NCBI GenBank assembly: GCA_022801925.1 | Contig: JAAWTG010000008.1 | Coordinates: 2,619-66,618, forward strand | DNA length: 64,000 bases | Reading direction: 5' to 3' | Source of the DNA: Clostridia bacterium | GTDB lineage: Bacteria; Bacillota; Clostridia; RUG12999 | Part shown: positions 1-64,000 of the stretch, piece after piece | Layout of the letters: each line of letters begins with the position of its first letter | Numbering within the stretch: position 1 is the first letter of the stretch | Translations under genes and position numbers: made by a program | Notes under the pieces: model-generated | Seen by the model: only the letters and a program-made list of their open reading frames with translations | What the model was told of the DNA's origin: nothing | Databases searched by the model: none

Positions 1-1
1 A

Positions 2-205
2 GTAAAACTGTTATCGGTTGAGGGCGTAACACCTACAAATGAAACAATACAGAACGGAACGTATAAAATCCAGCGTGATTTTGTATTCGTAACGCCCAAA
101 AACAAACAGCTTTCAGATGCGGCGCAGAAATTTATGGATTATGCGTCAAGCGCGGCGGCAGACGCTATGATTACAAAAGCAGGAGCTGTTCCTGTAAAGA
201 GATAG
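2..205 (+). CDS. pstS: Phosphate ABC transporter substrate-binding protein PstS, C-terminal fragment (5' end lies outside the window)
   Basis: Open frame from the window edge to TAG at 203-205. Translation ...QNGTYKIQRDFVFVTPKN...AGAVPVKR resembles PstS C-termini. pstCAB follows directly. Confidence 0.65.
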   Translation, partial: VKLLSVEGVTPTNETIQNGTYKIQRDFVFVTPKNKQLSDAAQKFMDYASSAAADAMITKAGAVPVKR

Positions 206-216
206 GAGCAGGTGCA

Positions 217-1098
217 ATGAGGAAATTAAGAAAAACAGCGGATATTTTTGAAAATTCAATGAACGCCGTATTTACTTTTTGCGGTTTTTTAGCTGTCGCG
301 TTTGTACTGATTATAACGCTGTTTCTTGTTGTCAGCGGTATTCCTGCTATAAAAGAAATCGGAATAATTGATTTTCTTTTCGGGACAAAATGGGCATCAA
401 CCGCCGCCAATGCCTCTTACGGCATAGCGTCGTTCATTTTGTCCTCCGTTTACGGAACAGCAGGAGCGATTATAATAGGCGTGCCGATAGGACTTATGTG
501 CGCGATATTTCTTGCTAAAATGTCAAACGACAAAACTTCTGGGCTTGTACGCTCGGCGGTTGATTTACTTTCGGGCATACCGTCTGTAGTCTACGGCTTA
601 CTCGGAATGATTATAATTGTGCCGATTGTCCGCGAGGTGTTTAACTTGCCGGACGGCGCAAATTTATTTTCGGCAATTATTGTGCTTGCAATAATGATTT
701 TACCGTCTGTAATTTCTGTATCGGAAACGGCGATACGCGCTGTACCCAAGGAATACGAGGAGGCTTCCCTCGCGCTCGGCGCAACAAAGACGGAAACGGT
801 GTTTAAGGTTATCGTTCCCGCCGCAAAAAGCGGCATACTTACCTCAGTTGTTTTGGGTATCGGCAGAGCTATAGGCGAGGCTATGGCGGTTATGATGGTT
901 GCCGGAAACGTGGCGAATATGCCGAATTTGTTTACAAGCGTCCGCTTTCTTACAACGGCGGTTGCAAGCGAGATGTCATATTCATCGGGACTTCAAAGGC
1001 AGGCGTTATTCTCCATCGCGCTGGTACTGTTCGCGTTTATAATGGCAATCAACTTTATATTGAATTTTGTTGTAAAGCGAGGCGGTAAAGATGAATAA
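217..1098 (+). CDS. pstC: Phosphate ABC transporter permease PstC
   Basis: 293-aa multi-TM ORF with the permease EAA-like loop (SLALGATKTETVFKVIVP). RBS GGAG upstream. Operon context. Confidence 0.9.
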   Translation: MRKLRKTADIFENSMNAVFTFCGFLAVAFVLIITLFLVVSGIPAIKEIGIIDFLFGTKWASTAANASYGIASFILSSVYGTAGAIIIGVPIGLMCAIFLAKMSNDKTSGLVRSAVDLLSGIPSVVYGLLGMIIIVPIVREVFNLPDGANLFSAIIVLAIMILPSVISVSETAIRAVPKEYEEASLALGATKTETVFKVIVPAAKSGILTSVVLGIGRAIGEAMAVMMVAGNVANMPNLFTSVRFLTTAVASEMSYSSGLQRQALFSIALVLFAFIMAINFILNFVVKRGGKDE

Positions 1099-1957
1099 CG
1101 GCATATCAACATCACGAAAAATCAAAAGCGCGGTATTAAACATAATAATGTACTTATCGGCAGGGCTTATATGTCTTATGCTTTTAGGTGTTATCGGATA
1201 TATTCTTATACGCGGTATTCCCAATATATCGTGGGGACTGCTTTCGTCAAAACCGAGCCTTATAAACGACACAATCGGAATACTGCCGAACATCTTAAAC
1301 ACGCTCTATATCATACTGATAACGCTTGTTATTGTACTTCCGATAGGAGTGGGCGCGGCGGTGTATCTCAATGAATACGCGAAAAATAAAAAAATTGTAA
1401 AAGCGATTGAGCTTGCAACGGAAACGCTTTCGGGCATACCGTCCATTATATACGGACTTGTCGGAATGTTAATCTTTGTTCAGTTCTTCTCGCTCGGAAC
1501 AAGCCTTATCGCAGGCGCGCTGACGCTTGTTATTATGACGCTGCCGACAATAATCAGGACAACGCAGGAGAGCCTGAAAACTGTTCCCAACGGCTATCGC
1601 GAAGGCTCTTTGGCTCTTGGCGCAGGCAAATGGTATATGATACGCACGGCTGTACTGCCCTCCGCGATTGACGGTATTGTTACGGGCTGTATTCTGTCAA
1701 TCGGAAGAATTGTCGGCGAAAGCGCGGCGTTATTGTTTACAGCAGGAATGGCAAATGAGATTTTAGGCATATATGAAAGCGTAATGCCGCAAAAGGCAGG
1801 CTCAACGCTTACGGTTGCGCTGTATATGTACGCAAAGGAACGCGGCGAGTTTGACATAGCCTTTTCGATTGCCGCGATACTTCTTATACTGACATTTATT
1901 ATAAATCTGTCGGCTAAGTTTACGGCAGCGGCACTGAAAAAAAGAAAGGAAAAGTAA
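1091..1957 (+). CDS. pstA: Phosphate ABC transporter permease PstA
   Basis: 288-aa permease ([20 protein letters not shown]). Overlaps pstC by 8 nt, suggesting translational coupling. Confidence 0.9.
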
Positions 1958-1958
1958 G

Positions 1959-2711
1959 ATGGCTGATATTATGAAAGCAAAGAACTTGAATTTGTGGTAC
2001 GGCGCAAATCAAGCGTTAAAAAATATAAATATAGATATTCCCGAAAAGCAGATTACCGCGCTTATCGGTCCGTCAGGCTGCGGAAAGTCAACATTTCTGA
2101 AAACGCTCAACCGAATGAATGATTTGGTTGAGGGCTGCCGAATTGAGGGTGATATTACGCTTGACGGTATTGACATATACAAGGATATGAATGTTAATAT
2201 TTTAAGAAAGCGCGTAGGTATGGTGTTTCAGAAGCCTAATCCGTTCCCTATGAGTATTTATGACAATATCGCGTACGGTCCGAGAATACACGGCATTAAA
2301 TCAAGGGTAAGGCTTGATGAAATCGTGGAACATTCATTAAGACAGGCAGCGATATGGGACGAGTGCAAGGACAGATTAAAAAAAAGCGCGCTCGGTATGA
2401 GCGGCGGTCAGCAGCAGAGGTTGTGTATCGCTCGCGCATTGGCGGTTGAGCCGGAAATACTTTTAATGGACGAACCGACTTCCGCGCTTGACCCTATATC
2501 AACCTCGAAAATCGAGGACTTGGCGATAGAACTATGCGAAAATTACACGATTGTTATGGTAACGCACAATATGCAGCAAGCGGCAAGAATTGCAGATAAA
2601 ACAGCATTTTTCCTGCTTGGTGAGATTATTGAGTTTGACCAAACGGATAAAATGTTCTCCACTCCGCGTGATAAGCGGACAGAGGATTATATAACAGGAC
2701 GCTTCGGCTAA
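1959..2711 (+). CDS. pstB: Phosphate ABC transporter ATP-binding protein PstB
   Basis: Walker [13 protein letters not shown] signature LSGGQQQRL, Walker [12 protein letters not shown]. The N-terminus is typical of PstB. Confidence 0.95.
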
Positions 2712-2729
2712 AGAAAGGATTGTTTAAGT

Positions 2730-3377
2730 ATGAGAAATAGATTTGATGAGCAGTTAGCACGGTTAAACAATGAGCTTACCGAGATGGGCGCATTATGCGA
2801 GGAAGCAATAAGCGGATGTGTGAAATATCTTATAGACAAGGATATTGCTATGCGCGATAATACGCTTGAAGCCGACAAGCAGATAGACCAAAAGGAACGC
2901 GATATAGAAAGGCTTTGTATGAAGCTATTGATGCAGCAGCAGCCTGTGGCGACAGATTTGCGCGTCATATCCTCCGCGCTTAAAATGATTTCGGATATGG
3001 AACGTATCGGCGACCAAGCGTCTGATATTGCGGAGATTGTAAAGCATATTCAAAAAAGCAATCTTGAAAGCAACACGCACATATCCGATATGGCAAGAGC
3101 GACTATAAGAATGGTTACTGACAGCGTAGAGTCTTTTGTTAAAAAGGATATTTCCCTTGCCGAAGCTGTAATAAAGAATGATGACGAGGTGGACGCATTG
3201 TTTAATAAGGTCAAAAATGAATTGATACAGGCAGTACAGCAGTCGGAGGACGATGCCGAAGCGTTGATTGATTTACTGATGATAGCGAAGTATTTTGAAC
3301 GCATAGGCGACCACGCGGAAAACATTGCGGAATGGGTTATATACTCTATTACGGGAAAGCACGCAAATTTTAGTTAA
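2730..3377 (+). CDS. phoU: Phosphate signalling complex protein PhoU
   Basis: 215-aa protein with two PhoU repeats (IGDQASDIAE / IGDHAENIAE). Immediately downstream of pstB. Confidence 0.9.
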   Translation: MRNRFDEQLARLNNELTEMGALCEEAISGCVKYLIDKDIAMRDNTLEADKQIDQKERDIERLCMKLLMQQQPVATDLRVISSALKMISDMERIGDQASDIAEIVKHIQKSNLESNTHISDMARATIRMVTDSVESFVKKDISLAEAVIKNDDEVDALFNKVKNELIQAVQQSEDDAEALIDLLMIAKYFERIGDHAENIAEWVIYSITGKHANFS

Positions 3378-3382
3378 AATAA

Positions 3383-4942
3383 TTGTTATTAAGGAGAAAT
3401 ATTATGCAGAAAAAACTATTTTCACTACTGTTAGTAGCAGTAATATCAGTTTCATGTGCCAATATCTCTGCTTTGGCAGAGGAAGCGGCAAAAACGCAGT
3501 CTAAAATTTTTATAAACGGTAAACAGGCTGATATAAACGGATATAATGTCAAGGACAATAATTACTTTAAGCTAAGAGATTTGGGGAGATTATTGGATTT
3601 TGGAGTGGAATGGGACAAAATGACCAATTCAATATATATAGACACTTCAAAAGGATATACGGAAAATGATATATCGGAATGGACAGCTAAACAGTACAGC
3701 GTTGCAGTACCTCAGAAATATAAAGTACCGTTCTCATACTCAAAGACAGGTTATTTTGAAAACGGTCTTACACCGGGCTACGGCTCTGCTGTTACATTTA
3801 AGGGTTATAACGCTAACGGAGAAATGGAGTTTTATGCCATAAGTGACAGAGGACCAAACGCTGACGCTCCTCAATATAAAATCGGCGGAAATATATCTGA
3901 CGCAAAGATTTTTCCCTGTCCCGATTTCACTCTGGGCATAGCGGTAATTACGTTAAAAGGTAATGAAGCTGTTGTAACATCTGCAATAGAGCTAAAAGAT
4001 ATGAAAGGAAAAAATATCACAGGACTTCCGCTTAAACCGGGACTTGTAGGAGCAACCAATGAAGCAGCTCTCGATATGAACCTTAATAATATCGGATATG
4101 ATGATAACGGACTTGATACAGAGGGTATCGCAGTTGATAAAGATGGTAATTTTTGGGTATGCGATGAATATGGTCCTTTTATCGCTAAATTTGCGCCCGA
4201 TGGCACACAGCTTGCCAAATACGCGCCTGCAAGCGGACTTGATGAAGTTCTCAAGTATAGAATACCAAACAGAGGTTTTGAGGGTATTACTATTACACCG
4301 TCAGGAAAAATACTTGCCTCAATGCAAAGCGTATTAGATGTAAACGGAGAAACATCAAAAACAGCTTGCTTTACCCGTATAGTTGAACTTGACCCCAAAA
4401 CAGGTAAAACAAAAACATACGCATATCCGGTAGATGTTTCCGCGTATAACTCGCCTAAAGATTGTAAAATAGGCGATATTTATGCGATAGATGATAATAC
4501 CGTTCTTGTAATAGAGCAAGGAAAGCTTGCTGACAAAACAATGCGTAATATAATCTATAAGGTTGATTTGACAAACGCAACAGATATAACCGACGTAAAA
4601 TATAACGGACAACATCTAGAATATGCAAAATCCGCAGAGGAGCTTAACATAAGCTTCGCCCAAAAAGAAAAAATGATAGATTTAAGAGCTATGGGCTGGA
4701 CAGCGGAAAAAGCCGAAGGCTTATGTATGACAGATGAAAATACTATTGCCGTAATAAATGATAATGATTTCGGAATTACCGCAAAGGTTACGGACAAAGA
4801 CAATGATACTGCAATAACAAATTACATATATGACAGTAACATCAGAGCATATGAGCTTAATGGAAAAAGAGCTGACCCGACTATAACAATAGATAAGAAC
4901 ACCGAGTCTGCGCAGCTTTGGTTGTTTAAGAAAAATATGTAA
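3383..4942 (+). CDS. Secreted beta-propeller phosphoesterase, phytase-like esterase family (putative Pho-regulon phosphatase)
   Basis: Signal peptide. Motifs SDRGPNADAP, GLDTEGIAVDKDGNFWVCDEYGP, NRGFEGITITPSG and AEGLCMTDENTIAVINDNDFG resemble the esterase-like-activity-of-phytase family. It sits 5 nt after phoU, inside the pst-pho cluster. Confidence 0.4.
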   Translation: MLLRRNIMQKKLFSLLLVAVISVSCANISALAEEAAKTQSKIFINGKQADINGYNVKDNNYFKLRDLGRLLDFGVEWDKMTNSIYIDTSKGYTENDISEWTAKQYSVAVPQKYKVPFSYSKTGYFENGLTPGYGSAVTFKGYNANGEMEFYAISDRGPNADAPQYKIGGNISDAKIFPCPDFTLGIAVITLKGNEAVVTSAIELKDMKGKNITGLPLKPGLVGATNEAALDMNLNNIGYDDNGLDTEGIAVDKDGNFWVCDEYGPFIAKFAPDGTQLAKYAPASGLDEVLKYRIPNRGFEGITITPSGKILASMQSVLDVNGETSKTACFTRIVELDPKTGKTKTYAYPVDVSAYNSPKDCKIGDIYAIDDNTVLVIEQGKLADKTMRNIIYKVDLTNATDITDVKYNGQHLEYAKSAEELNISFAQKEKMIDLRAMGWTAEKAEGLCMTDENTIAVINDNDFGITAKVTDKDNDTAITNYIYDSNIRAYELNGKRADPTITIDKNTESAQLWLFKKNM

Positions 4943-4948
4943 TCAATA

Positions 4949-4977
4949 TTGTAATGCGTCTAAAATTGTTATATAAT
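4949..4977 (+). promoter_or_regulatory. Sigma-70-like promoter (TTGTAA-N17-TATAAT) upstream of the response-regulator gene
   Basis: Hexamers at 4949-4954 and 4972-4977 with an exact 17-nt spacer. Confidence 0.4.
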
Positions 4978-4988
4978 GATGTATGTAA

Positions 4989-5012
4989 GGGCGGCCTTTG
5001 CAGCCGCCCATT
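4989..5012 (+). terminator. GC hairpin (GGGCGGC-ctttgca-GCCGCCC) followed by ATTTAT. Weak terminator or attenuator between the phytase-like gene and phoP.
   Basis: 7-bp perfect GC stem at 4989-4995 / 5003-5009. The trailing U-tract is short. Confidence 0.35.
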
Positions 5013-5033
5013 TATGACAAGGAGGTGTTTTGT

Positions 5034-5714
5034 GTGATTTATTTGGTTGAGGATGATGACAATATCAGAAAGCTCGTAAGCTATGCCCTGTGCAAAGAGG
5101 GCTTTAACGTAAAGGATTTTTCATCACCGATTGAATTTTGGAACGAAATAAATAATAATATTCCCAAACTGATTTTGCTTGATATTATGCTCCCTGATGA
5201 GGACGGATTATCGGTTTTGAAGCGACTTAGAGAAAAATCCCAAACAAAAGATATTCCCGTTATTATGCTTACCGCAAAAGGCAGCGAATTTGACAAGGTA
5301 ACAGGGCTTGATATGGGAGCTGACGATTACATTGCAAAGCCTTTTGGAATGACTGAGCTTATATCGCGTATCCGTGCGGTACTCCGCAGATATGACAAAA
5401 CGCATACTGATAAAATATATAAAATCGGTGAATTATATGTAAATCCCGCAAAACATATTATAGAGGTTTCGGGTGATAATATTTCACTGTCGTATAAAGA
5501 ATATTCGCTTTTAATAGTCTTGCTGGAGGCAGATGGAAATGTTGTGGAACGCGAAACGCTGTTGACAAAGGTATGGGGCGAGTTTTACGCGGAGTCGAGA
5601 ACGCTTGACGTGCATATAAGAAATCTCCGCGTTAAGCTCGGATCGGCAGGAAATATAATAGAAACAGTTAAGGGTATCGGATATAAGATAGGCGGTGCTG
5701 AAAATGAACAGTAA
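5034..5714 (+). CDS. OmpR/PhoB-family response regulator (PhoP-like)
   Basis: Receiver domain (LVEDD...LDIMLPDEDG...MLTAKG) plus a winged-helix C-terminus. GTG start at 5034 sits 7 nt after AAGGAGGTG; the longer ORF from 4998 lacks an RBS. Confidence 0.85.
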   Translation: MIYLVEDDDNIRKLVSYALCKEGFNVKDFSSPIEFWNEINNNIPKLILLDIMLPDEDGLSVLKRLREKSQTKDIPVIMLTAKGSEFDKVTGLDMGADDYIAKPFGMTELISRIRAVLRRYDKTHTDKIYKIGELYVNPAKHIIEVSGDNISLSYKEYSLLIVLLEADGNVVERETLLTKVWGEFYAESRTLDVHIRNLRVKLGSAGNIIETVKGIGYKIGGAENEQ

Positions 5715-7038
5715 AATATTTCGTTCCTCTTTTTTCACAGCCTTTCTTGTCTTAATCGCCGCTATTGTTTTTATTATGGGCATTTTGTTTGATGTGTTTG
5801 AAAAGCAAATTCAACGTGAAGCCGCAACAGAAGCGGAGTATCTTGCCCGCGCCGTTGAAAGCGAGGAAGCAGATTTTTTAAGTGAATTCAACGGAACAGA
5901 CAGAAGAATAACCTTGATAGACGCGGACGGTGATGTTCTGTTCGATAATCAAACGAATGCGGACGCTCTTGACAACCACGCCGAGCGTGAGGAAATAAAA
6001 CAGGCAATGGAAACGGGTAAGGGTATGAGCGCGCGCTATTCCAAGACCTTGACGGAAAAGACACTATATTATGCCGTAAAACTTTCTGACAGCAGCATTT
6101 TAAGAGTTTCCACCAATCAATATACGGTTGTTACAATTCTATTGGGGCTGTTGCAGCCTATTCTTGTTATTTTAGTTTTAGCGTTGATTTTAACCGCTGT
6201 TTTATCTTCAAAAGTATCAAAGGCAATTATCAAGCCTATAAACGAGCTTGATTTGGAAAATCCCGAAAAGAACGAAGCCTATGAGGAATTAACGCCTCTT
6301 TTAAGAAAAATATCAAAACAGAAAGCTACAATAAATCAGCAGATGTCAGAGCTTAAAAAGAAGGATAATATGCGTCGGGAGTTTACCGCAAATGTTTCAC
6401 ACGAGCTTAAAACGCCGCTTACCTCTATATCCGGTTTTGCGGAGCTTATGAAAAACGGTGATATTCCAAATGAAACTGTAACTGATTTTTCAAAATCAAT
6501 TTATGACGAAAGCCAACGGCTTATTTCTTTGGTAAACGATATTATAAAGATTTCCGAGCTTGACGAAAAAAGTATATCGCTTGAAAGTGAAAGCGTTGAC
6601 TTATACGAGCTGTCAAAGGAGATTATTGACCGCTTAACGAGCGAAGCGAAAAAAAATAATGTGACGCTTAACTTAATCGGCGCAAATGCGGAAATAATCG
6701 GCGTAAGGAAAATACTTGACGAAATGATTTACAATCTTTGCGATAATGCTATAAAGTATAATAAGGAAAATGGCAGAGTTGATATTGTCTTAAACTCGAC
6801 AGAGTACAGAGTTTATCTTACAGTAAGAGATACGGGAATAGGTATTCCGAAAGAACATCAGTCAAGAGTTTTTGAACGCTTTTACAGGGTGGATAAAAGC
6901 CATTCTAAAAAGGTCGGCGGCACAGGCTTGGGGCTTGCAATCGTAAAACACGGAGCTATGTATCATAACGCGGATGTATCCCTTGAAAGCACAGAGGGCA
7001 AAGGCACAAGCATTACGGTTAGTTTTGATAAGATGTGA
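5704..7038 (+). CDS. Sensor histidine kinase (PhoR-like)
   Basis: Two TM segments, HisKA H-box FTANVSHELKTPLTSI, HATPase N/G boxes (NLCDNAIKYN, GGTGLGLAIV). Overlaps the regulator gene. Start could be GTG 5695 or ATG 5704. Confidence 0.85.
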   Translation: MNSKIFRSSFFTAFLVLIAAIVFIMGILFDVFEKQIQREAATEAEYLARAVESEEADFLSEFNGTDRRITLIDADGDVLFDNQTNADALDNHAEREEIKQAMETGKGMSARYSKTLTEKTLYYAVKLSDSSILRVSTNQYTVVTILLGLLQPILVILVLALILTAVLSSKVSKAIIKPINELDLENPEKNEAYEELTPLLRKISKQKATINQQMSELKKKDNMRREFTANVSHELKTPLTSISGFAELMKNGDIPNETVTDFSKSIYDESQRLISLVNDIIKISELDEKSISLESESVDLYELSKEIIDRLTSEAKKNNVTLNLIGANAEIIGVRKILDEMIYNLCDNAIKYNKENGRVDIVLNSTEYRVYLTVRDTGIGIPKEHQSRVFERFYRVDKSHSKKVGGTGLGLAIVKHGAMYHNADVSLESTEGKGTSITVSFDKM

Positions 7039-7041
7039 AAT

Positions 7042-7419
7042 TTAATTGATATATTTTGTGGATAGATAGACAATTCTCAAATCTTTTGAGATGTTATATG
7101 CGCATATAAAACTCCGTATCTTTCGCCAAATATCACTCATCATTTCATTTATTTCTATTACCTTTTCGCCGGATATGTATCTGTTACCGTTGGCAATCCT
7201 TGCAATTTGGTTTATGTTAGTTCCGATGTGATTTAACTCTTTGTAAATTTTCAGCAATTCCTCTGTAGGAAGCGGTTTTATTTCACAGGCTTGAATTAAT
7301 TTTGTCAGCACCGTAGTTTTTGTAAGTCCTGATTTTTCTGCAAGTATGTCGAGTTTGTGTTTGTCTTTATCGGACAGATAAAACTGTACTTTGTTGTTTT
7401 TATATCTCATATAAGTCAT
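7042..7419 (-). CDS. Plasmid mobilization relaxosome accessory protein MobC
   Basis: 125-aa protein with the MobC-family pattern (ribbon-helix-helix-like N-terminus, ...LNHIGTNINQIARIANGN...). Confidence 0.65.
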   Translation of the reverse strand: MTYMRYKNNKVQFYLSDKDKHKLDILAEKSGLTKTTVLTKLIQACEIKPLPTEELLKIYKELNHIGTNINQIARIANGNRYISGEKVIEINEMMSDIWRKIRSFICAYNISKDLRIVYLSTKYIN

Positions 7420-7594
7420 TCCTTTCTATGGGGGATTGGGGGCTTTGCCACCAACAAGTGGGCATTTGGGAGTACAAATGCTATGCTTGCAAGTACAAAA
7501 ACGGTTATTTATATATTTTAAAAGTTAAACTGCTTCAAAGTATAATTCTGGTTGACAGTTTAACTAATACATCATTTTATATGTTTTCGGCATT

Positions 7595-7730
7595 GATACA
7601 GTATTAAATTTCCGATATATCAATACTGCTTTTTATAACAGACATATAACATTAAAAATTTCAATACTGAAATTTAAAATAATCAATATTATTGCAATAT
7701 CGAAAATATATATTTTCAATACCGCATAAT
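7595..7730. promoter_or_regulatory. AT-rich region with repeated CAATACTG motifs in direct and inverted orientation (candidate oriT, or operator for the excisionase promoter)
   Basis: CAGTATT at 7599, CAATACTG at 7621 and 7663 (the latter inside the palindrome AAATTTCA-atac-TGAAATTT), CAATACCG at 7717. Confidence 0.35.
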
Positions 7731-7769
7731 TACCATATCATAAAAGTTCTCATAATTATCCTCCATTCC

Positions 7770-7985
7770 TTACTCAATTCTGCGGACGTCATCACGGTTT
7801 AACAGATTTCTTCCCTGATTGATACTTAGAAATCTTTCAAGTGCGTCAGTGCGAATGATATTCTTTCTCCCGACTTTAAGCACGGGCAACTTATTCCACT
7901 CGACTAACTTACGCATAGTATTTCTACCAATACCTGTGTATTCTGCCGCTTCTTCAATAGTCATACCTATTTTGACGTTCATCAT
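7770..7985 (-). CDS. Excisionase-family DNA-binding protein (Tn916 Xis-like)
   Basis: 71-aa HTH protein, ...MTIEEAAEYTGIGRNTMRKLV...RKNIIRTDALERFL, the typical Xis pattern. Sits upstream of the integrase. Confidence 0.7.
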   Translation of the reverse strand: MMNVKIGMTIEEAAEYTGIGRNTMRKLVEWNKLPVLKVGRKNIIRTDALERFLSINQGRNLLNRDDVRRIE

Positions 7986-8052
7986 AGCTGTTCCTCCTTT
8001 CTTATGTATTCAAAATACAACTGTTGTGTTATGATTATACGCTTATTTTTAT

Positions 8053-8117
8053 AAGTTGTCAACATTAATTGCAACTTATTATTAAATATTTTTAATCTTG
8101 GGTTGCATTTGACAACC
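8053..8117. promoter_or_regulatory. Operator-like inverted repeats (GTTGTCAA...TGCAAC) upstream of the element's XRE regulator
   Basis: AAGTTGtcaacattaattgCAACTT at 8053-8077, with a related copy GGTTGCATTTGACAACC at 8101-8117. An extended -10 (TGgTATAAT) follows near 8166-8174. Confidence 0.35.
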
Positions 8118-8204
8118 TTGTGTGTTATAATAACACTGCGCACACAACGCGTGCTGGTAGTTATGGTATAATGATTATGAAATAAACTTACAGGAGGTAA
8201 AAGA

Positions 8205-8849
8205 ATGGAGGAAAAAACAAATGTCTACACTGCAAAACAAATAGGCGCACGAATAAAAGAACGCCGTAAAGAATTAGGAATTTCAATGGAAACACTCGGC
8301 AATGCGCTTGGAGTAAATAAATCCACTATTCAAAGATATGAAGCAAGAGGTATTGATTCTAAAAAGAATTATATCCTTATATCTATTGCAGACGCGCTTG
8401 ATACAACTGTTGAATGGCTGACAGGATTAAGTGATGACCGCAATTACAATATTTCTGATATATGTAAGTCAGAACTTGATAAACATATCACATCTTATAT
8501 AGCTGAACTAATTGAAAGTGTACCCGCTCAAGAACATCAGCAAATGCTGACAAGTATACTCGGCTGTTTTATAGATATGTTCAGTATACTGAGTAATCAT
8601 TTCGGAATAGCTATGAAGTCAATAGCTGATATAGAGAATGATATGGAATTAAAATCATCTTTGACTAAATACGCACTTAATTCAGGCGATATTTCCGAAA
8701 AGGTATATCAGCAGGAAATGGAACAGCCTATTGAGGACTTTAAGCAAATGGCGGATTGTATGCTTCATATATTTGATAACGATGGAAAAAGCCATATAGC
8801 CCAAGTTTATGAAATCAGAAATACGGCAAGACAGAATTTCAAAAAATAA
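8205..8849 (+). CDS. XRE-family HTH transcriptional regulator with a C-terminal domain of unknown function
   Basis: N-terminal HTH_3 (IGARIKERRKELGISMETLGNALGVNKSTIQRYE). Strong RBS. Confidence 0.6.
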   Translation: MEEKTNVYTAKQIGARIKERRKELGISMETLGNALGVNKSTIQRYEARGIDSKKNYILISIADALDTTVEWLTGLSDDRNYNISDICKSELDKHITSYIAELIESVPAQEHQQMLTSILGCFIDMFSILSNHFGIAMKSIADIENDMELKSSLTKYALNSGDISEKVYQQEMEQPIEDFKQMADCMLHIFDNDGKSHIAQVYEIRNTARQNFKK

Positions 8850-8939
8850 CATCGTGGCTATTGCAAAAAGATAAATATTATGTTAATCTAAGTACACAAC
8901 ATATGTTACAGTACCGATTGCCACGAGAAAGGAGTTAAA

Positions 8940-10220
8940 ATGGCAAAAGGTTCAGTAAGAAAGAAAGGCAAAAAGTGGTATTACAGATTTTATGTTGAGG
9001 ACAAAAGCGGAAACCTTGTTCAAAAGGAATTTGCAGGCACAGAAAGCAAGAGTGAAACACAGGCTATGCTTCGTAAGGCAATGGAGGATTATGAAAGTAA
9101 AAAATTCATTGCCGAGTCAAAGAATGTAACGCTCGGTGATTTGCTTGATATGTGGATTGATGAGGAAGTTAAACCCGGCAATTTGAGCAATGGAACTGTT
9201 ATGGCATATGAGGGAACGATAAGACGTATTAAACAGCACCCTATCGGGAAACGCAAGCTGAAAAGTATTACATCAGACCATCTTCAATCATATATGGACT
9301 TGTTGAGTTTTGGCGATAAAAACAACAAAGCTTTAAGCAAGGGATATATGCGATTATTTTCAGCAGTATTACAAGGCTCATTCAGGTTTGCGGTATTTCC
9401 CAAAAGATTGATTACATTCAATCCAATGCAGTATGTCATACGGCGTGAAAAGAAAGAGGAAGTCAACATCTTTGAAAATGATAATAATGGAAGTGAAACA
9501 CAAACAATTACTCACAATCAATACTTAAAGCTGACAGAATATCTCAAAGATAAAAACAATCCTGCATTACTTCCCTTACAGATAGCATATTATACGGGTT
9601 TGCGAATTGGTGAAGTATGCGGCTTAACTTGGCAGGATATTAACCTTGATGAACAATATCTGACAGTAAGGCGAAGTATGCGATATAACGGTGAACGACA
9701 TAAGACAGAAATCGGAGTTACAAAGCGTAACAAAATCCGTACCGTTGACATTTGCGATACTCTGACTGTTATTCTTCGTAAAGCAAAGACGGAGCAAATG
9801 AAAAACCGATTGAAGTACGGAAACTTGTATAGCTTAAACTATTACAAAACCGTCAAGGAAAAAGACCGTACATATTATGAAGTTTATGCTTTGCCTATGA
9901 CAGAAGAAAAGCCGGAGGATTACAAAGAAATTGGCTTTGTATGTACTCACGCAGATGGTGTGTTTGAATCAACAAGTGCAGTTGGTCAAATGTGCAGGAC
10001 AGCAAGAAAAAAGGTAAAAGGGATAGAAAACTTCCATTTTCATTTGCTCAGGCACACATTCACGAGCAACCTGTTGTCAAACGGTGCAGCACCAAAAGAT
10101 GTGCAGGAACTTCTCGGACACGCTGACGTAAGTACCACTATGAACATTTACGCACACTCAACAAGAGAATCAAAACACAATTCCACAAAACTGCTTGATA
10201 AAGTAGTCGGTGGAAACTAA
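8940..10220 (+). CDS. Tyrosine-type site-specific integrase
   Basis: C-terminal catalytic box [40 protein letters not shown]...H.xR...Y. Confidence 0.9.
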
Positions 10221-10227
10221 ACAAAAA

Positions 10228-10275
10228 AACTTTCCCTTATTTTTGCTCATAAGGGCAAAAGTAAGGGAAAGGTAA
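10228..10275 (-). terminator. Long imperfect hairpin (TTTCCCTTA...TAAGGGAAA). It is preceded by an A-tract on the plus strand, so the U-tract sits on the minus strand.
   Basis: About 19-bp stem. AAAAAAAC lies 5' on the plus strand (GTTTTTTT on the minus strand) and there is no U-tract on the plus side. May instead be an attachment-site-proximal structure. Confidence 0.3.
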
Positions 10276-10365
10276 TAGATTAAACGGTATGAACATACCA
10301 AAACCTTAGTATTTATGAGGAACGTTTAAAATCATTAAGATAAATTTGAATTTGTGAGGTGTAAA

Positions 10366-10875
10366 ATGAAGTTTGAACTACTCCCAATGGAAAGCAGCGA
10401 TTTGAAACAATATAAAGCAGACTTGCAGGAAGCATTCCAAAAAGGTTTTGAGGAAAAATTCGGTGAAACGGATAAAACAATACTTCCGGAAAAAGATATT
10501 GACCAATCGCTGAACACCAAAGGTGCAATTGCATATAAAGCGGTCGTTGACGGTGCAATTGTCGGTGGAGCTGTTGTTGTCATAAACGAAAAAACACAGC
10601 ATAATCACCTTGATTTGATTTTTGTGAAATACGGCACACAGAGCAAAGGTATCGGAAAGAAAATATGGTTTGAAATTGAAAAACTGCACCCGGACACGAA
10701 GGTTTGGGGAACGTGTACGCCCTATTTTGAAAAAAGGAACATTCATTTTTATGTCAATGTATGTGGATTTCACATTATCGAATTTTTTAATGAAAAACAC
10801 CCTATGTCAGACATTCCCGAAGATTTTATTGGGGATGGAAATGAGGGAATGTTTGAATTTAGAAAGCAAATGTAA
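10366..10875 (+). CDS. GNAT-family N-acetyltransferase
   Basis: Acetyl-CoA binding core (DLIFVKYGTQSKGIGKKIW). ATG 10366 is preceded by GAGGTG. Confidence 0.6.
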   Translation: MKFELLPMESSDLKQYKADLQEAFQKGFEEKFGETDKTILPEKDIDQSLNTKGAIAYKAVVDGAIVGGAVVVINEKTQHNHLDLIFVKYGTQSKGIGKKIWFEIEKLHPDTKVWGTCTPYFEKRNIHFYVNVCGFHIIEFFNEKHPMSDIPEDFIGDGNEGMFEFRKQM

Positions 10876-10910
10876 TTTGATAAATAGAAATTTGTCAGGG
10901 AGACATATGA

Positions 10911-10943
10911 AGCACTTAGAAAAAATCTAAGTGCTGTTTTTTT
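10911..10943 (+). terminator. Rho-independent terminator (AGCACTTAG-aaaaaat-CTAAGTGCT-GTTTTTTT)
   Basis: Perfect 9-bp stem followed by a 7-U tract. Confidence 0.75.
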
Positions 10944-11015
10944 GCTCTATTCACAGCATTAAGGCAGAAAAGCGGAGATGTTTTCTGCGGAAACAGGGAG
11001 AGTTATCAAAAATGC

Positions 11016-11044
11016 TTGACAAGTATACTTGTCAATGCTATAAT
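11016..11044 (+). promoter_or_regulatory. Consensus sigma-70 promoter TTGACA-N17-TATAAT overlapped by a 20-bp perfect palindrome (TTGACAAGTATACTTGTCAA)
   Basis: Exact hexamers and spacer. The palindrome at 11016-11035 is a likely operator for the downstream XRE regulator. Confidence 0.6.
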
Positions 11045-11091
11045 ACAAAATGTAAAGAAAACTTGTCAAATGTGAATGGGGGGGGTATTTT

Positions 11092-11408
11092 ATGAACAGA
11101 GAAGAAGTTTTAGAAAAAAGCCGTATCGAATGTAACGATGAAGGGTTTTATGATGCGGAAAACCAAGGGAGAAAATTGGGACTTTGGGCTTTTTGTATTA
11201 TGAAAGTCGCAATCATGCATTTAATTGGTGTACGGGGTAACCTAACCATATTCCGCTTGCAATGTTTTGGGCATTTTCTGCCATAGAGTCGTATCCCAAA
11301 TATAAATTTACAGAGAAGAAATCTTTGCTTTGGACTACAATTATAGGAAGCATAGCGGCGGTATGTTCGTTTGCTTGTCATATTATTATGGTGATAGCGG
11401 CAATGTAG
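11092..11408 (+). pseudogene. DUF6442-like small membrane protein gene, apparently split by a frameshift
   Basis: The N-terminal frame (MNREEVLEKSRIECND...) ends at 11286. The remaining hydrophobic C-terminus (...MFWAFSAIESYPKYKFTEKKSLLWTTIIGSIAAVCSFACHIIMVIAAM) continues in another frame to 11408, directly upstream of the partner XRE gene. Confidence 0.4.
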
Positions 11409-11417
11409 AGGTGATTT

Positions 11418-11627
11418 ATGGATAATAAACTAATATTAAGAAACAGATTAAAACAGATAAGGCGTGAAAAGGGGCTTTCGCAATTTCAACTTGCGGAAAT
11501 GGTGGGGGTTTCGAGAAACACAATCTGTTCAATAGAAATAGGGCATTTCAATCCAACGGCAAAATTAGCACTGATTCTTTGTATTGCGTTGGATAAAAAA
11601 TTTGAAGATTTATTCTATTTTGAATAA
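11418..11627 (+). CDS. XRE-family helix-turn-helix transcriptional regulator (69 aa)
   Basis: LKQIRREKGLSQFQLAEMVGVSRNTICSIE. Usual partner of DUF6442-type membrane proteins. Confidence 0.8.
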   Translation: MDNKLILRNRLKQIRREKGLSQFQLAEMVGVSRNTICSIEIGHFNPTAKLALILCIALDKKFEDLFYFE

Positions 11628-11765
11628 GTATATGCTCCCTTGGGGCTAGAGGGGTATAGCAATTTAGGCTTGCTGAAATAGAATATGGAAAGGGCAAAAA
11701 AATTTCTGATAGAATAAATATATATCGGCGGGCAAGATATATAGAAAGCGGAGAAATAGAAGTTT

Positions 11766-12131
11766 ATGAATAAAACAATATTAACGCTGGAAAAGAAATT
11801 TTTCGAGTTACGCTATATAGCGGATCGAGAATGGCTGGACACAATACTACATGATAGGTTTCGCGAATGTGGTAAGTCAGGACAGGTGTTTGATAAAGCA
11901 GAAACAATGGAAAGCCTGCTTTCCTGTCAGACAAACAGAGATATTACAATATATAATTTTGAATGTGAAAGCATACAGGAAAGCGTGTGGCTGGTTCATT
12001 ATATTACGAAAGACGGTCATAAAAAATACTACCGCACTTCTGTTTGGTATAGGGAAACAGGGAACCAAATGAAATTATTGTTTCATCAAGCGACACTCCT
12101 GAATATGGATATCTATTTAAAAGAATGTTGA
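11766..12131 (+). CDS. NTF2/SnoaL-like (DUF4440-like) protein
   Basis: 121-aa protein whose fold-level pattern resembles the NTF2-like superfamily. No catalytic motif recognised. Confidence 0.35.
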   Translation: MNKTILTLEKKFFELRYIADREWLDTILHDRFRECGKSGQVFDKAETMESLLSCQTNRDITIYNFECESIQESVWLVHYITKDGHKKYYRTSVWYRETGNQMKLLFHQATLLNMDIYLKEC

Positions 12132-12253
12132 CAGACATTTGCTATGCGTTACTTATTTACAATATCGGGAGGGCTTACTAATGTGAAGCGTCAAAGATTA
12201 TAAAATGGAAAATTTGATTGCCGAGTCATTCAGTTTGAAAGGAAGATAATAGG

Positions 12254-13201
12254 ATGATTTTAAGTGTCAGTCGCAGAACAGATATTCCGAATTATTATTC
12301 TGAATGGTTTTTGAACAGAATAAAAGAAGGGTATTTATATGTACGCAATCCGGTGAATGTCCATCAAATCAGCAAAATTGTTTTATCTCCGGAGGTGGTG
12401 GATTGTATTGTGTTTTGGACAAAAAATCCGCAGCCGCTGCTATCCAGATTAGATGAACTGGCTGCTTATCCATTTTATTTTCAGTTCACGCTTACAGGAT
12501 TTGGAAATGATATAGAATGTCATGTTCCGCATAAGAAGAAATGTATGATTCCGATTTTTCAGGAATTGTCGCGTAAAATTGGCGCGGAACGAGTGATATG
12601 GCGGTATGACCCCATTATTTTTACGGATAAATATACACCTGCATACCATTTAAAAGCGTTTGAACAAATTGCAAGAGAATTGCGCGGGTACACGTCCAAA
12701 TGTGTGATTAGTTTTGTGGATATTTATGCGAAAAATCAAAAAAACATGAACGCATTACATTTGTTTTTTCTGCCGGAAAACGAATTAATTGCATTTAGCA
12801 AAGAACTTGCATTCATAGCGAACGCCAATGATATAAAAGTTACGACATGCGCAGAATCAGTTGATTTGTCATCTTGTGGAATTGAGCATAATTGCTGCAT
12901 TGATAAAGAATTGATTGAACAAATCATCGGATATAATATTCAGGTGGATAAAGATAAGAATCAGAGAAAAGAATGCGGCTGCATGGAAAGCGTTGATGTT
13001 GGTACATATAATACATGCAAAAACGGATGTCGCTATTGTTATGCAAACAATCGTCAAGAAATTGTTTTTCAAAATTGTAAACAGTATGATGCGGATTCTC
13101 CGATTTTATGCGGAAGCCTGACAGAAAATGATAAAATCACAGAGAGAACCGTAAAATCATTGAAAGAAAAGCAGTCCCAGGTTTGGGATATATTGTTATA
13201 A
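12254..13201 (+). CDS. DUF1848 family protein (C-terminal cysteine cluster, predicted Fe-S)
   Basis: N-terminus SRRTDIPNYYSEWF. C-terminus CGC...C.NGCRYCYAN, as described for DUF1848. Confidence 0.55.
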   Translation: MILSVSRRTDIPNYYSEWFLNRIKEGYLYVRNPVNVHQISKIVLSPEVVDCIVFWTKNPQPLLSRLDELAAYPFYFQFTLTGFGNDIECHVPHKKKCMIPIFQELSRKIGAERVIWRYDPIIFTDKYTPAYHLKAFEQIARELRGYTSKCVISFVDIYAKNQKNMNALHLFFLPENELIAFSKELAFIANANDIKVTTCAESVDLSSCGIEHNCCIDKELIEQIIGYNIQVDKDKNQRKECGCMESVDVGTYNTCKNGCRYCYANNRQEIVFQNCKQYDADSPILCGSLTENDKITERTVKSLKEKQSQVWDILL

Positions 13202-13305
13202 TACAGGACGGAAGGACCGTTCTACAAGTGAAAAATCTGCTATAGTATCGAATTACTTTGGTAGCAATCATTTAAACACAATCGGATTTATGGAGGAGAA
13301 AGCGT

Positions 13306-13815
13306 ATGCATATCAGACAGGAACAACCGGCAGATTATGACAGTGTTTATCAAGTTGTGAAAGAAGCGTTTGCGAGTGCGTGGCACAGTGATGGAACAGA
13401 ACAGGATTTGGTCGTTGCCTTGCGGAAAAGCGATGCGTTTATTCCGGCGTTGTCGCTTGTGGCGGTCGAGGATAATGAAGTGGTTGGACATATTCTTTTT
13501 ACAAGGGCATTTGTCGGAACACAAGAAGTCCTTGCACTTGCGCCGCTTTCCGTAAGACCTGTCTGTCAAAGGAACGGCATAGGACTCGCGCTGATGGAGC
13601 AAGGACACAAAGTAGCGGCAGAATTAGGGTTCCCGTATTCTGTTGTATTGGGACATGCAGCGTATTATCCCAAGGCAGGATATCAACCGGCAAGTCGGTT
13701 TGGGATAAAAGCGCCGTTTGAGGTGCAAGACGAAAATTTTATGGCAATCAAACTTGTTGAAACGAATGAAAATATAGGCGGCATAATAGAATATAACAAG
13801 GCATTTGGTATTTGA
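13306..13815 (+). CDS. GNAT-family N-acetyltransferase (YhbS-like)
   Basis: Motif A region RNGIGLALMEQG. Size and pattern typical of COG3153 acetyltransferases. Confidence 0.75.
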   Translation: MHIRQEQPADYDSVYQVVKEAFASAWHSDGTEQDLVVALRKSDAFIPALSLVAVEDNEVVGHILFTRAFVGTQEVLALAPLSVRPVCQRNGIGLALMEQGHKVAAELGFPYSVVLGHAAYYPKAGYQPASRFGIKAPFEVQDENFMAIKLVETNENIGGIIEYNKAFGI

Positions 13816-13985
13816 GTGAGTGATATTTGCCTTTGACAAGGACACATAAAAAACAGCGATAGGCAGACAGACGTCGGCGCTGTATAAGAGGTCAAAAGCG
13901 TTTTAATGGGTAGTTTTAATCGATACGTGTTCTCAAACGGGTCTGATAAATGTATATAAAAAAATGAAAGTATTTTCAAAAGGGG

Positions 13986-14014
13986 TTGACAAGACGAGAA
14001 ATGAATGATACAAT
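13986..14014 (+). promoter_or_regulatory. Promoter TTGACA-N17-TACAAT for cspA, followed by a roughly 135-nt structured 5' UTR
   Basis: Hexamers at 13986-13991 and 14009-14014. The UTR contains the stem AACTCACATA...TATGTGAGTT followed by Us (14039-14105). Confidence 0.5.
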
Positions 14015-14151
14015 AATATTGTTCTAAATGTACGATTGAAACTCACATATTATTGTAAGTCATTCGAGCGTTTCATGATTTACAACAGTATGTGAGTTTT
14101 TAATTTACAGAAAAGGGCGTAATATTTTATAATCTATAGGAGGTACCAACA

Positions 14152-14364
14152 ATGAATAGTGGTACGGTAAAATGGTTTAACGCAGAAAAAGGGTATGGAT
14201 TCATTTCTAATGATAATGGCGGAGAAGATGTATTTGTTCATTTTTCTTCTATTGTGTCGGAAGGATTCAAAACGCTGAACGAAGGTCAGAAAGTGACCTA
14301 CGATACAGAGCCGGATACCAGAGATGCAAGCAAAATCAGAGCGATTAACGTTTGCCCGGTATAA
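14152..14364 (+). CDS. cspA: Cold-shock protein (CspA family)
   Basis: 70 aa with RNP motifs KGYGFI and VFVHF. Confidence 0.95.
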
Positions 14365-14532
14365 AAAACGCGTTTGTAGGATGATAGAACCCCCCGATAT
14401 GATGGTTATGTGGAAAATCAATGGTTTGACACAAAAAAATCCATCCTGTTGGGGGATTCTTTTATATACAAAAACGAAATCTACAGCGGGGTGGAACAAG
14501 AAACATGAAATGCAATAGAAGAGGTTTTATTT

Positions 14533-14991
14533 ATGGCGGGTATTTTTGACGAAAAGAATATGATACAGGTGTTAGAAAACTGTATTCCGGAAGGAGAAGC
14601 CCTTTTGGCGGGCATACATGGTATTACACTTCAGATAAACAAGAAAAAAACATCAAAGTTTGGCGTATATGTTGGTATCACAGCACAATATTTACTGGTT
14701 GTGGAATGTGAAGAACGAGAATACTTAAACAAATTTTATCGCGTTCCGGACATAAGGAAAACCGTAGCAGAAGAGGTTGGAACCTGTTTCCTGTTGGCAG
14801 ATATTAGGAGTTGTCTCATCAAAAACGCTATTATGGGGGCGGTCAACTGTTCCATCACATTGAAAGACGGCAGCTTTCTTAAACTTTTGTTCCCGAAACG
14901 CGGAGGAATAGGCGGCGGTATGCCGCACCACACAGAATATCGTGAAAAGATTATAACGCGTTTGGAGCGGTTGAGTTGCAGTTACCAATAG
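14533..14991 (+). CDS. Hypothetical protein
   Basis: 152-aa ORF with RBS AAGAGG. No recognisable motif. Confidence 0.35.
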   Translation: MAGIFDEKNMIQVLENCIPEGEALLAGIHGITLQINKKKTSKFGVYVGITAQYLLVVECEEREYLNKFYRVPDIRKTVAEEVGTCFLLADIRSCLIKNAIMGAVNCSITLKDGSFLKLLFPKRGGIGGGMPHHTEYREKIITRLERLSCSYQ

Positions 14992-15315
14992 TTGATGATA
15001 AATCCTATAGATTGATTTGAAATTAAAAAATATCAGAATGAGAGAAAATAAGAGATTATATTGCAAATAAACATTGGAATCGTTATATCGGTGACGAACG
15101 ATAGTTTGAGGTGGTACGCATCTTTGGAGCAAATGTAAAGTGGAAATCACGGATAACAGAACAAGCAATATTACTTGTTCGCTGCTTCAGAAGCGTGCAC
15201 CGTTTGTTGCCGGTGGTGAGTTCGCGGTCATACATATGACTTATATGTCAAGCGGTAAGATAAAACGATAGATGATGGGGCATGAAACAGTTGCGGGTAA
15301 AAGAGGAGGAAAGAA

Positions 15316-15967
15316 TATGACAGATGTGAAAAAGTTTAATGACCAGAGTATTGGAGAGGAAATTGCAAATGCCATTTCGCATGGAATCGGCGCACTGCTT
15401 GCTATTGCCGGCACTGTTGTTATGATAGTCGCGGCGTGTATCTTTAGCGACGCGATGGGGATTGTATGCAGCGCGCTTTATGGCTTTAGTTTGATTGTTC
15501 TCTATCTGATGTCAACGCTATATCATGCAATTACCAACCAAAAAGCAAAAAGGGTGTTTCAAGTGTTTGACCATTGTTCCATTTTTATTTTGATTTTGGG
15601 CAGCTATATTCCGATTTGTCTTTCCCTATTGAGCGGATGGACGGGCTGGACATTGTTTGGTATCAATGCGGGCTGTACGGCGCTTGGTATTGTTTTTAAT
15701 GCCATTAACGTGCATAAATGGCATAAGGCGTCATTGGTATTATATGTATTGATGGGGTGGTCTGTTGTGGTTGCGGCAATCCCTATGCTGCATATGGTGC
15801 CGGTTCAGGGACTGATATTATTGGTTGCGGGCGGCATTAGCTATTCTGTGGGAATTTTGTTCTATCGGGCGAAAAAGCCGCGGTATATGCATTCTATTTG
15901 GCATATGTTTGTATTGGGCGGCAGTGTACTACACTATTTCTTTATTTTGTTTTATATCATTCTATAA
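15316..15967 (+). CDS. Hemolysin-III / PAQR-family membrane protein
   Basis: 7 TM segments; LYHAITNQKAKRVFQVFDHCSIFILI...SYIP and HxxxH-type motifs. ATG 15316 follows AGAGGAGG. Confidence 0.85.
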
Positions 15968-16162
15968 AGAAGTGCATGGATTGAAATAGATTTTGTGCCA
16001 GCATATGTGTGAGCACTATTTGTTGTCAAATCAGAAGCAATATATATGAAGTGATACACGCAGCGAGTGAAAACAAAAATCCGATAGATTGTTTTTCTGA
16101 AGGCTGTCTGTAAGTAGGCAAACAAAAGTCGATTTTCTTATGCCTAAAGGAGGGGAACCCAA

Positions 16163-16201
16163 ATGAAACGATGCATTGCTGTGGCTCTATGCAAAGTCTG
16201 A
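16163..16201 (+). CDS. Candidate 12-aa leader peptide (MKRCIAVALCKV) of an attenuator upstream of the MFS gene
   Basis: Strong RBS AAAGGAGGGG 8 nt upstream. The peptide overlaps one arm of mutually exclusive hairpins (see findings). Confidence 0.3.
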   Translation: MKRCIAVALCKV

Positions 16202-16295
16202 CAGGGCGTTTTGCATAGAGCGGATAAAACAATCATTCGCCCGAAAAGACTTTGCTTTTCTTTTGATAAAAATATAAAAAAGGAGCAAAGTCCAT

Positions 16296-17612
16296 ATGAA
16301 ACAATTAAAAACAACCATTCATGAATTAAAGTATTTTTTACTGCTATGGTCTACCCAGTCGTTTTCCACCTTGGGCAGCGCAATGACCAATTTTGCATTG
16401 GTTGTCTGGGCATATCAGGAAAAAGGGTCAGCGCTGATGGCGGCGTTGTTGTCGGTCTGTTCCTATGCGCCCTATGTGCTGATGAGCATTTTTGCCGGTG
16501 CGCTGAGTGACAGATGGAATAAGAAATATGTCATGCTGGTCAGCGATACATGCGCCGCGGTATGTACGGTTGCAGTGCTGATATTGTTACAGCTTGGCAA
16601 GCTGGAAATTTGGCATTTGTATATACTGAATGCATTGAACGGACTCATGAATACCTTTCAGCAACCTGCGTCCGATGTGGCAGTCAGTTTGCTTACGCCA
16701 CAGCAGCACTATCAAAAAGTCAGCGGTATGCGGACGTTTAGCAACTCACTCAACAGTATTTTAGCGCCTGTTTTTGCAACTGCACTGTTTTCTTTTGCAG
16801 GAATCCAAACGGTGATTGCTTTTGATTTAGCAACATTTGCAGTCGCGGCGGCAATGTTGATGTTTGGCGTTAAAATGCCGCAAATGCAAAAGATAGAGGA
16901 ACACAAAGAGAGGTTGCTGCAAGCTGCCCGAAATGGGCTGCACTATTTAAAAACGCACCGGGGGATTTTGGATTTAATCCTGTTTTTGGCAGCGATTAAT
17001 TTCACAGCGTCTGTCTATTCCGCCGCGCTTCCGGCGCTGCTGCTTTCCGTGCAAGGCGGCGGGAAATATGCCTATGGTATGGTGAACATGGTTTCGGGAA
17101 TTGCCATGCTGGCGGGGAGCGTGCTTGTCACAATGCTTCCGGCGCCTAAAAGTCGCGTGCGGGTGATATGCAACACATTGCTGCTGTCAATGGGGACGGA
17201 AAACTTTTTTCTGGCATTTGGCAAAAGTGTTCCGGCGTGGTGTATCGGTGCAATTTTGGGCTGGATTGCCATTCCACTCATGAACGCAAACATGGATGTA
17301 CTGCTTAGAAGCAGTATCCCGATTACCATGCAAGGACGCGTTTATGCAGCAAGAAATACACTGCAATTTTTTACAATACCGCTGGGATATGCCATAGGCG
17401 GTTTGGCAGTGGATTATTTTTTTGAACCGTTTATGGCAGCACAGCTGCCAACCTCTGTTTTTTCTCACCTGTTTGGGATAGGCAAGGGAAGCGGTGCGGC
17501 GCTGTTGTTCTTCCTTTTGGGGGTGCTGGGCAGTATGACATGCTTGGTGTTCCGAAAAGACAGAAATGTTTGGCGGCTGGAGAGACAGAGCAAAAGCAAT
17601 AGCGGAATATAA
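16296..17612 (+). CDS. MFS transporter, DHA3 (Mef/EntS-like) family
   Basis: 12-14 TM segments. N-terminal region resembles macrolide/enterobactin efflux MFS proteins. Confidence 0.8.
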   Translation: MKQLKTTIHELKYFLLLWSTQSFSTLGSAMTNFALVVWAYQEKGSALMAALLSVCSYAPYVLMSIFAGALSDRWNKKYVMLVSDTCAAVCTVAVLILLQLGKLEIWHLYILNALNGLMNTFQQPASDVAVSLLTPQQHYQKVSGMRTFSNSLNSILAPVFATALFSFAGIQTVIAFDLATFAVAAAMLMFGVKMPQMQKIEEHKERLLQAARNGLHYLKTHRGILDLILFLAAINFTASVYSAALPALLLSVQGGGKYAYGMVNMVSGIAMLAGSVLVTMLPAPKSRVRVICNTLLLSMGTENFFLAFGKSVPAWCIGAILGWIAIPLMNANMDVLLRSSIPITMQGRVYAARNTLQFFTIPLGYAIGGLAVDYFFEPFMAAQLPTSVFSHLFGIGKGSGAALLFFLLGVLGSMTCLVFRKDRNVWRLERQSKSNSGI

Positions 17613-17765
17613 CGTGGAATAAAAAGCAGAACATCAATAAAAAGTTCCGGCAACATCTTTTGTTGCCGGAACTTCTGCATATACAATTCATTATTTCTCT
17701 TTTCGGAAAAGTGTTCTCTTAAATCATTTCTGGCGATATTCCTATGCCGCCCAATACAGATTTTA

Positions 17766-18221
17766 TCAAGAATTATCCATATTGCTTATCATTAACTTCA
17801 TACCAATTTGATTTCCCACTATTTCACCCGTTTCATGGAATCCGATAGATGCATAAAGATTTCGTGCAATCCGATTTGTTGCATAATATGCGGTATATAC
17901 TTCTTTCACGTTGAAACGATTGACTAAATAATCAATACCAAGCCTTACAGCCTGTTTACCATATCCTTTATGCTGATATTTTTCATCAATCATAAGTTTC
18001 CATAAAGTATAGTATCCTTCGGCTTCATAATATCCCAACATAATAAATCCAACCATTGTGTTATTCACATAAACAGCAAAGGGAAAAGCGGTATCATAAT
18101 ATACCCATGCCTGTGCCAACGAATGGACAGTTGATGAAACAAAGTCTTTCTGATTTTCCGCAACATTCAAATGAAGGCATTCTTCATAATTTTCTTTTGT
18201 AATCTCTCTTAACTCAACCAT
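17766..18221 (-). CDS. GNAT-family N-acetyltransferase
   Basis: MVELREITKENYEE...QHKGYGKQAV. The in-frame ATG at 18221 has an RBS; the longer ORF to 18281 is possible. Confidence 0.65.
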   Translation of the reverse strand: MVELREITKENYEECLHLNVAENQKDFVSSTVHSLAQAWVYYDTAFPFAVYVNNTMVGFIMLGYYEAEGYYTLWKLMIDEKYQHKGYGKQAVRLGIDYLVNRFNVKEVYTAYYATNRIARNLYASIGFHETGEIVGNQIGMKLMISNMDNS

Positions 18222-18309
18222 CAAAATACATTCCTTGACTATAAGATATCTTTCATACATATCCGAAAAACAGCTTTTCATGGGTACATAATTTTGAAAA
18301 GGGAGTTCA

Positions 18310-18768
18310 TTATTTGGTAGGCGGCTGCACTTGATTCCGCTTTAAATCTTCGCGGCTGATATGGACTTCTTCCAAAATATCTTTTGCCAAAGCTTCCACT
18401 TTTTCAAGCATACTGTCTGCGTATAAAACAGCGCCTTGACGCATCTGATAATCGTCCTCGCGGATGCTTTGCATTAGTTCTTCGCCTTTTGTGCGCGCCG
18501 CACGTGCAATTTCGTGTTCGTCTATTAAACTAATCACTTGTTCTTTTGCAGATTTGATAATTTCTTCCGCTTCCTTTTCCGCTTCAGAGATAATACGGGC
18601 ACGTTCCTCTTTGACCCATTTCGCCTGTTTTAATTCCTCCGGAAATTTTAGACGAATGTCGCCCGTCAGCCGCAGCAATTCTTCTCTATTGACCAACGCA
18701 TAGGAAAAAACGCTAAAACTTTTTTCTGCCAAATCTTCAATTTCTTCAATTAATTGCAGCATTTCCAT
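18310..18768 (-). CDS. Hypothetical coiled-coil protein (highly charged, E/K-rich)
   Basis: ATG at 18768 follows GGGAGGTGG. The longer ORF would overlap coaD. Confidence 0.45.
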   Translation of the reverse strand: MEMLQLIEEIEDLAEKSFSVFSYALVNREELLRLTGDIRLKFPEELKQAKWVKEERARIISEAEKEAEEIIKSAKEQVISLIDEHEIARAARTKGEELMQSIREDDYQMRQGAVLYADSMLEKVEALAKDILEEVHISREDLKRNQVQPPTK

Positions 18769-18838
18769 CTGAAACGTCCACCTCCCAATAAAAATAGAAC
18801 CTCTATCTATACGCTGCCCGAACCTTCGGACAAAACGG

Positions 18839-19330
18839 TTATGGATGATAAATCTTCCGGCGGATTTCATCTTCCAGCAACTCCGGCACCAGTCCTTCCA
18901 GACTGCCGTTATAGCTGGCGAGTTCCCGCACGATACTCGAACTGAGGAAAGAATATTTGTCGCTTGTCACCATGAACAATGTTTCAATGTCAGGCGCAAG
19001 TTTTTTATTCATCAACGCCATTTGAAATTCATATTCAAAATCGGACATGGCGCGCAATCCTTTTACAATAATACCTGCCTGTTTGTGATGCAGATAATCC
19101 ACAAGCAGTCCGTCAAAGGTATCAATTTCCACTTGCGGATATGCGGCAGTGACACGGCGAAGCATGTCCATACGTTCCTCTACGGTAAAAGTAGGCTGCT
19201 TTGCACTGTTGCGCAGCACTGCCACCACCAATTTGTCAAATTTATCCGCCGCACGGATAATAATGTCCAAATGACCGTTGGTAACAGGGTCAAAACTCCC
19301 AGGGTATACGGCAATACGCAACTGTATCAA
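18839..19330 (-). CDS. coaD: Phosphopantetheine adenylyltransferase
   Basis: [17 protein letters not shown]...[19 protein letters not shown]. 163 aa. Confidence 0.95.
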
Positions 19331-19634
19331 CTCTTTCTGTCAAATTTGAGTTCGCCTATTTTATGATCGTCTTTCTAAAATGCAGACCAATCATATCATA
19401 TTCTATCTTATTATACACGAAATGTCAGCAAGAATCAATAGTTTTGCAGGAAAAAAAAGCGTTCGACACACAATTGTAATATTTCAGTTTTGTTGATTTG
19501 TAAAAAACGTTAAAAAAAGCGGAAAAATACAGAAAAATTCAGTAAATTTTCATCTTGTAAAACTTGTCTAATATATTGTATACTAAAATAAGTATATGTT
19601 TTTACAGAAAAACAATTCAAAGGAAGTGTATTCA

Positions 19635-20177
19635 ATGAAAGTCAAAGAAATGGTCGTAGCAGCGTTGCTCACAGCACTATCCATCATTATTCCGACCATG
19701 TTTGGATTTTTGAAGGTGTGGCTTCCGCCTGCGTTTTCGGCAACGCTCGCGGCACACACGCCGGTGATTCTGGCAATGTTCATCAGCCCTGCCGCGGCAG
19801 TGATTGTGGCGTTGGGAAGCGGATTGGGATTTTTGTTACAAGGATTGAGCCCGATTGTCACTGCAAGAGCGTTTTCTCATGTGGTGTTTGCGCTGATGGG
19901 CGCAGTGATGATAAAACGCGGCTGGAATTTTTTCCTGACAATGGCGGTAACGGTTGTGATACATGCAGTTGTGGAAGGACTGGTCGTGCTTGTTATGATG
20001 AATGCAGGCATCGGCGGGGGAGACGCATCGGCGCTTTCCATGGCAACCGTAACAACGATTGGTACGGTTGTGCATTATAGCATTGATATTTGCATCGCAA
20101 TGCCAATCTACAAAGCGCTGAAAGAAACAAAAGTGGTGGATATTCTTCCACTCAATTACCGAAAATTGACGGTGTAG
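19635..20177 (+). CDS. Small polytopic membrane protein (ECF-transporter S-component-like, or a partner of the downstream GT2)
   Basis: 5-6 TM segments. ATG at 19635 follows AGGAAG. Divergent from coaD and 64 nt upstream of a GtrB-like GT2. Confidence 0.35.
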   Translation: MKVKEMVVAALLTALSIIIPTMFGFLKVWLPPAFSATLAAHTPVILAMFISPAAAVIVALGSGLGFLLQGLSPIVTARAFSHVVFALMGAVMIKRGWNFFLTMAVTVVIHAVVEGLVVLVMMNAGIGGGDASALSMATVTTIGTVVHYSIDICIAMPIYKALKETKVVDILPLNYRKLTV

Positions 20178-20241
20178 ATGGTTTTGAGAGCCGCCGCCTG
20201 CAGTGGCGGCGGTATTCTTTTTGGAGAAGGGGGGGAGCGAA

Positions 20242-21186
20242 ATGAACCCTTTGTTATCAGTCATTATTCCTGCATATAATGAAGAAACGGTTATTGCAGA
20301 CACCATTCAGGTGATGAACAGTGTGCTTGAGAAGCTAAACGTTCGCCGCGAGATTTTGTTGATTGACGATGGCTCCACAGATGGAACATGGAACCGGATT
20401 CAAAAAATAGCGGCGCAAAGCGGCGGAGAGGTGAAAGGAATACGGTTTAGCCGCAATTTTGGAAAAGAGAGTGCCATTTTTGCAGGGCTTGCCCAGTGCC
20501 AAGGAGACGCCGCGGTGATTATGGACTGCGACCGGCAGCATCCGCCGGAGAAAGTTGCGGAGATGGTACAGATTTGGAACGGTGGAAAAATTGCTGTTGT
20601 GGAGGGCGTGAAACGTTCCAGAGGGAAAGAATCCTTTGTATATCGTTTTTTGGCAAAAGTGTTCTATGGACTGCTAAAAATGGTCTCTGGAATGGATTTG
20701 CGCGGCTCCTCAGATTTTATGCTGATTGACCGAACGGTGATTGACGCGCTGCTCACCATGTCGGAACGCCGCCCGTTTTTCCGTGCGTTGTCCCAATGGA
20801 CAGGGTTTGATAGGGTGCAGTTGGAGTTTGATGTGGCGGGAGGTGCAGACCGCCCGAGTAAATGGAGCAAACGGCAGCTCATTCGCTATGCACTGAATAA
20901 TGTGACCTCGTTTACCAATATCCCCATGCATATTGTTACAGTGATGGGCGTTATTTTCTTTGTGTTTTCGGTGGTATTGTTTATTCAAACGCTCTATATG
21001 AAGTTTTTCCAAAACGCAGATAACGGGTTTACTACGGTCATTTTGCTGCTGCTGATAACCGGCAGTATTATCATGTTCAGTATGGGTATTTTGGGAAGCT
21101 ATATTGCTAAAATATATGATGAAGTCAAAGGTCGCCCGCGCTATGTCATCAGGGAACTGACGGCAGAGCAAACGGAGGAAAAATAA
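20242..21186 (+). CDS. Family-2 glycosyltransferase, polyprenyl-phosphate sugar transferase type (GtrB/ArnC-like)
   Basis: LSVIIPAYNEE...DDGSTDGT, a DXD region, and two C-terminal TM helices. Confidence 0.85.
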   Translation: MNPLLSVIIPAYNEETVIADTIQVMNSVLEKLNVRREILLIDDGSTDGTWNRIQKIAAQSGGEVKGIRFSRNFGKESAIFAGLAQCQGDAAVIMDCDRQHPPEKVAEMVQIWNGGKIAVVEGVKRSRGKESFVYRFLAKVFYGLLKMVSGMDLRGSSDFMLIDRTVIDALLTMSERRPFFRALSQWTGFDRVQLEFDVAGGADRPSKWSKRQLIRYALNNVTSFTNIPMHIVTVMGVIFFVFSVVLFIQTLYMKFFQNADNGFTTVILLLLITGSIIMFSMGILGSYIAKIYDEVKGRPRYVIRELTAEQTEEK

Positions 21187-21194
21187 AATATAAC

Positions 21195-21240
21195 AAAAGC
21201 GGCAGGTTTCAAAGAAAGGAAATCCGCCGCTTTTGGCTTT
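21195..21240 (+). terminator. Rho-independent terminator (AAAAGCGGC...GCCGCTTTT + GGCTTTT)
   Basis: 9-bp stem at 21195-21203 / 21226-21234, then a U-rich tract. Confidence 0.6.
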
Positions 21241-21370
21241 TATGCATGGTGAAAAAAGGGGGCAACAATAACAATAAAAATTTTTTTTCATAAAGATGTA
21301 TAAGATGAGAGAATCTGGTCCATACTATGACTGACCTCACAAAATACATTGAGACCCCCTTTTCTTTTCG

Positions 21371-21408
21371 CGGCGCGGATACTTCGGTATCTGCGCCGTT
21401 CTCTTTGT
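21371..21408 (+). terminator. 12-bp hairpin closed by a C(UUCG)G tetraloop, followed by UUCUCUUUG
   Basis: CGGCGCGGATAC-TTCG-GTATCTGCGCCG with one G-U pair. The UUCG loop reads only on the plus strand. Confidence 0.4.
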
Positions 21409-21433
21409 GGAGAAAAGAACGTCCTGAGAAAAA

Positions 21434-22279
21434 TTATTCAAATGTAACAGAGATGTCGCCCATGGCAGTTTTCGCGTGCAGCGTATGGTTTCCACCTTGC
21501 CTATTTTGAATATTTTTATCGCCCATATGTGTTTCCGCGTCAATGGTATAATCTAATTCGCTGCCGAGAATGACGCAGTCAATGTCGCCGCAGTTGTTGT
21601 CCAGCGCGATATGCTTTCCTGTAACGCGCTCCAGCTCAATATCGCCAAAATCACAGGAAGCGGAAATGTCGCCCGAAATATCTTTTGCTTCAATGTCGCC
21701 GCAGCTATTTGTGATTTGAAATGTATCCGCGGAGACTTGTTCCAGTTCAATATCGCCATAATCAAGTTTACAAACAAACGTGGAAAACGCACAATGTTCC
21801 AGTTTCACATCGCCGCAATCCGCATTCAGCTGCATGGAACCCTTTAAACCGGAGAGAGAAATATCACCATAGTTACTGTCGAGGGTGATATCTGCGCTGA
21901 AATCCCGCGGAACTGTTACGGTAATTTGTCCGGCACGACTGCCGAAATGAAAATCAATATAGTCATACCATTTCAGCCCCAACTGCCGGGTGGGGATAGC
22001 TTCCAGAGATAACGTATCGCTGTCTGCGTGGAAACGATACTGTATTGTCTTTTCGATGGTATATGTGACGGTGATTTTGTCGGTATCTGCGGAAACAAAG
22101 CGTACATCGCCCACTGAAGAAGAAATATTGATGTTTGAAACGCTGCTGTCCGCAGTTTGCGTCTGTAATACGCTGTTTTCCGGTGTGGCAGCACCCATGA
22201 AAACAGCAAGAGCGGAGAGACCGGCGCCGAATAAGACAAGCAGTCCGGCAATTGTCAGTATTATTTTATTGCATTTCAT
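21434..22279 (-). CDS. DUF4097 family beta-helical protein (putative adhesin-like)
   Basis: Signal/TM N-terminus and repeated GDI(S/E)L/CGDI beta-strand repeats. Confidence 0.75.
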   Translation of the reverse strand: MKCNKIILTIAGLLVLFGAGLSALAVFMGAATPENSVLQTQTADSSVSNINISSSVGDVRFVSADTDKITVTYTIEKTIQYRFHADSDTLSLEAIPTRQLGLKWYDYIDFHFGSRAGQITVTVPRDFSADITLDSNYGDISLSGLKGSMQLNADCGDVKLEHCAFSTFVCKLDYGDIELEQVSADTFQITNSCGDIEAKDISGDISASCDFGDIELERVTGKHIALDNNCGDIDCVILGSELDYTIDAETHMGDKNIQNRQGGNHTLHAKTAMGDISVTFE

Positions 22280-22874
22280 CTGATGCGCCTCCTTGTTTCA
22301 TGAAAAAATGTTTGATTTTTCGGCAGATAAATCCGGTCAGACGCACAAGCTGTTTTGTGCAGTATGTGGATAAATAGAACAGGAATATTGCTGCGCCGGC
22401 GCTCACAAGCGCCATTCCAAACAGCAGCATTGCTTTAAGCGCCGCTGCCGGCAGGAGAAAGGGAGAAGCGACGAGAAATATCACGCCAGACAGTGCCAGC
22501 GCCGCAGTGGTTGCAAACAGAGAAAAGACAATTGCCCAAACCGATACATAGAGGGAGAACACCACCACCGCCGCCGCAAGCAGTAGGGCAATCCAAATGG
22601 GTGAACCGAGCGCCAAAAGCGTTAGCGTAACCGCATTCCAATTGCGTTTTTTGATGTTTTCCAAGGTAAACTCCCGCGCGGGCGTATCATGAATAATTTT
22701 TTCGGCAATATCGTCTATGCTGCCCAGATTTGCAATCACTGCCGCTTCTTCGCCGCCGTCCTCCACTGCGTCGTCAATGATTTCGGCGTAATAGTCAATC
22801 GTTTTTTGTGCTTCCTCACGTGGAAGCGCGGATAGAGCAGTTTGCAATCGGGTTAGAAATTCATGTTTCGTCAT
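22266..22874 (-). CDS. DUF1700 family membrane protein
   Basis: N-terminus MTKHEFLTRLQTALSALPREEAQKTIDYYAEIIDD, C-terminal TM helices. The middle gene of a PadR/DUF1700/DUF4097 trio. Confidence 0.7.
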   Translation of the reverse strand: MTKHEFLTRLQTALSALPREEAQKTIDYYAEIIDDAVEDGGEEAAVIANLGSIDDIAEKIIHDTPAREFTLENIKKRNWNAVTLTLLALGSPIWIALLLAAAVVVFSLYVSVWAIVFSLFATTAALALSGVIFLVASPFLLPAAALKAMLLFGMALVSAGAAIFLFYLSTYCTKQLVRLTGFICRKIKHFFMKQGGASDEMQ

Positions 22875-23184
22875 GGTGCGTTTCCTCCTTTATGAAATCA
22901 TAGGCTTTCATAACGTCCTTCCAATCTTCCAGAAAGTCTAATATTTTTTCTTTGCCTGCCGCCGTGATACGATAATATTTTCGCAGACGGCTGTTGTGTT
23001 CAACGGTGTATACCGTGATACAGCCGGAACTTTCCAAACGCTTTAAAATGGGATATAGCGTGGATTCGGAAATGGCAATATAGGGTGAGATATCCTTAAT
23101 GATTTTATATCCATAGGAATCTTCTTGTTTGATAGCGGTCAATATGCAGATTTCAAGCAGTCCGCGCTTTAATTGTATATCCAT
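22861..23184 (-). CDS. PadR-family transcriptional regulator
   Basis: LEICILTAIKQEDSYGYKIIKDI...STLYPILKRLE winged helix. Confidence 0.85.
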   Translation of the reverse strand: MDIQLKRGLLEICILTAIKQEDSYGYKIIKDISPYIAISESTLYPILKRLESSGCITVYTVEHNSRLRKYYRITAAGKEKILDFLEDWKDVMKAYDFIKEETHHDET

Positions 23185-23256
23185 ACAGAAGCCTCCCTTC
23201 GCCTTATACTATATCACACATAGTATAATATGTCAAGCAGTATATTGGAACAATAT

Positions 23257-23348
23257 CAAAAAAACGGATAAAAGCAGCCGGAGCGGTCGCAGCATGTTAG
23301 CAGTTCAGGTCTAACTTCTGCGGCAGCGCATACTTTTATCCGTTTTCA
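23257..23348 (-). terminator. Long (about 90 nt) hairpin flanked by an A-tract and a U-tract; candidate terminator of the secreted-protein gene, or a small structured RNA
   Basis: Outer stem ACGGATAAAAG (23264-23274) / CTTTTATCCGT (23334-23344), with A7 before and U4 after. Confidence 0.35.
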
Positions 23349-23479
23349 TTTTTTGATTCAGTTCCGTCAAACTTTTGCTGACGGTTCGACTTTTGTTTAC
23401 CTAAATGAGGTGATTGAAACACCACACGATATGTAATTTCCCTATGTGTTAATGGAAGGACGAATGTCTCATGATATCA

Positions 23480-24985
23480 TCAGTCCGTCCATATATCGTC
23501 CCCTTCCGTTTCCAAAAGCTTCTGGACAGCTTCCTCCAGCATGGCGGTGGTTTTCACTTCCGGCTGCCGGATATCGGCAGGACCTACCGTGCCAGAAATT
23601 TGCGCATTTAGCACAGCATGAACCGTTACGTCGTCCAGCAGATATTCTGCCGGGAAATTGGTCATGTCAACGGTTGACGCTGATGTAACTTGAAAAGCAG
23701 TGTCGGAAAACTGCAAATTGATTTGCACGTCCGGTCGCAGATAGTAAAGAAAAGAGTCAAAGACGTCTTCGGAAGCGGTGATTTGGTATTCTGTCAGCAA
23801 AGCCTGATACTGGTCGCGGGTGATTTGGTAGGACAGCACGGCGCTGCCGTCCGCAGACTGCGACGCGCTGAGATAGGGCGGGCTTAGCAGTTTGGCGGCA
23901 AAATCAATATAACGGTTCACCGCCTCCATGCCCTGATCGCCATATTGATATATCACATTGGAGATGAAAGAATGCAGCAAATAATCCACATCCCAATGGT
24001 CTTTGTTTACCAATTGCAGCAGCCGCAGACGATTCGGAAAAACATTGTGCGCATTATCCGGCACCTGCAGCCAGCCGCGTTTATAGGAATCGTCCAAGTT
24101 GTCCAGTTTATCATATAAATACCACTGGTTTTGCAGTGAGGGAATCAAATCGGCAAATTGATATCTGGTCATTTTGTTCGTCAAAACAAAAGTACCGTCT
24201 TGGTTCTGATAGACGCCGGCAGCAATGGGCGAGGAGAGAAAACGCCGCGCGTCTTGCGCTGAATCCGCATCGAACAAGGAAAACAAATTGATTAAGCCGT
24301 CCGGCGTAATGTTAGACGTTGCCAAAATCTCCTGTCCGTTCCGCTCTACGCGCAGATTGCTGTCCATACCGCCGTTTAGCTGAATGCCGAACCGTTTGGT
24401 GCCGGCGGTCAACTGCAACGTTTCGCTGCCCTCGCAGGTATAGGCGGTCAAATTCGGAATTTGTTCCAGCCATGCATAGAAAGCGTCAAAGCGTGGGCGG
24501 ACGGTTTGCGTGAGCGTGTCGATATCGTAAACATAAACGGCGTCCGGCGTCCACCAATCAATTTGGATATCCAGCAAACGCCGCACAGCGTCGAGAGAGA
24601 GATAAAATGTTCCGTTCCATTCGCCATATTGATCGTAAAAATAGATGGGAGCGGAATTTTTCAGCAGATAGGTTGTGTGGTTTTTCAAATCAAATTGGTA
24701 GTAATTATTCCCTTTGACGGACGTTACCACTTCGGTTGCACTGTCATAAGTAGTGGTGTAACCCAGCTTTTGTGCAATTGCCGCATAGGGCAAAAACTGT
24801 CCCCACGTAAGATAATCACCATCGTCATACGATGTGGGTAATTTTTCCAATGCCTGTGCATTTTCCAGCAAAACGCCGTTAAAATAAATCGGTCTGCACG
24901 TTTCTGCAATATCTTCCGCCAATACCCAGCCGCCTGAAAGCAGCAGCACAGCTGCCATCAATCCTGCTATCCATGTTTTTTTCAT
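23480..24985 (-). CDS. Secreted protein of unknown function
   Basis: ATG at 24985 (MKKTWIAGLMAAVLLLSGGWVLA signal peptide) follows GGGAG. No recognisable domain. Confidence 0.5.
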   Translation of the reverse strand: MKKTWIAGLMAAVLLLSGGWVLAEDIAETCRPIYFNGVLLENAQALEKLPTSYDDGDYLTWGQFLPYAAIAQKLGYTTTYDSATEVVTSVKGNNYYQFDLKNHTTYLLKNSAPIYFYDQYGEWNGTFYLSLDAVRRLLDIQIDWWTPDAVYVYDIDTLTQTVRPRFDAFYAWLEQIPNLTAYTCEGSETLQLTAGTKRFGIQLNGGMDSNLRVERNGQEILATSNITPDGLINLFSLFDADSAQDARRFLSSPIAAGVYQNQDGTFVLTNKMTRYQFADLIPSLQNQWYLYDKLDNLDDSYKRGWLQVPDNAHNVFPNRLRLLQLVNKDHWDVDYLLHSFISNVIYQYGDQGMEAVNRYIDFAAKLLSPPYLSASQSADGSAVLSYQITRDQYQALLTEYQITASEDVFDSFLYYLRPDVQINLQFSDTAFQVTSASTVDMTNFPAEYLLDDVTVHAVLNAQISGTVGPADIRQPEVKTTAMLEEAVQKLLETEGDDIWTD

Positions 24986-25073
24986 TTCGTAAGCTCCCAA
25001 TCCAAGTTATTCCACGCAGCAGATACCCTTGTGGTTATTTTTAGTATAACACGAATATATGGGAAATGCAAGA

Positions 25074-25109
25074 TAAAAAAAGCAGCGCAGCATCTTCATG
25101 CTGCGCTGC
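25074..25109 (-). terminator. Rho-independent terminator for the minus-strand gene at 25126-25428
   Basis: GCAGCGCAGCAT-cttc-ATGCTGCGCTGC 12-bp stem. On the minus strand a U7 tract follows. Confidence 0.7.
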
Positions 25110-25125
25110 CGGTCGAACGTGTCCG

Positions 25126-25428
25126 TTATTCCAAGCCTTTTGTTTCAAAAACCACAACATCAATCGCGTCGGCGATATTTTCTGCGCTGATACGCGCCAC
25201 GTCTGACGCATCTAAAATTTCGTCCGTCAGACTGCTTGTGGTGTCCAAATAGTGAAAATCAATGCGCTGCATTGCGCCTTCAAGAATTTTCTTTTCTTCT
25301 TCGGTATTTGTGTCGTTTTTCAGTTCTTCTTCCAGCAGCCGCAACGTGACAGCAACTGCCTGTTTTTTGGTGAACAGCGCGTGCTGCGCTTCCTGTCGGA
25401 ATTCTTCCACAAATTTTAAATTTCTCAT
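25126..25428 (-). CDS. Hypothetical acidic protein
   Basis: 100-aa ORF with its own terminator. No recognisable motif. Confidence 0.35.
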   Translation of the reverse strand: MRNLKFVEEFRQEAQHALFTKKQAVAVTLRLLEEELKNDTNTEEEKKILEGAMQRIDFHYLDTTSSLTDEILDASDVARISAENIADAIDVVVFETKGLE

Positions 25429-25474
25429 GAAAATGCCCTCCTTATGCCATTAGTATGGCACAAACCTTCTGTTT

Positions 25475-26593
25475 TTACCAGAACAAAACGTCGTTGCCTT
25501 TGAGTTTGGACAACGCTTCTATGAAATAGTAGTCTCCGTAAATAATCGGAATGTGAATGCCGTTTTCGCTGAAATAGGCTTCTGTTCCTTTTTGAACAAT
25601 GGATTGTTCGTTCTCGTCATAGTTGCAGCAGTGTTTGTCGATACCTTGCAAAATCTTCATTGCCGCACGCAGATATATTGCTTTTTCATGCTCCGGCACT
25701 GCTTTGGAAAGTTCAATCAGTCCACATGCTGTGATACAGCCGGCGGTGGAGTCCTTCATATCATCACCGGCAGGAGAGCGGAAATCAACCGCCGGAACGC
25801 CGGTTTCATCTAAATTAGTGATGAAATAATGCGCCACTTTTTTCGCAGTATCCAGATATTCCTGTTTTCCTGTGTGCAGATAACTCAGCGTGAAACCATA
25901 TACCGCCCAACTTTGTCCGCGCGACCAGGAGGAACCGCTTTCATAGCCCTGTCCGCCGGGCGTTTCTAAAATATCGCCGGTTTCAGGGTCAAAGCTGACA
26001 ATGTGATTGCAGGAACCGTCCGGACGAACAAACGCGCGCATAGCGGTGTCCGCGTGCATCATTGCGACCTGACGGAAGCGCGGGTCACCGGATTCATCGC
26101 TTGCCCAATAGAGCAGCGGAATGTTCATCATGCAGTCAATGATTGCCCAGCCGATTTTATCGCCGTTCCAAGCACGGATAAATTTTGCCTGCGGGTTGAA
26201 ACGTCCAGCAAGCAGCGTGGCAACATGCATACCGCGCGTTTTAGACAGTTCATTGCCGGTCAGACGGTAGTTGGCAACGGCGCTGAGCAGCCACATAAAA
26301 CCCACGTCATGATGCAATCCGTTGAAATCCTGCATAGGATCATCCAGCATTTCTTCGCTTTTTTCGGCAATTTTACGATAGGTTTCGTCCCCTGTTTGTT
26401 TATACATCAGCCACATCATACCTGCCCAAAAACCGTTGGTCCACCAAGAAGCATTGTGTTCGTTCACATATTTTCCGTCTTTGGTGGTATAAGGAAATCC
26501 GGCGCCCACCTCCGGTGCAACTTTTGCCATTTTTTTGGAAACCTTCTCCCAGGTTTCATTGACCCAGTTCATGTCCACTTCATAGTTTGCCAT
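25475..26593 (-). CDS. Glycoside hydrolase family 88, unsaturated glucuronyl hydrolase
   Basis: Family hallmarks WTNGFWAG, HDVGF, IIDCMMN, SRGQSWAVYG, YGDYYFIEAL. About 370 aa. Confidence 0.75.
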   Translation of the reverse strand: MANYEVDMNWVNETWEKVSKKMAKVAPEVGAGFPYTTKDGKYVNEHNASWWTNGFWAGMMWLMYKQTGDETYRKIAEKSEEMLDDPMQDFNGLHHDVGFMWLLSAVANYRLTGNELSKTRGMHVATLLAGRFNPQAKFIRAWNGDKIGWAIIDCMMNIPLLYWASDESGDPRFRQVAMMHADTAMRAFVRPDGSCNHIVSFDPETGDILETPGGQGYESGSSWSRGQSWAVYGFTLSYLHTGKQEYLDTAKKVAHYFITNLDETGVPAVDFRSPAGDDMKDSTAGCITACGLIELSKAVPEHEKAIYLRAAMKILQGIDKHCCNYDENEQSIVQKGTEAYFSENGIHIPIIYGDYYFIEALSKLKGNDVLFW

Positions 26594-26752
26594 GATTCAC
26601 AATACCTCATTTCATTGATTTTTCGTCCTGGCGCACGCGGGAGGGTTCCGAGCCGTTTTAGGGCGGGGAACAATTCGGCGGCGCTTAATAATACCTTGCA
26701 TATATTATAACATGGGAAATGGTGGAATGCAACCGTTCAGAGGAACTTTTTC

Positions 26753-26788
26753 AAAAGAAAACGCCTTCCGCACGGCGGCGGAAAGCGC
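26753..26788 (-). terminator. Rho-independent terminator downstream of the YeiH-family gene
   Basis: Stem CGCCTTCCGC / GCGGAAAGCG with an A-tract on the plus strand (a U-tract on the minus strand). Confidence 0.5.
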
Positions 26789-26793
26789 AGATA

Positions 26794-27813
26794 TTAAAAT
26801 AAAATAAAAATCAGCAGGACGGCAAGCAGAATTTGACATGCACCCACCATACCGCCGTATAACATGGCTTTGGGACCTTCCTGCACCAAGTCGCGGAACT
26901 TGACTCGCATACCAATCGCGGCAAGCGCAATGATTTCAAATTGATTGCTCACCAGTTTTGCACCGTGGGAAAGAAACTGGGGCACAATTCCGAAACTGGT
27001 GACAACACTCAGCAGGAAAAAACCGATGATAAACCACGGAATCCCTGCTTTGACATGCGCATTGGTATGCTGTTTTTTGGAGAAAAACGGCTTGGTATCG
27101 TCCGTGTTTGCTTTGGCAAACACGAGCGCAACAAAAACCAGAAAAATGATACGAATGATTTTGAATACTGTCGATAATTCCACCACTTCATCATTAACAA
27201 ATTTTGCGGACGCTATCACTTGCCCGATGGACTGTAGTGTCCCGCCAATCAGTCCGGCGGTATGCAGTGTTTCGTGATGGTATAGGAGACCTGCCAAAGC
27301 CGGCAGTAAAACCATTAAAACAGTACCGGTTACGTTGACAATGGTAATGGAGATACCTTTTTCTTTGGAATCCGCGCCAACAACGGGCGCGACAGTGCCA
27401 ATGGCAGAGGAACCGCATACGGCGTTACCGGCAGACATCAAAAGTGAAAACCGCCGCCCGAACCCCAACAATTTTCCAATGAGACACGCCGCTATAATGG
27501 TGCCGGTCATTTGAAGGATAATAAATCCCACGCCGCCAAACCCCACGCCCATGATATCGGTTAAGTTCAGCGTGAGTCCCATGAGGACGATAGAAATTTC
27601 CAGCAATCTGCTTTCGGAAAATTTGGTACCCTTGTCCAAAACCGGCTGCCCTAAAAACGTGTTTCCGGCAATAATACCAATCACAATGGCAATCAATGCC
27701 GAACCGATGGACGGAACAAAATGTGCGATGCCTTGCGCAATGAGTGCAATGACAATACACACCAACAGTCCCGCCAAAATGTCTTTTCCCTTTTTTAAAA
27801 TGTTGCTTATCAT
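26794..27813 (-). CDS. YeiH/UPF0324-family putative sulfate exporter
   Basis: 10-11 TM segments. ATG at 27813 follows GGGAG. Confidence 0.75.
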   Translation of the reverse strand: MISNILKKGKDILAGLLVCIVIALIAQGIAHFVPSIGSALIAIVIGIIAGNTFLGQPVLDKGTKFSESRLLEISIVLMGLTLNLTDIMGVGFGGVGFIILQMTGTIIAACLIGKLLGFGRRFSLLMSAGNAVCGSSAIGTVAPVVGADSKEKGISITIVNVTGTVLMVLLPALAGLLYHHETLHTAGLIGGTLQSIGQVIASAKFVNDEVVELSTVFKIIRIIFLVFVALVFAKANTDDTKPFFSKKQHTNAHVKAGIPWFIIGFFLLSVVTSFGIVPQFLSHGAKLVSNQFEIIALAAIGMRVKFRDLVQEGPKAMLYGGMVGACQILLAVLLIFILF

Positions 27814-27982
27814 AAACTGTCTCCCTAAATGATGTCGTTTCAAAAGAAACGCTGCTACCGATTTTATCATAGATTGACGCGCAAATCAATTGATATTCTT
27901 TGAAAAAGCCCGATAAGTAGTTTGCGCATATTGGTGAAAAATACACAGGAAGCAAACTATTTCATTTTGAAAAGGCAGAAAT

Positions 27983-28438
27983 TTATTTTTCGCGGCGGCT
28001 GCGGAAAAAAGACTGCAAAACCGCGCGGCAGTCCTCCTCTAAAATGCCGCCTGCAAAATGGACTAGAGTAGGCCAACGGTAGTCATAGAATAAATTGAAT
28101 TTGGAGCCGACAGCGCCCATCACCTCGTCATATGCACCAAAATAAACGCGGCGTAGGCGGGCGTTTAAAATAGCGCCGGCGCACATGGGACATGGTTCCA
28201 GCGTCACATAAAGGTCACAGTCATCCAACCGCCAGCCGCCCAAAGCTTCGGCTGCCATGGAGAGCGCGGACAGTTCCGCATGTCCCAAGGGGTCATGATT
28301 TCGTTCGCGGGTGTTGTGTGCGCGGGCAATGATGTTATTCTCCCGCACCACAACTGCGCCAACGGGAATTTCTCCTTCTTCGCAGGCGCGCTGCGCTTCC
28401 AGCAGCGCTTCGCGCATATATTGTTCTTGAATATTCAT
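27983..28438 (-). CDS. tadA: tRNA-specific adenosine(34) deaminase
   Basis: HAELSAL...LYVTLEPCPMCAGA zinc motif. 151 aa. Confidence 0.9.
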   Translation of the reverse strand: MNIQEQYMREALLEAQRACEEGEIPVGAVVVRENNIIARAHNTRERNHDPLGHAELSALSMAAEALGGWRLDDCDLYVTLEPCPMCAGAILNARLRRVYFGAYDEVMGAVGSKFNLFYDYRWPTLVHFAGGILEEDCRAVLQSFFRSRREK

Positions 28439-28522
28439 CTGTCATACCTCCCTTGGTTTGATAATATACGCATCGCCGGTTTCGAGCGAAGCGAAGAAAC
28501 GATTCGGCGGTGCTTTCTCATT

Positions 28523-28640
28523 CATGCAATCTTCGGACACGTGCCGAAGATTGCATACCTTTCGCTGTTCGGAGTGTCAAGGAACGCGACGCGACGCGCG
28601 AGTGCAGAACAGCGAAAGGGGGAATCCCCAAGGGGGGATG
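28523..28640. repeat. GC-rich structured intergenic element, copy 1 (13-bp-stem hairpin with ACACGTG loop, plus nested stems)
   Basis: ATGCAATCTTCGG-ACACGTG-CCGAAGATTGCAT at 28523-28555; CCTTTCGCTGTT (28557-28568) pairs with AACAGCGAAAGG (28607-28618); GGGGGAATCCCC follows. Confidence 0.5.
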
Positions 28641-28742
28641 AATCGACGGCATAAGCCGGAGAGAATCCCTTCTTGGAAATATATTATACCATGATTTTAA
28701 TAGAAATACCAGCCATTTTTTATCAAAGGGTTGCAAAAATAC

Positions 28743-28771
28743 CAGAATTGCGCTACACTATATATCATAAG
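28743..28771 (+). promoter_or_regulatory. Promoter TTGCAA-N17-TACACT upstream of the MATE gene
   Basis: Good match to the -35 and -10 hexamers with a 17-nt spacer. Confidence 0.4.
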
Positions 28772-28797
28772 CGAATATAAAGAAAGAAGGCGACGAT

Positions 28798-30201
28798 ATG
28801 CAGCTAGTAAAACGGCTGCTCTCCCCACAATATATGGTGAAGTCGGAACAGGTGCGAGGCGAAATTCCGGCAGGGAAAGACATCTACCGGCGGACGCTGC
28901 AAACGGCATGGCCGGCGGCAGTGGAATCAATACTGGTGACGTTGGTCGGCGCGGTGGACACCATTATGGTTGGCGGAATAGGCGCCGGGGCTATCGCGGC
29001 AGTTGGCATTACCAATCAGCCGAAATTGATTTTAATGGCGCTTATCATGTCGCTGAATGTAGGCGTCACGGCGGTCGTCGCGCGGCGGCGCGGGGAAAAT
29101 AACCGGCAGGGTGCGATTGACTGCCTGAAACAATCTTTGATGATCAGTGTGGGAATCAGCCTACTGCTTTCTATTTTAGGTTTTTTCTTTGCTGCGCCGC
29201 TGTTGCATGTTGCAGGGGCGGGAGAGGATATTTTAAAAGACGCTGTGACTTATTTCCGCGTGCTGATGTGCGGCATCATGCTCACCTCTGTCAGTTTGAC
29301 CATCAATGCGGCGCAGCGTGGCTGCGGCAACACGAAAATATCCATGCGGACAAATTTGACGGCAAACATTATCAATATTCTTTTTGACTATTTGCTCATT
29401 GGCGGACATTTGGGATTTCCGCAGATGGGTGTTGCGGGCGCAGCGCTGGCGACGGTGCTGGGTAATCTGGTGGCGTGTGTGATGTCTGTTTGGTCGGTGA
29501 CAAAACAAAACACTTTTTTGACCGTGAAAGGATGGCGCGGCTGGTCGTTTGACCGAAAAACAGTGAAATCGGTTATGAACATTAGCAGCGGAGCCATGGT
29601 AGAGCAGGTATTTATGCGCGTTGGGTTTTTCGTGTATGCGGCGATTGTGGCACGGCTGGGAACCATTGCGTTTTCCACGCACCAAATTTGTATGAACATC
29701 ATTCATTTGTCGTTCAGCTTTGGAGACGGACTTGGCATTGCAGCGGCGTCTTTGGTGGGACAGAGTTTGGGCGCGCGCCGCAGCGATATGGCGATTATCT
29801 ATGGAAAAACGGCGCAGCGCGTTGCGTTTGCCGCCTCAACGCTGCTCTTTTTCCTATTTATTTTCGGACGGCGTTTTTTGGTGATGTTATTCACGGACGA
29901 AGCGGCAATTATTGCGCAGGGGGCAGTGATTCTGGTCATTATTGCCTTTACCACCCATGCGCAAACGTCGCAGGTGGTCATGACAGGGAGCCTGCGTGGC
30001 GCAGGCGATACCAAATTTGTGGCATTGACGGCATTTTTATCCATTGCGGTTATCCGTCCTACATTGACGTGGCTGCTTTGCATGGTGGGTTCCTTTGGAC
30101 TATCCGGTGCATGGATTGCCCTGCTGATTGACCAGTATATGCGCATGAGTTTTAACTTGGCACGGTTTTCGCATGGAAAATGGACAACAAAAGAACTGTA
30201 A
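28798..30201 (+). CDS. MATE-family efflux transporter
   Basis: 467 aa, 12 TM segments, internal duplication typical of MATE. Confidence 0.85.
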   Translation: MQLVKRLLSPQYMVKSEQVRGEIPAGKDIYRRTLQTAWPAAVESILVTLVGAVDTIMVGGIGAGAIAAVGITNQPKLILMALIMSLNVGVTAVVARRRGENNRQGAIDCLKQSLMISVGISLLLSILGFFFAAPLLHVAGAGEDILKDAVTYFRVLMCGIMLTSVSLTINAAQRGCGNTKISMRTNLTANIINILFDYLLIGGHLGFPQMGVAGAALATVLGNLVACVMSVWSVTKQNTFLTVKGWRGWSFDRKTVKSVMNISSGAMVEQVFMRVGFFVYAAIVARLGTIAFSTHQICMNIIHLSFSFGDGLGIAAASLVGQSLGARRSDMAIIYGKTAQRVAFAASTLLFFLFIFGRRFLVMLFTDEAAIIAQGAVILVIIAFTTHAQTSQVVMTGSLRGAGDTKFVALTAFLSIAVIRPTLTWLLCMVGSFGLSGAWIALLIDQYMRMSFNLARFSHGKWTTKEL

Positions 30202-30215
30202 ACGGAGGAAGAACT

Positions 30216-30794
30216 ATGGAAAAAGTGGTGTTGGCGTCAAACAATGCAGGAAAACTGCGGGAGTTCCGAGAAATTTTAGAAGGGCTGTTTGAAATTGTTT
30301 CCCTGCGGGAATTGGGACTGGAAGCAGACCCGGAGGAAACGGGCAGCAGTTTTGCAGAAAATGCGCGGATAAAGGCGGAATATTCCTGCCGTCTCAGCGG
30401 TTTACCCGCGCTTGCAGATGATTCGGGATTGGAAGTGGACGCATTAGGCGGCGCGCCCGGTATCTACAGCGCGCGTTATGCCCCGGGAACGGATGCGGAC
30501 CGAGTGGTAAAATTATTGCAAGACATGGAAAATGTGGAGAAAAGAACAGCGCGATTTGTTTCGGTGGTTGCACTGGTATATCCGGACGGACGGCAGGTGA
30601 CGGCGCGCGGAACCTGCGAAGGCGTTATCACGCGGCAGCCGCAGGGCGCGGGCGGATTCGGCTATGACCCGATATTTTTGCCTGATGGCTATGACCAAAC
30701 CTTCGGACTGCTCAGCGCAGAGACAAAAAACAGCATTTCCCACCGCGGCAGGGCAGTGCGCGCACTGCGCGACAAATTAAATTTATCCAGATAA
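30216..30794 (+). CDS. rdgB: Non-canonical purine NTP pyrophosphatase (RdgB/HAM1)
   Basis: VLASNNAGKLREF...SVVALV...FGYDPIF. ATG 30216 follows GGAGGAAG. Confidence 0.9.
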   Translation: MEKVVLASNNAGKLREFREILEGLFEIVSLRELGLEADPEETGSSFAENARIKAEYSCRLSGLPALADDSGLEVDALGGAPGIYSARYAPGTDADRVVKLLQDMENVEKRTARFVSVVALVYPDGRQVTARGTCEGVITRQPQGAGGFGYDPIFLPDGYDQTFGLLSAETKNSISHRGRAVRALRDKLNLSR

Positions 30795-30822
30795 ATCGTT
30801 TCGGACGAGGCAATGAACTGTT

Positions 30823-31038
30823 ACGAGGGGGACTTCAAAGACTGTAAAGCAGTCTCATGTCCCCCTCGCACCCTCCGGGCACACGATAAGCTCCCCAAGT
30901 TCGGGACGCAAGGAAAGCATAAATCCCGCATTTTATGCAGGATTTCCGTCCCGCAAGGTGCAAAAAGTCAGGCGCACGCGTGCCCCAGAGGGGATGTCCT
31001 GACTTTTTGCATATTTTATAGAAGGGGTAACCCCCTTC
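30823..31038. repeat. GC-rich structured intergenic element, copy 3
   Basis: ACGAGGGGGAC...GTCCCCCTCG with an inner hairpin AGACTG/CAGTCT. 13-bp-stem hairpin GCAAAAAGTCAGG/CCTGACTTTTTGC whose loop holds the palindrome GCACGCGTGC. Confidence 0.5.
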
Positions 31039-31082
31039 CTAACCCCAGTTTTAGCGTATTGACTAGTTTTGTCTACAGTCTG

Positions 31083-31113
31083 AGCGTATCTCATCAGAGA
31101 TACGCTGTTTTTA
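31083..31113 (+). terminator. Rho-independent terminator
   Basis: Perfect 10-bp stem, 4-nt loop, then GTTTTTA. Confidence 0.8.
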
Positions 31114-31131
31114 TCATAACAATGGAATAAA

Positions 31132-32865
31132 TTATTTTCGTTCCTCCAGAGCCATGACAGCTTCCAATAATTCTTTGCGCACGCGGCGGTAAACCGCAAC
31201 GTCTTTTTCAAAATCATTGAATTGACGGAACACTTTGGCAATCAGCGCCGCTGCTTCGTCGGGACGCTGCGCGCGCAGCGTTTCCAACATACACAAATCT
31301 TCCAAACCAATGCGGTGCGCTTCGCTGCGTGTGCAAATCAGCGGCATATCGTGCCCGGGGAAGAAAATTGCGCCGTCGCCTGCCGGCAGATACATTGCGT
31401 ATTTGGGGTGGAATTCCAGCACTTTTTCCCAGAAAGAACCCGCCTGACGGCGGAACACACCTTCGCTGTGATAGTAGTTGCCGCCCCAGTGCAGGAAGCC
31501 TTCAATATCCGTATATTTTGCGGGCGCCCAGCCCAGCCACACTTGGCGCAGGCGTTCCATGTCCTGCAAACGGTTGCAGTAGTTTGCGCCGGGCGTCAGG
31601 CAGGAATAGACCCAAATTTTGTCACCCGCCGCCACGCGGCTGTTATAAAAATCAAGCTGCTGTTCGTATTGGTCTAACGAGGGACACCAAATATCCATAG
31701 TCCCTTCCAGCGGGTGACCCGCCAGCGTAGGCTCCAATAGCGGAATGTTCGGCATAGCGGCGCGAACAATAGAGGTAATACGACGGTATGCGCCCTCCAG
31801 CGCTTCGTTCGGTTCGTCCAGACAGCACTGCGTCCAGCTATCCGTAAGGTCATGGACGGCAAGCCATGTGTAGAGCTGCTCCGCCATGCTTTTCAAGGTG
31901 TTTTCACCCGCGCTGCCCGGAATGATTTCTCCTGTCATGCCAACATGGGCTTCCTTGCCATAATCAAATGCGTCAAACGCTTTTTGTTTATAAATTTCTG
32001 CAATTTCGTCCGGCGATTCCAGTGCGCTGTGGTCAATGGAGGCATAGAAAGCGTCGTCGTCCGCCTGAGAGCAATGGCGCACTGCAAAAGCGCCGCCGTG
32101 GAACAACGTAATACCTGCCCGTTTTGCGACAGCAACCATGGTTTCTAAATGCGCTTCATTTAAAATAGGTTTGCCTGTTTCGTCCAAATCAAAAATTTCC
32201 TCCATGGTAATACAAAAGATGTTTTGTCTGGAATAGACTGCTGCCCGCAGATATTTTTCCAAAATGGAAAGATAGAGCGGAGACCATTTTTCTGCGCGGT
32301 GCGACTGCGCCAACTGCGAAAAAGAAAACCAGTTGACATATTGGAAGGTGTCTTTTCCTGCCGCGGGCACCTGATACGGATATTCGTCTACAAACAGCGT
32401 CAGTTTTTTGGTAGCGTCTCCCTGTGTGACCAGCAGCGTCCATGTCTGCGTGCGCGGCTGACGGCAATATTCAATCGGCGTTTTGAACGCAATACCAGCA
32501 GTGGGAAACTGCGGCTGAAAAATGTTATAGAATGGGTCCAAAACATCATAAATCATAAATGGTGCGCGGCGGATAACATGCTCGTTGACGTCATTCTTCA
32601 AATATTCCGTGCGCTGCTTTGCACCAGTATTGATCTCCACCGGCAAGGCGCGTAGTTCAAACAGTTTATAGCTGCCATGTGGTCCCTGCACCTCCACGGA
32701 AACCGGAATACCGGGCGTGAGTCCGCGCAGGACGATATGTACACCGGCATAGGTTCCGTTTGCCCCTGCTACGCGGTAGGAGGAGAAGCCCTCCGCTGGA
32801 TTGGTGTCGGGATAGATAGGGGTAAGTTCGTCAAAAAGTGCTGCTTCAAAAGTCTGCATAGTCAA
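31132..32865 (-). CDS. Putative glycoside hydrolase-like protein (DUF4091-like). Assignment is tentative.
   Basis: 577-aa cytoplasmic protein. RBS GGAGGG before the ATG at 32865. The family assignment is a weak recollection only. Confidence 0.3.
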   Translation of the reverse strand: MTMQTFEAALFDELTPIYPDTNPAEGFSSYRVAGANGTYAGVHIVLRGLTPGIPVSVEVQGPHGSYKLFELRALPVEINTGAKQRTEYLKNDVNEHVIRRAPFMIYDVLDPFYNIFQPQFPTAGIAFKTPIEYCRQPRTQTWTLLVTQGDATKKLTLFVDEYPYQVPAAGKDTFQYVNWFSFSQLAQSHRAEKWSPLYLSILEKYLRAAVYSRQNIFCITMEEIFDLDETGKPILNEAHLETMVAVAKRAGITLFHGGAFAVRHCSQADDDAFYASIDHSALESPDEIAEIYKQKAFDAFDYGKEAHVGMTGEIIPGSAGENTLKSMAEQLYTWLAVHDLTDSWTQCCLDEPNEALEGAYRRITSIVRAAMPNIPLLEPTLAGHPLEGTMDIWCPSLDQYEQQLDFYNSRVAAGDKIWVYSCLTPGANYCNRLQDMERLRQVWLGWAPAKYTDIEGFLHWGGNYYHSEGVFRRQAGSFWEKVLEFHPKYAMYLPAGDGAIFFPGHDMPLICTRSEAHRIGLEDLCMLETLRAQRPDEAAALIAKVFRQFNDFEKDVAVYRRVRKELLEAVMALEERK

Positions 32866-33030
32866 TGCCCTCCTGCAAAATTTTTTTCTGTGCCCATTAT
32901 AGCGGATAGAGCGTAAAAATGCAATAAACAGATTTTAAACTGAACTAACAGATTTTAAACGGAATCGGGTAATATAGGCATAAAAAACACCAAAACAGAC
33001 GGGAAAGCTGCTTTGGTGTTTACTTTTCTA

Positions 33031-35307
33031 TTACGTTTGCGATTTTCGATAGTTGCCCGGCGTTGTTCCGACTGTTTTTTTAAACAGGCGGATAAACGAG
33101 GTTGTATTGAGAAATCCTGTTTCCAGCGAAATATCGTCAATTTTTTTAGACGTACAGCGCAATAGTTCCTTTGCTTTTTCAATTCGCTTGTTGTTGATGT
33201 AGTTAACAAAACCCTCTGGCTGAATGGTTTTAAAAATTTTAGAGATATAAGGTGAACTGATGTGAAACTCCTGTGCTACCATGTTGGCACTGAGATCCGC
33301 ATCGGTATAATGCTCGTCAATATATGTCTTGATTTTCTTTGCCAGTGCCGCGGCACCGCTGTCGTTTGCCGCTTCAGTTTCCCGTTTGATTTTTGCACAA
33401 ATGCTTTCAATCAAATCATGAATACCGCTTTGAATAGCGCGGATATCAGCAGAACCGGTCAGTGTCAGTAAGTATATATCGTTGACCTTTTGATTATCGC
33501 TGCTAACGTAGTTTTGGAAATTTTTCGTAATCGTATTGATAAGGTCATGGATATAGTATTTAAACACAACAGGATTAAAGTTGATAGAGTGCGTGGATTG
33601 ATGAATGAGGTCGTCAACAAAGGCACATGCCTTTTCCTGTTCTCCGTATTTAATATAGTTGCATAATTGGCTGATTTTATCAATTCTGAAAAACAGCGGG
33701 TCTGTATGTTCAGCGGCAATATCCTCGTAAAATACAATATCGGATTCTCCTGTGAATTGGATATAGTCAATACAGGTAAACGCTTCGGCATATGCCTTAG
33801 ACAGCTCGAAAATATCGCCGTGCCATTCGCTGACGCCAGCAGAAAAATCTACGCTGAAATGCTGTTTCATCAAAGCGATAATTTCGCCCAGCACGCCGTC
33901 CAGCAGTGCGAAATCCTGCTGGGAACGCACGGCAATGAGCGCAATACAATTTCCGTAGCTTTCAAAGAAATAACTCTCCATGCCTTTGTCGTCCAACAGT
34001 TCCCGACCGATGTTGTCAATGATGTCCACCAGCAAATTGTAGCGCTCGAAATCAGAAATGTTTTCATCCTGAAATAAATCGGCGTAATGTTGCATGGGGA
34101 ACAGAATCACCACATTCGGCGGAGAGGACAGTTCGGGAGCAAGATATTTCTTGACCGTATCGCCTTGGATGTCGGAAATTGTGCCATTGAGTAATTTCGC
34201 CCAGAACGTATCTTTTAGCTGCCGGTTATGTTTTTCCTGAATGGTTTTTGTTTGCCGCAGCTGCTGCGCTGCATCTAAGATAAGTCCTTCAATTTGCGAC
34301 ATTTCGTTCTGGTCGCGATATTGTGTGGGAACCTTCATTAAAACTTTCCGAATCGGTGAATATTGGCGGTTGACCAGAAACCGTATAGCAACCATACCCA
34401 ATATCACAGCGATAAGCATAAGCAGCGACACGACATAAAAACTGTTAGAGGATGCATAATAGTAGGTTTTTGGCGTGTAGAACACAAAATGCCAGCCGGT
34501 ATCGGAGGAAGAGATATAGTTTGCTATAGTTGCCTGCTCGTTCAGGTTAAATTCAAACATTCCCTGTGGCTGTGTGAACTGTTCCGTCACACCCTGCGAT
34601 AAAGTGTCGGAAGAAAGTGTTGTGGCAAGCAGCATGTCAGAACGGTCAAATATTTCGTAGTTGATTTTGCTGTCTGCAATCATTTTGCCGAGTTGATAGC
34701 TAAAATAGGCGTCGCGAATCATGATAATCATGAATACATTATCAGAGGACAGCCGGTATTTAAACGTGACATATTTCGGCGAAACGTCCGTCAAAGAACT
34801 AGTACCCTTGACAATTTTAAATTCTTCATAGGGCGAGGATACCCATTCCTGCCAAGTGGGATAGTCAATATCCAGTCCAGTGTAGACGGAATTGAAAAAT
34901 TTTGCGTCCTCCTGCAGCCCTTCTGCACTGCCAACCGTACCGGAGTTACCATAATAAAAATAGAACTTATACGCATTATATAAGGTAAAATAATAGGGCT
35001 TGAGCGCTTCCTGAAACGAATGAATCATCTCGGGGGAAGCCTGCTGCGTTGCTTGAAGTGTACGGATAGCCAAAACATCTTGGTTAGTGGCAAGTTCAGA
35101 CGCAATGGTCTTATAACGACCGAGTTCCAAATCAATTTGCTGCTGCACATTTTGATAGAATACATTGTTTTTTTGATTCAGTTCCTGACGGATATTTTTC
35201 ATTAAATATTGATATGTAATATAATTGAACACAACCGGAATGATGAGTACAAAGAAAAAGGAACGCGACCATTTGGAAACCAGAGATGATTTTTGAAAAA
35301 AGTTCAA
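33031..35307 (-). CDS. Membrane-anchored sensor regulator with a C-terminal AraC-family HTH domain
   Basis: N-terminal TM segment, a large extracytoplasmic domain, a second TM, then AraC HTH x2 (...ISSPYISKIFK...TGFLNTTSFIRLFKKTVGTTPGNYRK). TTG start preceded by AGGAGG. Confidence 0.7.
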   Translation of the reverse strand: MNFFQKSSLVSKWSRSFFFVLIIPVVFNYITYQYLMKNIRQELNQKNNVFYQNVQQQIDLELGRYKTIASELATNQDVLAIRTLQATQQASPEMIHSFQEALKPYYFTLYNAYKFYFYYGNSGTVGSAEGLQEDAKFFNSVYTGLDIDYPTWQEWVSSPYEEFKIVKGTSSLTDVSPKYVTFKYRLSSDNVFMIIMIRDAYFSYQLGKMIADSKINYEIFDRSDMLLATTLSSDTLSQGVTEQFTQPQGMFEFNLNEQATIANYISSSDTGWHFVFYTPKTYYYASSNSFYVVSLLMLIAVILGMVAIRFLVNRQYSPIRKVLMKVPTQYRDQNEMSQIEGLILDAAQQLRQTKTIQEKHNRQLKDTFWAKLLNGTISDIQGDTVKKYLAPELSSPPNVVILFPMQHYADLFQDENISDFERYNLLVDIIDNIGRELLDDKGMESYFFESYGNCIALIAVRSQQDFALLDGVLGEIIALMKQHFSVDFSAGVSEWHGDIFELSKAYAEAFTCIDYIQFTGESDIVFYEDIAAEHTDPLFFRIDKISQLCNYIKYGEQEKACAFVDDLIHQSTHSINFNPVVFKYYIHDLINTITKNFQNYVSSDNQKVNDIYLLTLTGSADIRAIQSGIHDLIESICAKIKRETEAANDSGAAALAKKIKTYIDEHYTDADLSANMVAQEFHISSPYISKIFKTIQPEGFVNYINNKRIEKAKELLRCTSKKIDDISLETGFLNTTSFIRLFKKTVGTTPGNYRKSQT

Positions 35308-35403
35308 CTAGGATTCCTCCTTTGGTGACAAATTAATCATCATAGCCGCTTATGGGCTATGATGTGCTTTACTAAGCGAACGGAATCAGACTACTTTCTA
35401 GTC

Positions 35404-35557
35404 ATGGAATATCCGGACACGTGCCGGATATTCCATACCTCTCAGCCGTGAGCGTTTCGATAGGAACGCTGCGAGAGCGGACGCGGCTGCATGGGGGTGT
35501 CCACGAGGGGGACGGCTTGACAGAATATTTTACATTCTGGAAGGAGTCCCCCTCGTG
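35404..35557. repeat. GC-rich structured intergenic element, copy 2
   Basis: ATGGAATATCCGG-ACACGTG-CCGGATATTCCAT (35404-35436). CACGAGGGGGAC (35502-35513) pairs with GTCCCCCTCGTG (35546-35557), with the inner hairpin CAGAAT/ATTCTG. Confidence 0.5.
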
Positions 35558-35877
35558 ATGTAAATAGTATATCATAAAAAAAACTTTTTTTCAATTCCAC
35601 AGAATAAATTGCCTGATTGTACATTGCGGAAAAATAGGTAAAAAGTGCCGATTTATCGAGGTTTTGCGGAATCGGAGAATAAAATTAGTAAATCATTTGA
35701 TTAAAAAAAGTAAATTTTAAAAGGACTAAAATAATGAATGAAACGAGGGCGTATTCAAAATTTGTCAGCCGCAAATAAAATTCGTAAATTGAAATTCAAC
35801 ATGGCACCTTGTATAATAAAAACAGAACACGGACAGAGGGAAAATGTCCGGAAAAATCAGGAATGGAGGAGATTGGC

Positions 35878-36867
35878 ATGAAATCACAGACACTTGCCGC
35901 AGAAGGACGGGGACTGCTACGTAGCAGAAGAAATACCGTCGCTGGCGCACAGGTGGTGAAAAAATCAAAATGGCGTGCGATTTTAAGAAATTATGAACTC
36001 TACATATTTTTACTTCCCGCGCTTGCGTACATCGCTGTCTTTATGTATGCGCCAATGTATGGTGTATTGATGGCGTTTAAAGACTACAATATGGCAAAAG
36101 GAGTTATGGCAAGTCCATGGGTGGGACTGGAAAATTTCCGGCGTTTTTTTGCAGGATATAATTTTTGGACAACGCTCTGGAACACCTTAGCTCTAAGCCT
36201 GTACTATTTGGCGGCAACACTTCCGCTGCCCATTGTATTGGCGCTTATCTTCAATAATATTAGAACGGGCATGTTTAAAAAATCCGTTCAGATGATTACC
36301 TACGCGCCCAACTTTATTTCCGTTGTGGTTCTGGTGGGTATCATGAAAATCTTGATGACGCCGGAAACGGGCGTGTTTAACGTGTTGCTGACGAAGTTTT
36401 GCGGAGCGGGCGTGATTGACGTTTTCGGGAAACCGGAATATTTCCGTCATCTCTATGTTTGGTCGGGCGTCTGGCAGACGCTGGGTTGGAATAGCATCAT
36501 CTATGTGGCGGCGCTAGCGGGTATCAGTCCAGATTTATATGAAGCGGCGACTATTGACGGTGCGAGTCGACTGCAAAAAATCTGGTATTTGGAAATTCCA
36601 AGCATTTTGCCCACAGCAGTGATTATTTTAATTTTGAATACCGGCAGCGTGATGAATCTGGGATTTGAAAAAGTATATCTTATGCAGACACCCCTTAATT
36701 TGGCTGTTTCGGAAACCATTCCAACGTATGTTTATAAAATGGGTGTGATTGCAGGAGACTACAGTCTGGCAACAGCAATCGGACTGTTTAACTCGGTAGT
36801 CAGCGGCGTTTTGCTGGTGATTGTGAACTTCATATCCAAAAAGTTCAGCGAAACTTCATTATATTAA
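35878..36867 (+). CDS. Sugar ABC transporter permease (LplB-like)
   Basis: 6 TM segments and the EAA loop region. ATG at 35878 follows GGAGGAG. A TTGAAA-N17-TATAAT promoter lies at 35787-35815. Confidence 0.85.
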   Translation: MKSQTLAAEGRGLLRSRRNTVAGAQVVKKSKWRAILRNYELYIFLLPALAYIAVFMYAPMYGVLMAFKDYNMAKGVMASPWVGLENFRRFFAGYNFWTTLWNTLALSLYYLAATLPLPIVLALIFNNIRTGMFKKSVQMITYAPNFISVVVLVGIMKILMTPETGVFNVLLTKFCGAGVIDVFGKPEYFRHLYVWSGVWQTLGWNSIIYVAALAGISPDLYEAATIDGASRLQKIWYLEIPSILPTAVIILILNTGSVMNLGFEKVYLMQTPLNLAVSETIPTYVYKMGVIAGDYSLATAIGLFNSVVSGVLLVIVNFISKKFSETSLY

Positions 36868-36885
36868 GGAAGGGGGAAGGAAACC

Positions 36886-37791
36886 ATGCTTGCTATTCAT
36901 AAAAATAAAGTAAGAGAACCGCTGGAGGACAGGGTTTTTGCAGGTGTCTCTTATGTAGTGCTGGCGGCGCTGGCGGTCATCTGTTTATATCCGCTCTATT
37001 TTGTGGTGATTGCGTCCATCAGCGACCCTGATGCAGTATATGCCGGAAAAGTCATTTTGTGGATTCAGGGATTCACCATGATGGGATATGAAAAAATATT
37101 CCAGAACGACATGATATTCCGTGGATTTTTCAACTCCGTGTTTTATACTTGCGTTGGTACCATCATCAATCTGGCAGTCACACTGCCGGCGGCATATGCG
37201 CTTTCGCGTAAAGATTTGGTGGGGCGGCGCGGCATTATGATTTTGTTTATTATCACCATGTATTTCAGCGGCGGAATGATTCCGACCTATTTGCTGATTC
37301 AAAATATTGGATTGTATAATAAACCGATTGTCCTCTTGCTATGTAATGCACTCGTGGTATATAATATGATTATCGCGCGGTCGTTTTTTGAGCAGACCAT
37401 TCCGGATGAACTGCTGGAAGCGGCGCGCATTGACGGCTGCGGCAACACACATTTTTTTGTGAGAATCGTATTGCCGCTGTCCAAGACAATGATTGCGGTT
37501 GTAGCGCTCTACTATGCAGTCATGCATTGGAACTCCTTTATGCAGGCACTGCTTTACATAGACGACCCGGACTGGAAACCGCTGCAATTGGTGCTGCGCG
37601 ATTTGCTGATTTCCACGCAGGCAATGGCACAGTTCATGCAGGGTGATGAATCCATTGTGATGCAGCAGAAACTGGTGAATGTCATGCAATATGGCATTAT
37701 TGTAGTAGCAATACTGCCAATGATGGTCATTTACCCATTTGTACAGAAACATTTTGTAAAAGGCGTTATGATTGGCGCAGTAAAAGGATAA
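36886..37791 (+). CDS. Sugar ABC transporter permease (LplC-like)
   Basis: 6 TM segments; EAARIDGCGNTHFFVRIVLP EAA motif. Confidence 0.85.
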   Translation: MLAIHKNKVREPLEDRVFAGVSYVVLAALAVICLYPLYFVVIASISDPDAVYAGKVILWIQGFTMMGYEKIFQNDMIFRGFFNSVFYTCVGTIINLAVTLPAAYALSRKDLVGRRGIMILFIITMYFSGGMIPTYLLIQNIGLYNKPIVLLLCNALVVYNMIIARSFFEQTIPDELLEAARIDGCGNTHFFVRIVLPLSKTMIAVVALYYAVMHWNSFMQALLYIDDPDWKPLQLVLRDLLISTQAMAQFMQGDESIVMQQKLVNVMQYGIIVVAILPMMVIYPFVQKHFVKGVMIGAVKG

Positions 37792-37825
37792 AAAAAGGAA
37801 AAAAAGAAAGGGGAAGAAAATCGTG

Positions 37826-39451
37826 ATGAAAAATTGGAAAAAAGCAGTGGCTGTTTTAACAGCGGTAATGATGGTAGGCGCTCTGGCAGCCTGCGGTGGC
37901 GGACAACAGGCAAACGCACCGGTAGAGGAAACAGGCGTAAACCAGACAGGATTCCCGATTGTGAACGACAAAATCACCATTAAAGTAATGGCGCCCAACT
38001 GGAACAACAGCAGAGACTATAATGAAAAGAAAGTCATTCAAAACTATGAAGAAAAAACGAATATTCATGTGGAATGGACTTATTTCACAGGAGATGCTTC
38101 GGAAAAACTGTCTCTTGCATTTGCGGCAAAGAATAACATGCCGGATTGCTTTTTGATGGCAGACCTGCCGTCCAGCACGGTGGATAAATACGGAGCGGAT
38201 GGTGTAATTTTGCCGGTAGAAGATTTAATTGAAAAATATGCGCCCAACATCAAGGCGGCGATTGACGAAGATACAGACGGCAGAAAAATGGCAACGGCAG
38301 CAGACGGACATATGTATGCAGTACCGTCTCTGTACCGCAGTCCGCAGGAACAAATCCGCGGCGAACAGTTCATTAACAAACAATGGCTGGATAAACTGGG
38401 CTTGTCCGTTCCTTCCACAACTGACGAGCTTTATACGGTGCTGAAAGCATTTAAAGAACAAGACCCCAACGGTAATGGACAGGCGGATGAAGTGCCGCTG
38501 GTAATGCAGTGGGATAACAACATCAGTGGTATTGCATCCCTGTTTGGCTCCTGGGGCGTTGGCAGCGCATATACAGGCGCTGGTGGTTCTTGTGAAGCGG
38601 GTCCCTTCTTCATCAAAGATGGGAAAGTGGTTGTAAGCAACATGCAGGAAGAATATAAAGAAGCGGTGAAATTCTTCCATAAATTATATTCCGAAGGTTT
38701 AATTAACATTGATACCTTCACCGGCGAAGCAAAAACCATTGAAGCAAAAATCAAAGCGGAACCCTATACAGCGGGAATGTTCAGCGGATGGGACACAGCC
38801 AGAGCGGGCGTGTTTTCTAAATCCTCTCAATATTATACAGAAGTACCGCCGCTGAAGGGCCCAAAAGGTGAACAGAACGTATTTAAACCGGTTTATGGCG
38901 TTTTTGCCAACAACTATATTTCGGCAACCTCCAAACATCCAATGGCAGTGATGCGCTGGATGGACGGTACGGCAGACCCGGATACTTCTTATGAATGGAA
39001 CACGGGAATGGTTGGAAAAGTGATTGAAAAAATTGATGGAAAATGGCAAAAACTGCCGGTTCCGGAAGGTGAGGACGAAGCGACTTTCCGTGGAAACGAT
39101 GTTTATCAGTTCCCTGTCATGGGTATCACAACAAGATGGTATAAAGAGAATGTCAATTTGACGAGTGAACCGCAGGCACAGTTTAGAATCAAAGTAAATG
39201 AACTCTATCTGCCCTATGCAAGCATGATGTCGGTAGAACATTTACACTATAATGAAAAACAGCGCAAAACACTGGAAGCGGTATTGCCGCAGATTGTGGA
39301 CTATTCCAAACAGAAAGAAGCGGAATGGGTAACAAACGGCAACATTGACGCAGAGTGGGATGCACATATCAAACAACTGCAAAATATGAACATTAGCGAA
39401 GTGCAGAAAATCATGCAGGAGGCATCTGATTATTGGAACAGTATTGATTAA
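37826..39451 (+). CDS. Extracellular solute-binding lipoprotein of a carbohydrate ABC transporter (LplA-like)
   Basis: Lipobox LAACGGG. 540 aa. Immediately follows the two permeases. Confidence 0.8.
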   Translation: MKNWKKAVAVLTAVMMVGALAACGGGQQANAPVEETGVNQTGFPIVNDKITIKVMAPNWNNSRDYNEKKVIQNYEEKTNIHVEWTYFTGDASEKLSLAFAAKNNMPDCFLMADLPSSTVDKYGADGVILPVEDLIEKYAPNIKAAIDEDTDGRKMATAADGHMYAVPSLYRSPQEQIRGEQFINKQWLDKLGLSVPSTTDELYTVLKAFKEQDPNGNGQADEVPLVMQWDNNISGIASLFGSWGVGSAYTGAGGSCEAGPFFIKDGKVVVSNMQEEYKEAVKFFHKLYSEGLINIDTFTGEAKTIEAKIKAEPYTAGMFSGWDTARAGVFSKSSQYYTEVPPLKGPKGEQNVFKPVYGVFANNYISATSKHPMAVMRWMDGTADPDTSYEWNTGMVGKVIEKIDGKWQKLPVPEGEDEATFRGNDVYQFPVMGITTRWYKENVNLTSEPQAQFRIKVNELYLPYASMMSVEHLHYNEKQRKTLEAVLPQIVDYSKQKEAEWVTNGNIDAEWDAHIKQLQNMNISEVQKIMQEASDYWNSID

Positions 39452-39522
39452 GAACTTGAAACATACGGCTTCCCGAACCCTTTTTCGGTTCGGGAAGCAA
39501 TCAGGAAGGGGAGAAAACGGAC

Positions 39523-42500
39523 ATGAAACGACATGCAAAGCGTTTTTGTGGAATACTTTTGCTCACGGCAATGCTGCTGGCAATGATTCCGGCAGGATTT
39601 GCCGCCGCAGCGGGGGTTGCCATGCCAACGGCTGATGTTGCGCCGGGACTCTATAGGGAGACCAAACAGGTTTCGCTGTCGGCAGCGGCAGGTGCAACGA
39701 TTTATTATTCCACAGATAATAAAATGCCGGACGAGACCTGCACAGAATATACAGGTTCCATCACAGTGAGTGAAACCACAAATATTTGTGCCATTGCGGT
39801 GGCAGACGGCGTGAAAAGCGACCCTGTCACGTTTACATACATCATCAAAGATGCAGAAGAACCGATTTTTCAATTTGTAGCAATGAGCGATATTCATATC
39901 GGCGACAGGACAAAAGACGCACCGCGGGTAAAGAAAGCGTTTGATGTGATTCAGTCCATTTTCCCGGAGCCGGATGCGATTGTTCATGTGGGCGACCAAA
40001 TCAACGACAACCACGTTGCCCATCCGGAACAGCCGGATCGCAGTGCAGACCATCAAATTGTGGTTGATATGCTGCAAAAAGAATTGCAAGACCGCAGCTT
40101 GACAGACAAAACCGACGTCAGCATGGTAATGGGAAACCATGACTCGACGGTAAGTAATATGCAGAAATACTATCCGGAAGAGTGGTATCCAACCTCCGGA
40201 CCGGGCTACTATCATAAAGTGATTGACGGCTATGATTTTCTGTTTTTGAACACAGAAAGCGCAAATCAGACGCAAGCAAATTGGTTAAGTGAAAAATTGC
40301 TGGAAATCACGAAAAATAAAACAGAGATGAACAAACCCATTTTTGTGGCGGGACACAGACCACTTGCAGGAACGGTGTTGGACAGCCAATATGCAGTGAA
40401 TGCTCCGGCAATCACGAATGTGTTAGCGGAATATCCGCAGGTAGTGGCGTTTTCGGGACATTCGCATATCAACATGAACGACGAAAAATCCATTCATCAA
40501 AAAAACTATACTTCTTTGAATACAGGTTCCATGAGTTATATTGAAATTGACCGTGGTAACAATTTTCAGATGCACACTAATGCAGGACAAGTGGCATCCT
40601 TTGAAATTCCTGTCACGCAGTGCTACTTTGTGGAAGTCTTTAGTGACCGTGTGGAATTTGACCGCGTGGCAGTGAACGCGGACTGGGGCGATGCCAGACC
40701 GCATTTTATCCCATCTGAACCCTTCAACAATACTGGTGTATCCATTGGAGAACGCTGGACGGTAGATATGACAGGCGACATTAAAAGCAAATTCCAATAT
40801 ACAGCAGAAAAACGAAAAGGCAGCGCGCCGACCTTTGCAGCGGATGCAAAAGTAACAGCAAAAATAGAAGGCGGCAAAGCGCTTGTAACTTTCTCTCAGG
40901 CGGAGGACGTGCAGAAGCTTCGCTATTATGAAGTAGCTATGCGCGATGCAGCAGGAAACGACGTCAAATCCATGAAGGTACTGCCGGAGCACTATTTCTC
41001 ACCGGTACCGCGTACATTAACCTATGAATTTACGGATATTCCGCAGTTTGGCGGCAGTTATACCTTTGGCGTCCGCGGCGTGGATACCTTTGGCAACCGC
41101 TCGGAAGCGATTGTCACGGAAGAAGCGGTGACTGTGCCGAAGTTGCCAGGGATTTTACCGACTTATCTGGTAAACGAGACATTCACCGAGGAACCGACAG
41201 ACGCGGCGACACAAGTAATGCCATTTGTAGACGCATGGAGCGGCGGACAGGCAACAATAAACTACAATAATGGAATGTGCAATCTGGTCAATGGTGGAAA
41301 TACAAACTTTGGTTTGGGAATGCCGCTTATGCCGGGAGATGGAACAACCGCTACGCCGACCGGACCTTTGATGGTAGAATGGGAATGGAAAGACGCTACA
41401 GGTGCAGGGGAAGAAATCCAAGCCTATTTCCGTAATGCGGCGGGTCAAAACTCATTTGTTGTCCGTGCTTATTCCGGTAGCTATAACTGCCGATTCATTA
41501 ATGCAAGCAATGGTTCCGGCAGTAACTGGGGTAGTTCTTCAGCGGCAGGATCCAATGCTATGACCAAGGTGCGGGTGCTGCTGAATAACACAGGAAGTGC
41601 AGCTTATGTAGATGGCGTGTGGCTGAATGGGACACGTATTGTCAGTGAACGTCAGACATTTCTCAGAGATGTTGGCGCTGGATTTTCAAAAATTATTTTC
41701 AGTCACAAGACAAATGGCTCAACGGGCGATACGGTATTTAATATAGATAATCTCAAGGTATGGGTGCCGGCGGCTTCCCAAGCGGCAAAATTAGCGGCGG
41801 AGGACGGTGCGGCGATTACTTTTGACGATATCAAAGGAACCAACGAAGCGGCGAATAATATCACGTCAGACTTGGCGTTGGCGGCGAAAACAGAAACAAC
41901 AAACGGTTTGATTGTCACAGGCTGGAAATCCAGCAATCCAGCAGTCATTGCGGCAGACGGTACTGTAACGCGTCCAGGACTTGGAGAACCGGACACAGAA
42001 GTGACTCTGACACCGATTCTGGGCGTACTGGATTTTGAAAACGAAACAGACGGCAACTATGCTACGGCAGAAGGAACGCCCATCACAGTGACGGTCAAAA
42101 CCACCGACACCACCGGCGGCATTCGTCCGGAGGATGTGAATGGCGTTGGATATTATGTCAACGAAACCTATGACGAGAAACCGACTGACCCACAGACGCA
42201 TTCCATTCCAAGCATTGGCACATGGAGCGGCGGCACGGCAGAATGGACTGTGGAAGATGGAAAACTGGCGATGGTACCGACGTCAACCGGTTATAATTTC
42301 AATATACAAATCCCCTTCATGCCGGGAGAAATGAAAGAAAATATCGTGCCGAAGGGCAAGGTATATATTGATTTTAAATGGCAACATGGTGCAAATGAAA
42401 CACAGACCGACCTTTATGTGCAGGGGTATGCAAGCAATCTTGTGAAGTTGATAGCAAAAAGCGGAAAACTAGAGGTAGCGTATTATGACGCAAGTAATAA

Positions 42501-45500
42501 ACTGCAAACCTATGCAACTTCTGCGAGCGGACTCAATTTTAATCAAATGAATCAGATTAAACTTTTGATGGATGTAAAAGCCGATGGAGCATCCACCTTG
42601 GAAGGCTTTTGGTTAAATGGAACGGAAGTCAAAACGGGATCCGTAACTCTTTATAAGAAAACGGGAACGGAAGATAAAGATATAGAAAGAGGACCGGCCG
42701 GCTTGGTTTCCTCTCGATGGGCAACAACAGGTACAAAACCCTACAAAATGTTAGAGTTTGATTATATGAAAACATGGCAGCCGGTAGAAGAACAGCTTGC
42801 GGCGAAAGCGGCGAAAGCGACGGTTACATTTGACAGCATTAAAGGCGCCAATACAGCGGCAGACAATGTTATGGGGAATCTGAAACTAGGGGGGGCGTCA
42901 TATGAAATTATAAATGGACTTTCTCTGGTCGGATGGAAATCCGGCAACGAAGCTGTTATTAAAGCAGATGGCACTGTAGTACGTCCTGCCTATGGCAGCG
43001 GCGATGTACAGGTGGCGCTGACGCCGGTATTTGCAATGCGCAACAGCGAAAACGAAGATGGCGTTCCCGAACTTGTCAAAGCAGACGGTACGCCGATTAC
43101 CGTAACAGTGAAAGAAGCAGGAAAACCAACGGACTTTAATGTGACATATTTAGTAAATGAAGATTTTGATACTCTGCCAACAGAAGCAGACGCAGCAACC
43201 CGTCCCATTCCGTCTGAATCGGCATGGAGCGGCGCGTCCGCTACGGTTGATGTGGCGGACAGTGCGGCTCGGTTGAAACTGGACGGCGGCATTGCAAAGA
43301 ACACACAAATGAATGTTCCTGTCATGCCGGGAGCAGCAGCAAGTACCATGCCGCGCGGAAAGAATATGATTGAATTTGAATGGAAACATCATGCAAATGC
43401 AACGCAAATCATGGTCTATTTGCAAGGGGCAAACGGACATGTGCTGAGACTGGAAAAGAGCGGGACGAGTACAATTATTAAAAAAGGAACCAACGGCAGT
43501 GCTTTTTCCGATGTAAAAACGTTAAGTAATCAGGTCTTTACAACTGATACAAAAGTCCGTCTGCAAATAGACACTTCGACAGAAGGTAAGACCTATTTGG
43601 AACAATTGTGGATTGGTGGAACACCAAAATTAGACAGTCGCGTGGAATTGTTTGATGCGGGTGATGGATTGAAGCAATTGATGTTTGCGCCCGGAAATAC
43701 GACTACCGGCGTAGGCGATATCGTGTGTAGCGTCAACTACATTAAAGCATGGCAGAGCGCACCGGCGCAGCTTGCAGAATATGTAGCACAAAATCCTGTG
43801 AACGTTACATTTGATAACATTAAAGGCGAGAACACAGCAGCGAACAATGTGACGAGCAATCTGCAAAAAGCAGATTTAGGTAACGGCTTGAAAGTGGTTG
43901 GCTGGAAAACCAGCAACGCGGCAGTCGTTGCGGCGGATGGCACTGTGACACGCCCTGCAAAGGGAAGCGGAGATGTTCAGGTGACTTTAACGCCGATGAT
44001 TGGAACAGAGGATATCACAGGCGAAGGAACAGACGGTTATATTTCTGTAGACGGTACGCCGATTACGGTTACGGTGAAAGAAGCTACGGGAGAAACAACA
44101 CCGACACCGACGGAAACAGCGACACCAACGCCCACGCCAACATCGGATACGCCCACGCCCACGCCGGTACCAGGCGAATCAAAATTGGCATATTTTGTGA
44201 ATGAACCTTTTGATACCCTGCCGACGGCGGCAGATGCGGCAACCAGACCCGTTCCGGTTGTAAGTGATTGGGGCGGAAAAGATTCCATAGTTCGGGTAAC
44301 CGATGGCGCGGTGCAGTTGGTTCGCGGCAGCAAAGCGGCGAACACCTGTCAATTGGACGTGCCGCTTATGACAGGTACCGGCACGGCAAGTATGCCGCGC
44401 GGCGAAAACATGATTGAATTTGAGTGGAACCGCAACAGTAAATCAACGCAAATGGCGGTTTATATCAAGGGCAGCGCAGGACACGCGATGAAACTGAATT
44501 GCACGAATAATTCCATGGCAATTCAAAGCTCCCAAACCGGTAAACCAAATGCCGGTGAATTTACCACCTTGGCAACGGTAGACAATCTCAATTTGGGCAG
44601 CGGCTGGACAAAAGTCCGGTTGAAAATTAATTCAACAGGAACAAGTACCTATCTGGAACAAGTTTGGGTGAACGGCGAAGCGAAACTGTCGTCAAAAGCA
44701 GTGCTGTTTGACGTTGGGCAAGGATTGCAGCAGATGATGTTCTCGCCAGGTAACGGTTCTGTAGGTGCAGGAGAAGTGATTGTCAGCCTGAACTATTTAA
44801 AAACATGGCAAAGCGCAGCGTCTCAAATTGCGGAACTGTCCCAAGGCGCTGTCACCTTTAACGATATCAAAGGTACAAATACGGCGGCAGACGCTGTAAC
44901 AGCAAATCTGGATTTCAGTAAAACGGAAATCGGCGATTTCAGAGTACAGGGCTGGAAATCCTCCAACGAAGACATTATTGCGGCAGACGGCAGCGTGACG
45001 CGTCCGCTGATTACGCAGAACGACGCGCAGGTGGTGCTGACGCCGATACTGGGCATGGCGGACACGACAAACGAAGGCGACGGCACTTGGGTCTATGGCG
45101 ACGGCGCACCCTTGACAGTCACCGTGAAGAAAATGGGCGCGGCGGACGCGGTTGCACGGGTGAAAGCAGAGCTATCCTTTGACGACATCAAAGGTATCAA
45201 CACGGCGGCGGACAGTGTGACGGATAATCTGGACTTTATTCGGGAACTGAACGGCGTAAACATTCAGTGGAGTGTGCAGTCCATGACGCCTTCCACAACA
45301 ACGGCAAAAGTGGACGGCGCAACCGGCATGGTGGTTCGTCCGCAGATGAATGAAAGCGATGTGACCGTTGTATTGCGTGCGGCGCTTACCTGTGAGGGTG
45401 CGTCCGACACCAAAGACATCACGGTAACACTCAAGAAACTGGACGTATCCGCAGAGGAATATCTGCGGCAGTTGGCGGACAGTCTGACCTTTGCGGAAAT

Positions 45501-47127
45501 TGCAGGGGATAACAAAGCAGAGAATCGAATCACAGCGAACCTGCACCTCATTCCTTCTTTCAAGGGAGCGCAGGTGACATGGCAGTCCAGTCAGCCGCAG
45601 ACGGTTGCGGCTGACGGCAGTGTGACACGTCCGGACTATCCGCAGCCATCTGCTGAAGTGCAGCTTACAGCAACGCTGCAAATGGAAGGCGCACAGCCGG
45701 TCACAAAAGTGTTCCGTGTTGTGGTTCTGTCTACCGATTCGGACAACTTAGCATTAGAGAAAACTGTGAAAGTCAACGTAGCAGCGGACGGAGACACCAA
45801 AGCGGCGAACCTGACAGACGGCGACAGAGATACAACCTTCCGCACCAAAGCAGGTGCGAAAGCCTATACGGTGACAATTAATTTGGGCAGTGAAACACCG
45901 TTTAGCAGCTTGGACGTCTATGAAGTCGCAAACGGCGACGGTGTCTATGCGATTGAAGCCTATACAGTTGACATTTCAAATGACGGTAAAACATGGAAAA
46001 CCGTTGCGACAGGCGGCACCATTGGACTGGGCAGCACCATTGCTTTTGATCCGGTAATCGCACAGTATGTACGGTTAAATGTGACCAAAAAGAAATCGGG
46101 CGTGGCGTCGGAGCTGGCAGAAATTGCAGTACGTTTGCAGCCAACAGAGGCGCAGCGTGTGAAAGCGGATATTGAAAATCTGATGCTAGACCTGCCGGAT
46201 ACCATTACGGCAAACAGTATTACTTTGCCGGCAAAAGGTGCGTTTGGTTCGGATATTACATGGACATTTACGCCGGAGGGAATTATCGCTCAGACCGGAA
46301 CGCCGGACGGCAATGGCAATATGACGTATGCAGTGACCCATCCGCAAAACGGACAACGGGTAACGCTCGTTGCAACAGCAAAAAGCGGCGCTGCGGCAGC
46401 GAAAAAGAACTTTAATCGTTCTGTTAGCGGTACCGCTACGAATAACGGAGGCGGCGCAGGTAACAGTGGCGGGGGCAGCGGAAGTGCTTCTGGTGGCAGT
46501 GGCAGCGGCGGCGGAAAAATGCCAAATGTGAATCTTGGAGACCTCAGCGGTGTGGGAACGCCGAGTGGCGCGAACAAACCGTCACAAGAGGGATTCCGCG
46601 ATATGGAACAGGATGCATGGGCAATTCCATATGTCATGAAGCTGTATACGCGCGGCGTGGTACAAGGCGATGAAAACGGAAACTTCCGGCCGGCACAGAG
46701 TGTTAACCGTGAAGAATTTGTAAAAATGCTGGTGCTGGCGCTGGACGTTCCGGAAAGCGAAGCAGACATCGCATTTGCCGATATGGAACAAGGCGCTTGG
46801 TACAGAGATTATATTCAGGCAGCAGTGGCAGCAGGTATTGTCAAAGGCGTATCGGAGGAGCGGTTTGGCGTAGGCGAAACCATCACGCGTGAAGATATGG
46901 CAACGATGATTTACCGTGCGGTGACTTACCTGAAACAAAATATTGGAAATAGTGAACATGCAGCTACCATCACGGATGCGCAGGACATCAGCAGCTATGC
47001 GCAGGAAGCAGTAAGCGCACTGGTGCGCGGTGGCGTTATCAGCGGCAACGAGGCAGGGGAATTCCTGCCGAAAAATCAGTCAACCAGAGCGGAAGCTGCA
47101 AAAATGCTGGCAATGTTGATGCAATAA
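39523..47127 (+). CDS. Giant (2534 aa) SLH-anchored cell-surface protein. Contains a calcineurin-like metallophosphoesterase domain, four tandem roughly 330-aa lectin-like + Ig-like modules, a discoidin-like domain and three C-terminal SLH repeats.
   Basis: Signal peptide. A CHB_HEX_C-like domain (GATIYYSTDNKMPDETCTEYTGSITV). Metallophosphatase motifs (AMSDIHIGD, HVGDQIND, GNHDS, GHSHIN). Repeats start at about 41141, 42142, 43141 and 44187. PT linker. SLH x3 begin at DMEQDAWAIPYV. Confidence 0.8.
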   Translation: MKRHAKRFCGILLLTAMLLAMIPAGFAAAAGVAMPTADVAPGLYRETKQVSLSAAAGATIYYSTDNKMPDETCTEYTGSITVSETTNICAIAVADGVKSDPVTFTYIIKDAEEPIFQFVAMSDIHIGDRTKDAPRVKKAFDVIQSIFPEPDAIVHVGDQINDNHVAHPEQPDRSADHQIVVDMLQKELQDRSLTDKTDVSMVMGNHDSTVSNMQKYYPEEWYPTSGPGYYHKVIDGYDFLFLNTESANQTQANWLSEKLLEITKNKTEMNKPIFVAGHRPLAGTVLDSQYAVNAPAITNVLAEYPQVVAFSGHSHINMNDEKSIHQKNYTSLNTGSMSYIEIDRGNNFQMHTNAGQVASFEIPVTQCYFVEVFSDRVEFDRVAVNADWGDARPHFIPSEPFNNTGVSIGERWTVDMTGDIKSKFQYTAEKRKGSAPTFAADAKVTAKIEGGKALVTFSQAEDVQKLRYYEVAMRDAAGNDVKSMKVLPEHYFSPVPRTLTYEFTDIPQFGGSYTFGVRGVDTFGNRSEAIVTEEAVTVPKLPGILPTYLVNETFTEEPTDAATQVMPFVDAWSGGQATINYNNGMCNLVNGGNTNFGLGMPLMPGDGTTATPTGPLMVEWEWKDATGAGEEIQAYFRNAAGQNSFVVRAYSGSYNCRFINASNGSGSNWGSSSAAGSNAMTKVRVLLNNTGSAAYVDGVWLNGTRIVSERQTFLRDVGAGFSKIIFSHKTNGSTGDTVFNIDNLKVWVPAASQAAKLAAEDGAAITFDDIKGTNEAANNITSDLALAAKTETTNGLIVTGWKSSNPAVIAADGTVTRPGLGEPDTEVTLTPILGVLDFENETDGNYATAEGTPITVTVKTTDTTGGIRPEDVNGVGYYVNETYDEKPTDPQTHSIPSIGTWSGGTAEWTVEDGKLAMVPTSTGYNFNIQIPFMPGEMKENIVPKGKVYIDFKWQHGANETQTDLYVQGYASNLVKLIAKSGKLEVAYYDASNKLQTYATSASGLNFNQMNQIKLLMDVKADGASTLEGFWLNGTEVKTGSVTLYKKTGTEDKDIERGPAGLVSSRWATTGTKPYKMLEFDYMKTWQPVEEQLAAKAAKATVTFDSIKGANTAADNVMGNLKLGGASYEIINGLSLVGWKSGNEAVIKADGTVVRPAYGSGDVQVALTPVFAMRNSENEDGVPELVKADGTPITVTVKEAGKPTDFNVTYLVNEDFDTLPTEADAATRPIPSESAWSGASATVDVADSAARLKLDGGIAKNTQMNVPVMPGAAASTMPRGKNMIEFEWKHHANATQIMVYLQGANGHVLRLEKSGTSTIIKKGTNGSAFSDVKTLSNQVFTTDTKVRLQIDTSTEGKTYLEQLWIGGTPKLDSRVELFDAGDGLKQLMFAPGNTTTGVGDIVCSVNYIKAWQSAPAQLAEYVAQNPVNVTFDNIKGENTAANNVTSNLQKADLGNGLKVVGWKTSNAAVVAADGTVTRPAKGSGDVQVTLTPMIGTEDITGEGTDGYISVDGTPITVTVKEATGETTPTPTETATPTPTPTSDTPTPTPVPGESKLAYFVNEPFDTLPTAADAATRPVPVVSDWGGKDSIVRVTDGAVQLVRGSKAANTCQLDVPLMTGTGTASMPRGENMIEFEWNRNSKSTQMAVYIKGSAGHAMKLNCTNNSMAIQSSQTGKPNAGEFTTLATVDNLNLGSGWTKVRLKINSTGTSTYLEQVWVNGEAKLSSKAVLFDVGQGLQQMMFSPGNGSVGAGEVIVSLNYLKTWQSAASQIAELSQGAVTFNDIKGTNTAADAVTANLDFSKTEIGDFRVQGWKSSNEDIIAADGSVTRPLITQNDAQVVLTPILGMADTTNEGDGTWVYGDGAPLTVTVKKMGAADAVARVKAELSFDDIKGINTAADSVTDNLDFIRELNGVNIQWSVQSMTPSTTTAKVDGATGMVVRPQMNESDVTVVLRAALTCEGASDTKDITVTLKKLDVSAEEYLRQLADSLTFAEIAGDNKAENRITANLHLIPSFKGAQVTWQSSQPQTVAADGSVTRPDYPQPSAEVQLTATLQMEGAQPVTKVFRVVVLSTDSDNLALEKTVKVNVAADGDTKAANLTDGDRDTTFRTKAGAKAYTVTINLGSETPFSSLDVYEVANGDGVYAIEAYTVDISNDGKTWKTVATGGTIGLGSTIAFDPVIAQYVRLNVTKKKSGVASELAEIAVRLQPTEAQRVKADIENLMLDLPDTITANSITLPAKGAFGSDITWTFTPEGIIAQTGTPDGNGNMTYAVTHPQNGQRVTLVATAKSGAAAAKKNFNRSVSGTATNNGGGAGNSGGGSGSASGGSGSGGGKMPNVNLGDLSGVGTPSGANKPSQEGFRDMEQDAWAIPYVMKLYTRGVVQGDENGNFRPAQSVNREEFVKMLVLALDVPESEADIAFADMEQGAWYRDYIQAAVAAGIVKGVSEERFGVGETITREDMATMIYRAVTYLKQNIGNSEHAATITDAQDISSYAQEAVSALVRGGVISGNEAGEFLPKNQSTRAEAAKMLAMLMQ

Positions 47128-47206
47128 AAATGGAGTGGGGGTTTGCGGGAGTTTTCACTCCTGCAAACCCAAAAACGGAATACGCAATTGGGGAGGCTGC
47201 GAAGAA

Positions 47207-49915
47207 ATGAATATGAAAAAAATACTCAGTATGGTGCTCGCATTTGTCCTGTTATTAGCGTGCAGCATACCGGCGCTGGCAGAAACCGAACTGCCGGACA
47301 AAGTGTTGTTTGATTTAGAATCCCTTGGGATTGTACAAGGAAACGAAAATGGAGATATGGAACTGGACGGTCCCCTCACACGGGCGGAGTTCGCATCCAT
47401 GATAGTACGCCTGAAACAGATGCAGGACTGGCCGGCACAGTTGCCGGAGGGCATCACTGATGTTGAAAAAGATGATTGGTTCTATGGGGAAGTATGCCGC
47501 ATTTTGACTGCCGGTATGATGGTGGGATATGGAGACGGTAGATTTGGACCGAATGACCAAATGGACATGGAAATGGCAATGAAAGTGTTGGTGGTAAGTC
47601 TTGGGTATGATGTGGCAGCACAAAAGCGCGGCGGATATCCGGACGGCTACCGCAATATTGCGGCGGAACTGGGACTGCTGCGGGGCAGCAATATCACACC
47701 GGGCACTTTTACGCGGGCAGATATCCTGCGTATGATTTACAACAGTCTGGACGTTTCCATTGCCCAGCCTGGTTATAGTTATGATGAAATTATTCAAATT
47801 ACGGAGGATACATTCCGGCAGCGGATTTTGGAAAAAGACCGTGAGAGCCAGTTGTTCAAAGGAAAAGGCGTTGTCACAGCCAATTCCAAACTGTGGATTG
47901 GCAGTAAACCAAGCGGTAAGCTGGCAGCAGACGAAGTCTATATTGACAATGTCCGCTATAAAACAGAGATTGCAAATGCAGGAAACTACCTCGGTATGGA
48001 AGTGGATTACTATGCGCAGGAGGGCAGCGACGGTCTGCTGCATTTGACGAGCGTGAAACCAACGAAGCGCAATGAGACGCTGACGCTGACAGAACAAGAC
48101 TGGACGCAGCCGCAGAATGGGAAAATGACCTATTATAAAGACGGCAAACAAATCACACTAAGCATTTCCCCACAAGCGCTTCTGATTCAAAATATGCGGC
48201 TGCAAAGCAGCTATACGGAAGCGGATATGACGCTGGAGCGCGGCGCGGTGACACTGATTGACAATGACGGCGACAGCGCTTATGATATTGTCGATATTGA
48301 AACGTTCCACAGCTACCGTGTTGACCGTGTGAACGGCGATATCATCTATCTGAAAACGGCGGGCAAAGCGCCGCAGCGCAATTTCATTAACTTTGACGAT
48401 AACGACGACGTTGTTTATACGATTTTAAACGCAGAAAATGAAGTTTGTAAACCGGAGGACATCAAAGCGGATGACATTGTCAGCGTGGTGGAAAGCGAAG
48501 ACGGGCAGGTTTGCACCGTTGTAATCGGACAGGAAAAAATAACGGGAGAAATCACCGAACTGGAAGAGGACAGCGTACTGGTAGGAGATACCAAATATGA
48601 TTTGGAACCGGGATTTGAAGAAACTGGTAAAACGCTTAAAGTCGGAGACAATTTTGCATTTTATCTGAACTACCGCGGCGAAATTTGCACGGTGAATGAA
48701 GAAATGGGACTGGAAGGCGCGGAAAAATATGCCTATGTGGCAGAAGTGGGGCGCAGAAGCGGCATGAGTCCCAATCTGGAAGCAAAACTGCTGCTGCCCG
48801 GCGATTTTGTGGAAACGCAGGAAGAGTCTGATATTGAGGACGATACCAGCGTTATCCTGAAATTAAAAGGACAAAACGCCAATGTTGTTATTTTGGAATT
48901 TGCAGATAAAGTGTCTGTAGATGGCAAAACAATGGGCGCGGCAGAACTGGAACAGCACTTTTCCAAAACGGACGACAAAGGGCGGCTGGTGAACAATGTC
49001 ATTCGCTACCGTGCGAATGCAAACGGCGAAATTAAAACCGTCACCACACCCACAATCGTAGGAACTTCAGGGAAACGCGTGTATAATGCAAAAGAAAAAG
49101 TGTTTGGTAAAAAAGCGATTTCTGCCTTCGGTGCGGAAGAAACCACAAAAGTGTTGATGATTCCCGACTATGAAAAGCAAAGCATAGAAAGCATCAAGGA
49201 CGAGGACTATCTCGCACCGGTGGAAATCAATGATGAACAGGAATATTATATCAACGGCTATGATATCAAAGAGGAAAATGAATGTGTCCGCGTGCTGGCA
49301 ATCACGGCAACGCTGAAAGCGGACAGCCCGGGCGCTATCATTGACAGCAGTAAAATGGCTGTGGTGGAATCCGTCTCCATGTGCGTGGACGAAGAAGGCG
49401 AATCACGTTACAAAATCTATTTCTGGTCGGGCGGCGTGAAAATGAGTTACATGGTGGACGACATGGCGCATACACAGGCGAAAGCGCTTGGCAGCGGCGA
49501 TATTTTCTACTATGCTGTTTCGCCGGCAACGAACCAGATTAATAAAATTATCCGCATTGACAATGCCGTAAAACCGTCCGGCGGAATGGGCGAATTCGGT
49601 ATCGGAACGGAATCCAATCCGGAGGGACTCGGTAAAACGGTTTGCGGGTATGTGTCCGGCGTGGAATATCAGAAGATTGAAGATATTTTAAATCGCCGTG
49701 TGGATCGTATCACCGTTGATTTCGGAAACGGCAGCGAAGCGGTTGTGAAAGCAAACAGCCGTAATGCCCCGCCGGTATATTTATATGACGCGCAGCTCAA
49801 GACGATAAAGGTGATTTCGTCTCAGGATATCATTCCGGCACAGACAAACAGCGCAGACCAAATCATGGTACATATTAAAAACAGCACGGTGCGCGGCATC
49901 GTTATTGTCCGCTGA
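47207..49915 (+). CDS. SLH-domain protein (three N-terminal SLH repeats) with a roughly 700-aa C-terminal region of unknown function
   Basis: Signal peptide MKKILSMVLAFVLLLACSIPALA, then SLH repeats (LESLGIVQGNENG..., ...GYGDGRFGPN...). RBS GGGGAGG. Confidence 0.6.
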   Translation: MNMKKILSMVLAFVLLLACSIPALAETELPDKVLFDLESLGIVQGNENGDMELDGPLTRAEFASMIVRLKQMQDWPAQLPEGITDVEKDDWFYGEVCRILTAGMMVGYGDGRFGPNDQMDMEMAMKVLVVSLGYDVAAQKRGGYPDGYRNIAAELGLLRGSNITPGTFTRADILRMIYNSLDVSIAQPGYSYDEIIQITEDTFRQRILEKDRESQLFKGKGVVTANSKLWIGSKPSGKLAADEVYIDNVRYKTEIANAGNYLGMEVDYYAQEGSDGLLHLTSVKPTKRNETLTLTEQDWTQPQNGKMTYYKDGKQITLSISPQALLIQNMRLQSSYTEADMTLERGAVTLIDNDGDSAYDIVDIETFHSYRVDRVNGDIIYLKTAGKAPQRNFINFDDNDDVVYTILNAENEVCKPEDIKADDIVSVVESEDGQVCTVVIGQEKITGEITELEEDSVLVGDTKYDLEPGFEETGKTLKVGDNFAFYLNYRGEICTVNEEMGLEGAEKYAYVAEVGRRSGMSPNLEAKLLLPGDFVETQEESDIEDDTSVILKLKGQNANVVILEFADKVSVDGKTMGAAELEQHFSKTDDKGRLVNNVIRYRANANGEIKTVTTPTIVGTSGKRVYNAKEKVFGKKAISAFGAEETTKVLMIPDYEKQSIESIKDEDYLAPVEINDEQEYYINGYDIKEENECVRVLAITATLKADSPGAIIDSSKMAVVESVSMCVDEEGESRYKIYFWSGGVKMSYMVDDMAHTQAKALGSGDIFYYAVSPATNQINKIIRIDNAVKPSGGMGEFGIGTESNPEGLGKTVCGYVSGVEYQKIEDILNRRVDRITVDFGNGSEAVVKANSRNAPPVYLYDAQLKTIKVISSQDIIPAQTNSADQIMVHIKNSTVRGIVIVR

Positions 49916-49946
49916 GTCGGAACAGGGAAACGGAGGTATGAAAAAC

Positions 49947-52900
49947 ATGAAAGGAAAACGAATTCTGACCGGACTGCTGCTGGCGTCTTTGCTGGCGGCG
50001 GGTTTCCCAGCGGCAGCGGAAGAAATGCCGGAAGCGGTGCAGCCGGAACTTATTCAGCAGGAAAAAACAGAGATGGTTAGCGTATCCGAAGGAGAAGACG
50101 GCGGCGCAGAAGAAACAGAAGACCCAGTGCTGGCGTTTGAAGATATCACAAGCAAAACGGGCATTTCAGACGAAACTTTCTATGGAAAATATGACGCGGC
50201 AACGGATACTTGGACGGTGAAACCCTATTTTAACTACGACAAATATCCCGAGATGGCGGCGGTAAAACAGGCGGCTATGCAAGTGACAGACGGCGACTAC
50301 AGCACCGTGAAAGAAGAAATTCTGCAATACTACCGTGACAAACGGAGCCGTCAAAACGTTCCCATGCAGGGGTCACCCAACACGCAGGCAGCATTTTTCG
50401 GTTATGCGATGAAAAAGAATTTCTATTTTCACCCCAGTTGGCCCATGCTCGGATATTTTAACGTAAACGGAACGCCGGACTACTATTCCGTAGATGTGAC
50501 CCACCAGTGGGACAGCATTAAAACAGCGCCCGACCACGTGGTATCTATGATATTGATGGCGTCGGAGAAGGACGGCAACACGGCTGAATTTGAAAGCAGA
50601 CAGGGAGCGCACCCGCCTATTCTGGAGGTGGAATCCAACGGCGTTGTCACCACGCTGACGGCGACAAAGGACGCAACTGTCATTGCGGGCAGCAGCGACA
50701 GCAAAAACTTTGGCAAAGAACCGACGCTGTTGGTGGAGGAAAGCGCAACGACAATTGGTGCAAGTGAACCGACGGACAGCAACACCAAACGGTCGCATAT
50801 CCAGTTTGACATCTCGGACATCAGTGTCACGGACGCGATTACCAGAGTGACATTGAAGGTCTATGGCAGAAACGCGACTTCGGACGAAGAAAAAGAAATT
50901 TTTGCAATGAAAACGCCCAACAATGCTTGGGAAGAAGACGTGATTACGTTTTACAGACTGGATAAAACGCAGGCATATGAACACATGGCGTATTCATGGG
51001 ACAAAGAGGACAGTGTTCGCTATATGCGCCCGAAATATCAGGGTTTCCGTCTCCGTGAGGAACTGGAACGGTTTGAAACATGGTTCCCCATGATGCTGGG
51101 CATGTATATACAAGGGACGGAAAACAATGAGGACTATGCCTATACGGCGATTCGTCATTGGGTGGGCTGGCTGAACCAGTCGGGTACCAATCCAAAGGGA
51201 CCGGGCTATGTGATTCCGCTGGATCATGGCTGCCGCAGTATTGCACTGCCGCGGGCGTTTGCATGGCTGATTATGTCGGAACATATGACGCCGGACGTGT
51301 GGAGCGCCACGCTGAAATATATGTGGAAAAGCGGCGACATCATGGTGACAAATAATTATGCCATCAACGACCCCAACAACGCGGGCGTTGTGGCGGCGCG
51401 CGGACTGCACATGATGAACTGCTACTATGACGAATTTGCAACCTATGACAAATGGCTGGCAAAGACGCGTACCAAAATTCAAACAGTGGCAAACGGCAGT
51501 CTGATTGACGCGGAAGGCGGCTATGGAGAAGGTTCTTTGGCATATGCTTCCATGACGGTTAACAACATGTTTGGATATACAACACCTAACACAGATACCA
51601 ATGTACAGGATTTGCCTTTCAATAACCGTGCTGATTATGACAAGGTAGAAGATTTGGCGGTTTATCTCATGGATATGAGTATGCCCGGCTATAAAGACAG
51701 TCAATGGGGCGATGGCGCTGAGTATACGACCGGATATACAGGACCGTTCCGGACGGTATTGCAGGAATATGACAATCCCCATTTGAAATATGCTGTCGGT
51801 GAAGAAGGCGGCATGGTTCCTGACTATACTTCAGTGCTTTACAAAAACTACCGCCGTATGGTAATGCGCAGCGGTTGGGGAGAAAATGACAATTATCTGT
51901 TTACAGATTTGGACGGCGCGACAGTGCAGCATACGCATAAAGATGATAATAGTATTATTGTGAAAGCCTATGGACAATATTTGCTCAGCGACCAGCTATT
52001 CTTTTCCTATGGAACAGGAACAGTCAAGAATTATCTGGAATCTACTCGCGCACACAATACCATAGAAATTGACAACGCCAGCCAAGGAACGAAAAAGCGC
52101 GGCAATGTGAAATATTGGGAAAGCAATGATATCTATGACCACACCACCAATGAATCGCTGGCATATCAGGGCGAGAAAAATGAGAAACATACCCGTGATA
52201 TCCTGTATGTTCGTCCGGGATTCTGGATTGTGGGCGATTATGTGAAACCTACCGATAGCGACACAGCACAGCATAACTATAAACAACATTGGCATATGCT
52301 GCCGGATGCGAACATTTCGTTGGACGAAGGAAGTCTGACCACAAGAACGAATTTCGGCGGTGCGGCAAACATTCAAATTGTGCAGGCGAATCCGGAGGAC
52401 ATGGACGCAAAGCTGAACAACGGTTATTATATCGGAACCACAGCAGATTACGTGACCTATGAACAGCAAGCGGTGGGACCGGTCATTTTCAACACGGTAT
52501 TATATCCGGAAAAAGCGGGCGCAAATGTGGAAGTGACGGCAGAAACGCTGCCGCTGGAAAACGTAGAAAACAACGGCGTAACGGCAATGCATATCAATAT
52601 TGATAACCATACGGACAATGAATTCGTGCGTGCTGATTACTATTTGGTGCACGATGAAAAACAAAAAGCGGTGCGCAGTTTTGCAAACTATGAAACCGAT
52701 GCGCGTAGCGCATATGTGGAACGGGACGCGCTGGGCAATCTGACCCGCTTGATTGTGCAGGGCGGAACCTATGTGAAAGATTTGGATAAAAACGTGTGTT
52801 TGTTCAAATCAAAGACCCCAGTAGAACAAATTGGGTTTGGATTGTCCTATGGAACCGTTACCCGCGACACCTCAGCAAACGTGGATATGGAAAAACTGAC

Positions 52901-53807
52901 GGTTTATGCAGACAACACAAGCGATATTGTGAATGTATATGAGGGTACCAAAGGCGCAAATGCCGTGAAAACGCCGGTTTCCTATAAAATGTCGGGACGG
53001 TATATCTATTTTGGCGCTGCGCCGGTTGAAGAAGAAACCGAGAGACCGGATGTAACGCCAAAACCGACGCCGACACAAAAACCGGATTCCAACGTAACCG
53101 GTGGAATTTCCGGCGGCGGAGGCGGTGGTGGAGGCGGTATTGGCAGTGTGAAACCGCAGGAGACGGTAACACTGCCTATAGTGACGCCAAAGCCAACAGA
53201 AACAGGTGATGTAACCCCGCCGCCTACGGTGACACCCAATCCGACAGAGCAGATGAAAAAGGAATTGCAGGGACATTGGGGCGAAGCAGAACTGCTTGAA
53301 ATGGTAGATAAAGGCATTTTGAAAGGCAGCGGCGGCACATTGTCGCTGGAAGCCCCTGTCACAAGATCGGAGTTTATCACCATGCTGGTGCGCGGTCTGG
53401 CGTTGGAAACAAAACCATATGCGGGCGGTTTTGCAGACGTGACGGAAAACGACTGGTTTGCAGAATATGTCCAGACGGCTGTAGAGCACGGAATTGCATC
53501 CGGTATGGGTGACGGAACATTTGCAGGCGACAAAATCATCAGCCGCGAGGAAATGGCAAAAATGCTGGTGAATGCATTTGAAGCGGCAGACGAAGGCAAA
53601 ACAGCCTTGGGTGAAACAATGAGCTTTGGCGACAGCGCAGCAATCAGCGGTTGGGCGCTGGAATATGTGGAAAAAGCCGCAGGCTACGGACTCCTACAAG
53701 GAGATGAAGAAAAACGGTTCCGGCCGCAAAGCGGCGCGCAGCGCGACCAAGCTGCTGTGGCAGTCGGACGTATGCTGGGAAAGTTGAAAACGCATAGTGA
53801 AAATTAA
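49947..53807 (+). CDS. SLH-anchored heparinase II/III-like polysaccharide lyase family protein
   Basis: Signal peptide. Alpha-toroid region, then HTHKDDNSIIVKAYGQYLLSD...ESTRAHNTIEIDNASQ (heparinase II/III-like C-terminal signature). G-rich and PT linkers. Three C-terminal SLH repeats. Confidence 0.6.
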   Translation: MKGKRILTGLLLASLLAAGFPAAAEEMPEAVQPELIQQEKTEMVSVSEGEDGGAEETEDPVLAFEDITSKTGISDETFYGKYDAATDTWTVKPYFNYDKYPEMAAVKQAAMQVTDGDYSTVKEEILQYYRDKRSRQNVPMQGSPNTQAAFFGYAMKKNFYFHPSWPMLGYFNVNGTPDYYSVDVTHQWDSIKTAPDHVVSMILMASEKDGNTAEFESRQGAHPPILEVESNGVVTTLTATKDATVIAGSSDSKNFGKEPTLLVEESATTIGASEPTDSNTKRSHIQFDISDISVTDAITRVTLKVYGRNATSDEEKEIFAMKTPNNAWEEDVITFYRLDKTQAYEHMAYSWDKEDSVRYMRPKYQGFRLREELERFETWFPMMLGMYIQGTENNEDYAYTAIRHWVGWLNQSGTNPKGPGYVIPLDHGCRSIALPRAFAWLIMSEHMTPDVWSATLKYMWKSGDIMVTNNYAINDPNNAGVVAARGLHMMNCYYDEFATYDKWLAKTRTKIQTVANGSLIDAEGGYGEGSLAYASMTVNNMFGYTTPNTDTNVQDLPFNNRADYDKVEDLAVYLMDMSMPGYKDSQWGDGAEYTTGYTGPFRTVLQEYDNPHLKYAVGEEGGMVPDYTSVLYKNYRRMVMRSGWGENDNYLFTDLDGATVQHTHKDDNSIIVKAYGQYLLSDQLFFSYGTGTVKNYLESTRAHNTIEIDNASQGTKKRGNVKYWESNDIYDHTTNESLAYQGEKNEKHTRDILYVRPGFWIVGDYVKPTDSDTAQHNYKQHWHMLPDANISLDEGSLTTRTNFGGAANIQIVQANPEDMDAKLNNGYYIGTTADYVTYEQQAVGPVIFNTVLYPEKAGANVEVTAETLPLENVENNGVTAMHINIDNHTDNEFVRADYYLVHDEKQKAVRSFANYETDARSAYVERDALGNLTRLIVQGGTYVKDLDKNVCLFKSKTPVEQIGFGLSYGTVTRDTSANVDMEKLTVYADNTSDIVNVYEGTKGANAVKTPVSYKMSGRYIYFGAAPVEEETERPDVTPKPTPTQKPDSNVTGGISGGGGGGGGGIGSVKPQETVTLPIVTPKPTETGDVTPPPTVTPNPTEQMKKELQGHWGEAELLEMVDKGILKGSGGTLSLEAPVTRSEFITMLVRGLALETKPYAGGFADVTENDWFAEYVQTAVEHGIASGMGDGTFAGDKIISREEMAKMLVNAFEAADEGKTALGETMSFGDSAAISGWALEYVEKAAGYGLLQGDEEKRFRPQSGAQRDQAAVAVGRMLGKLKTHSEN

Positions 53808-53867
53808 TATAGGCAGAAGCCGAACCCGAGCGGGTTCGGCTTCTGTAAGCAAAGGAGGAAATTTTAC

Positions 53868-55232
53868 ATGAAACAGATGCCGATAGATGATAACATTTTA
53901 AATGGGGTGCATGGATTCACAGACGAAGCGCACTATGTGCAGCCGGAAGAGCCGGTACGGACGAAATTAGAATGGTTTCAGGATCAAAAGCTGGGACTCA
54001 TGATGCATTTTGGTCCCTACGCGCAGCTTGGTATTATGGAATCGTGGGGACTCAGCGACTATGACGCGCACTGGTCGCGTGAAGGGATTGACTGGGCGAA
54101 AGGCGGAAAAGAGTTTCGGGAGAAATATTTCGCACTGAACCGTTCTTTTTACCCGATTTGTATGCAGCCGCAGCAGTGGGCGGAAACCGCGGCGGACAGC
54201 GGTTTCAAATACCTCATTTTCACCACCAAACACCATGACGGTTTTTGTCTGTGGGACACGCAGCAAACAGATTATAAAACGACAGCGCCGAGTTGTCCGT
54301 TCCACAAAAACCCAAATGCGGACATTGTGAAAAGTGTGTTTCGGGCGTTCCGCGCAAAAGGGCTGGGCATTGGCGCATATTTTTCCAAACCGGACTGGCA
54401 CAGCCGTTATTACTGGACGCCGGGCATGGAACACAGCGAAGAAACATGGCGCAACCCTTCCTACGATGTCTACGAATATCCATGGATTTGGGAACAGTTT
54501 GTGCAGTTTACGCACCGTCAAATGCTGGAATTGATTGGGGAATATGGAAAAGTGGATATTTTGTGGCTGGACGGCGGACAGGTCAACCCCAAAATCGGGC
54601 TGGATATCCGCCTGCATGAAATTGTGCCGAAACTGCGGGAAATTCAGCCGGAATTGATTGTGGCAGACCGGACGGTAGGCGGTGCTTATGAAAACTATGT
54701 CACGCCGGAACTCACTATCCCTGAAAAGCCGATGAACATTCCATGGGAAAGCTGTCTGACAATGGGAAGTTCGTTTGCCTACCGCTATGACGATACCTAT
54801 AAATCGGCAGAGAAAATTGTGCATTTGCTGATTGAAATTATCTGTAAAGGCGGCAATCTGGCGCTGAACATTGCGCCGGAACCAACAGGACGGCTGCCGC
54901 GTCCGGCTTTGGAACAGTTGAAATCATTAGGAAGCTGGATGAAAACCTATGGCGAAGCAGTTTATGGTACGCGTATTTGCGCGCCCTATAAAACGTCTCA
55001 GGCGGCATTTGTACAGAAAAACGGCGTTATTTATGCGTTTGTGCTTGCGCAGGAAGGCGTTTTTGCAGAAAAAATATTGCTGCAAGTTTCTGATATACGC
55101 CGCGTAAGCGCAGTGGCAGACGGAAAAGAAATACCGTTTGAAGCGGGTGTACAGGGCATTACAATTGACCGCCAAAACTTGCCGTCAGACAGCGCGGTTC
55201 CGTCTGTCAGCGTGTTGCGGCTGGAGCGCTAG
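53868..55232 (+). CDS. Alpha-L-fucosidase, glycoside hydrolase family 29
   Basis: TKHHDGFCLWDT and the surrounding GH29 catalytic region. No signal peptide. Confidence 0.85.
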   Translation: MKQMPIDDNILNGVHGFTDEAHYVQPEEPVRTKLEWFQDQKLGLMMHFGPYAQLGIMESWGLSDYDAHWSREGIDWAKGGKEFREKYFALNRSFYPICMQPQQWAETAADSGFKYLIFTTKHHDGFCLWDTQQTDYKTTAPSCPFHKNPNADIVKSVFRAFRAKGLGIGAYFSKPDWHSRYYWTPGMEHSEETWRNPSYDVYEYPWIWEQFVQFTHRQMLELIGEYGKVDILWLDGGQVNPKIGLDIRLHEIVPKLREIQPELIVADRTVGGAYENYVTPELTIPEKPMNIPWESCLTMGSSFAYRYDDTYKSAEKIVHLLIEIICKGGNLALNIAPEPTGRLPRPALEQLKSLGSWMKTYGEAVYGTRICAPYKTSQAAFVQKNGVIYAFVLAQEGVFAEKILLQVSDIRRVSAVADGKEIPFEAGVQGITIDRQNLPSDSAVPSVSVLRLER

Positions 55233-55362
55233 ACAGCGAATCTGTTCCTGCTGCAAAATGAAAGAAAGCGGTTTGGTATGGGGCGAAAATATTGTGCTTG
55301 ACAGAGGCGGTGAACTGGGATAAAATAGTCGTAAAGAATTTGCAAAAGGGGAAAATAGCAGA

Positions 55363-56424
55363 ATGAAAAAGCTGGAAGAAATTGACCGTAATTTTGCGCA
55401 GAATAATGATAATATCGAGCTTGTTTTTTACGATATCCGCAAAGAACCGTTTCAAATCTATGGGTTATATGAACCGCGAAAGGAAGGCGCGTTCCGGCGG
55501 TTTCCCGAAGAAGTGGCACGGCGGACGAGTGAAGGAGTCTACGAACTTCACACCATGACGGCGGGCGGCAGAGTGCGTTTCCGGACGGATTCGGCGCGTA
55601 TTGCAGTGCGCGCTTCGGTAGGAACGGTTTGGCCTATGGCGCATATGCCGCTGGCGCTGAATGCCGGATTTGCGCTTTATGAAGTGCGTGGCGGTGAGGA
55701 ACGGTATTTGAAAACATTTTTGCCGCCGGTAGACGTTGCGGGCAGCTATGAAACATCAATCGAGGTGGAAGGGCAAAAAGAGCGCGACTTGATATTGTAT
55801 TTTCCCGACTACGGCGGCGTGGAGAAACTGGAAATCGGGCTGCTGCCGGGCGCGTCGCTTGGCGCAGGAAGCGCCTATGCAAACCCGCTGCCGGTCGTTT
55901 TCTATGGTTCTTCCATCACGCAGGGCGGCTGCGCGTCAAGACCGGGCAACGACTATGTGGCAATGCTTTCCCGCCGGTTGCACGGTGATGTTTTGAATCT
56001 TGGATTTTCCGGCAATGCAAAAGGGGAGACGGCAATGGCGGAATATATTGCGTCGCTGCCCATGCGCGCGTTTGTGTTTGACTATGACCACAACGCGCCG
56101 GATACTGAACACTTGCGGCGGACACATGAACCATTTTTCTGTATCATTCGTGAGCGGCAGCCGGAATTGCCGGTGGTGTTTGTCACGCGTCCCAAGCCGG
56201 AACTAAACGCGGAAGAAGTACAGCGGCGTGCCATTGTATTTGAAACCTATCAAAACGCCGTCCGTGCAGGCGACAGGCATGTATACTTTGTCAGCGGCAG
56301 TCAAATGTTCGCCCGTGCGGGCGGCGGCGACTGTACGGTGGACGGGACGCACCCCAATGATTTAGGCTTTTTCTATATGGCGGAAGCCATTGGCGCGGCG
56401 CTGGAAGAAGCGCTGTGCGGATAA
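55363..56424 (+). CDS. SGNH/GDSL-type hydrolase (putative carbohydrate esterase) with an N-terminal beta-sandwich domain
   Basis: Block I VVFYGSSITQG, GxND-like GNDY, and DGTHPND near the C-terminus (the catalytic D..H). Confidence 0.6.
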   Translation: MKKLEEIDRNFAQNNDNIELVFYDIRKEPFQIYGLYEPRKEGAFRRFPEEVARRTSEGVYELHTMTAGGRVRFRTDSARIAVRASVGTVWPMAHMPLALNAGFALYEVRGGEERYLKTFLPPVDVAGSYETSIEVEGQKERDLILYFPDYGGVEKLEIGLLPGASLGAGSAYANPLPVVFYGSSITQGGCASRPGNDYVAMLSRRLHGDVLNLGFSGNAKGETAMAEYIASLPMRAFVFDYDHNAPDTEHLRRTHEPFFCIIRERQPELPVVFVTRPKPELNAEEVQRRAIVFETYQNAVRAGDRHVYFVSGSQMFARAGGGDCTVDGTHPNDLGFFYMAEAIGAALEEALCG

Positions 56425-56485
56425 AAAAATGAAATAGATAAAGCTGAGGTATTCGGATTGACCGAACTGCCTCAGCTTTTGTTTT

Positions 56486-57121
56486 TTAGGAGAGTTCTTT
56501 TTTCTGATAGATTTTCACGGAAACGAGATAGGAAACGGCATAGGCAGCTATTGATGAGGCAAGAAAAATGCCGATAATCAGTGCGGACTGCTGCGGCGTG
56601 AAAGCCGGAAGCGGCGCGTTTTTAGCGATAGAAACGAACGCCATCATACCGCCGCCAAGCAGTGCAAACAGGAGCAGCAAAAACAGACGGGCGCGTTCCA
56701 CGCCAAACTTATAAATCAGCGGCAAAAGTATGATACCAAACCATAACGCTGCGACTGCAACAGCCATGATTTCCACCATGATTTCCATGATGTCAAAGTC
56801 TTGGCGGAACAGTAGTCCGGCTGCGCTGAATACAGCGCCGATAAGCATACCAAACAGCAGCATTATCAAAAACAGAATATATTTGCTGCGCACCAGCATT
56901 TTGCGCGTGACAGGCATGGTGAGTGCAAACCGATCCCATTTTCCCGCGTGGTCGTAACTCAGCGTTGTGATAACCAGCATGGGAAAAATGATAACAACCG
57001 CGCCGAGAATACTGCTGTTTCCCTGCGGAATAAAGATGAATCCGTACAGCAGGAGTATGGCAAAAATATATTTCATATTTTGCTTTAGGCAATAGAAATC
57101 TTTGTATAATAATCCTTTCAT
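56486..57121 (-). CDS. ABC-2 family transporter permease
   Basis: 211 aa, 6 TM segments. Overlaps the ATPase gene by 4 nt. Confidence 0.6.
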   Translation of the reverse strand: MKGLLYKDFYCLKQNMKYIFAILLLYGFIFIPQGNSSILGAVVIIFPMLVITTLSYDHAGKWDRFALTMPVTRKMLVRSKYILFLIMLLFGMLIGAVFSAAGLLFRQDFDIMEIMVEIMAVAVAALWFGIILLPLIYKFGVERARLFLLLLFALLGGGMMAFVSIAKNAPLPAFTPQQSALIIGIFLASSIAAYAVSYLVSVKIYQKKELS

Positions 57122-57975
57122 ATCTGTTCACCTCGGATATAAAATAGCATGATATCTTCAATTGTAACAGGGTCAATGACAGCGGCAGGAAATTTCCGCC
57201 GCGCGGCGGCGCGGTCGCGCACCAATGCTTCCATGCCAAAGGCGTTTTGACGGCAGCGGATACATTCGCCGGGCGCAAGCTTTGCCAAATCCTCGCGGCT
57301 GCATCGAAGAATGCCAAGCCGGTCTGTCAAATCGTCTTTGGGCTGATGGAACATAATGCGTCCATCGTGAATAAAGGTGATGTAATCCGCGATTTTATCC
57401 AAGTCCGTTGTAATGTGAGAGGAAAGCAAAATGCTGTTTTCGCCGGTTTGAATGAATTCTCGCAGAATATCCAAAATTTCCTCACGGACAATGGGGTCAA
57501 GACCGCTGGTCGCCTCGTCCAAAATGAGCAAAGACGGATGGTGCGCCAGCGCGGCGGCAATGGAGAGTTTCATTTTCATACCGCGCGAATATTCCTTCAC
57601 ACGCTTTTTTACCGGCAGGTCAAACTGTTTCAAATAGGACGAAAACGCCGCGTTATCCCATGAACGATAGATGTTTTTCATCACACCAGAAACTTCGGAC
57701 GCGTTTAAATAGGGCGGGAATTCGCATTCCTCAAAAACAACGCCGATGTTCTCCCGCGCGGCAACTTCCTGCTGACGGTGGTCTTTGCCAAACAGCAGAA
57801 TGCTGCCGCTGTCGATACGGATTAAATTTAAAATGGCTTTGAGCGTGGTGCTTTTGCCCGCGCCGTTTTCCCCAATCAGCCCAACGACACAGCCCTTGGG
57901 AACCGAGAAAGAAACGTGATTCAGCGAAAAGCTGTCATACGATTTATTGACGTCACACAGTTCGATTGCATTCAT
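57118..57975 (-). CDS. ABC transporter ATP-binding protein
   Basis: Walker A GENGAGKST, signature LSRGMKMKL, Walker B LLILDEATSGLD. Confidence 0.9.
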   Translation of the reverse strand: MNAIELCDVNKSYDSFSLNHVSFSVPKGCVVGLIGENGAGKSTTLKAILNLIRIDSGSILLFGKDHRQQEVAARENIGVVFEECEFPPYLNASEVSGVMKNIYRSWDNAAFSSYLKQFDLPVKKRVKEYSRGMKMKLSIAAALAHHPSLLILDEATSGLDPIVREEILDILREFIQTGENSILLSSHITTDLDKIADYITFIHDGRIMFHQPKDDLTDRLGILRCSREDLAKLAPGECIRCRQNAFGMEALVRDRAAARRKFPAAVIDPVTIEDIMLFYIRGEQI

Positions 57976-58352
57976 AGCGATTCTCCTTCATATAACATGG
58001 AAAGCAGTTCCAACAGTTCTGCTTCTGATACGCCGCTTTGCCGTGCCAGCGCGGCGGCTTGCGTGAAATGTTCTTCAATTTTGCGCAGGGATTCTTCCCG
58101 AATAAGCTGCGTGTTTTGCGCGGCGACAAAGCTGCCTTTGCCGGCGACTGTCACGATAAAACCGTCCCGTTCCAGTTCACTGTATGCCCGTTTTGTTGTG
58201 ATAACGCTGATGCGCAGTTCTTTTGCCAGCAGACGAATGCTGGGAAGCGGGTCGCCCTCCTGCAAAGTGCCGTCTATGATCAGCCCTTTCAGCTGACCAT
58301 AGATTTGTTCATAAATGGGTTTGTCATTTACGTTGCTAATGAATATATTCAA
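57972..58352 (-). CDS. GntR-family transcriptional regulator (YtrA-like, 126 aa)
   Basis: LPSIRLLAKELRISVITTKRAYSELERDGFI winged HTH. First gene of a GntR-ABC-ABC2 operon. Confidence 0.85.
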   Translation of the reverse strand: MNIFISNVNDKPIYEQIYGQLKGLIIDGTLQEGDPLPSIRLLAKELRISVITTKRAYSELERDGFIVTVAGKGSFVAAQNTQLIREESLRKIEEHFTQAAALARQSGVSEAELLELLSMLYEGESL

Positions 58353-58368
58353 ATTATCACCTGCTCAT

Positions 58369-58397
58369 ACTGTATATACCGTATATACACAGTATAC
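58369..58397. promoter_or_regulatory. Paired GTATATAC palindromes (candidate GntR operator) in the divergent gntR/ppk region
   Basis: ACTGTATATAC-C-GTATATACACAGTATAC. Confidence 0.3.
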
Positions 58398-58532
58398 ATG
58401 AAAATAACAGAATTGTCAATACAAAAAAGAAATTTTTACAGAAAACAAACGGCAGTATCGCCGGCAACGATACATATACAGCAGAGAATTATCACATAAT
58501 AAAGGTAATTTGGATGTTTGGAGGAAACGCGG

Positions 58533-60479
58533 ATGAAATCCATTCCATTGTTTTCGCAGGAACTAAGCTGGCTGCGTTTTAACGAACGCGTATTGAACCA
58601 ATGCGCAAAACCGCTGCCGCTGCTGGAAAAATGCAATTTTCTTGCTATTTCCGCCAGTAATCTGGACGAGTTTTTTCGGCTTAAAGTCGGTAGGCTCTAT
58701 GAGGAAAAAGAGGACGGCAGACAAACGCTGCGGCAAATAGCAGCGTTTGTCAAGGAACAAGTGGGGCGTCAATATGGCGTATACCAAAAATTGATGAAGG
58801 AACTGGCGGAGCGACAAATAGCAATCATATCCTATGAAAAATTGCCGCAAAAAGAAAAACGCTATTTGACGGAATATTTCGCGCAGCAGATTTATCCGCT
58901 GCTCACGCCCATCACCTTGGGGCCGTCCGACCCGTTTCCGCTGATTGCAGGGCAAAATCTATATCTTGGCGCAATGCTGCATACAGAAGGAGAACCGCCC
59001 TATTTTATGACCATGCAAATTCCGCCTGTGCTGGGACGGTTGGTGGAACTGCATGGGAACTATGTTTTTTTGGAGGAAATGATCCGCCGTCATTTGCCGC
59101 AGATTTTGGACGGACAAACGGCAACTGATGTTTTTTTCTATCGGGTGACGCGGCGAGCAGACGTCCCGATTTTGCCGGAACTGGAAACCGACTTACCGTT
59201 TGAAGTGGAAAAGTGTCTGCGAACCAGAAAAATCGCTGCGCCGCTGCGGCTGGAATTGTCTTGGGAATGTCCTATGAGGGCGCAGCTTTTGCTGCAAGAA
59301 CAGCTGGGCTTAGATGAAACAGAAATTTATCATATTGAAGGTCCGCTGGATTTGACATTTTTATCTGCACTCTATGCCGCCTATCCGCAGCCACAGCTTA
59401 AATATCCGCCGTTTTGTCCGGAAAAATATGAATTGGAAGGTTCTCTGTTTGACACCTTACGGCGGGAAGATATTTTGCTGCACCACCCCTATCAATCGTT
59501 TGATACGGTGATTCAGTTTTTGCGCCAAGCGGCGGCCGACCCCAAAGTGCTGGCAATCAAACAGACGCTCTACCGCGTCAGCCATGCGTCGCCCATCATT
59601 GATGCATTGGTCTATGCTGCCGGCTGCGGTAAACAGGTCACGGTGCTGCTGGAGCTCAAAGCGCGGTTTGACGAGGAAAATAACCTCAACTGTGCCCGCC
59701 GTCTGGAAAAAGCGGGCGCGCATGTCATCTATGGACGGGTGGAGTTGAAAACGCATTGCAAAATGCTGCTGGTGGTGCGGGAGGAAGCAGGAAGATTGCA
59801 GCAGTATGCGCATTTGTCCACAGGAAACTATAATGAAAAGACGGCAAAAGGGTATACGGATATTGGATTGCTCACAGCCGACCGACGGATATGCGGCGAT
59901 TTATCGGTGTTATTCAATTGTTTATCGGCGCATTTGCCGCTCTCCGGACGCAGCAGTATCCATATTTCACCACTGGATTTACGGGAGAAGCTGGAGCAAA
60001 TGATAGCGCAGGAAACCGCTTTCGCCAAACAGGGGAAACCGGCGCGCATTATGATGAAGATGAACGCCTTGTGCGATGAAAAAATGGTGGGCGCACTCTA
60101 CCGCGCGGCAGCGGCAGGGGTGAAAGTGACGCTGATTGTGCGTGGTATTTGTACGTTGGTGCCGCGGGAGCATGTGGAGGTGGTCAGCATTGTGGGACGT
60201 TTTTTGGAACACAGCCGTATTTATGCGTTCCACGCTGGAGGAACACCGCAGATCTATTTGTCCAGCGCGGATTTAATGCCGCGCAATTTGGACAGACGGA
60301 TTGAACTGCTGTTTCCTGTCCAGCAAGAAAATCACATAGAATATTTGCTGGCGTTGCTGGAACGGTATGCGGCAGACAATGTGAACAGTTATGTGCTGCA
60401 AAAGGATGGTAGCTACCGGAAGAGGCAGTCCGGCAAAAAAGTAATAGACGCGCAGGCGCTGAAAGGAATGATTCCATGA
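58533..60479 (+). CDS. ppk: Polyphosphate kinase 1
   Basis: N-terminal ELSWLRFNERVL plus PPK1 catalytic regions. ATG at 58533 follows GGAGGA. Confidence 0.9.
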   Translation: MKSIPLFSQELSWLRFNERVLNQCAKPLPLLEKCNFLAISASNLDEFFRLKVGRLYEEKEDGRQTLRQIAAFVKEQVGRQYGVYQKLMKELAERQIAIISYEKLPQKEKRYLTEYFAQQIYPLLTPITLGPSDPFPLIAGQNLYLGAMLHTEGEPPYFMTMQIPPVLGRLVELHGNYVFLEEMIRRHLPQILDGQTATDVFFYRVTRRADVPILPELETDLPFEVEKCLRTRKIAAPLRLELSWECPMRAQLLLQEQLGLDETEIYHIEGPLDLTFLSALYAAYPQPQLKYPPFCPEKYELEGSLFDTLRREDILLHHPYQSFDTVIQFLRQAAADPKVLAIKQTLYRVSHASPIIDALVYAAGCGKQVTVLLELKARFDEENNLNCARRLEKAGAHVIYGRVELKTHCKMLLVVREEAGRLQQYAHLSTGNYNEKTAKGYTDIGLLTADRRICGDLSVLFNCLSAHLPLSGRSSIHISPLDLREKLEQMIAQETAFAKQGKPARIMMKMNALCDEKMVGALYRAAAAGVKVTLIVRGICTLVPREHVEVVSIVGRFLEHSRIYAFHAGGTPQIYLSSADLMPRNLDRRIELLFPVQQENHIEYLLALLERYAADNVNSYVLQKDGSYRKRQSGKKVIDAQALKGMIP

Positions 60480-61966
60480 GGGAAAACGTTGCAGTGATTG
60501 ACATTGGTTCCAACTCCATTCGTATGAGTATCATGCAGGTGGGAGAGGGTCATAGTTATCGCATGATTTGTCAAATGAAAGAGGCGCTACGGCTCAGCGC
60601 ACAATTGAATGAGGACGGCGTTTTGCCGCCAGAAGCGGTTCGGCGTACAATACAGATTATGCGTGCATTCCGGCGGCAAATCCGGCTACACGGCGTGAAA
60701 CGGGTGCGCGCTGTGGCAACCGCCGCATTGCGGCGCGCGGAGAACCGTGCGGCAGTGGTGGAGGAAATCCAAAGGGAAACGGAGATTCACGTGGAAATTA
60801 TTTCCGGGGAAATGGAAGCATTTTATGATTATTTAGGCGTGGTGTACAGCGTACCGCTGGAGGATTTTGTGCTAATAGATACCGGCGGCGGCAGTACGGA
60901 GATTGTTTTGGTGGAACAACGAAAAATGACAGCGCGCGTCAGCATTCCTTACGGCGCTGTTGTACTGGGGAAAATGTTTGGTGAAAACCATACAAAAATG
61001 AAACAGTTTTTGCAGCAAAAGCTGCGGGAACTGCCGTTTTTGCCGCAATGTAAAGGATTGCCTGTTGTGGGACTCGGCGGGAGCATTCGTGCGCTGGGTA
61101 AAGCGCATTGTTTTCACCGGCACTGCCCGCTGGTCAGTATCCATGAATATCCGCTGAGTCGCAACGAGGCGGAAGAAATATATCAGCAGCTTTGCCAGCT
61201 GCCACCTGCAAAACGGGAGCGGGTTTACGCCGTTTCAGGAAGCCGGCGGGACATTATTGTATCGGGGCTTGCGCCGCTCATGGCGCTGCTGGGGGAAACG
61301 GGCGCACAGAACATTGTCATCAGCGGAAACGGTGTGCGGGAAGGGATTTTTTTTGAACTGTGTATTCCGTTTCAAACGGACATGCATGTGCTGCGCAGCA
61401 GTGTGGAAAACAGTATGCGGCTTTATGGTCTGGGGCAAGACTATGCGGCATCGCTCTACGAGGAAGCCTGCATATTGGCAAACCCCTATCCGGCGCTCGC
61501 GCCCTATGGACATGTTTTATATGCCGCCTGTATGCTTTCGGAACTTGGGAAACAGATTGATTATTATAACCATTCGCGGCATACATTTTTTGTGATAACA
61601 GGACTTCCGATTTATGGATTGTCTCCGGCGGAAAGAGTGATGTGCGCATGTGTTGCTGCAACACTTGGCAAAACTGCGGCGCGGGGTGTTTATACAAAGT
61701 TTCATTCGCTGTTGTCTAAAAAACAGGCGGAGGGAGCAAGACAGCTTTCCACTGTGGTGCGGGTAGCGTCCACACTTTTATTTTACGGATTTCATTGCCG
61801 CCGGCTGTCGTTTGACCAAAATAAGCAAAAACTATATCTGACGGTACAGGCGCAGCAAGAGGGAATCGTCCTGCCGGACGCGGCACGTATGAGTCTGCAA
61901 AAATGTTGGCGGGAGACATTTGGTGTGAAATGCAAGATTCAGATTGAAGATAGCGCGGTGGGATAA
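60476..61966 (+). CDS. ppx: Exopolyphosphatase (Ppx/GppA family)
   Basis: VAVIDIGSNSIRMSI...IDTGGGSTE. 4-nt overlap with ppk. Confidence 0.85.
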   Translation: MRENVAVIDIGSNSIRMSIMQVGEGHSYRMICQMKEALRLSAQLNEDGVLPPEAVRRTIQIMRAFRRQIRLHGVKRVRAVATAALRRAENRAAVVEEIQRETEIHVEIISGEMEAFYDYLGVVYSVPLEDFVLIDTGGGSTEIVLVEQRKMTARVSIPYGAVVLGKMFGENHTKMKQFLQQKLRELPFLPQCKGLPVVGLGGSIRALGKAHCFHRHCPLVSIHEYPLSRNEAEEIYQQLCQLPPAKRERVYAVSGSRRDIIVSGLAPLMALLGETGAQNIVISGNGVREGIFFELCIPFQTDMHVLRSSVENSMRLYGLGQDYAASLYEEACILANPYPALAPYGHVLYAACMLSELGKQIDYYNHSRHTFFVITGLPIYGLSPAERVMCACVAATLGKTAARGVYTKFHSLLSKKQAEGARQLSTVVRVASTLLFYGFHCRRLSFDQNKQKLYLTVQAQQEGIVLPDAARMSLQKCWRETFGVKCKIQIEDSAVG

Positions 61967-61998
61967 GGACATATGAAACGATGTTATTTAGTATGGAT

Positions 61999-62025
61999 AA
62001 CGCCGGTTTGTTCCGGCGTTTTTTA
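61999..62025 (+). terminator. Rho-independent terminator after ppx
   Basis: AACGCCGG-tttgtt-CCGGCGTT-TTTT. Confidence 0.75.
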
Positions 62026-62074
62026 CATAGAAATGAAAAAATTGGAACAATTATAAAAAGTTTTTATTTGCCTA

Positions 62075-62112
62075 TTGTAATTTATTCCTTATTAATATAT
62101 AATATCAATAAG
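62075..62112 (+). promoter_or_regulatory. Promoter TTGTAA-N17-TATAAT overlapped by an imperfect AT-rich inverted repeat (Per/Fur-box-like) upstream of the Fur-family gene
   Basis: Hexamers at 62075-62080 and 62098-62103. The inverted repeat CTTATTAATATATAATATCAATAAG spans 62088-62112. Confidence 0.45.
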
Positions 62113-62142
62113 GATTAAAACGACAGTTTGGAGAAACGCGAA

Positions 62143-62529
62143 ATGAAAACTTCCAGAAATACAATTCAGCGCAGCTTGATATTGCAGGCAGTGCGATCGC
62201 TGCACCAGCATCCGACCGCGGAGGAGATTTATCAGGAAACGCTGAAATATCACCCAACTATCAGCAAAGCGACGGTTTATCGAAACCTGAATTTGCTGGT
62301 GCAACAGGGAGAAATTTTAAAAGTGGAAGTGCCGGACGGCGCAGACCATTTTGATTTTAAACTGCAATACCACCATCATGCGTATTGCCGTAAATGCAGT
62401 AATGTTTATGGTATGGAAATGCCTACGCTGGAAGAAGTGATGGAACGGGCAAAAGAGCCACCGGGATTTTTGCTGGAGGAATGCAGTATTTTGTTCAGAG
62501 GCGTTTGTTCAAAGTGTAAACAAAAATAA
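62143..62529 (+). CDS. Fur-family transcriptional regulator (PerR-like)
   Basis: HPTAEEIYQ...SKATVYRNLNLL...HHHAYCRKC...CSKC (Fur family; CxxC pairs). Sits upstream of rubrerythrin. Confidence 0.8.
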   Translation: MKTSRNTIQRSLILQAVRSLHQHPTAEEIYQETLKYHPTISKATVYRNLNLLVQQGEILKVEVPDGADHFDFKLQYHHHAYCRKCSNVYGMEMPTLEEVMERAKEPPGFLLEECSILFRGVCSKCKQK

Positions 62530-62626
62530 TATATCATAAACGCGAAGCGTTTTGATATAATTTCGTGCATCTCCGCCGGTTGCCACGTTTTTATGCGTGG
62601 CGAGGCAGAGGCACTTTTCAAATTCA

Positions 62627-62653
62627 TATAATAGTCGCTATGTGACTATTATA
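62627..62653. promoter_or_regulatory. Perfect palindrome TATAATAGTC-N7-GACTATTATA upstream of rubrerythrin (candidate PerR operator overlapping the -10)
   Basis: 10-bp arms, exact. Confidence 0.45.
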
Positions 62654-62679
62654 TCATGCATTAGAGGAGGTACACAAAC

Positions 62680-63216
62680 ATGAAAGACTTAAAAGGCACC
62701 AAAACACTAGCGAATCTGGCGACAGCATTTGCAGGAGAATCTCAGGCGAGAAATAAATATACATATTTTGCTTCTAAAGCGAAAAAAGAAGGCTATGAAC
62801 AGATTGCAGAATTGTTTTTAGAGACGGCAAACAATGAAAAGGAACACGCGAAAATCTGGTTTAAGCTGATGGACGGCATCGGCGACACGGCGGCGAATCT
62901 GAAAGCGGCGGCAGAAGGCGAAAACTATGAATGGACAGACATGTATGCAACGTTTGCTAAGGAAGCCAAAGAAGAAGGGTTTGACAAAATCGCCTATTTG
63001 TTTGAAGCAGTTGGCAAAATCGAAAAAGCGCATGAAGAACGCTACCGCAAGCTGCTGGCAAATGTGGAGGGCGGACTGGTGTTCTCGAAAGACGGCGACA
63101 TGATTTGGGAATGCGCAAACTGTGGTCATATCCACATTGGGAAAGCGGCGCCGGAGGTATGTCCGGTCTGTGCGCACCCCAAGGCATATTTCAAACTGCG
63201 CGCAGAAAATTATTGA
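62680..63216 (+). CDS. rbr: Rubrerythrin
   Basis: Di-iron ferritin-like domain (E..EXXH x2) plus a C-terminal rubredoxin-like CxxC...CxxC. Confidence 0.9.
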
Positions 63217-63226
63217 TGAAATTTGA

Positions 63227-63265
63227 GAAAACCGGCGGCAAAATCATTTTGCGGCCGGTTTTTTG
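63227..63265. terminator. Bidirectional terminator between rbr and uppP
   Basis: AAAACCGGCGGCAAAAT-c-ATTTTGCGGCCGGTTTT with flanking A and U runs. Confidence 0.65.
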
Positions 63266-63328
63266 CATGGTTATATAGAAAATCAATCAGCGCAAGAGAC
63301 GCTGAAAAGCATATAATCTAAGAAATCG

Positions 63329-64000
63329 TTATGCCATCGCAACCGATTTATATACGAAATAGGCAATCACTAAAATACCTAAAATGATACGGTACCAGCC
63401 GAATGCGGTGAAATCGTGTTTACGGATAAAGCCCATCAGGAATTTAATGGCAACAAGAGAAACCAAAAATGCCACAACCATACCCACAATCAAAACCTGC
63501 CATTCCACAGGCTGAATGACAGCGGAATCCATAAAAAATTTAAGTATTTTCAGCAGACTTGCGCCCAGCATGATGGGGATTGCCAAAAAGAAAGAGAATT
63601 CCGCGGCAACGCTGCGCGATGCACCCACCAAAATACCGCCTAAAATCGTGGAACCGGAACGCGAGGTGCCCGGAATGAGCGGCAGAATGTCAAACACGCC
63701 AATCATCAGCGCAGTTTTGTAGTCCATATCGTCCACGGAGGTAATGCGCGGACGGCGTTTGCGGTTGTAACGTTCCAGCACGATAAACAAAATACCGTAG
63801 ACAATCAGGGCAACTGCAACCACTTGGTAGTTATAGAAATTATCGGTGAACCAATCGTCCAGCAATACGCCGACAATACCCGCCGGAATCACTGCAACAA
63901 TTACTTTTGCCCACAAGGACAAGGTTTGCCGCCGCTGCGCCGGCGTTTTTTTCAGAGAAAACGGGTTGAGTTTATGAAAATAAAGCACAACAACAGCTAA
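63329..64000 (-). CDS. uppP: Undecaprenyl-diphosphate phosphatase (UppP/BacA). Partial: the N-terminus lies beyond the window end.
   Basis: PGTSRSGSTILGG motif. 8 TM segments. The ORF runs to the window edge. Confidence 0.85.
   Translation of the reverse strand, partial: LAVVVLYFHKLNPFSLKKTPAQRRQTLSLWAKVIVAVIPAGIVGVLLDDWFTDNFYNYQVVAVALIVYGILFIVLERYNRKRRPRITSVDDMDYKTALMIGVFDILPLIPGTSRSGSTILGGILVGASRSVAAEFSFFLAIPIMLGASLLKILKFFMDSAVIQPVEWQVLIVGMVVAFLVSLVAIKFLMGFIRKHDFTAFGWYRIILGILVIAYFVYKSVAMA

Follow-up and report, generated by a model that had tools for sequence, protein, structure and literature searches.

A lineage-restricted family of three-helix structured elements in uncultured Clostridia that may spread as dispersed repeats

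Two matching hairpins in divergent intergenic regions

The stretch of DNA analysed here (the window, 64,000 nucleotides from a Clostridia bacterium) contains two intergenic regions, each between divergent genes, that carry a hairpin with a 13-bp stem and an ACACGTG loop. Copy 1 (ATGCAATCTTCGG-ACACGTG-CCGAAGATTGCAT, 28524-28556, + strand) has a dCMP_cyt_deam/tadA-type gene on its left and a MatE gene on its right. Copy 2 (ATGGAATATCCGG-ACACGTG-CCGGATATTCCAT, 35404-35436, + strand) is placed between the gene for an AraC-family regulator on the left and an ABC permease gene on the right. Both hairpins and both settings had been described in the original prediction and can be read directly from the sequence, except that copy 1 begins one base to the right of the start at 28523 given there.

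The two copies differ at three positions per arm, complementarity is perfect in each, and the sequence CATACCT(T/C)TC follows directly 3' of both. Chance is excluded as the origin of these hairpins. The 13-mer CGGACACGTGCCG occurs exactly twice in the 64-kb window, where about 0.002 exact matches would be expected (2 x 64000 / 4^13, our own arithmetic), and with up to two mismatches there are 5 matches versus 1.24 expected. Folding of the surrounding regions of ~190 nt (191 nt) against dinucleotide shuffles gave z = -6.8 and -8.5 on the + strand, and z = -6.4 and -7.4 on the - strand. A repeat search of the window (family D17) returned no copy beyond these two. The ACACGTG loop may itself be structured, with its A bulged out and a C-G pair closing an ACGU loop.

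Each hairpin opens a three-helix unit

Each hairpin is helix P1 of a unit of ~165 nt that also includes helices P2 and P3, and the equation of the element with the hairpin, as first proposed, thus captures a real structure but only the first third of the whole. The likeness of the two window copies runs ~120 nt beyond the hairpin into P2 and P3, and the full units occupy 28512-28676 (unit 1) and 35392-35557 (unit 2), both on the + strand. In unit 1, P2 (CCTTTCGCTGTT/AACAGCGAAAGG, 28558-28619, + strand) is long and branched; it encloses an inner hairpin and contains the conserved segment GCGAG. P3 of the same unit (CCAAGGGGGGAT...ATCCCTTCTTGG, 28628-28676, + strand) has a 12-bp outer stem with two G.U pairs on the + strand as well as an inner hairpin, and its conserved internal loop is rich in purines (5' GRNNYGA / 3' GARNNA). 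Unit 2 carries a second sequence type of P2 (35438-35496, + strand) and a P3 (35502-35557, + strand) with the 12-bp stem CACGAGGGGGAC/GTCCCCCTCGTG and the same internal-loop pattern as in unit 1. The downstream stems predicted for copy 1 were partly right: CCTTTCGCTGTT/AACAGCGAAAGG and the G-rich region stand, but other copies do not retain the GGGGGAATCCCC mini-hairpin, and the conserved third helix is the P3 just described.

Several unpaired nucleotides are conserved among copies, namely CAUACC between P1 and P2, GCGAG in P2, a G-run after P2 and the internal loop of P3. This last loop contains a tandem G.A pattern, as in a possible K-turn, but its sizes depart from those of the standard form.

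We found no conserved reading frame. The ORF that begins at the ATG of P1 is open in some copies and stops after 15 codons in copy 2, and a small coding ORF was rejected because of this early stop and because the indels between copies are not multiples of three. Hallmarks of integron attC sites are likewise absent: P1 ends in ATGNAAT.../...ATTNCAT without GTT/AAC cores, and the genes on either side are normal chromosomal genes that have promoters of their own, unlike the promoterless cassettes of attC arrays.

Family size and distribution

A search of 185,579 species-representative genomes with the pattern CGGACACGTGCCG-N7-CATACC yielded 11 true matches at 10 loci, all in two closely related metagenome-assembled genomes (MAGs) of uncultured Clostridia, plus two further matches that lacked stems and are due to chance. 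One of these MAGs (CAMNSU01) is ~95% identical to the window, and the other (CATIYX01) is iMGMC-479. A metagenome scan added two true copies (L017 and L024, from one sample) among 27 chance matches. A covariance model built from ten units then identified 13 full-length units, a solo P1 (L003:7103-7180) and two units interrupted by another module (L010 and L012). This census, which includes a diverged full unit between mnmE and tsaD (L008:4515-4677), confirms that the hairpins belong to a family and are not a coincidence of two copies. There are at least eight full units plus the solo P1 in one MAG and four units in the sister MAG. The mean column identity of ten aligned units is only 66%, and variants of P1, P2 and P3 are combined mosaically among units.

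The proposed invariance of the ACACGTG loop must be read with caution. The scans required the loop, and 12 of the 14 additional P1 hairpins were retrieved in this way, so the impression of invariance rests mostly on ascertainment. Among the two units found independently of the loop, one (L008:4515-4677) keeps it (GGACACGTG), and in the other (L008:2786-2962) it is split by an 18-nt insertion.

Three pattern scans of viral contigs gave either no matches or chance matches, and blastn searches of plasmid and phage collections gave none. The last result also disfavours a known IS or MITE terminal repeat, which the original prediction had named as an identity that would refute it, in that no such match was present in these collections. 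Judged from the sequences searched, the known range appears to be narrow and to comprise one genus-level group of uncultured gut-type Clostridia; the MatE homologues of the next relatives, Paludicola and Acetanaerobacterium, are ~60% identical. The original remark that the element could not be assigned to a riboswitch or known sRNA family agrees with our search of Rfam 15, in which the whole window and 10 related loci produced 0 matches at the gathering score. Permissive searches (E <= 10 for copy 1; E <= 5 for copy 2 and for a third array described below) returned noise, the best hit scoring 18.3 bits against a threshold of 54. The P1-P2-P3 unit is a previously undescribed, lineage-restricted family.

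Covariation and the strand that folds

The RNAalifold consensus comprises P1, P2 with its inner hairpin, and P3 with its internal loop and inner hairpin, for a total of 54 pairs, of which 24 show compensatory double changes. In an alignment of 13 sequences, 97.8% of cells are paired, versus 37-49% when partners are slid by 1-3 columns, and 25 of the 54 pairs have two-sided changes, versus 2-7 when slid; the ten-sequence alignment gave similar values. None of 500 shuffles reached the observed values. One position of P1 is represented by four different Watson-Crick pairs and another by three, and seven of the eight outer pairs of P2 have changed on both sides across copies. The compensatory changes noted from two copies are therefore genuine and extend to all helices.

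The fold is clearly specific to the + strand of the window. When the pairs are scored on this strand there are 42 G.T versus 8 A.C combinations, a comparison made with a structure predicted on the + strand and hence biased toward G.U. The alifold consensus energy is -76.9 kcal/mol on the + strand versus -55.5 kcal/mol on the - strand, and each of the 10 sequences folded singly is likewise more stable on the + strand. In the commonest P3 type, two adjacent G.U pairs would become A.C mismatches on the opposite strand. Because every helix covaries in a strand-specific manner, persistence of the family must depend on the folding of a single-stranded form. The minus strand was also considered as the folded functional RNA and was ruled out by the G.U/A.C asymmetry and the energies. 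It had drawn attention through a TG-extended -10 box that, in several copies, is only 5-8 nt away from the P3 base.

These data also bear on whether the 33-bp near-palindrome around CACGTG is simply a duplex DNA site, such as the operator of a dimeric protein or a site related to restriction-modification. Ten of the 13 stem positions of P1 and the CACGTG core are conserved, the units are located in promoter regions, and CACGTG is under-represented in the window (6 occurrences versus 13.9 +/- 3.9 expected), with two of the six being P1 loops. However, an operator made of half-sites does not require changes to be paired across arms, let alone four pair types at one position, and the extra A of the loop renders the palindrome asymmetric. 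Covariation in P2 and P3 is of the same kind, yet neither is a palindromic operator, the fold is strand-asymmetric, and the neighbouring genes have no common regulon. We consider a duplex site highly improbable, and the initial argument against a simple dimeric-protein operator has held up.

Mosaic arrays and turnover between strains

The elements are intergenic, as first described, but they are not isolated. The unit is never solitary, because other repeated hairpin modules (a, c, d and e) lie 5' of a short tail that precedes P1, and modules a, b, c, d, e and f form mosaic arrays together with P1-P3 whose content is swapped between strains. In the tadA/MatE spacer, a promoter-like left arm (GATAATATACGC, 28460-28471, + strand) is followed by the module a hairpin (CGCCGGTTTCG...CGATTCGGCGG, 28474-28510, + strand) and by the pyrimidine-rich tail (TGCTTTCTCATTC, 28511-28523, + strand), which lies immediately 5' of P1 in full units. 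Module a recurs in L004, L006, L017, L050 and L056, with a TGGTATAAT-type/GCAT leader before it and GCNCTTTT after it. The 12-nt tail motif RMCTTTYNNDTYC is present 5' of P1 in the listed units, is absent at the solo P1 (L003), and is the only constant 5' flank of the unit; it is also found 5' of TATAAT palindromes. Upstream of unit 2 lies module e (..CGGAATCAGACTA) with its tail CTTTCTAGTC (35365-35403, + strand), and similar ACCGGAANCGGACTA plus tail sequences precede P1 in L002, L008 and L010. A 10-bp terminator-like hairpin (CATCATAGCC...GGCTATGATG, 35338-35364, - strand) is positioned between unit 2 and the ribosome-binding site (RBS) of the AraC-family gene.

A third array in the window (62527-62660, + strand), in the spacer between a Fur-family gene and a rubrerythrin gene, lacks P1-P3 and consists of a bulged palindrome, TGATATAAT, TTCGTGCAT, the module c hairpin, CACTTTTCAAATTC and a TATAAT palindrome. 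Modules a and c always have TGGTATAAT-TTCGTGCAT before them and GCNCTTTT after them, are followed by a CTTTT tract, and also occur in sister species without P1-P3. Palindromes composed of two TATAAT-containing arms surround units, and module f, a structured sequence of ~100 nt, lies inside or beside the unit in either orientation. Short inverted arms of 9-14 bp (TGRTATAAT.../...ATTATACCA) flank several arrays, and no target-site duplications were found at c1, L001, L003 or the stand-alone palindromes. By-eye checks revealed no complementarity of the P2 and P3 internal loops to the arms, as a bridge-RNA arrangement would call for, and possible pseudoknots joining the tail to the P3 loop, or the P1 loop to P2, were not conserved across copies.

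Comparisons between strains reveal how these arrays change. In the tadA/MatE spacer, the flanks of the window and of L005 (the CAMNSU strain) are ~95% identical, whereas everything between GATAATATACGC and TATATTATAYC differs, including the types of P1, P2 and P3. This alignment shows that the unit was swapped wholesale between the two strains. The left breakpoint is the arm GATAATATACGC, and the right one is its inverted counterpart, the extended -10 box TGGTATAAT (28683-28691, - strand). At another locus (L010 versus L024), the flanks are 100% identical and the P2-P3 linker has been replaced by a module of ~100 nt bounded by two G-runs. As shown by these sequence comparisons, the swap breakpoints are short conserved motifs, either inverted promoter-like arms (GATAATATA.../...TATATTATACC) or G-runs. 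In sister species (MatE proteins 94% and 87% identical, AraC-family proteins 78-67% identical), the orthologous spacers (L050, L054, L055, L056, L058 and L060) are without the unit and carry other modules.

Not all loci are equally fluid, and units are stable at three of the four loci compared between strains (c2/L009, L006/L017 and L010/L024). The divergence of unit 2 is 0.6%, versus 3.8-5.7% for the surrounding genes and 9.2% for the neighbouring spacer, which hints at purifying selection. Tracts of similarly low divergence are also found in coding DNA.

Gene context and promoters

The genes next to the copies include tadA, MatE (twice), an AraC-family regulator, an ABC permease, a glycosyltransferase, a fucosidase, a sulfatase, a His phosphatase, Jag, MnmE, TsaD and DUF3604. 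The fold strand lies between divergent genes at 3 loci, in sense orientation at ~3 and in antisense orientation at 4. The absence of a consistent association with any gene or orientation argues against a riboswitch or other cis-regulator. Such a leader (a riboswitch, attenuator or thermometer) would control the adjacent gene, and certain contexts do invite this proposal. All four units of iMGMC-479 are sense-oriented and three end a few tens of nucleotides before a start codon; units sit directly 5' of the His-phosphatase, mnmE and tsaD start codons. In addition, tadA, mnmE and tsaD are all genes for tRNA anticodon-loop modification, and the minus-strand leader of the AraC-family gene in the window (copy 2 only) ends in the terminator-like hairpin mentioned above. 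With regard to a coupled expression platform the picture is mixed, in that P3 has no terminator after it on the + strand, whereas the P3 3' arm of one copy in L008 is complementary to the mnmE RBS. The points in favour are countered by the unrelated nature of the neighbours, by a fold strand that is antisense or convergent to the flanking genes at most loci, by promoter-like sites of MatE and the ABC permease that lie downstream of the unit, by orthologous genes in sister species that lack the unit, and by wholly different unit variants before one gene in two strains. The context data largely refute cis-regulation, and we regard it as very unlikely.

The -10 box at the right breakpoint of the tadA/MatE spacer is the putative resident tadA promoter, and ATTATACCATGA is conserved at the matching place in orthologous spacers without the unit (L050 and L054). 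A sigma-70-type promoter (TTGAAA-17-TATACT, TG-extended; 35566-35594, - strand) probably serves the AraC-family gene; its -10 box ends ~8 nt from the base of P3 of unit 2, and by our own reading of the alignment the orthologous position in L056 holds TTGCAA-17-TATAAT. The minus-strand -10 boxes at both window loci are conserved across species, and because they are present in orthologous spacers that lack the unit, they are most simply explained as resident promoters of the left genes. At both window loci the box appears from these alignments to be older than the unit. Thus, both window units are predicted to lie between the promoter and the RBS of the left gene, antisense to its mRNA. Boxes of the TGNTATAAT type are the usual kind of promoter in the window (28 matches versus 16 expected).

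In the main rival of the explanation that we prefer, the family would be a set of multicopy structured small RNAs, each transcribed independently from the window + strand. A TG-extended -10 box in the upstream module (TGGTATAAT / TGATAATAT) would drive each RNA, the hairpin of module a or c would serve as a 5' stem-loop, and the product could act in trans or as an antisense RNA to the 5' UTR of the left gene. The three helices, their 25 covarying pairs, ~8% G.U on one strand only and the conserved unpaired nucleotides are all as expected for such RNAs, as are the insertions tolerated at the periphery (in the P1 loop and the P2-P3 linker) and the low divergence of unit 2. Furthermore, a TGNTATAAT-like box is present on the + strand 60-100 nt 5' of P1 in c1, L001, L003b, L004, L005 and L006, and the left gene is on the opposite strand at 8 of 9 loci, which would make the RNA antisense to its leader.

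However, no + strand promoter belongs to the conserved unit. The putative promoter lies outside it, in upstream modules that vary from copy to copy, and copy 2 has no convincing + strand promoter. Where the box is present, a terminator-like hairpin and a U-tract follow it and precede P1. No intrinsic terminator was found at P1-P3, given that CATACCTTTC follows P1 and AAATAT follows P3; the terminator scan detected none at copy 1, and at copy 2 it detected only the separate minus-strand hairpin and nothing after P3 on the + strand. The unit is also missing at orthologous loci in sister species and has no relative in Rfam. Thus, we judge the small-RNA alternative to be unlikely, although it is the strongest competitor. 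Candidate RNA motifs of gut Clostridia in Rfam (e.g. Clostridiales-1) are similarly intergenic, covarying, and known only from uncultured or metagenomic Clostridia. The unit differs from typical sRNA motifs in having no conserved promoter and terminator of its own and in matching no Rfam model.

A possible mode of spread and comparison with known systems

The units are dispersed and mosaic, are swapped at short motifs, show no association with particular genes, are missing from orthologous loci and have no promoter of their own. These traits lead us to favour a non-autonomous, selfish or semi-selfish repeat. More specifically, we propose, tentatively and with somewhat less than even confidence, that the units are a new kind of cassette-like structured dispersed repeat that spreads through a folded single strand. 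New copies would arise, or existing copies would be exchanged, via a single-stranded form of the + strand, with an RNA intermediate as a possible alternative to single-stranded DNA. A trans-acting enzyme would recognise the hairpins together with the P1 loop, including the additional base left unpaired there, and the purine-rich internal loop of P3, and by analogy with REP/RAYT and IS200/IS605 the most likely candidate would be an HUH/Y1-type enzyme that processes single-stranded DNA. Docking or recombination might occur at the inverted motifs of the TGGTATAAT type, which double as normal extended -10 boxes in this genome. Resident copies would then be passengers, probably transcribed passively in antisense, an orientation that would place no hairpin-plus-U-tract in the mRNA.

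Several observations run counter to this proposal. We saw no gene for a transposase, RAYT, reverse transcriptase or IS110-type recombinase in the window or beside the copies checked, and the only recombinase of the window is a phage-type integrase (8940-10220) in an unrelated AT-rich island. The copies are far more diverse than REPIN-like populations, target-site duplications are lacking, and the inverted arms measure only 9-14 bp. The stability of units at three of four loci, the low divergence of unit 2 and the sense-oriented units of iMGMC-479 also weigh against a mere repeat. Strict lagging-strand ssDNA transposons should show a consistent orientation bias relative to GC skew. We rejected a replication-strand bias, since GC skew on the element strand is mixed (~7 positive and 3 negative).

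In addition, the conserved unpaired nucleotides and the tandem-GA internal loop look more like features of a functional RNA. P1-P2-P3 might represent a functional structured RNA of a new class, with a mobile cassette as its carrier, a proposal that we find rather improbable. It might, for instance, work like a guide or bridge RNA, or as a small ribozyme, in inserting the cassette at inverted motifs that resemble promoter -10 boxes; another option is a mobile RNA that regulates 5' UTRs in antisense. The self-complementary CACGUG loop could permit loop-loop pairing between copies.

Returning to the repeat interpretation, the nearest functional analogues appear to be the REP, BIME and REPIN elements, with BOX and NIME also close and mobile promoters as a looser parallel. 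BOX of Streptococcus pneumoniae and NIME/dRS3 of Neisseria are modular intergenic repeats with few module types in fixed order, and NIMEs are variable units separated by short conserved inverted repeats. Like our arrays, they have stable secondary structure, lie near promoters and vary in module content between strains. They share no sequence similarity with the unit, whose modules, promoter-like TGGTATAAT arms and covarying three-helix core are lineage-specific.

The REP/BIME and REPIN elements of Proteobacteria are mobilised by RAYT Y1 transposases (PMC3333891, PMC3116915, PMC3733652). The resemblance to our family includes extragenic multicopy hairpins clustered in strain-variable mosaic arrays with short linker motifs, compensatory stem changes, passive transcription in UTRs and a lack of coding capacity. 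However, REPs are single hairpins of 20-40 nt with a GTAG/CGTC tag that usually alternate in orientation and are very homogeneous within a genome (PMC3333891, PMC3116915, PMC3733652). In contrast, the unit combines three helices in 165 nt and has conserved internal loops, all modules fold on one strand, its copies have diverged to 66% mean column identity, and no RAYT is present among the window ORFs or the neighbours checked. The foot of P1 has no REP tag (its flanks are TTC|ATG...CAT|ACC, without GTAG/CGTC). GTAG turns up only by coincidence, on the opposite strand, where module e meets the tail.

MITEs and IS200/IS605-derived PATEs share with the unit a small size, a non-coding and structured nature, dispersal, presence or absence between relatives and a tendency to break assemblies. 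The unit differs from MITEs in having no target-site duplication and in having arms that coincide with resident -10 boxes. In comparison with IS200/IS605 elements the observations are mixed: a conserved 12-nt tail lies 5' of P1 and all modules fold on one strand, but P1 and P3 are dissimilar, the left and right ends lack similar subterminal hairpins, and we discerned neither a right-end cleavage motif nor a parent IS. The repeated promoter-like TGGTATAAT arms and the TGGTATAAT-TTCGTGCAT-hairpin module before unrelated genes recall putative mobile promoters (PMC3488235), although in our family the conserved, covarying part is the P1-P3 core and not the promoter.

If the repeat interpretation is correct, the units add a new family, well supported by 25 covarying pairs and a strand-specific fold, to the few structured intergenic repeats known in Firmicutes. 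Its organisation would be unusual, with a three-helix unit and smaller hairpin cassettes being exchanged between short promoter-like inverted motifs. Given that the exchange site would fall between promoters and the genes they drive, cassette turnover could rewrite the 5' UTRs of housekeeping genes (tadA, the AraC-family regulator) among strains of the same species. The family thus points concretely to either a new mechanism of mobilisation or a new class of RNA. There is also a practical consequence, in that the repeats break short-read assemblies of these gut Clostridia. The Logan contigs that contain the tadA gene of the window all end inside module a, as expected because this module is a repeat.

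A second structured cassette among the repeated modules

Besides the three-helix (P1-P2-P3) unit, the related loci carry a second structured cassette of about 100 nt, module f, with G-runs on both flanks (L010, 2670-2780; L012, 2690-2830). Its layout is GGGGG-CAAAGAGCGGAG..AAGAAAAGTAAGAGGRGGAG-[variable hairpin]-GGRGGACATTTTCAAGG..GGGGG, and covariation is seen across copies in the outer stem. Both orientations are found, with reversed copies at L002, 1-120 and L010, 2350-2480, and the cassette can take the place of the P2-P3 linker of a unit. We considered whether module f might be coding sequence and rejected this possibility, because the reading frames differ from copy to copy.

At related locus L003 (7103-7180), a solo P1 hairpin with a G.T wobble on the + strand is followed directly by a small hairpin, then by TGGTATAAT, the repeated hairpin module c and a full unit. 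This arrangement resembles two units in head-to-tail order, the first of which has lost its P2-P3.

Between a Fur-family gene and rubrerythrin, the window contains a third array of repeated hairpin modules (62527-62660), which is sense to both genes. It comprises a bulged palindrome, TGATATAAT-TTCGTGCAT, a module c hairpin, CACTTTTCAAATTC and a TATAAT palindrome, and P1-P3 are absent from it. Module c could serve here as the terminator of the Fur-family gene.

Assembly breaks at the repeats

All seven Logan contigs that encode the exact tadA protein of the window terminate at one identical base within module a, another of the hairpin modules (position 1 of L042-L048 corresponds to window ~28503). 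In practical terms, this shared end indicates that short-read assemblies are broken up by these repeats. The N-run in related contig L058 sits exactly at the orthologous AraC/ABC spacer.

Neighbouring genes and other features of the window

The genes adjoining units include three tRNA anticodon-loop modification enzymes, tadA, mnmE and tsaD (window 27983-28438; related locus L008, 2979-4352 and 4711-5718). Given that the unit is antisense at tadA and sense at mnmE and tsaD, we treat this association as coincidence.

CACGTG is rarer than expected in the whole window (6 copies versus 13.9 +/- 3.9), with P1 loops accounting for two of the six, and this scarcity might reflect restriction-site avoidance.

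A stretch of low GC content (~4000-16000; 0.36-0.39 versus 0.45-0.52 elsewhere) encodes an HTH_3 repressor-like protein (8205-8849), a phage-type tyrosine integrase (8940-10220) and DUF1848. This stretch probably represents an integrated element, with no visible connection to the hairpin repeats. The repeat list for the window is mostly taken up by ~1-kb internal direct repeats (41818-45632) of a 2534-aa SLH-anchored surface protein (39523-47127) that carries seven aBig_2 domains, an F5/8 type C domain and a metallophosphatase domain.

Follow-up and report, generated by a model that had tools for sequence, protein, structure and literature searches.

What occupies the heavily structured DNA that separates rdgB from its convergent neighbour, a gene for a GH123-family glycoside hydrolase? 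Positions 30795-31131 of the window (the whole 64-kb stretch of DNA, from an uncultured Clostridia lineage, that was analysed) form a 337-nt spacer between the two genes. A reading made from the sequence alone had proposed that this spacer is a protein-free and heavily base-paired region holding a novel small RNA gene of about 300 nt, read from the plus strand and ended by an intrinsic terminator. The hairpins on which the proposal was built, and the terminator, were all found where it had placed them (Table 1). The identity of the region as a gene was examined by folding, by searches for proteins and RNA families, by comparison with the same locus in relatives and by a search for its hairpins elsewhere.

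Table 1. Features of the spacer between rdgB and the GH123 gene, and of the two further repeat copies in the window.
Feature	Position	Strand	Remark
rdgB, Ham1 family (Pfam)	stop codon TAA at 30792-30794	+	
Ancestral spacer (ATCGTTTCGGACGAGGCAATGAA..)	30795..30819	+	aligns with the empty site of L241 (AGAGTTTGGACGAAGCAATAAAAAAAT) and of L236
Hairpin-rich insert, ~263 nt	30820..31082, boundaries +/- 3 nt	-	absent/present comparison among relatives
H3 hairpin: outer stem CGAGGGGGAC/GTCCCCCTCG, internal loops, inner stem AGACTG/CAGTCT	30824..30868	-	
H2' hairpin: outer stem CGGGACG/CGTCCCG (7 bp), inner 11-bp stem, 12-nt one-sided bulge	30902..30953	-	
Near-palindrome AAATCCCGCAT-ttt-ATGCAGGATTT	30921-30945		nested in CGGGACG/CGTCCCG of H2'
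H1' hairpin: 13-bp perfect stem GCAAAAAGTCAGG/CCTGACTTTTTGC, 25-nt loop containing GCACGCGTGC	30960..31010	-	
Extra hairpin GAAGGGG-taac-CCCCTTC	31021..31038	none assigned	no counterpart in other repeat copies
Small 5' hairpin of element (CAGACTGTAGAC..CTAGTC, minus strand)	31061..31082	-	resembles CAGACTACTTTCTAGTC at 35388-35404, upstream of H1 in copy B
Intrinsic terminator AGCGTATCTC-atca-GAGATACGCT then GTTTTTAT	31083..31113	+	terminator scan, homologous hairpins in relatives
GH123-family glycoside hydrolase gene	end at 31132	-	next gene after spacer, convergent to rdgB
Repeat copy A (H1-H2-H3)	28505..28690	+	tadA/MATE divergent intergenic region; R1 136 bits
Repeat copy B (5' hairpin, H1, H2, H3)	35385..35565	+	upstream of AraC-family gene; R1 177 bits

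Folding, coding potential and known RNA families

The plus strand of the region folds with a minimum free energy of -129.8 kcal/mol and the minus strand with one of -139.8 kcal/mol; dinucleotide shuffles gave -87 and -95 (z = -8.1 and -8.2, respectively), and none of 100 shuffles was as good. Among the 20 intergenic regions of the window, the spacer had the most negative free energy per nucleotide and the joint-highest GC content. The description of the region as heavily base-paired was therefore correct, and it applies to both strands.

The absence of a credible open reading frame was also confirmed. The 105-aa frame at 30813-31130 had neither a Pfam match nor a usable ribosome-binding site, and the overlapping 102-aa frame on the minus strand had no Pfam match. 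Translated frames of the element, used as a chimeric query, found no match in a collection of 5.8 billion proteins. A protein-coding role was rejected on these results, and in some relatives the 105-aa frame is impossible because the insert described below is missing there. Nor was a known RNA found, in agreement with the sequence-only reading: Rfam 15, which includes tmRNA, RNase P, 6S, SRP, riboswitches and Clostridiales motifs, gave nothing at or above the gathering score in the whole 64-kb window, and a permissive scan of the region (E <= 10) gave only noise, the best scores being 14-18 bits where the thresholds are 49-100. The two further copies of the repeat, A and B, likewise gave only noise at E <= 10, and the possibility of a known RNA was rejected for the region and for both copies.

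A recent insertion beside an ancestral terminator

Syntenic loci were gathered by exact look-ups of the window rdgB protein and its homologues at 97-77% identity; a pattern scan of genome contigs for rdgB gave, among the matches listed, only relatives at 54% identity or less. The full region was present in L081 and L084, which have an identical rdgB (99.7% identity over the region), and in L234 (GCA_949742335.1, rdgB 97%), where the identity was 98.5% over the 337-nt spacer and 98.1% over the insert. It was missing from L236 (GCA_949739095.1, rdgB 97%, spacer 83 nt), L241 (rdgB 95%, spacer 72 nt), L238 (rdgB 91%, spacer 62 nt) and L093/L240 (rdgB 90%, spacer 62 nt), and also from L089/L239 (rdgB 88%), where a spacer of 120 nt contains a different hairpin. 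All of these insert-free relatives keep the gene order MATE, rdgB, convergent GH123, and in all but the last pair the 62-83 nt consist of a short spacer and a terminator homologous to that at 31083-31113. The sequence-only reading had itself accepted in advance that absence of the region from close relatives would count against a small RNA gene, and its absence at rdgB identities of 97%, 95%, 91% and 90% speaks against that proposal.

The boundaries were taken from a comparison with L241, whose empty site reads TAA-AGAGTTTGGACGAAGCAATAAAAAAAT/AGCGTATCTC-tgat-GAGATACGCT-ATTTTTATC, in other words A-tract, hairpin and T-tract, with the junction at GCAATAAAAAAAT/AGCGTATCTCtgatGAGATACGCTATTTTT. The filled site of the window reads GGACGAGGCAATGAA, then the insert (CTGTTACGAGG … CTACAGTCTG), then AGCGTATCTC, which puts the insert at approximately 30820-31082. 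When filled GCAATGAA-insert-AGCGTATCTC is set against empty GCAATAAAAAAAT/AGCGTATCTC, no target-site duplication is seen and a few A residues have been lost. The segment 30820-31082 is, by these alignments, a recent insertion, common only to near-identical strains and one relative at 97% rdgB identity. Between the window and L234, the identity of the spacer compares with 96.0-99.8% for the flanking genes, and this gives no hint that the spacer is under special constraint. Five substitutions separate the two spacers; two of them lie in stems and both weaken the pairing. A comparison at deeper divergence is impossible because the insert is so young.

The terminator has a 10-bp stem, a 4-nt loop and the tract GTTTTTAT, and it was called by the terminator scan on the plus strand only, as the sequence-only reading had stated. 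Its interpretation as the end of a new gene did not survive the comparison. The homologous hairpins of L241, L236, L238 and L093 each stand between an A-tract and a T-tract, which makes the terminator of these relatives bidirectional; it is ancestral and a property of the convergent rdgB/GH123 pair. In the window, the insert displaced most of the A-tract and the terminator consequently acts, by its sequence, in the plus direction only. The likeness to the bidirectional intrinsic terminators of convergent genes lies in the hairpin at 31083-31106, homologous to the A-tract/hairpin/T-tract of the relatives; the difference is that the A-tract of the window has been replaced by the insert while the U-tract is kept in the plus direction alone. 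The one-way terminator at this locus is a consequence of the insertion and not the mark of a plus-strand gene. A small repeat can evidently make a terminator that two genes share, and that works in both directions, act in one direction only; rdgB could as a result receive antisense transcripts that read through from the convergent GH123 gene. The comparison also removes a false lead, as the structure following rdgB is an insertion and no conserved small RNA tied to that gene.

A family of structured repeats at several sites

The modules of the spacer are not unique to the locus. The ACGAGGGGGAC module is found again at 35503 and 35546, with five matches in the window at no more than one mismatch against 0.36 expected, and the first hairpin, H3, is part of a repeat found at two other intergenic sites of the window, copies A and B. 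The repeat unit is about 170 nt long. A small 5' hairpin precedes H1, a 13-bp perfect stem closed by the loop ACACGUG (consensus ACAYGUG) and followed by ACCUYU. Next comes H2, made of an outer stem, an inner stem and a 3' bulge of 11-14 nt, and enclosed by pairing of the ACCUCU strand (ACCUYU in general) with GGGGGU. The last hairpin, H3, has a G5/C5 stem.

Occupancy of the sites differs among L234, L236, L241, L087, L238, L240 and L239. The A site is empty in L238, L093 and L089 and holds a repeat copy in L241; in L087 it holds a copy that is 90% identical to copy B of the window rather than to copy A. An orthologous copy is found at the B site of L240 and also of L238, whose contig is cut inside the copy. 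In the other relatives, the A and B sites are empty or hold different hairpin modules.

A covariance model, R1, was built from four repeat copies and recovered all repeat copies at 97-177 bits. Across five distinct copies, in an alignment that was fitted to the model and thereby favours the structure, 95.6% of the cells pair and 27 of the 54 pairs have changed on both sides. None of 500 shuffles was as good and slid controls paired at 43-49%. The clearest case is the H1 stem, which in copy B, copy A and L241 reads CATGGAATATCCGG, CATGCAATCTTCGG and ATCCAAAGCGCGG, respectively, and has the matching partner arm every time; the loop and flanks of H1 are constant across these three copies even though their stems are wholly different. 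The pairing of the family is conserved while its stem sequences are not. A role for the H1 arms as guides was rejected since they gave only chance-level matches to other sequence of the window.

With the insert included, the family occupies three sites in the 64-kb window, all within 7 kb. No further copy was found in the rest of the window or in the other intergenic regions of about 80 kb of sequence from relatives, the lineage sequence covered amounting in total to about 140 kb, and none was found at 80 rdgB loci of other taxa. A metagenome scan with the H3 pattern returned unrelated GC-rich hairpins, mostly from soil, and BLAST of the window elements found no family copy there. Scans of viral sequence with three patterns came back empty or with chance matches, which did not pass the covariance model, and BLAST against plasmids and phages gave no match. 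Seven Logan short-read contig ends fall inside or directly beside family hairpins, and this fits either repeated sequence or loss of coverage at hairpins. As a separate observation, covariation as strong as that seen in this family could mean a functional RNA instead of a repeat.

Relation of the insert to the repeat

On comparison of the sequences, H3 is certainly common to the insert and the repeat. Read on the minus strand, it shares with 35504-35556 the outer stem, GGGTG upstream, GTCCCCCTCGTRA downstream and TTTACA in the loop; in RNA letters, the downstream flank is GUCCCCCUCGUAA against GUCCCCCUCGUGA of copy B, with GGGUG upstream and the UUUACA loop in common. BLAST of the insert against the other copies found no similarity beyond H3.

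The remainder of the insert was related to the repeat by its architecture. Manual comparison gave the order of parts on the minus strand as small 5' hairpin, H1', ACCUU, H2', AGGGUG and H3, which is the order of the repeat and runs opposite to the plus-strand orientation that had been proposed for the region. The loop of H1' in the minus-strand reading starts with ACAU and contains CACGCGUG, and ACCUU follows the stem. The small 5' hairpin CAGACUGUAGAC..CUAGUC is comparable to CAGACUACUUUCUAGUC of copy B, and in the R1 alignment H2' has the same topology as H2, with outer stem, inner stem and 3' bulge. R1 scored the insert on the minus strand at 24.0 bits in the window and 27.8 bits in L234, aligning H1', ACCUU and H2' with its bulge (E = 2.3e-6 when 501 nt were searched; 4.5e-4 and 5.7e-5 when 98 kb were searched), a score no higher than that of the reverse-strand palindrome self-hits of true copies (22-26 bits). 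The shared architecture, taken together with this marginal result from the covariance model, suggests that the whole insert is quite probably a divergent, expanded copy of the repeat in minus orientation. It would then consist of the small 5' hairpin, H1, bulged H2 and H3 of the repeat together with two extra hairpins, one of them listed in Table 1 and the other lying within the linker between H2 and H3.

The insert is the youngest insertion and yet the most divergent copy, and it cannot be derived from copy A or copy B. We infer from this that further and more diverse members of the family must exist elsewhere in the genome.

Spread of the family

Terminal inverted repeats were not found on the insert, the best end-to-end match having a score of 16 that was equalled or exceeded by 135 of 500 shuffles. 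Since neither these nor a target duplication is present, a classical MITE was rejected, although the insert is MITE-like in being 263 nt long, non-coding and polymorphic between filled and empty sites at 97% rdgB identity. The two insertions that can be dated both lie at palindromes: one in the A-tract of the terminator, and the other at the centre of the tadA/MATE promoter palindrome, which reads ATAATATACGC-gat-GCGTATATTAT in L238. The family is probably selfish DNA that, as it spreads, inserts beside or inside palindromes.

Transcription and alternative explanations

A scan for sigma-70-type promoters on the plus strand found none at 30795-31131, including the stretch between rdgB and the first hairpin. 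Any plus-strand RNA of the insert would be part of the rdgB 3' UTR, and the insert is presumably transcribed passively in this form up to the terminator. With the A-tract lost, transcripts of the GH123 gene probably read through into the insert on the minus strand. The H1' stem is flanked by A5 and T5, and this hairpin may itself terminate transcription in both directions. The likely effects of the insertion are altered termination and the addition of stable hairpins to the neighbouring mRNAs, as with other structured interspersed repeats. The spacer is, we think, probably made up of about 25 nt of old spacer, a recent repeat insertion of about 263 nt and an old shared terminator, and is passively transcribed.

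The original proposal of an independent plus-strand small RNA gene, some 300 nt long and situated between rdgB and the terminator, has in its favour the strong structure, a terminator that reads on the plus strand only, and the lack of both an open reading frame and a known RNA family. It is nevertheless very unlikely, for there is no plus-strand promoter at 30795-30825, the region is absent from syntenic relatives at 97-90% rdgB identity, the terminator is older than the insert and was formerly bidirectional, the first hairpin belongs to a repeat found elsewhere, and the order of the parts matches that repeat on the opposite strand. Still less credible is a remnant of a non-autonomous insertion sequence that carries structured RNA or single-stranded DNA hairpins and is mobilised in trans, after the manner of IS200/IS605 ends with omega/reRNA or IS110 bridge RNA. 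Members of the IS200/IS605 and IS110 families are not known to have terminal inverted repeats or to make target duplications, and neither was seen here; the insertions lie beside or inside palindromes; and an IS110-family transposase is present in the relative L239. However, the non-coding ends of that IS110 copy are unlike the family, for which reason a bridge-RNA remnant of IS110 was rejected, and the window ORFs that were scanned include no TnpA, TnpB, IscB or IS110 gene. There was no match to Rfam HEARO or any other model. Hairpins recognised by transposases are usually conserved in sequence, whereas those of the family differ between copies.

A more serious contender, unlikely as it is on the whole, is that the insert is one paralogue in a new family of structured RNAs, whether small RNAs or cis-acting ones. 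Its transcription would start at a nearby -10-like box on the minus strand, the functional unit would be the conserved architecture, and the hypervariable H1 would be a specificity element. The changes on both sides of half of the 54 pairs would be expected of such a family, and so would the conservation of unpaired motifs (the ACAYGUG loop, ACCUYU and GGAARRAG) while the stems vary, the H1 stem of L241 being wholly different and yet paired. The strand that reads H1 first folds better by 6-15 kcal/mol in every A and B copy, and on this strand G.U cells exceed A.C cells by 20 to 5. Extended -10-like boxes are present on the minus strand of the spacer at 31121-31113 (TGTTATGAT) and 31020-31013 (TATAAAAT), without a convincing -35, and copy B has a -10 box some 50 nt before its H1. 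Against this, the boxes lack conservation (CATGAA stands at the B site of L238), H3 has no terminator after it, copies have been gained and lost between close relatives, and perfect palindromes can keep their symmetry by DNA-level processes. Counted by column, the excess of G.U (11 against 4) is not significant (p = 0.12), and that same strand was the source of the structure. Moreover, the strongest and best-conserved promoters beside A and B, which have TGGTATAAT-type boxes and at copy B TTGAAA-17-TATACT, point inward from the H3 side and so run antisense to the better-folding strand; read from their sequence, they would place the two copies in long 5' UTRs of tadA and of the AraC-family gene. 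Folding of the region itself gave -94.6 on the minus strand against -84.7 on the plus strand in the window, while in L234 the two strands tie. The difference in the window goes back to the single wobble 30927/30939, and an assignment of strand from it was rejected because L234 has a perfect pair there, which indicates one recent substitution.

It is unlikely, though conceivable, that the insert and copies A and B form a functional, undescribed multi-copy family of structured RNAs or of strand-specific single-stranded DNA elements. The fixed scaffold may in that case be the ACAYGUG loop, the ACCUYU/GGGGGU helix, the bulged H2 and the G5/C5 H3, to which a hypervariable and always paired H1 stem is attached. 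If so, the family would be, for example, the specificity-carrying RNA of a mobile or regulatory system and not inert selfish DNA.

Comparison with known small repeats

The preferred reading, that of an interspersed repeat, was compared with small repeats of other bacteria. The bcr1 elements of the Bacillus cereus group are described as interspersed non-coding repeats of about 155 nt whose distribution varies between close strains, with a predicted multi-hairpin RNA structure kept by compensatory changes, transcription together with neighbouring genes, and flanking 5-bp direct repeats (PMC3184786). The family found here is alike in occurring in a Firmicute, in its interspersed and non-conserved distribution and in its multi-hairpin structure with compensatory changes. 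The insert differs from bcr1 in having no flanking direct repeats and no sequence similarity, and in being longer, at 263 nt.

The BOX, RUP and SPRITE repeats of pneumococci are presented as lineage-restricted, modular small interspersed repeats with extensive secondary structure, which are judged to be parasitic and not specialised sequences of the host and are likely to affect co-transcribed genes, SPRITE being terminator-like (PMC3049150). The present family resembles them in being lineage-restricted, structured and modular. BOX is an array of the form boxA-boxB(n)-boxC, and an IS630-type element mobilises RUP, a MITE. Neither such an array nor a partner insertion sequence was seen here, and the modules are unrelated in sequence.

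Correia units (the CREE/NEMIS of Neisseria) carry functional promoters and are co-transcribed (PMC3184786). The insert is likewise a small intergenic repeat that would alter transcription, in this case through the directionality of a terminator and with -10-like boxes at its edges. A TA duplication and clear terminal inverted repeats mark Correia elements; the insert has neither. REP and BIME elements are portrayed as extragenic palindromes often located between convergent genes near terminators, with a proposed effect on termination and mRNA stability, single REPs being palindromes of 20-40 bp with a GTAG or CGTC tag and a high copy number (PMC3733652). The insert shares with them the position of its extragenic palindromes near the terminator of convergent genes. 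However, the unit is 170-260 nt long with several hairpins and no tag of this kind is conserved across copies A, B and the insert, and membership of REP/BIME was rejected.

The family is accordingly more probably than otherwise an undescribed, lineage-specific interspersed structured repeat of the BOX/bcr1 kind, and on present evidence it adds another example to a well-known class, that of small interspersed structured repeats. It stands apart within the collections searched in having no match in Rfam or among plasmids and phages, and its compensatory variation, which extends to the full replacement of the H1 stem, is unusually clean.

Copy B in the predicted leader of an AraC-family gene

Copy B of the three-hairpin repeat was found to have a counterpart at the orthologous site in the relative with 90% rdgB identity (L240). 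Between the two copies the H1 stem, the first of the three hairpins, carries three double substitutions with pairing retained. A strong and conserved minus-strand promoter, TTGAAA-17-TATACT with a TG, is directed into copy B from the side of H3, the 3' hairpin. Given this inward direction, the predicted 5' UTR of the AraC-family gene, of ~270 nt, contains the reverse complement of copy B.

Modules in the tadA/MATE spacer and other promoters

The divergent intergenic region between tadA and the MATE gene was compared in the window and seven contigs from related genomes (L234, L236, L087, L238, L093, L089 and L241). Its length ranged from 161 to 402 nt among the relatives. In the simplest state it is a palindrome with one -10 box per strand, and the additions differ by lineage, being the H0 hairpin, the three-hairpin repeat or unrelated hairpins. 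The spacer is a hotspot of module gain and loss.

H0 is a second recurring module besides the three-hairpin repeat and was also seen upstream of the gene at 62680. It consists, in order, of an extended -10 box (TGGTATAAT or TGATATAAT), TTYGT, GCATC(nn)CCGCCGG, a hairpin, GCRC and a T-run. H0 looks like a promoter followed by an immediate terminator-like hairpin, and may either form a very small transcription unit or act as an attenuator.

Many promoters of the lineage contain a perfect palindrome with a TATAAT box in each arm, such as CATGATATAATAGTCAC-tttg-GTGACTATTATATCATG, and this recurrence suggests that one hairpin may supply paired promoters on opposite strands.

Locations of the features in the window and in contigs from related genomes (L-numbers)
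Feature	Window	Related genomes
Copy B	35385-35565 (+)	L240 14910-15079; L238 8329-8365
tadA/MATE spacer	28439-28797	
H0	28470-28513; 62565-62614	L236 4368; L239 14925; L240 4675
TATAAT palindromes	62621-62657; 26696-26719	L236 2508-2542, 4420-4452; L239 8442-8476; L238 1840-1867
rdgB/GH123 terminator loop	31093-31096	L241 2319-2322
Mobile-element-like cluster	7042-10220	
AT-rich non-coding gaps	7420-8204; 10876-11765	
IS110- and IS3-family insertions		L239 6546-7757, 15345-16765
2534-aa ORF	39523-47127	
Contig termini at repeat hairpins		ends L082, L083, L085, L086, L238; starts L088, L241

Terminator loop, contig ends and neighbourhood

The rdgB/GH123 terminator has identical arms in the window and in the 95% relative (L241), whereas its loop is atca in the former and the reverse complement, tgat, in the latter. 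The loop thus looks to have been inverted between the hairpin arms.

Seven short-read contig ends lie within or immediately beside repeat-family hairpins, which fits either repeated sequence or a loss of coverage at the hairpins during assembly.

Genes for a MobC/NikA-like mobilisation protein, an HTH regulator and a tyrosine integrase form a small cluster in the window that resembles a mobile element and has long AT-rich non-coding gaps on either side. It lies 20 kb from the insert downstream of rdgB (30820-31082) and no connection between the two was seen. The 88% relative (L239) has IS110- and IS3-family insertions in a region that is otherwise syntenic. The non-coding ends of this IS110 copy bear no relation to the repeat family. 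The 2534-aa ORF contains about five internal tandem repeats, each of ~1 kb with 63-80% DNA identity, in a glycan utilisation neighbourhood of ABC permeases, an alpha-L-fucosidase and GH88/GH123 genes.

Follow-up and report, generated by a model that had tools for sequence, protein, structure and literature searches.

A locus encoding three SLH-anchored proteins, one a predicted PL12-like lyase, in an uncultured gut Clostridia bacterium resembles Gram-positive polysaccharide utilization loci

In Paenibacillus sp. JDR-2, SLH-anchored multimodular depolymerases work together with ABC import and hydrolases inside the cell (PMC4765114). The characterised JDR-2 systems use GH10, GH16 and GH13 enzymes on neutral plant glycans, and a table for this organism lists CBM/alginate-lyase/heparinase/3SLH and CCT/PHP/BIG3/3SLH proteins. 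Gut Firmicutes carry Gram-positive polysaccharide utilization loci (gpPULs; Sheridan et al. 2016, PMC5320581), in which a regulator, an ABC transport system and one or more CAZymes share a locus. GpPULs with PL12 have been reported in silico, Roseburia hominis being predicted to carry glycosaminoglycan (GAG) gpPULs (review: PMC9067506), and a pairing of PL12-type lyase and unsaturated-uronyl hydrolase has been suggested for acidic glycans. In the Bacteroides heparin/heparan sulfate (HS) PUL, a surface endo-lyase feeds an importer and GH88 finishes the products; the PL12 enzyme is an outer-membrane lipoprotein accompanied by SusC/D, sulfatases and PL13/PL15 partners.

The locus described here follows the same general design. 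As in JDR-2, its surface enzymes combine CBM-like modules with triple SLH anchors, and we propose a similar succession of oligosaccharide release at the wall, SBP-dependent ABC import and cytoplasmic finishing. The original prediction held that there was no described equivalent, which is too strong given that this strategy is established in JDR-2. Only the precise set of genes and its substrate are left uncharacterised; among the parts, this applies to the lyase and a partner protein of ~900 aa. Unlike the characterised JDR-2 systems, the locus relies on a predicted lyase, belongs to an uncultured anaerobic gut Clostridia host and includes the conserved ~900-aa protein, a non-catalytic SLH partner. 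The gpPUL descriptions reviewed make no mention of SLH triads; the present locus combines three SLH proteins with an AraC sensor bound to the membrane, and its lyase is far more divergent and carries CBM96. It shares with the Bacteroides system a predicted surface endo-lyase feeding an importer and predicted GH88 finishing, but uses SLH anchoring and has neither sulfatases nor PL13/PL15 partners.

The locus is, in our view, likely to be a gpPUL with which an uncultured gut member of the Clostridia, related to Oscillospiraceae, harvests an acidic, uronate-containing heteropolysaccharide. Genome matches fit the taxonomic placement first suggested, Oscillospiraceae/Clostridia, and the presence of a regulator, an ABC importer, surface enzymes and cytoplasmic finishing enzymes supports the initial view of a single functional unit, a PUL in its Gram-positive form. 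Most domain assignments come from Pfam searches, which bear out the calcineurin-like phosphoesterase (Metallophos), Hepar_II_III, GH29, SGNH and SLH calls. The nine genes originally described, and nearly all of their domains, are real, but eight rather than nine are co-directional: these lie on the + strand with tight spacing (18-130 bp), and the ninth, the regulator gene, is divergent on the - strand. Two protein lengths given earlier, 926 and 1300 aa, were longest-ORF artefacts; on contigs that match in gene order and encode an identical GH29 protein, the called genes give lengths of 902 aa, with the start at 47207, and 1286 aa, with the start at 49947. A 12-bp GC-rich hairpin (39468..39498) without a T-run on the + strand separates the SBP gene from the first SLH gene, and a promoter-like site precedes the SGNH esterase gene (55298-55326). 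Scans for promoters and terminators fall short of establishing one single transcript.

The regulator (33031..35307, - strand; 758 aa) matches HTH_18 (9e-18) and HTH_AraC. Two hydrophobic segments (aa 9-27 and 284-302) are predicted to flank an outside domain of ~260 aa, and the protein has a sub-threshold Pfam match to GGDEF_2. These HTH domains and predicted transmembrane segments agree with the proposed divergent AraC-type membrane sensor. Its gene has a TTG start with the RBS GGAGGA, and orthologues occur in L009 and L011. An AT-rich divergent intergenic region (35308..35878), read from the sequence as a control region, separates it from the importer genes. Permease 1 (35879..36867, +; BPD_transp_1, 1.5e-10) is UgpA/MalF-like; its ORF opens at 35809, and the likely start is the ATG at 35879, with GGAGGAG just upstream and counterparts of 323-334 aa in relatives. 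Permease 2 (36886..37791, +; BPD_transp_1, 1.4e-12) is UgpE/MalG-like. The 542-aa lipoprotein that follows (37823..39451, +; LAAC lipobox) has no Pfam match, but it is clearly recognisable by homology as a solute-binding protein (SBP) of the large LplA/AlgQ-like type because its PDB matches include 5G5Y (7e-62), family-1 SBPs and the acidic-oligosaccharide binders AlgQ1/AlgQ2 (1e-35). The LplABC-type importer first proposed thus stands for the two permeases and the SBP; an ATPase gene was found neither in the locus nor across the 64-kb window, the whole stretch of DNA analysed. This, like the absence of any sulfatase gene from the window, weighs against the gpPUL reading.

The 1286-aa protein (49947..53807, +) contains CBM96, Hepar_II_III_C and SLH domains (Pfam), with the CBM96/DNRLRE domain (~aa 235-350) N-terminal to the region aligning with heparinase III. 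It matches PL12 heparinase III by profile (4e-21), and the best Foldseek matches of its AF2 model are 4MMI/4MMH/5JMD/4FNV, followed by PL39, PL17, PL35 and PL15 lyases. It shares with Pedobacter HepC (4MMH) and Bacteroides BT4657 (5JMD) an (alpha/alpha) toroid, a beta-sandwich and an Asn/Tyr/His set, but differs in the extra CBM96/DNRLRE domain and in being only 18-19% identical to the PL12 structures. At such low identity any specificity assigned to the lyase is tentative, which counts against the gpPUL reading.

Downstream are a GH29 alpha-L-fucosidase (53868..55232, +; Alpha_L_fucos 2e-79; PDB match 6GN6, 7e-57) and a GxDLY/SGNH esterase (55363..56424, +; Lipase_GDSL_3 1.6e-34, GxDLY 1.2e-24; PDB match 4LHS, 3e-33), a candidate de-O-acylase with readable GSSIT and DGTHPN motifs. 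Both had been called cytoplasmic, and the absence of predicted signal peptides accords with this. GH29 is present in all relatives with at least 75% lyase identity whose downstream flank is covered, and the SGNH gene only in those with at least 92%; because neither is conserved past close relatives, the accessory enzyme set is fluid, a further point against the gpPUL reading. Adjoining the regulator gene, and absent from the original prediction, is a gene for a GH123-like glycosidase (31132..32865, -; PF13320 GH123_cat, 3e-23, 83 bits with the cut-off at 23.1), likewise without a predicted signal peptide. Its best PDB match is the OR/MR beta-N-acetylgalactosaminidase 8K2J (4e-32), with the DEP motif aligned, which makes it a candidate beta-N-acetylgalactosaminidase. 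A GH88-like unsaturated uronyl hydrolase candidate (25475..26593, -; Glyco_hydro_88, 3e-13) had been placed 25 kb upstream; its end is in fact 6.4 kb from the regulator gene, with PF03601 membrane protein, tadA-like, MatE and Ham1 genes, of housekeeping type, between it and the locus. The protein is 48% identical over its full length to the GH88 that directly adjoins a lyase paralogue in L027; it probably serves as a partner in trans. Its position outside the operon counts against the gpPUL reading.

On independent metagenome contigs that encode an identical GH29 protein, the genes running from that of the large SLH protein to that of the SGNH esterase keep the same order. The order of the core recurs in diverged MAGs, down to 47-50% lyase identity; this core comprises the AraC regulator, the ABC importer, a variable aBig_2/F5_F8/SLH protein, the ~900-aa SLH protein and the CBM96–heparinase-II/III–SLH lyase. 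The GH123-like gene is visible as part of it in one relative, a deer-rectum MAG (L011/L017), in the same position. Because the order recurs on independent contigs and in diverged MAGs, synteny indicates an arrangement beyond chance. Diverged lyase or ~900-aa-family loci carry fucosidases (GH95 in L016 and L023, GH29 in L027), GDSL esterases (L016, L026), GH88 adjoining lyase paralogues (L026, L027) and PL8 (L016, L026). Fucosidase and esterase functions thus recur through non-homologous enzymes (GH95, GDSL), and together with GH88 and PL8 this adds support to the substrate class first proposed, a fucosylated, acylated, uronate-containing glycan.

What the analysis shows directly are the domains, the predicted fold and topology, the conserved catalytic residues and the synteny; co-regulation, order of action, substrate identity and what the ~900-aa protein does we infer. 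The membrane-spanning regulator would sense an extracellular product and switch on the divergent operon. SLH trimers would pin three proteins to the wall polymer, where the lectin-like, aBig_2 and discoidin modules of the giant protein may hold the polysaccharide, this clade adding an active-looking metallophosphoesterase, and the ~900-aa protein, with its OB-like barrels, would be a non-catalytic structural or glycan-capturing partner. The PL12-like lyase (N478/Y533/H662) would cleave 4-linked uronate bonds by beta-elimination. Oligosaccharides would be bound by the AlgQ/LplA-like lipoprotein, imported through the two permeases together with an ATPase from another locus, and broken down in the cytoplasm by four enzymes: GH29 fucosidase, SGNH esterase, GH123-like beta-HexNAc-ase and, encoded nearby, the GH88-like hydrolase.

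The PL12 heparinase III relationship, the best match of the lyase in both sequence and fold, could make this enzyme a genuine lyase of the heparan-sulfate/heparosan or chondroitin type, in a locus that feeds on host GAGs. All relatives are gut MAGs, gpPULs with PL12 have been put forward for gut Firmicutes, the SBP falls in the AlgQ-like acidic-oligosaccharide-binding group, and 8K2J, the nearest structural relative of the GH123-like enzyme, is probably NgaDssm, for whose family a GalNAc4S preference is reported. We regard this as unlikely: identity to PL12 is low, GH89 and beta-glucuronidase are absent, and no sulfatase was found across the 64-kb window. The GH29/GH95, GDSL, GH94, GH130, GH43 and PL8 enzymes of paralogous loci also better suit branched acetylated or fucosylated heteropolysaccharides than linear GAGs.

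The first SLH gene (39523..47127, +) encodes the 2534-aa giant protein. A signal is followed by CHB_HEX_C (39640-39840), a metallophosphoesterase (39871-40722; Pfam Metallophos, aa 117-316), an Fn3-like domain, four tandem units each of a ~230-aa lectin-like module plus aBig_2 (41155-45135), further aBig_2 domains (seven in total), F5_F8_type_C (45787-46101) and three SLH domains (46570-47124). The ~230-aa modules match only Laminin_G_3, below threshold (E 0.056). Pfam and the repeats uphold the earlier description of a metallophosphoesterase with four tandem lectin-like modules, a discoidin domain and SLH. Every metallophosphoesterase catalytic motif is present, and the fusion of this cassette to a glycan-binding scaffold would suit a phosphodiester polymer (teichoic/teichuronic-like, phosphorylated capsule or phosphomannan-like), with the phosphoesterase as the essential catalytic partner of the lyase. 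Its remote structural relatives Rv0805, GpdQ and Mre11 are phosphodiesterases, a Metabacillus homologue (L031) lies ~3 kb or less from a GH125/GH76 alpha-mannan-type cluster, and the JDR-2 CCT/PHP/BIG3/3SLH protein is analogous. The cassette is, however, confined to the closest clade (lyase identity of 75% or more); in relatives at ~50% the other parts of the locus persist, and the giant protein is a 1011-aa or 339-aa version that lacks it. By sequence comparison, it is a clade-specific N-terminal fusion, and the phosphorylated substrate originally suggested is a weak proposition for this reason. The closest homologues, ~40% identical, are secreted proteins that stand alone and come from soil Bacillaceae, Streptomyces and Microbacterium; the Metabacillus gene, in the one homologue context examined, is outside any lyase or ABC-importer operon, and no characterised relative defines a glycan substrate. 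A phosphodiester target is accordingly distinctly improbable.

The catalytic residues of 4MMH, Asn240/Tyr294/His424 (PMC12088678), align in the 1286-aa protein with N478 (51378-51380), Y533 (51543-51545) and H662 (51930-51932; all + strand), which are invariant in 15 homologues. Ala534 replaces His295 of heparinase III, which also weighs against the gpPUL reading, some loops of the model are low-confidence, and dermatan sulfate epimerase 1 (6HZN) shares the fold, so that a uronyl C5-epimerase-like protein, a hydrolase or a binding protein might be considered; with the Asn/Tyr/His set invariant, all top fold matches being lyases, and GH88, which depends on lyase products, repeatedly adjoining paralogues, we find this very improbable. 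From alignment and model, the protein is predicted to be a distant PL12-like lyase, in keeping with the heparinase II/III-like call made at the outset.

The 902-aa protein (47207..49915, +) begins with an SLH trimer, and its other ~700 aa have no Pfam match. The C-terminal region, earlier termed unassignable, is indeed silent in Pfam but can be assigned as small OB-like beta-barrels, predicted to be non-catalytic. The protein, itself non-catalytic, belongs to a large and uncharacterised family whose members occur in loci of this kind. It resembles SusD/SGBP-type proteins of Bacteroidota PULs in being a non-catalytic surface protein encoded beside endo-enzyme and transporter genes, but has no sequence or fold relation to them; the analogy is functional, and glycan binding is putative. 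That the SLH triad consists of ordinary S-layer or cell-envelope proteins beside a sugar transporter, forming no functional unit with it, as their classic layout (N-terminal SLH, then a long beta-rich region) and the transcript scans would allow, is scarcely credible, since the order is conserved in diverged genomes, one Ructibacterium MAG has two copies of the SLH triad/core, and all six sampled distant ~900-aa relatives, plus an L023 member found by profile search, sit with sugar ABC-transporter genes or SLH-anchored enzymes. Most of these family loci carry an AraC-type regulator, and in L030 the family gene lies between the permease genes and an SBP-like gene.

On its gene content, the locus at 33031-56424 is a predicted Gram-positive polysaccharide utilisation locus (gpPUL) with SLH anchoring. 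It combines an AraC regulator, two permeases and a solute-binding protein (SBP) with lyase, GH29, GH123-like and SGNH genes. An ORF listing together with Pfam and NCBIfam scans upheld nearly all of the domain calls made in the original prediction, and the NCBIfam scan returned no family-level names. The co-directional unit contains eight genes rather than nine. Two of its SLH proteins are shorter than the 926 and 1300 aa previously stated: gene calls on contigs where the GH29 protein is identical and the genes lie in the same order give 902 aa, with the start at 47207, and 1286 aa, with the start at 49947.

The AraC-type protein (758 aa; 33031-35307, minus strand) has C-terminal HTH_18/HTH_AraC domains and a ~260-aa external domain between hydrophobic segments at residues 9-27 and 284-302. 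Gaps between the plus-strand genes are 18-130 bp. Two BPD_transp_1 permeases identified with Pfam (35809/35879-36867 and 36886-37791, both plus strand) are followed by a 542-aa SBP, a lipoprotein with a LAAC lipobox. Compared with the CUT1/LplABC importer type, the set contains two MalF/G-type permeases and the lipoprotein SBP. Pfam at E<=1 gave only sub-threshold noise for the SBP, which matches solved family-1 solute-binding proteins (5G5Y, 7e-62; AlgQ1/AlgQ2, ~1e-35). No ATPase gene for the importer is present within the locus; sharing of an ATPase between importers is common in Firmicutes. A perfect 12-bp GC-rich hairpin at 39468-39498 separates the stop codon of the SBP gene from the start of the gene for the giant SLH protein, and has no T-run on the plus strand. 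It may serve to stabilise the mRNA or to attenuate expression, setting the ratio of SBP to enzyme.

A core of the arrangement is conserved in related genomes. Eight metagenome contigs encode a GH29 protein of identical sequence and keep the gene order from the giant protein to the esterase. Lyase homologues of 47-96% identity come only from metagenome-assembled genomes (MAGs) of uncultured Clostridia, among whose sources are the mouse iMGMC catalogue, deer rectum and "Ructibacterium sp." (Oscillospiraceae in the NCBI taxonomy). Mapping of the window proteins with phmmer, combined with gene calls, defines a core in the order AraC sensor, two permeases, SBP, aBig_2/F5_F8/SLH protein, ~900-aa SLH protein and CBM96–Hepar_II_III–SLH protein. 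The aBig_2/F5_F8/SLH protein is 339, 1011, 2534 or 2855 aa long among these relatives. One MAG (Ructibacterium sp., CBCTHE01) carries two copies of the SLH triad, L016 and L018, which have diverged from one another; in L016 the triad precedes genes for a GH95-F5/8C fucosidase, for a PL8 lyase bearing a Cu_amine_oxidN1 domain and for a GDSL esterase. Beyond the core, GH29 is found in all relatives of at least 75% lyase identity for which the downstream flank is on record, and the SGNH gene, which has its own promoter-like site, only in those of at least 92%. The Metallophos cassette of the giant protein is confined to the closest clade (lyase identity at least 75%). Co-conservation therefore holds for the core genes but fails for the phosphoesterase. 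In the deer-rectum MAG RGIG9115 (L011/L017, about 6037-7210), the SBP gene is absent from its place after permease 2, and the first SLH protein is shrunk to 339 aa (aBig_2 and SLH).

The third SLH protein (49947-53807, plus strand) comprises CBM96/DNRLRE, Hepar_II_III_C and SLH domains. A single-sequence PDB search returned SLH matches only and no lyase. A profile built from 15 homologues matches PL12 heparinase III (4MMH/4MMI, 4e-21; BT4657 5JMD, 2e-19). An AF2 model (pLDDT 76.9) gives the same answer by Foldseek, with 4MMI/4MMH/5JMD/4FNV as the best matches (E ~1e-20, TM(target) 0.58-0.64, 18-19% identity), followed in rank by PL39, PL17, PL35, PL15, PL40 and PL21 lyases. The fold of the model, an (alpha/alpha)n toroid with an antiparallel beta-sandwich, is closest to that of PL12 structures. 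In 4MMH, Tyr294 and His424 are the catalytic base/acid and Asn240 is the neutraliser (PMC12088678). These residues align with Y533, H662 and N478 of the lyase, which are invariant in the 15 homologues; the position of heparinase III His295 is occupied by Ala534. We conclude that the protein is a predicted beta-elimination lyase with PL12 as its nearest family, at a distance too great for specificity to be inferred. It may belong to a deep subfamily of PL12 or to a new family of PLs. The SLH region is found as two Pfam stretches, and the profile covers the entire Sap SLH domain. CsaB, associated with pyruvylated secondary cell-wall polymer, was not seen among the scanned window ORFs. At a more distant locus (L027), adjacent ORFs of 725 and 501 aa at 5110-8743, the second beginning with a run of X, look like one more SLH-less lyase paralogue split by an assembly gap.

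The 902-aa protein (47207-49915, plus strand) has an N-terminal SLH region followed by nothing recognisable by domain scan. For its C-terminal 700 aa, Pfam at E<=1 gave only sub-threshold noise, and no internal sequence repeats are detectable in the protein. A role as an enzyme was rejected, as searches turned up no catalytic fold. When the C-terminal 713 aa were used in an exhaustive HMMER search, matches came from 2307 representative clusters at E<=1e-3, of which 1026 remain at E<=1e-10 and 138 at E<=1e-30; there is no Pfam model for the family. Its members are nearly all 860-920 aa long, and the match begins near residue 200. All six distant members sampled (21-30% identity) have sugar ABC-transporter genes or SLH-anchored enzymes at the same locus. 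Their neighbours are a GDSL esterase and Pectate_lyase_2 (L025); GH88, a GDSL-CBM96-F5/8C-SLH protein, a Hepar_II_III-SLH lyase, GH130 and PL8 (L026); GH29, a Hepar_II_III-SLH lyase, GH88 and GH43 (L027); permeases, an SBP, a second SLH protein, Polysacc_deac_1 and GH3 (L028); and AraC, an aBig_2-SLH protein, GH88, permeases and an SBP (L029). In the sixth (L030), the member sits between permease genes and an SBP-like gene, upstream of a Hepar_II_III-SLH lyase. A profile search located a further member in a Hadza gut MAG (L023), adjoining a lyase of 25% identity. The cluster counts and sampled loci together indicate that the 900-aa family is large, unannotated and a regular part of such loci. 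We infer that the protein serves at the S-layer as a structural or glycan-capturing component. In the Hadza MAG, the stretch at 13836-22268 holds the lyase homologue, then GH94, GH95 and a glycyl-radical enzyme (PFL-like and Gly_radical), which could serve metabolism of fucose-derived propanediol. The 258-aa ORF directly 3' of it could be its activase.

The accessory enzymes bear on the substrate. The GH29 gene follows the lyase gene on the plus strand, and its product, an alpha-L-fucosidase by family, matches PF01120 at 2e-79 (profile positions 13-345 of 345) and PDB 6GN6 at 7e-57. The GxDLY/SGNH esterase is supported by Pfam (1.6e-34) and by the motifs of block I (GxS, as "YGSSITQG") and block V (DxxH, as "DGTHPND") read in the translation. 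Both enzymes are without a signal peptide. A GH123-like, cytoplasmic protein encoded directly beside the regulator (31132-32865) had been overlooked; it scores 83 bits against PF13320 (cut-off 23.1), and among the relatives its gene adjoins the regulator only in the deer-rectum MAG. An adjacent Asp-Glu pair is catalytic in GH123. In the best match, 8K2J (4e-32), "LDEP" aligns with "ADEP", and only the C-terminal half of the protein aligns well. 8K2J is one of the beta-N-acetylgalactosaminidases that PMC11087588 describes. The GH123-like gene suggests that the imported fragments may contain beta-HexNAc.

The GH88-like gene (25475-26593) lies ~6 kb from the locus and not 25 kb as claimed. The genes between encode a PF03601 membrane protein and tadA-like, MatE and Ham1 proteins, and we rejected it as an operon member because housekeeping genes intervene. 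Its product is 48% identical to the GH88 protein adjoining the L027 lyase. Among diverged loci of the lyase/900-aa pair, GH95 replaces GH29 (L016 and L023), GDSL esterases are present in L016 and L026, PL8 in L016 and L026, and GH88 in L026 and L027. The proposal of a fucosylated, acylated, uronate-containing glycan gains support from this recurrence of the same functions through non-homologous enzymes and from the GH88 match. The 64-kb window yielded no sulfatase, which counts against heavily sulfated GAGs. The polymer may be GAG-like and of host origin, an exopolysaccharide or wall polymer of bacteria, or a component of the diet. The stalk-like Cu_amine_oxidN1 domain ("copper amine oxidase N-terminal") recurs in secreted proteins near these loci (window 23480-25000; L011 14096-15187; L016 17738-20476; L028) and is fused to the PL8 lyase in L016. 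It may be an alternative surface-attachment module in the lineage.

The giant protein (2534 aa; 39523-47127, plus strand) comprises a signal peptide, CHB_HEX_C, Metallophos, seven aBig_2, F5_F8_type_C and three SLH domains (three Pfam stretches). Self-comparison by blastp was uninformative; phmmer with single modules resolved four tandem units, each a ~230-aa module plus aBig_2. For the ~230-aa modules, Pfam at E<=1 gave only a sub-threshold ConA-like/Laminin_G_3 hint. The Metallophos match (Pfam E 4.6e-13) has all metallophosphoesterase motifs (DxH…GD…GNH[D/E]…H…GHxH) intact, at D123/H125, G157-D158, G204-N-H-D207, H278 and G312-H-S-H315. Single-sequence PDB searches with the phosphoesterase region, as with the lyase, gave SLH matches or nothing, and a phosphoesterase profile gave only remote structural matches (Rv0805/Icc, Mre11 and GpdQ). 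The N-terminal 540 aa (CHB_HEX_C, Metallophos and Fn3-like) share ~40% identity, across 97% of their extent, with secreted stand-alone proteins from Cytobacillus, Metabacillus, Neobacillus, Streptomyces and Microbacterium. The latter proteins are frequently fused to Laminin_G_3 and are themselves uncharacterised.

A phosphorylated substrate had been proposed for the system. Since orthologous loci do without the cassette, this is not a defining property. The closest cassette homologue from a cultured organism, in Metabacillus sp. (L031, 7001-14638), lies ~3 kb or less from a GH125/GH76 cluster of alpha-mannan type, a weak hint of glycan-phosphate chemistry. A GntR/LacI regulator gene is near this homologue, and a 5'-nucleotidase gene is upstream. 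Phosphate-related genes also flank the region, with pst-like permeases, an ATPase, a response regulator with HisKA kinase and a Phytase-like esterase (3383-4942) at 217-7038, and ppk and ppx at 58518-61966. We rejected these as partners of the phosphoesterase: ppk/ppx also lie 3' of the locus in L002 and L007, the latter without an SGNH gene, and so give no sign of a functional link, and the pst block is 30 kb away.

The design of the locus has precedents. SLH-anchored multimodular depolymerases, ABC import and intracellular finishing are established in Paenibacillus sp. JDR-2 and related Firmicutes (PMC4765114), and the JDR-2 genome table includes CBM/alginate-lyase/heparinase/3SLH and CCT/PHP/BIG3/3SLH proteins. 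The gpPUL concept is likewise published, as are PL12 gpPULs predicted in silico for gut Firmicutes (PMC5320581, PMC9067506), so the claim of "no described equivalent" is untenable for the design. Neither this lyase lineage nor the family of 900-aa partners has been characterised, and the same is true of the precise gene set. Overall, the original prediction is partly confirmed as an observation and partly supported as an interpretation. Monoglobus pectinilyticus reportedly has SLH-bearing pectin enzymes, which play no part in this assessment. A wider reading, which we consider improbable when taken as a whole, would make the SLH trio the mark of a widespread undescribed gpPUL class in uncultured gut Clostridia. 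The ~900-aa SLH/OB-barrel protein would act in glycan capture or hand-off as a SusD/SGBP analogue, the CBM96-heparinase-like protein would found a new family of lyases directed at acidic polymers with fucosyl and acetyl groups (bacterial exopolysaccharides, wall polymers), and the fused phosphoesterase would strip phosphodiesters in this clade.

Glycan foraging by gut Firmicutes is far less understood than the Sus-type systems of Bacteroidota. The locus supplies two testable candidates from metagenome-only lineages: a distant PL12-like lyase with identifiable catalytic residues, and a very large unannotated ~900-aa SLH family that accompanies surface enzymes and ABC importers. Identifying the substrate, and what the partner protein does, would show how systems anchored in the S-layer take up acidic polymers of host or dietary origin or from other bacteria; should nothing out of the ordinary emerge, the locus is just another gpPUL.

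Elsewhere in the window, the stretch at 6000-14000 has a GC content of 0.357-0.386, compared with 0.44-0.52 in the remainder. It encodes an HTH_3 regulator (8205-8849), a phage-type integrase (8940-10220) and a DUF1848 protein (12254-13201), and is probably an integrated mobile element.

Follow-up and report, generated by a model that had tools for sequence, protein, structure and literature searches.

What kind of element is a hairpin whose G5/C5 outer stem recurs between genes of a Clostridia bacterium while its inner stem changes? The outer-stem word ACGAGGGGGAC…GTCCCCCTCG is present twice in the window, i.e. the whole stretch of 64,000 nucleotides analysed here, at 35503-35556 (copy 2, with ACGAGGGGGAC at 35503-35513 and its complement at 35546-35556) and at 30823-30869 (copy 3, with ACGAGGGGGAC at 30823-30833 and the complement, carrying one mismatch, at 30859-30869). 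The two inner stems differ in sequence and are equal in geometry, CAGAAT-attttac-ATTCTG in copy 2 and AGACTG-taaag-CAGTCT in copy 3. When up to one mismatch was allowed, ACGAGGGGGAC had five matches in the window against 0.36 expected, a number that none of 100 shuffles got to, and the pattern GGGGGA-N(12-42)-TCCCC had four matches against 0.22 expected. The preliminary description, made from the letters of the window, had claimed a common outer stem around different inner hairpins in copies 2 and 3, and both the word positions and the shuffle statistics bear this out. In copy 2, the G5/C5 hairpin begins 65 nt downstream of a hairpin with an ACACGTG loop, and the region folds at -88.9 kcal/mol (z = -8.7); the region of a third locus, copy 1, folds at -82.5 kcal/mol (z ~ -8).

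The G5/C5 hairpin (P3) is the last of three hairpins, P1-P2-P3, in a core of ~185 nt (Table 1). Copies 1 and 2 are homologous over ~175 nt (alignment of 28500-28700 with 35380-35580) and each folds as three successive hairpins, namely P1 (13-bp stem, loop ACACGTG), a branched P2, and P3, in which an internal loop separates a G-rich/C-rich outer stem from the inner hairpin. P3 of copy 1 had been overlooked because its outer stem (CCAAGGGGGGAT/ATCCCTTCTTGG) differs and was missed by exact-word matching. Copy 3 is a diverged member of the family on the minus strand, an orientation that was hidden because the outer stem is palindromic. All three loci of the window carry the P1-P2-P3 core in the identical order, which contradicts the earlier proposal that they combine their modules differently. 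Around this core, the family draws on a leader, P0, P1 subfamilies, P2 of types A and B, an optional module X of ~100 nt (GGGGGCAAAGAGCGGAG - variable stem - AAGAAAAGTAAGAGGAGGAG - variable hairpin - GGGGGACATTTTCA - stem) and several P3 types. The v1-type upstream module that holds P0 is common to copy 2, L093 and L009, and P0 of copy 2 has a compensatory change in L189. The 3' part of P3 in copy 3 matches L105 2809-2846 on the opposite strand, while the expanded P1 loop type of the same copy recurs in L079 2786-2980. In the short relative of the mosaic near the end of the window, TGATATAAT belongs to an AT-rich palindrome; the other parts are a GCCACG…CGTGGC leader hairpin, CACTTTTCAAATTCA and, where other loci have P1, an AT hairpin. 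AT-rich palindromes of the form ATTATACCA-AAACGC GAA GCGTTT-TGGTATAAT were seen at 62523-62565 and in L067, L015 and L185; they are back-to-back -10 boxes with a GCGAAGC mini-hairpin word, and their central stems covary (AAACGC, AATTGC, ATCTGC).

Table 1. Features of the hairpin repeat family; positions refer to the window unless another locus is named.
Feature	Location	Strand	Description
Copy 1 upstream leader module	28473-28523	+	GCCGGTTTCGAGCGAAGCGAAGAAACGATTCGGCGG…CTTTCTCATTCA; recurs at other loci
Copy 1 P1	28524-28556	+	ATGCAATCTTCGG ACACGTG CCGAAGATTGCAT
Copy 1 P2, type A	28558-28619	+	CCTTTCGCTGTTC…GAACAGCGAAAGG
Copy 1 P3	28628-28676	+	Outer stem CCAAGGGGGGAT/ATCCCTTCTTGG with two G·U pairs; tandem G·A loop; inner CGGC-ATAA-GCCG
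Copy 1 perfect extended -10 box	28683-28691	-	TGGTATAAT; abuts P3, reads through the element towards tadA
Copy 3 with flanks	30803-31082	-	280-nt insertion relative to three related genomes
Copy 3 P3	30823-30869	-	GCGAGGGGGAC…GTCCCCCTCGT; inner AGACTG/CAGTCT; tandem G·A loop lost
Copy 3 P2-like hairpin	30903-30952	-	Sequence divergent
Copy 3 P1 variant	30959-31011	-	14-bp stem; expanded loop with CCCCTCTGGGG and palindrome GCACGCGTGC
Copy 2 upstream hairpin P0	35338-35364	+	ATCATAGCC…GGCTATGAT; part of v1-type upstream module
Copy 2 P1	35404-35436	+	13-bp stem, invariant self-complementary loop A-CACGTG
Copy 2 P2, type B	35437-35500	+	Branched; CAGCCG…CGGCTG and inner hairpin
Copy 2 P3	35502-35557	+	12-bp outer stem CACGAGGGGGAC/GTCCCCCTCGTG; tandem G·A internal loop UGAC…GGAA; inner CAGAAT/ATTCTG
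Copy 2 predicted sigma-70-type promoter	35566-35594	-	TTGAAA-17-TG-a-TATACT, consensus match
Short relative of the mosaic	62523-62660	+	Directly 5' of ORF 62680-63216
Module X	L093 2670-2770		
Module X	L110 1980-2240		
Module X	L105 2660-2840		

Beyond the window, a scan with the P1 pattern found at least 11 loci in the MAG CAMNSU01 ('uncultured Clostridia bacterium') and, among the matches listed, two in the MAG CATIYX01 (iMGMC-479). A metagenome scan gave only three loci, all of them near-identical to loci of these MAGs, and the exact P1 25-mer was present, among the genome matches listed, only in the CAMNSU and CATIYX MAGs and additionally in one metagenome. Synteny links the window to CAMNSU010000003.1 (92-95% identity). 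When 196 kb from related MAGs were searched with a covariance model of 10 copies, 19 strong copies came out; at least 15 copies score 75-197 bits with homology spanning ~185 nt, and further, diverged copies exist in two more relatives, located only via synteny. The outer-stem word of P3 proved non-diagnostic by itself: viral contigs gave no match to the P1 word, yet 64 unrelated ones have the 9-bp version of the outer stem, GAGGGGGAC…GTCCCCCTC, and none of these convincingly matches the family model (best score 15.7 bits vs 75-197 bits for the copies).

The copies sit only between genes, in both orientations relative to them, and their neighbours are functionally unrelated (tadA, MATE, AraC-type regulator, ABC permease, Ham1, GH123, mnmE, tsaD, queA, aroA, sulfatase, and others). 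One contig (L079 2300-4720, CATIYX010000188.1) has three copies in 2.2 kb, all in one orientation in a gene run leading to mnmE/tsaD, two of them in tandem before mnmE. A gene-specific cis-regulatory RNA such as a riboswitch or attenuator is ruled against by the unrelated neighbours and the mixed orientation. At gathering thresholds, no Rfam family, riboswitches, ribozymes and SRP included, matches anywhere in the window; with E relaxed to 10, the copy 1 and copy 2 regions gave only chance-level matches (up to 21 bits), and the IS605-orfB and HEARO models gave none. A tRNA/tmRNA scan found none, the family was not found in annotated phages and plasmids, and no paper describing it turned up when the literature was searched by topic and by sequence word. 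Multiple non-coding, intergenic copies with filled and empty orthologous sites are the mark of an interspersed repeat, and P3 is probably the 3'-terminal hairpin of the ~185-nt core of a lineage-specific, composite, non-coding interspersed repeat in a clade of uncultured gut Clostridia. The modular structured RNA or repeat family that the preliminary description had preferred to a chance palindrome is supported, as a multi-copy three-hairpin unit with strong covariation and with modules that are gained, lost and swapped.

The conserved feature of the repeat is its fold, not its sequence. Double compensatory changes were found at 21 of 51 predicted pairs in a 10-copy alignment and at 26 of 51 in a 15-copy alignment, counts that have to be read in the light of the fact that arms of near-perfect palindromes (e.g. 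P1) can co-vary via template switching without selection. Among the 15 copies, 97.2% of the cells pair vs 83% in shuffled alignments (0/500 reached the observed value), and pairing falls to 37-47% when the partners are slid. One position of P1 is found with each of the four Watson-Crick pairs. Variation in the stems leaves several parts constant, namely the loop of P1, the word CATACC 3' of that hairpin, the G5 runs and, in P3, the tandem G·A internal loop (UGAC…GGAA, kept in seven of eight P3 types); the P1 loop is self-complementary throughout (CACGTG, ACATGT in L189, and GCACGCGTGC in expanded loops). The sense strand, which is the plus strand of the window for copies 1 and 2 and also the strand on which the structure was derived, folds at -76.3 kcal/mol with 51 pairs vs -53.7 kcal/mol with 41 pairs for its complement; there are ~70 G·U cells vs 21 non-standard cells, and several positions toggle between U-A, U·G and C-G. 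Two small ORFs across copy 2 (57 and 60 aa, minus strand) were set aside as coding sequences because the stems change through paired substitutions. A K-turn reading of the P3 internal loop was dropped, as it has the tandem G·A and lacks the 3-nt bulge.

Such features are also what a dedicated structured RNA family (cis leader, cis-antisense or sRNA) might display, the main rival of the repeat reading and one that we regard as possible, if unlikely. P1-P2-P3 would then be a functional sense-strand fold employed at many promoters and recognised by a protein or RNA, e.g. via the CACGUG loop or the tandem G·A of P3, and its dispersal would reflect function and not selfish spread. The covariation, the strand asymmetry, a P1 loop that is ACACGTG or a self-complementary variant while the stems change, the tandem G·A, the GNRA-type loops (GUAA, GCAA) and the G·U intermediates all suit a dedicated RNA and count against the repeat, and so does the history of copy 2, which lies at the same site in four genomes. 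Between the window and L084, L190 and L189, respectively, P3 of copy 2 is 100, 98.3 and 93.1% identical, vs 87, 71 and 59% for third codon positions of the neighbouring AraC gene, 85, 83 and 75% for those of the permease gene, and 92, 81 and 73% for the rest of the spacer. Because P3 identity amounts to 93-100% vs 59-87% at third codon positions, we infer from these alignments that P3 of copy 2 is under purifying selection and that old copies such as this one are kept by selection.

The relation to transcription cuts both ways. The promoter-like site of copy 2 reads into P3 and on towards the gene of the AraC-family regulator (33031-35307), with a predicted transcription start 1-3 nt before the P3 foot; it is kept in L189 and L190, with a perfect TGGTATAAT there. 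The -10 box of copy 1 is resident flank and not part of the core, because relatives without the core also have that box. An extended -10 box on the opposite strand adjoins P3 in 11 of ~16 copies (window and CAMNSU), and the gene beyond P1 is co-directional with the predicted promoter in 10 of these 11, more order than random insertion predicts and hence a point against the repeat reading. With the predicted start at the P3 foot and a co-directional gene past P1, tadA and the AraC-type regulator probably have the complement of the element as their 5' leader, in which the P3 hairpin comes first. REP elements stabilise mRNA, and 5'-terminal stem-loops stabilise Firmicute mRNAs (e.g. the aprE and ermC leaders). 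Like the latter, the P3 complement of copies 1 and 2 would be a stable hairpin at the very 5' end from the predicted start, yet the analogy is one of position and of predicted starts, and the better-folding strand is the other one.

That the predicted promoters of copies 1 and 2 would transcribe the complement and not the better-folding strand is left without explanation by the repeat model, and it likewise speaks against a dedicated sense-strand RNA. Because the better-folding strand is not that of the adjacent promoters, recognition as single-stranded DNA or a transcript of the sense strand is conceivable. In favour of a dedicated RNA, two sense-strand copies in L079 lie just before mnmE and tsaD, their ends 0-20 nt from the start codons, and upstream of some copies (L015b; window 62553-62561) there is an extended -10 box that points in the sense direction. 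On the other hand, no consistent sense-strand promoter was found upstream of P1, and none of the copies scanned has a terminator-like site or the U-tract of an intrinsic terminator after P3. Copy 3 lies between convergent genes and adjoins a genuine bidirectional terminator at 31083-31106. An attenuator was considered for copy 2, in the form of a minus-strand terminator-like hairpin (tail after P0) before the AraC ribosome-binding site, and was dropped because its U-rich tail is not conserved in L189. A dedicated RNA also has to contend with downstream genes that have no common function, with the mixed orientation relative to genes, with the narrow spread of the exact P1 25-mer described above, and with the gain, loss and swapping of copies among close strains.

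The latter can be followed at several orthologous sites. The Ham1-GH123 spacer measures 62-88 nt in three relatives (L184, L185, L186), where it holds just the bidirectional terminator, while the window has copy 3 as a 280-nt insertion and the CAMNSU MAG has five ordinary genes at this point. As a whole, the Ham1-GH123 junction (30795-31131; L022 4183-8000 with L084 1-1577; L184-L186) is an insertion/deletion hotspot of 337 nt in the window, copy 3 included, vs ~5.4 kb in the CAMNSU MAG, with genes for MarR, MFS, Fpg, radical-SAM and DUF1848 proteins. In the tadA-MATE spacer, the core of copy 1 is missing from L184 and L185 and the flanks stay, including TATTATACCATGATTTG; in the orthologue of copy 1 in the 92%-identical CAMNSU MAG, the flanks are near-identical and the upstream module, the P1 stem, the P2 type and the P3 type differ. 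Two strains that are 99% identical differ by a ~100-nt module X between P2 and P3, present in one and absent in the other (L093 vs L110); the exchange points of this module sit in G5 runs, and inverted tandem copies of it occur upstream of P1. The orthologous copy 2 in L190 has a P1 from another subfamily, the stem being replaced and the hairpin retained. Exchange points generally are short conserved junction words (CTTTTCATTCA, G5 runs, TATTATACCA). All Logan contigs with the exact tadA protein of the window end at the repeat, 65 nt upstream of tadA, and none provided an empty site; these ends fit assembly-graph breaks at a repeat.

A comparison of copy 3 with the three empty sites gave no clean direct repeat at the insertion ends that could be a target-site duplication, only an internal second AGCGTAT, and the difference between copy 1 and L185 looks like replacement and not simple insertion. 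The two ends of the core, CTTTTCATTCATG… and …GGAAATATATTATACC, do not form an inverted repeat. At some extended units (L015b, L021, L185) the 9-nt pair TGGTATAAT…ATTATACCA marks the boundaries; this word equals the generic extended -10 box and has 28 near-matches in the window. The scanned neighbour proteins of the copies are all ordinary and include no transposase, and an all-against-all comparison of ~160 kb shows the copies without any companion repeat of more than ~450 nt. The IS remnant with intact transposases that had been named as a possible source of the G5/C5 module is thus missing beside every copy within these ~160 kb, to which this result applies. From presence and absence at orthologous sites we infer that the repeat may transpose.

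The sole recombinase of the window is a tyrosine integrase (8940-10220), preceded by an HTH protein (8205-8849) and followed by GNAT acetyltransferases, DUF1848 (12254-13201), HlyIII and an MFS transporter; this region, 8205-17612, may be an integrated island. It contains at 14039-14099 a 25-nt inverted repeat (88% complementary, 11-nt spacer) that is unrelated to the hairpin family. Another region, 39523-53807, begins with a 2534-aa ORF (39523-47127) with ~1-kb internal repeats, followed by ORFs of 926 and 1300 aa, and looks like a large surface or glycan-utilisation locus because these ORFs sit downstream of two ABC permeases and a 542-aa ORF.

According to the interspersed-repeat reading, insertion, together with recombination or gene conversion between copies, would spread the element, and a helper factor encoded elsewhere would recognise the folded single strand. 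A copy landing between promoter and gene would become a long structured leader of the transcript; the mRNAs of tadA (copy 1) and of the AraC regulator (copy 2) would begin with the P3 complement as a hairpin, which could alter their stability or translation, so that some copies might be exapted and old ones, such as copy 2, kept by selection. Against this stand the core without definable terminal inverted repeats or target-site duplications and a mobilising enzyme that was not found among the scanned ORFs; moreover, recombination alone could yield all the swaps.

The repeat would be an uncatalogued family of a known kind of composite intergenic repeats. In Streptococcus pneumoniae, BOX elements have the composite structure boxA-boxB(n)-boxC, are intergenic and co-transcribed, and are thought to affect expression of adjacent genes, while BIME/REP elements of enterobacteria and NIME of Neisseria are mosaics of short hairpin units that occur in both orientations, recombine, and lie within neighbouring mRNAs (PMC3049150). 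The Clostridia repeat shares with BOX a host among the Firmicutes, a non-coding, intergenic and multi-copy nature, a variable number of modules, extensive base pairing and a narrow lineage. Unlike BOX, however, whose terminal inverted repeats resemble those of ISSpn2, its core has no such pairing that we could find and combines three hairpins that differ from one another, a self-complementary loop that is invariant and a tandem G·A loop that is conserved. With BIME and NIME it has in common a mosaic of hairpin units joined by conserved junction motifs, both orientations and frequent recombination, but its unit is ~185 nt long as opposed to palindromic units of 35-40 nt in BIME/REP, and no dRS3-type 20-bp flanks as in NIME were seen. 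Nor does it resemble REP/REPIN sequences, as it has no GTAG head and three dissimilar hairpins in place of doublets, and neither a RAYT nor another associated recombinase came to light, the annotated ORFs of the window and loci containing no Y1_Tnp domain. With host clades that differ, the likeness to BOX, BIME and NIME is one of architecture only (PMC3049150). MITEs (e.g. Correia/NEMIS, ERIC and RUP) fold into stable stem-loops once transcribed, have filled and empty sites, in some cases promoter-like sequences, and exert orientation-dependent effects on mRNAs (PMC2229807). Their size (100-200 bp), the filled and empty sites between strains and the promoter-like sequence at some copies are similar here, but the terminal inverted repeats and target-site duplications that define MITEs were not found for the core.

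A more far-reaching reading, which we consider rather doubtful, is that P1-P2-P3 represents a new class of dispersed structured RNA or folded single-stranded DNA module with a dedicated partner. In the RNA version, a sense-strand RNA of each copy would overlap the 5' leader of the divergent neighbour, with a kissing CACGUG loop and a protein-bound G·A loop in P3; in the DNA version, the folded strand would be the substrate or guide of a mobile-element enzyme.

Less probable still is a non-autonomous derivative of a single-strand transposon (IS200/IS605-type, REP with RAYT, or a loop nickase), the folded single strand of which would be recognised by a transposase encoded elsewhere. It would account for a strand-specific fold that tolerates G·T, for insertion at empty sites with neither terminal inverted repeats nor target duplications, for variable stems around an invariant loop, for the conserved TTCA/TTCATG word directly 5' of P1, and for the d(GCGAAGC) mini-hairpin motif in associated modules. 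However, palindrome-associated elements of the IS200/IS605 type insert 3' of a fixed tetra- or pentanucleotide and have similar hairpins at both ends, whereas P1 and P3 are dissimilar, even though TTCA(TG) precedes P1; the GTAG-type REP head is absent; the annotated ORFs of the window and loci include no Y1/HUH transposase, TnpB or IscB, and the Rfam models mentioned above give no match. IS200/IS605 elements show a replication-strand bias; here, 11 copies have positive and six have negative local GC skew on the element strand, a measure that gene orientation confounds and that likewise fails to favour this reading. Finally, a chance G5/C5 stem common to otherwise unrelated GC-rich palindromes or intrinsic terminators is hardly credible, for although the 9-bp outer stem occurs by itself in the viral contigs and copy 3 lies by a genuine terminator, the word statistics exclude chance, no U-tract follows P3, the viral contigs score far below the at least 15 copies with ~185 nt of homology, and the alignment of copies 1 and 2, the model matches and the 15-copy covariation refute it.

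What is known of composite hairpin repeats (e.g. BOX, BIME and NIME) comes from a few well-studied pathogens; for uncultured Clostridia, which dominate gut metagenomes, almost nothing has been described. The interspersed repeat found here breaks short-read assemblies, remodels promoter-proximal regions between strains that are 92-99% identical, and would put long structured leaders before housekeeping and regulatory genes. Its covariation is unusually clean and, together with strand asymmetry and selection on P3, makes it a tractable case for asking whether such a repeat is recognised as RNA or as single-stranded DNA, and by what. If the RNA module were true, it would be a portable plug-in cassette for post-transcriptional control that travels with its promoter. 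The family is of relevance for MAG quality, strain typing and regulatory evolution.
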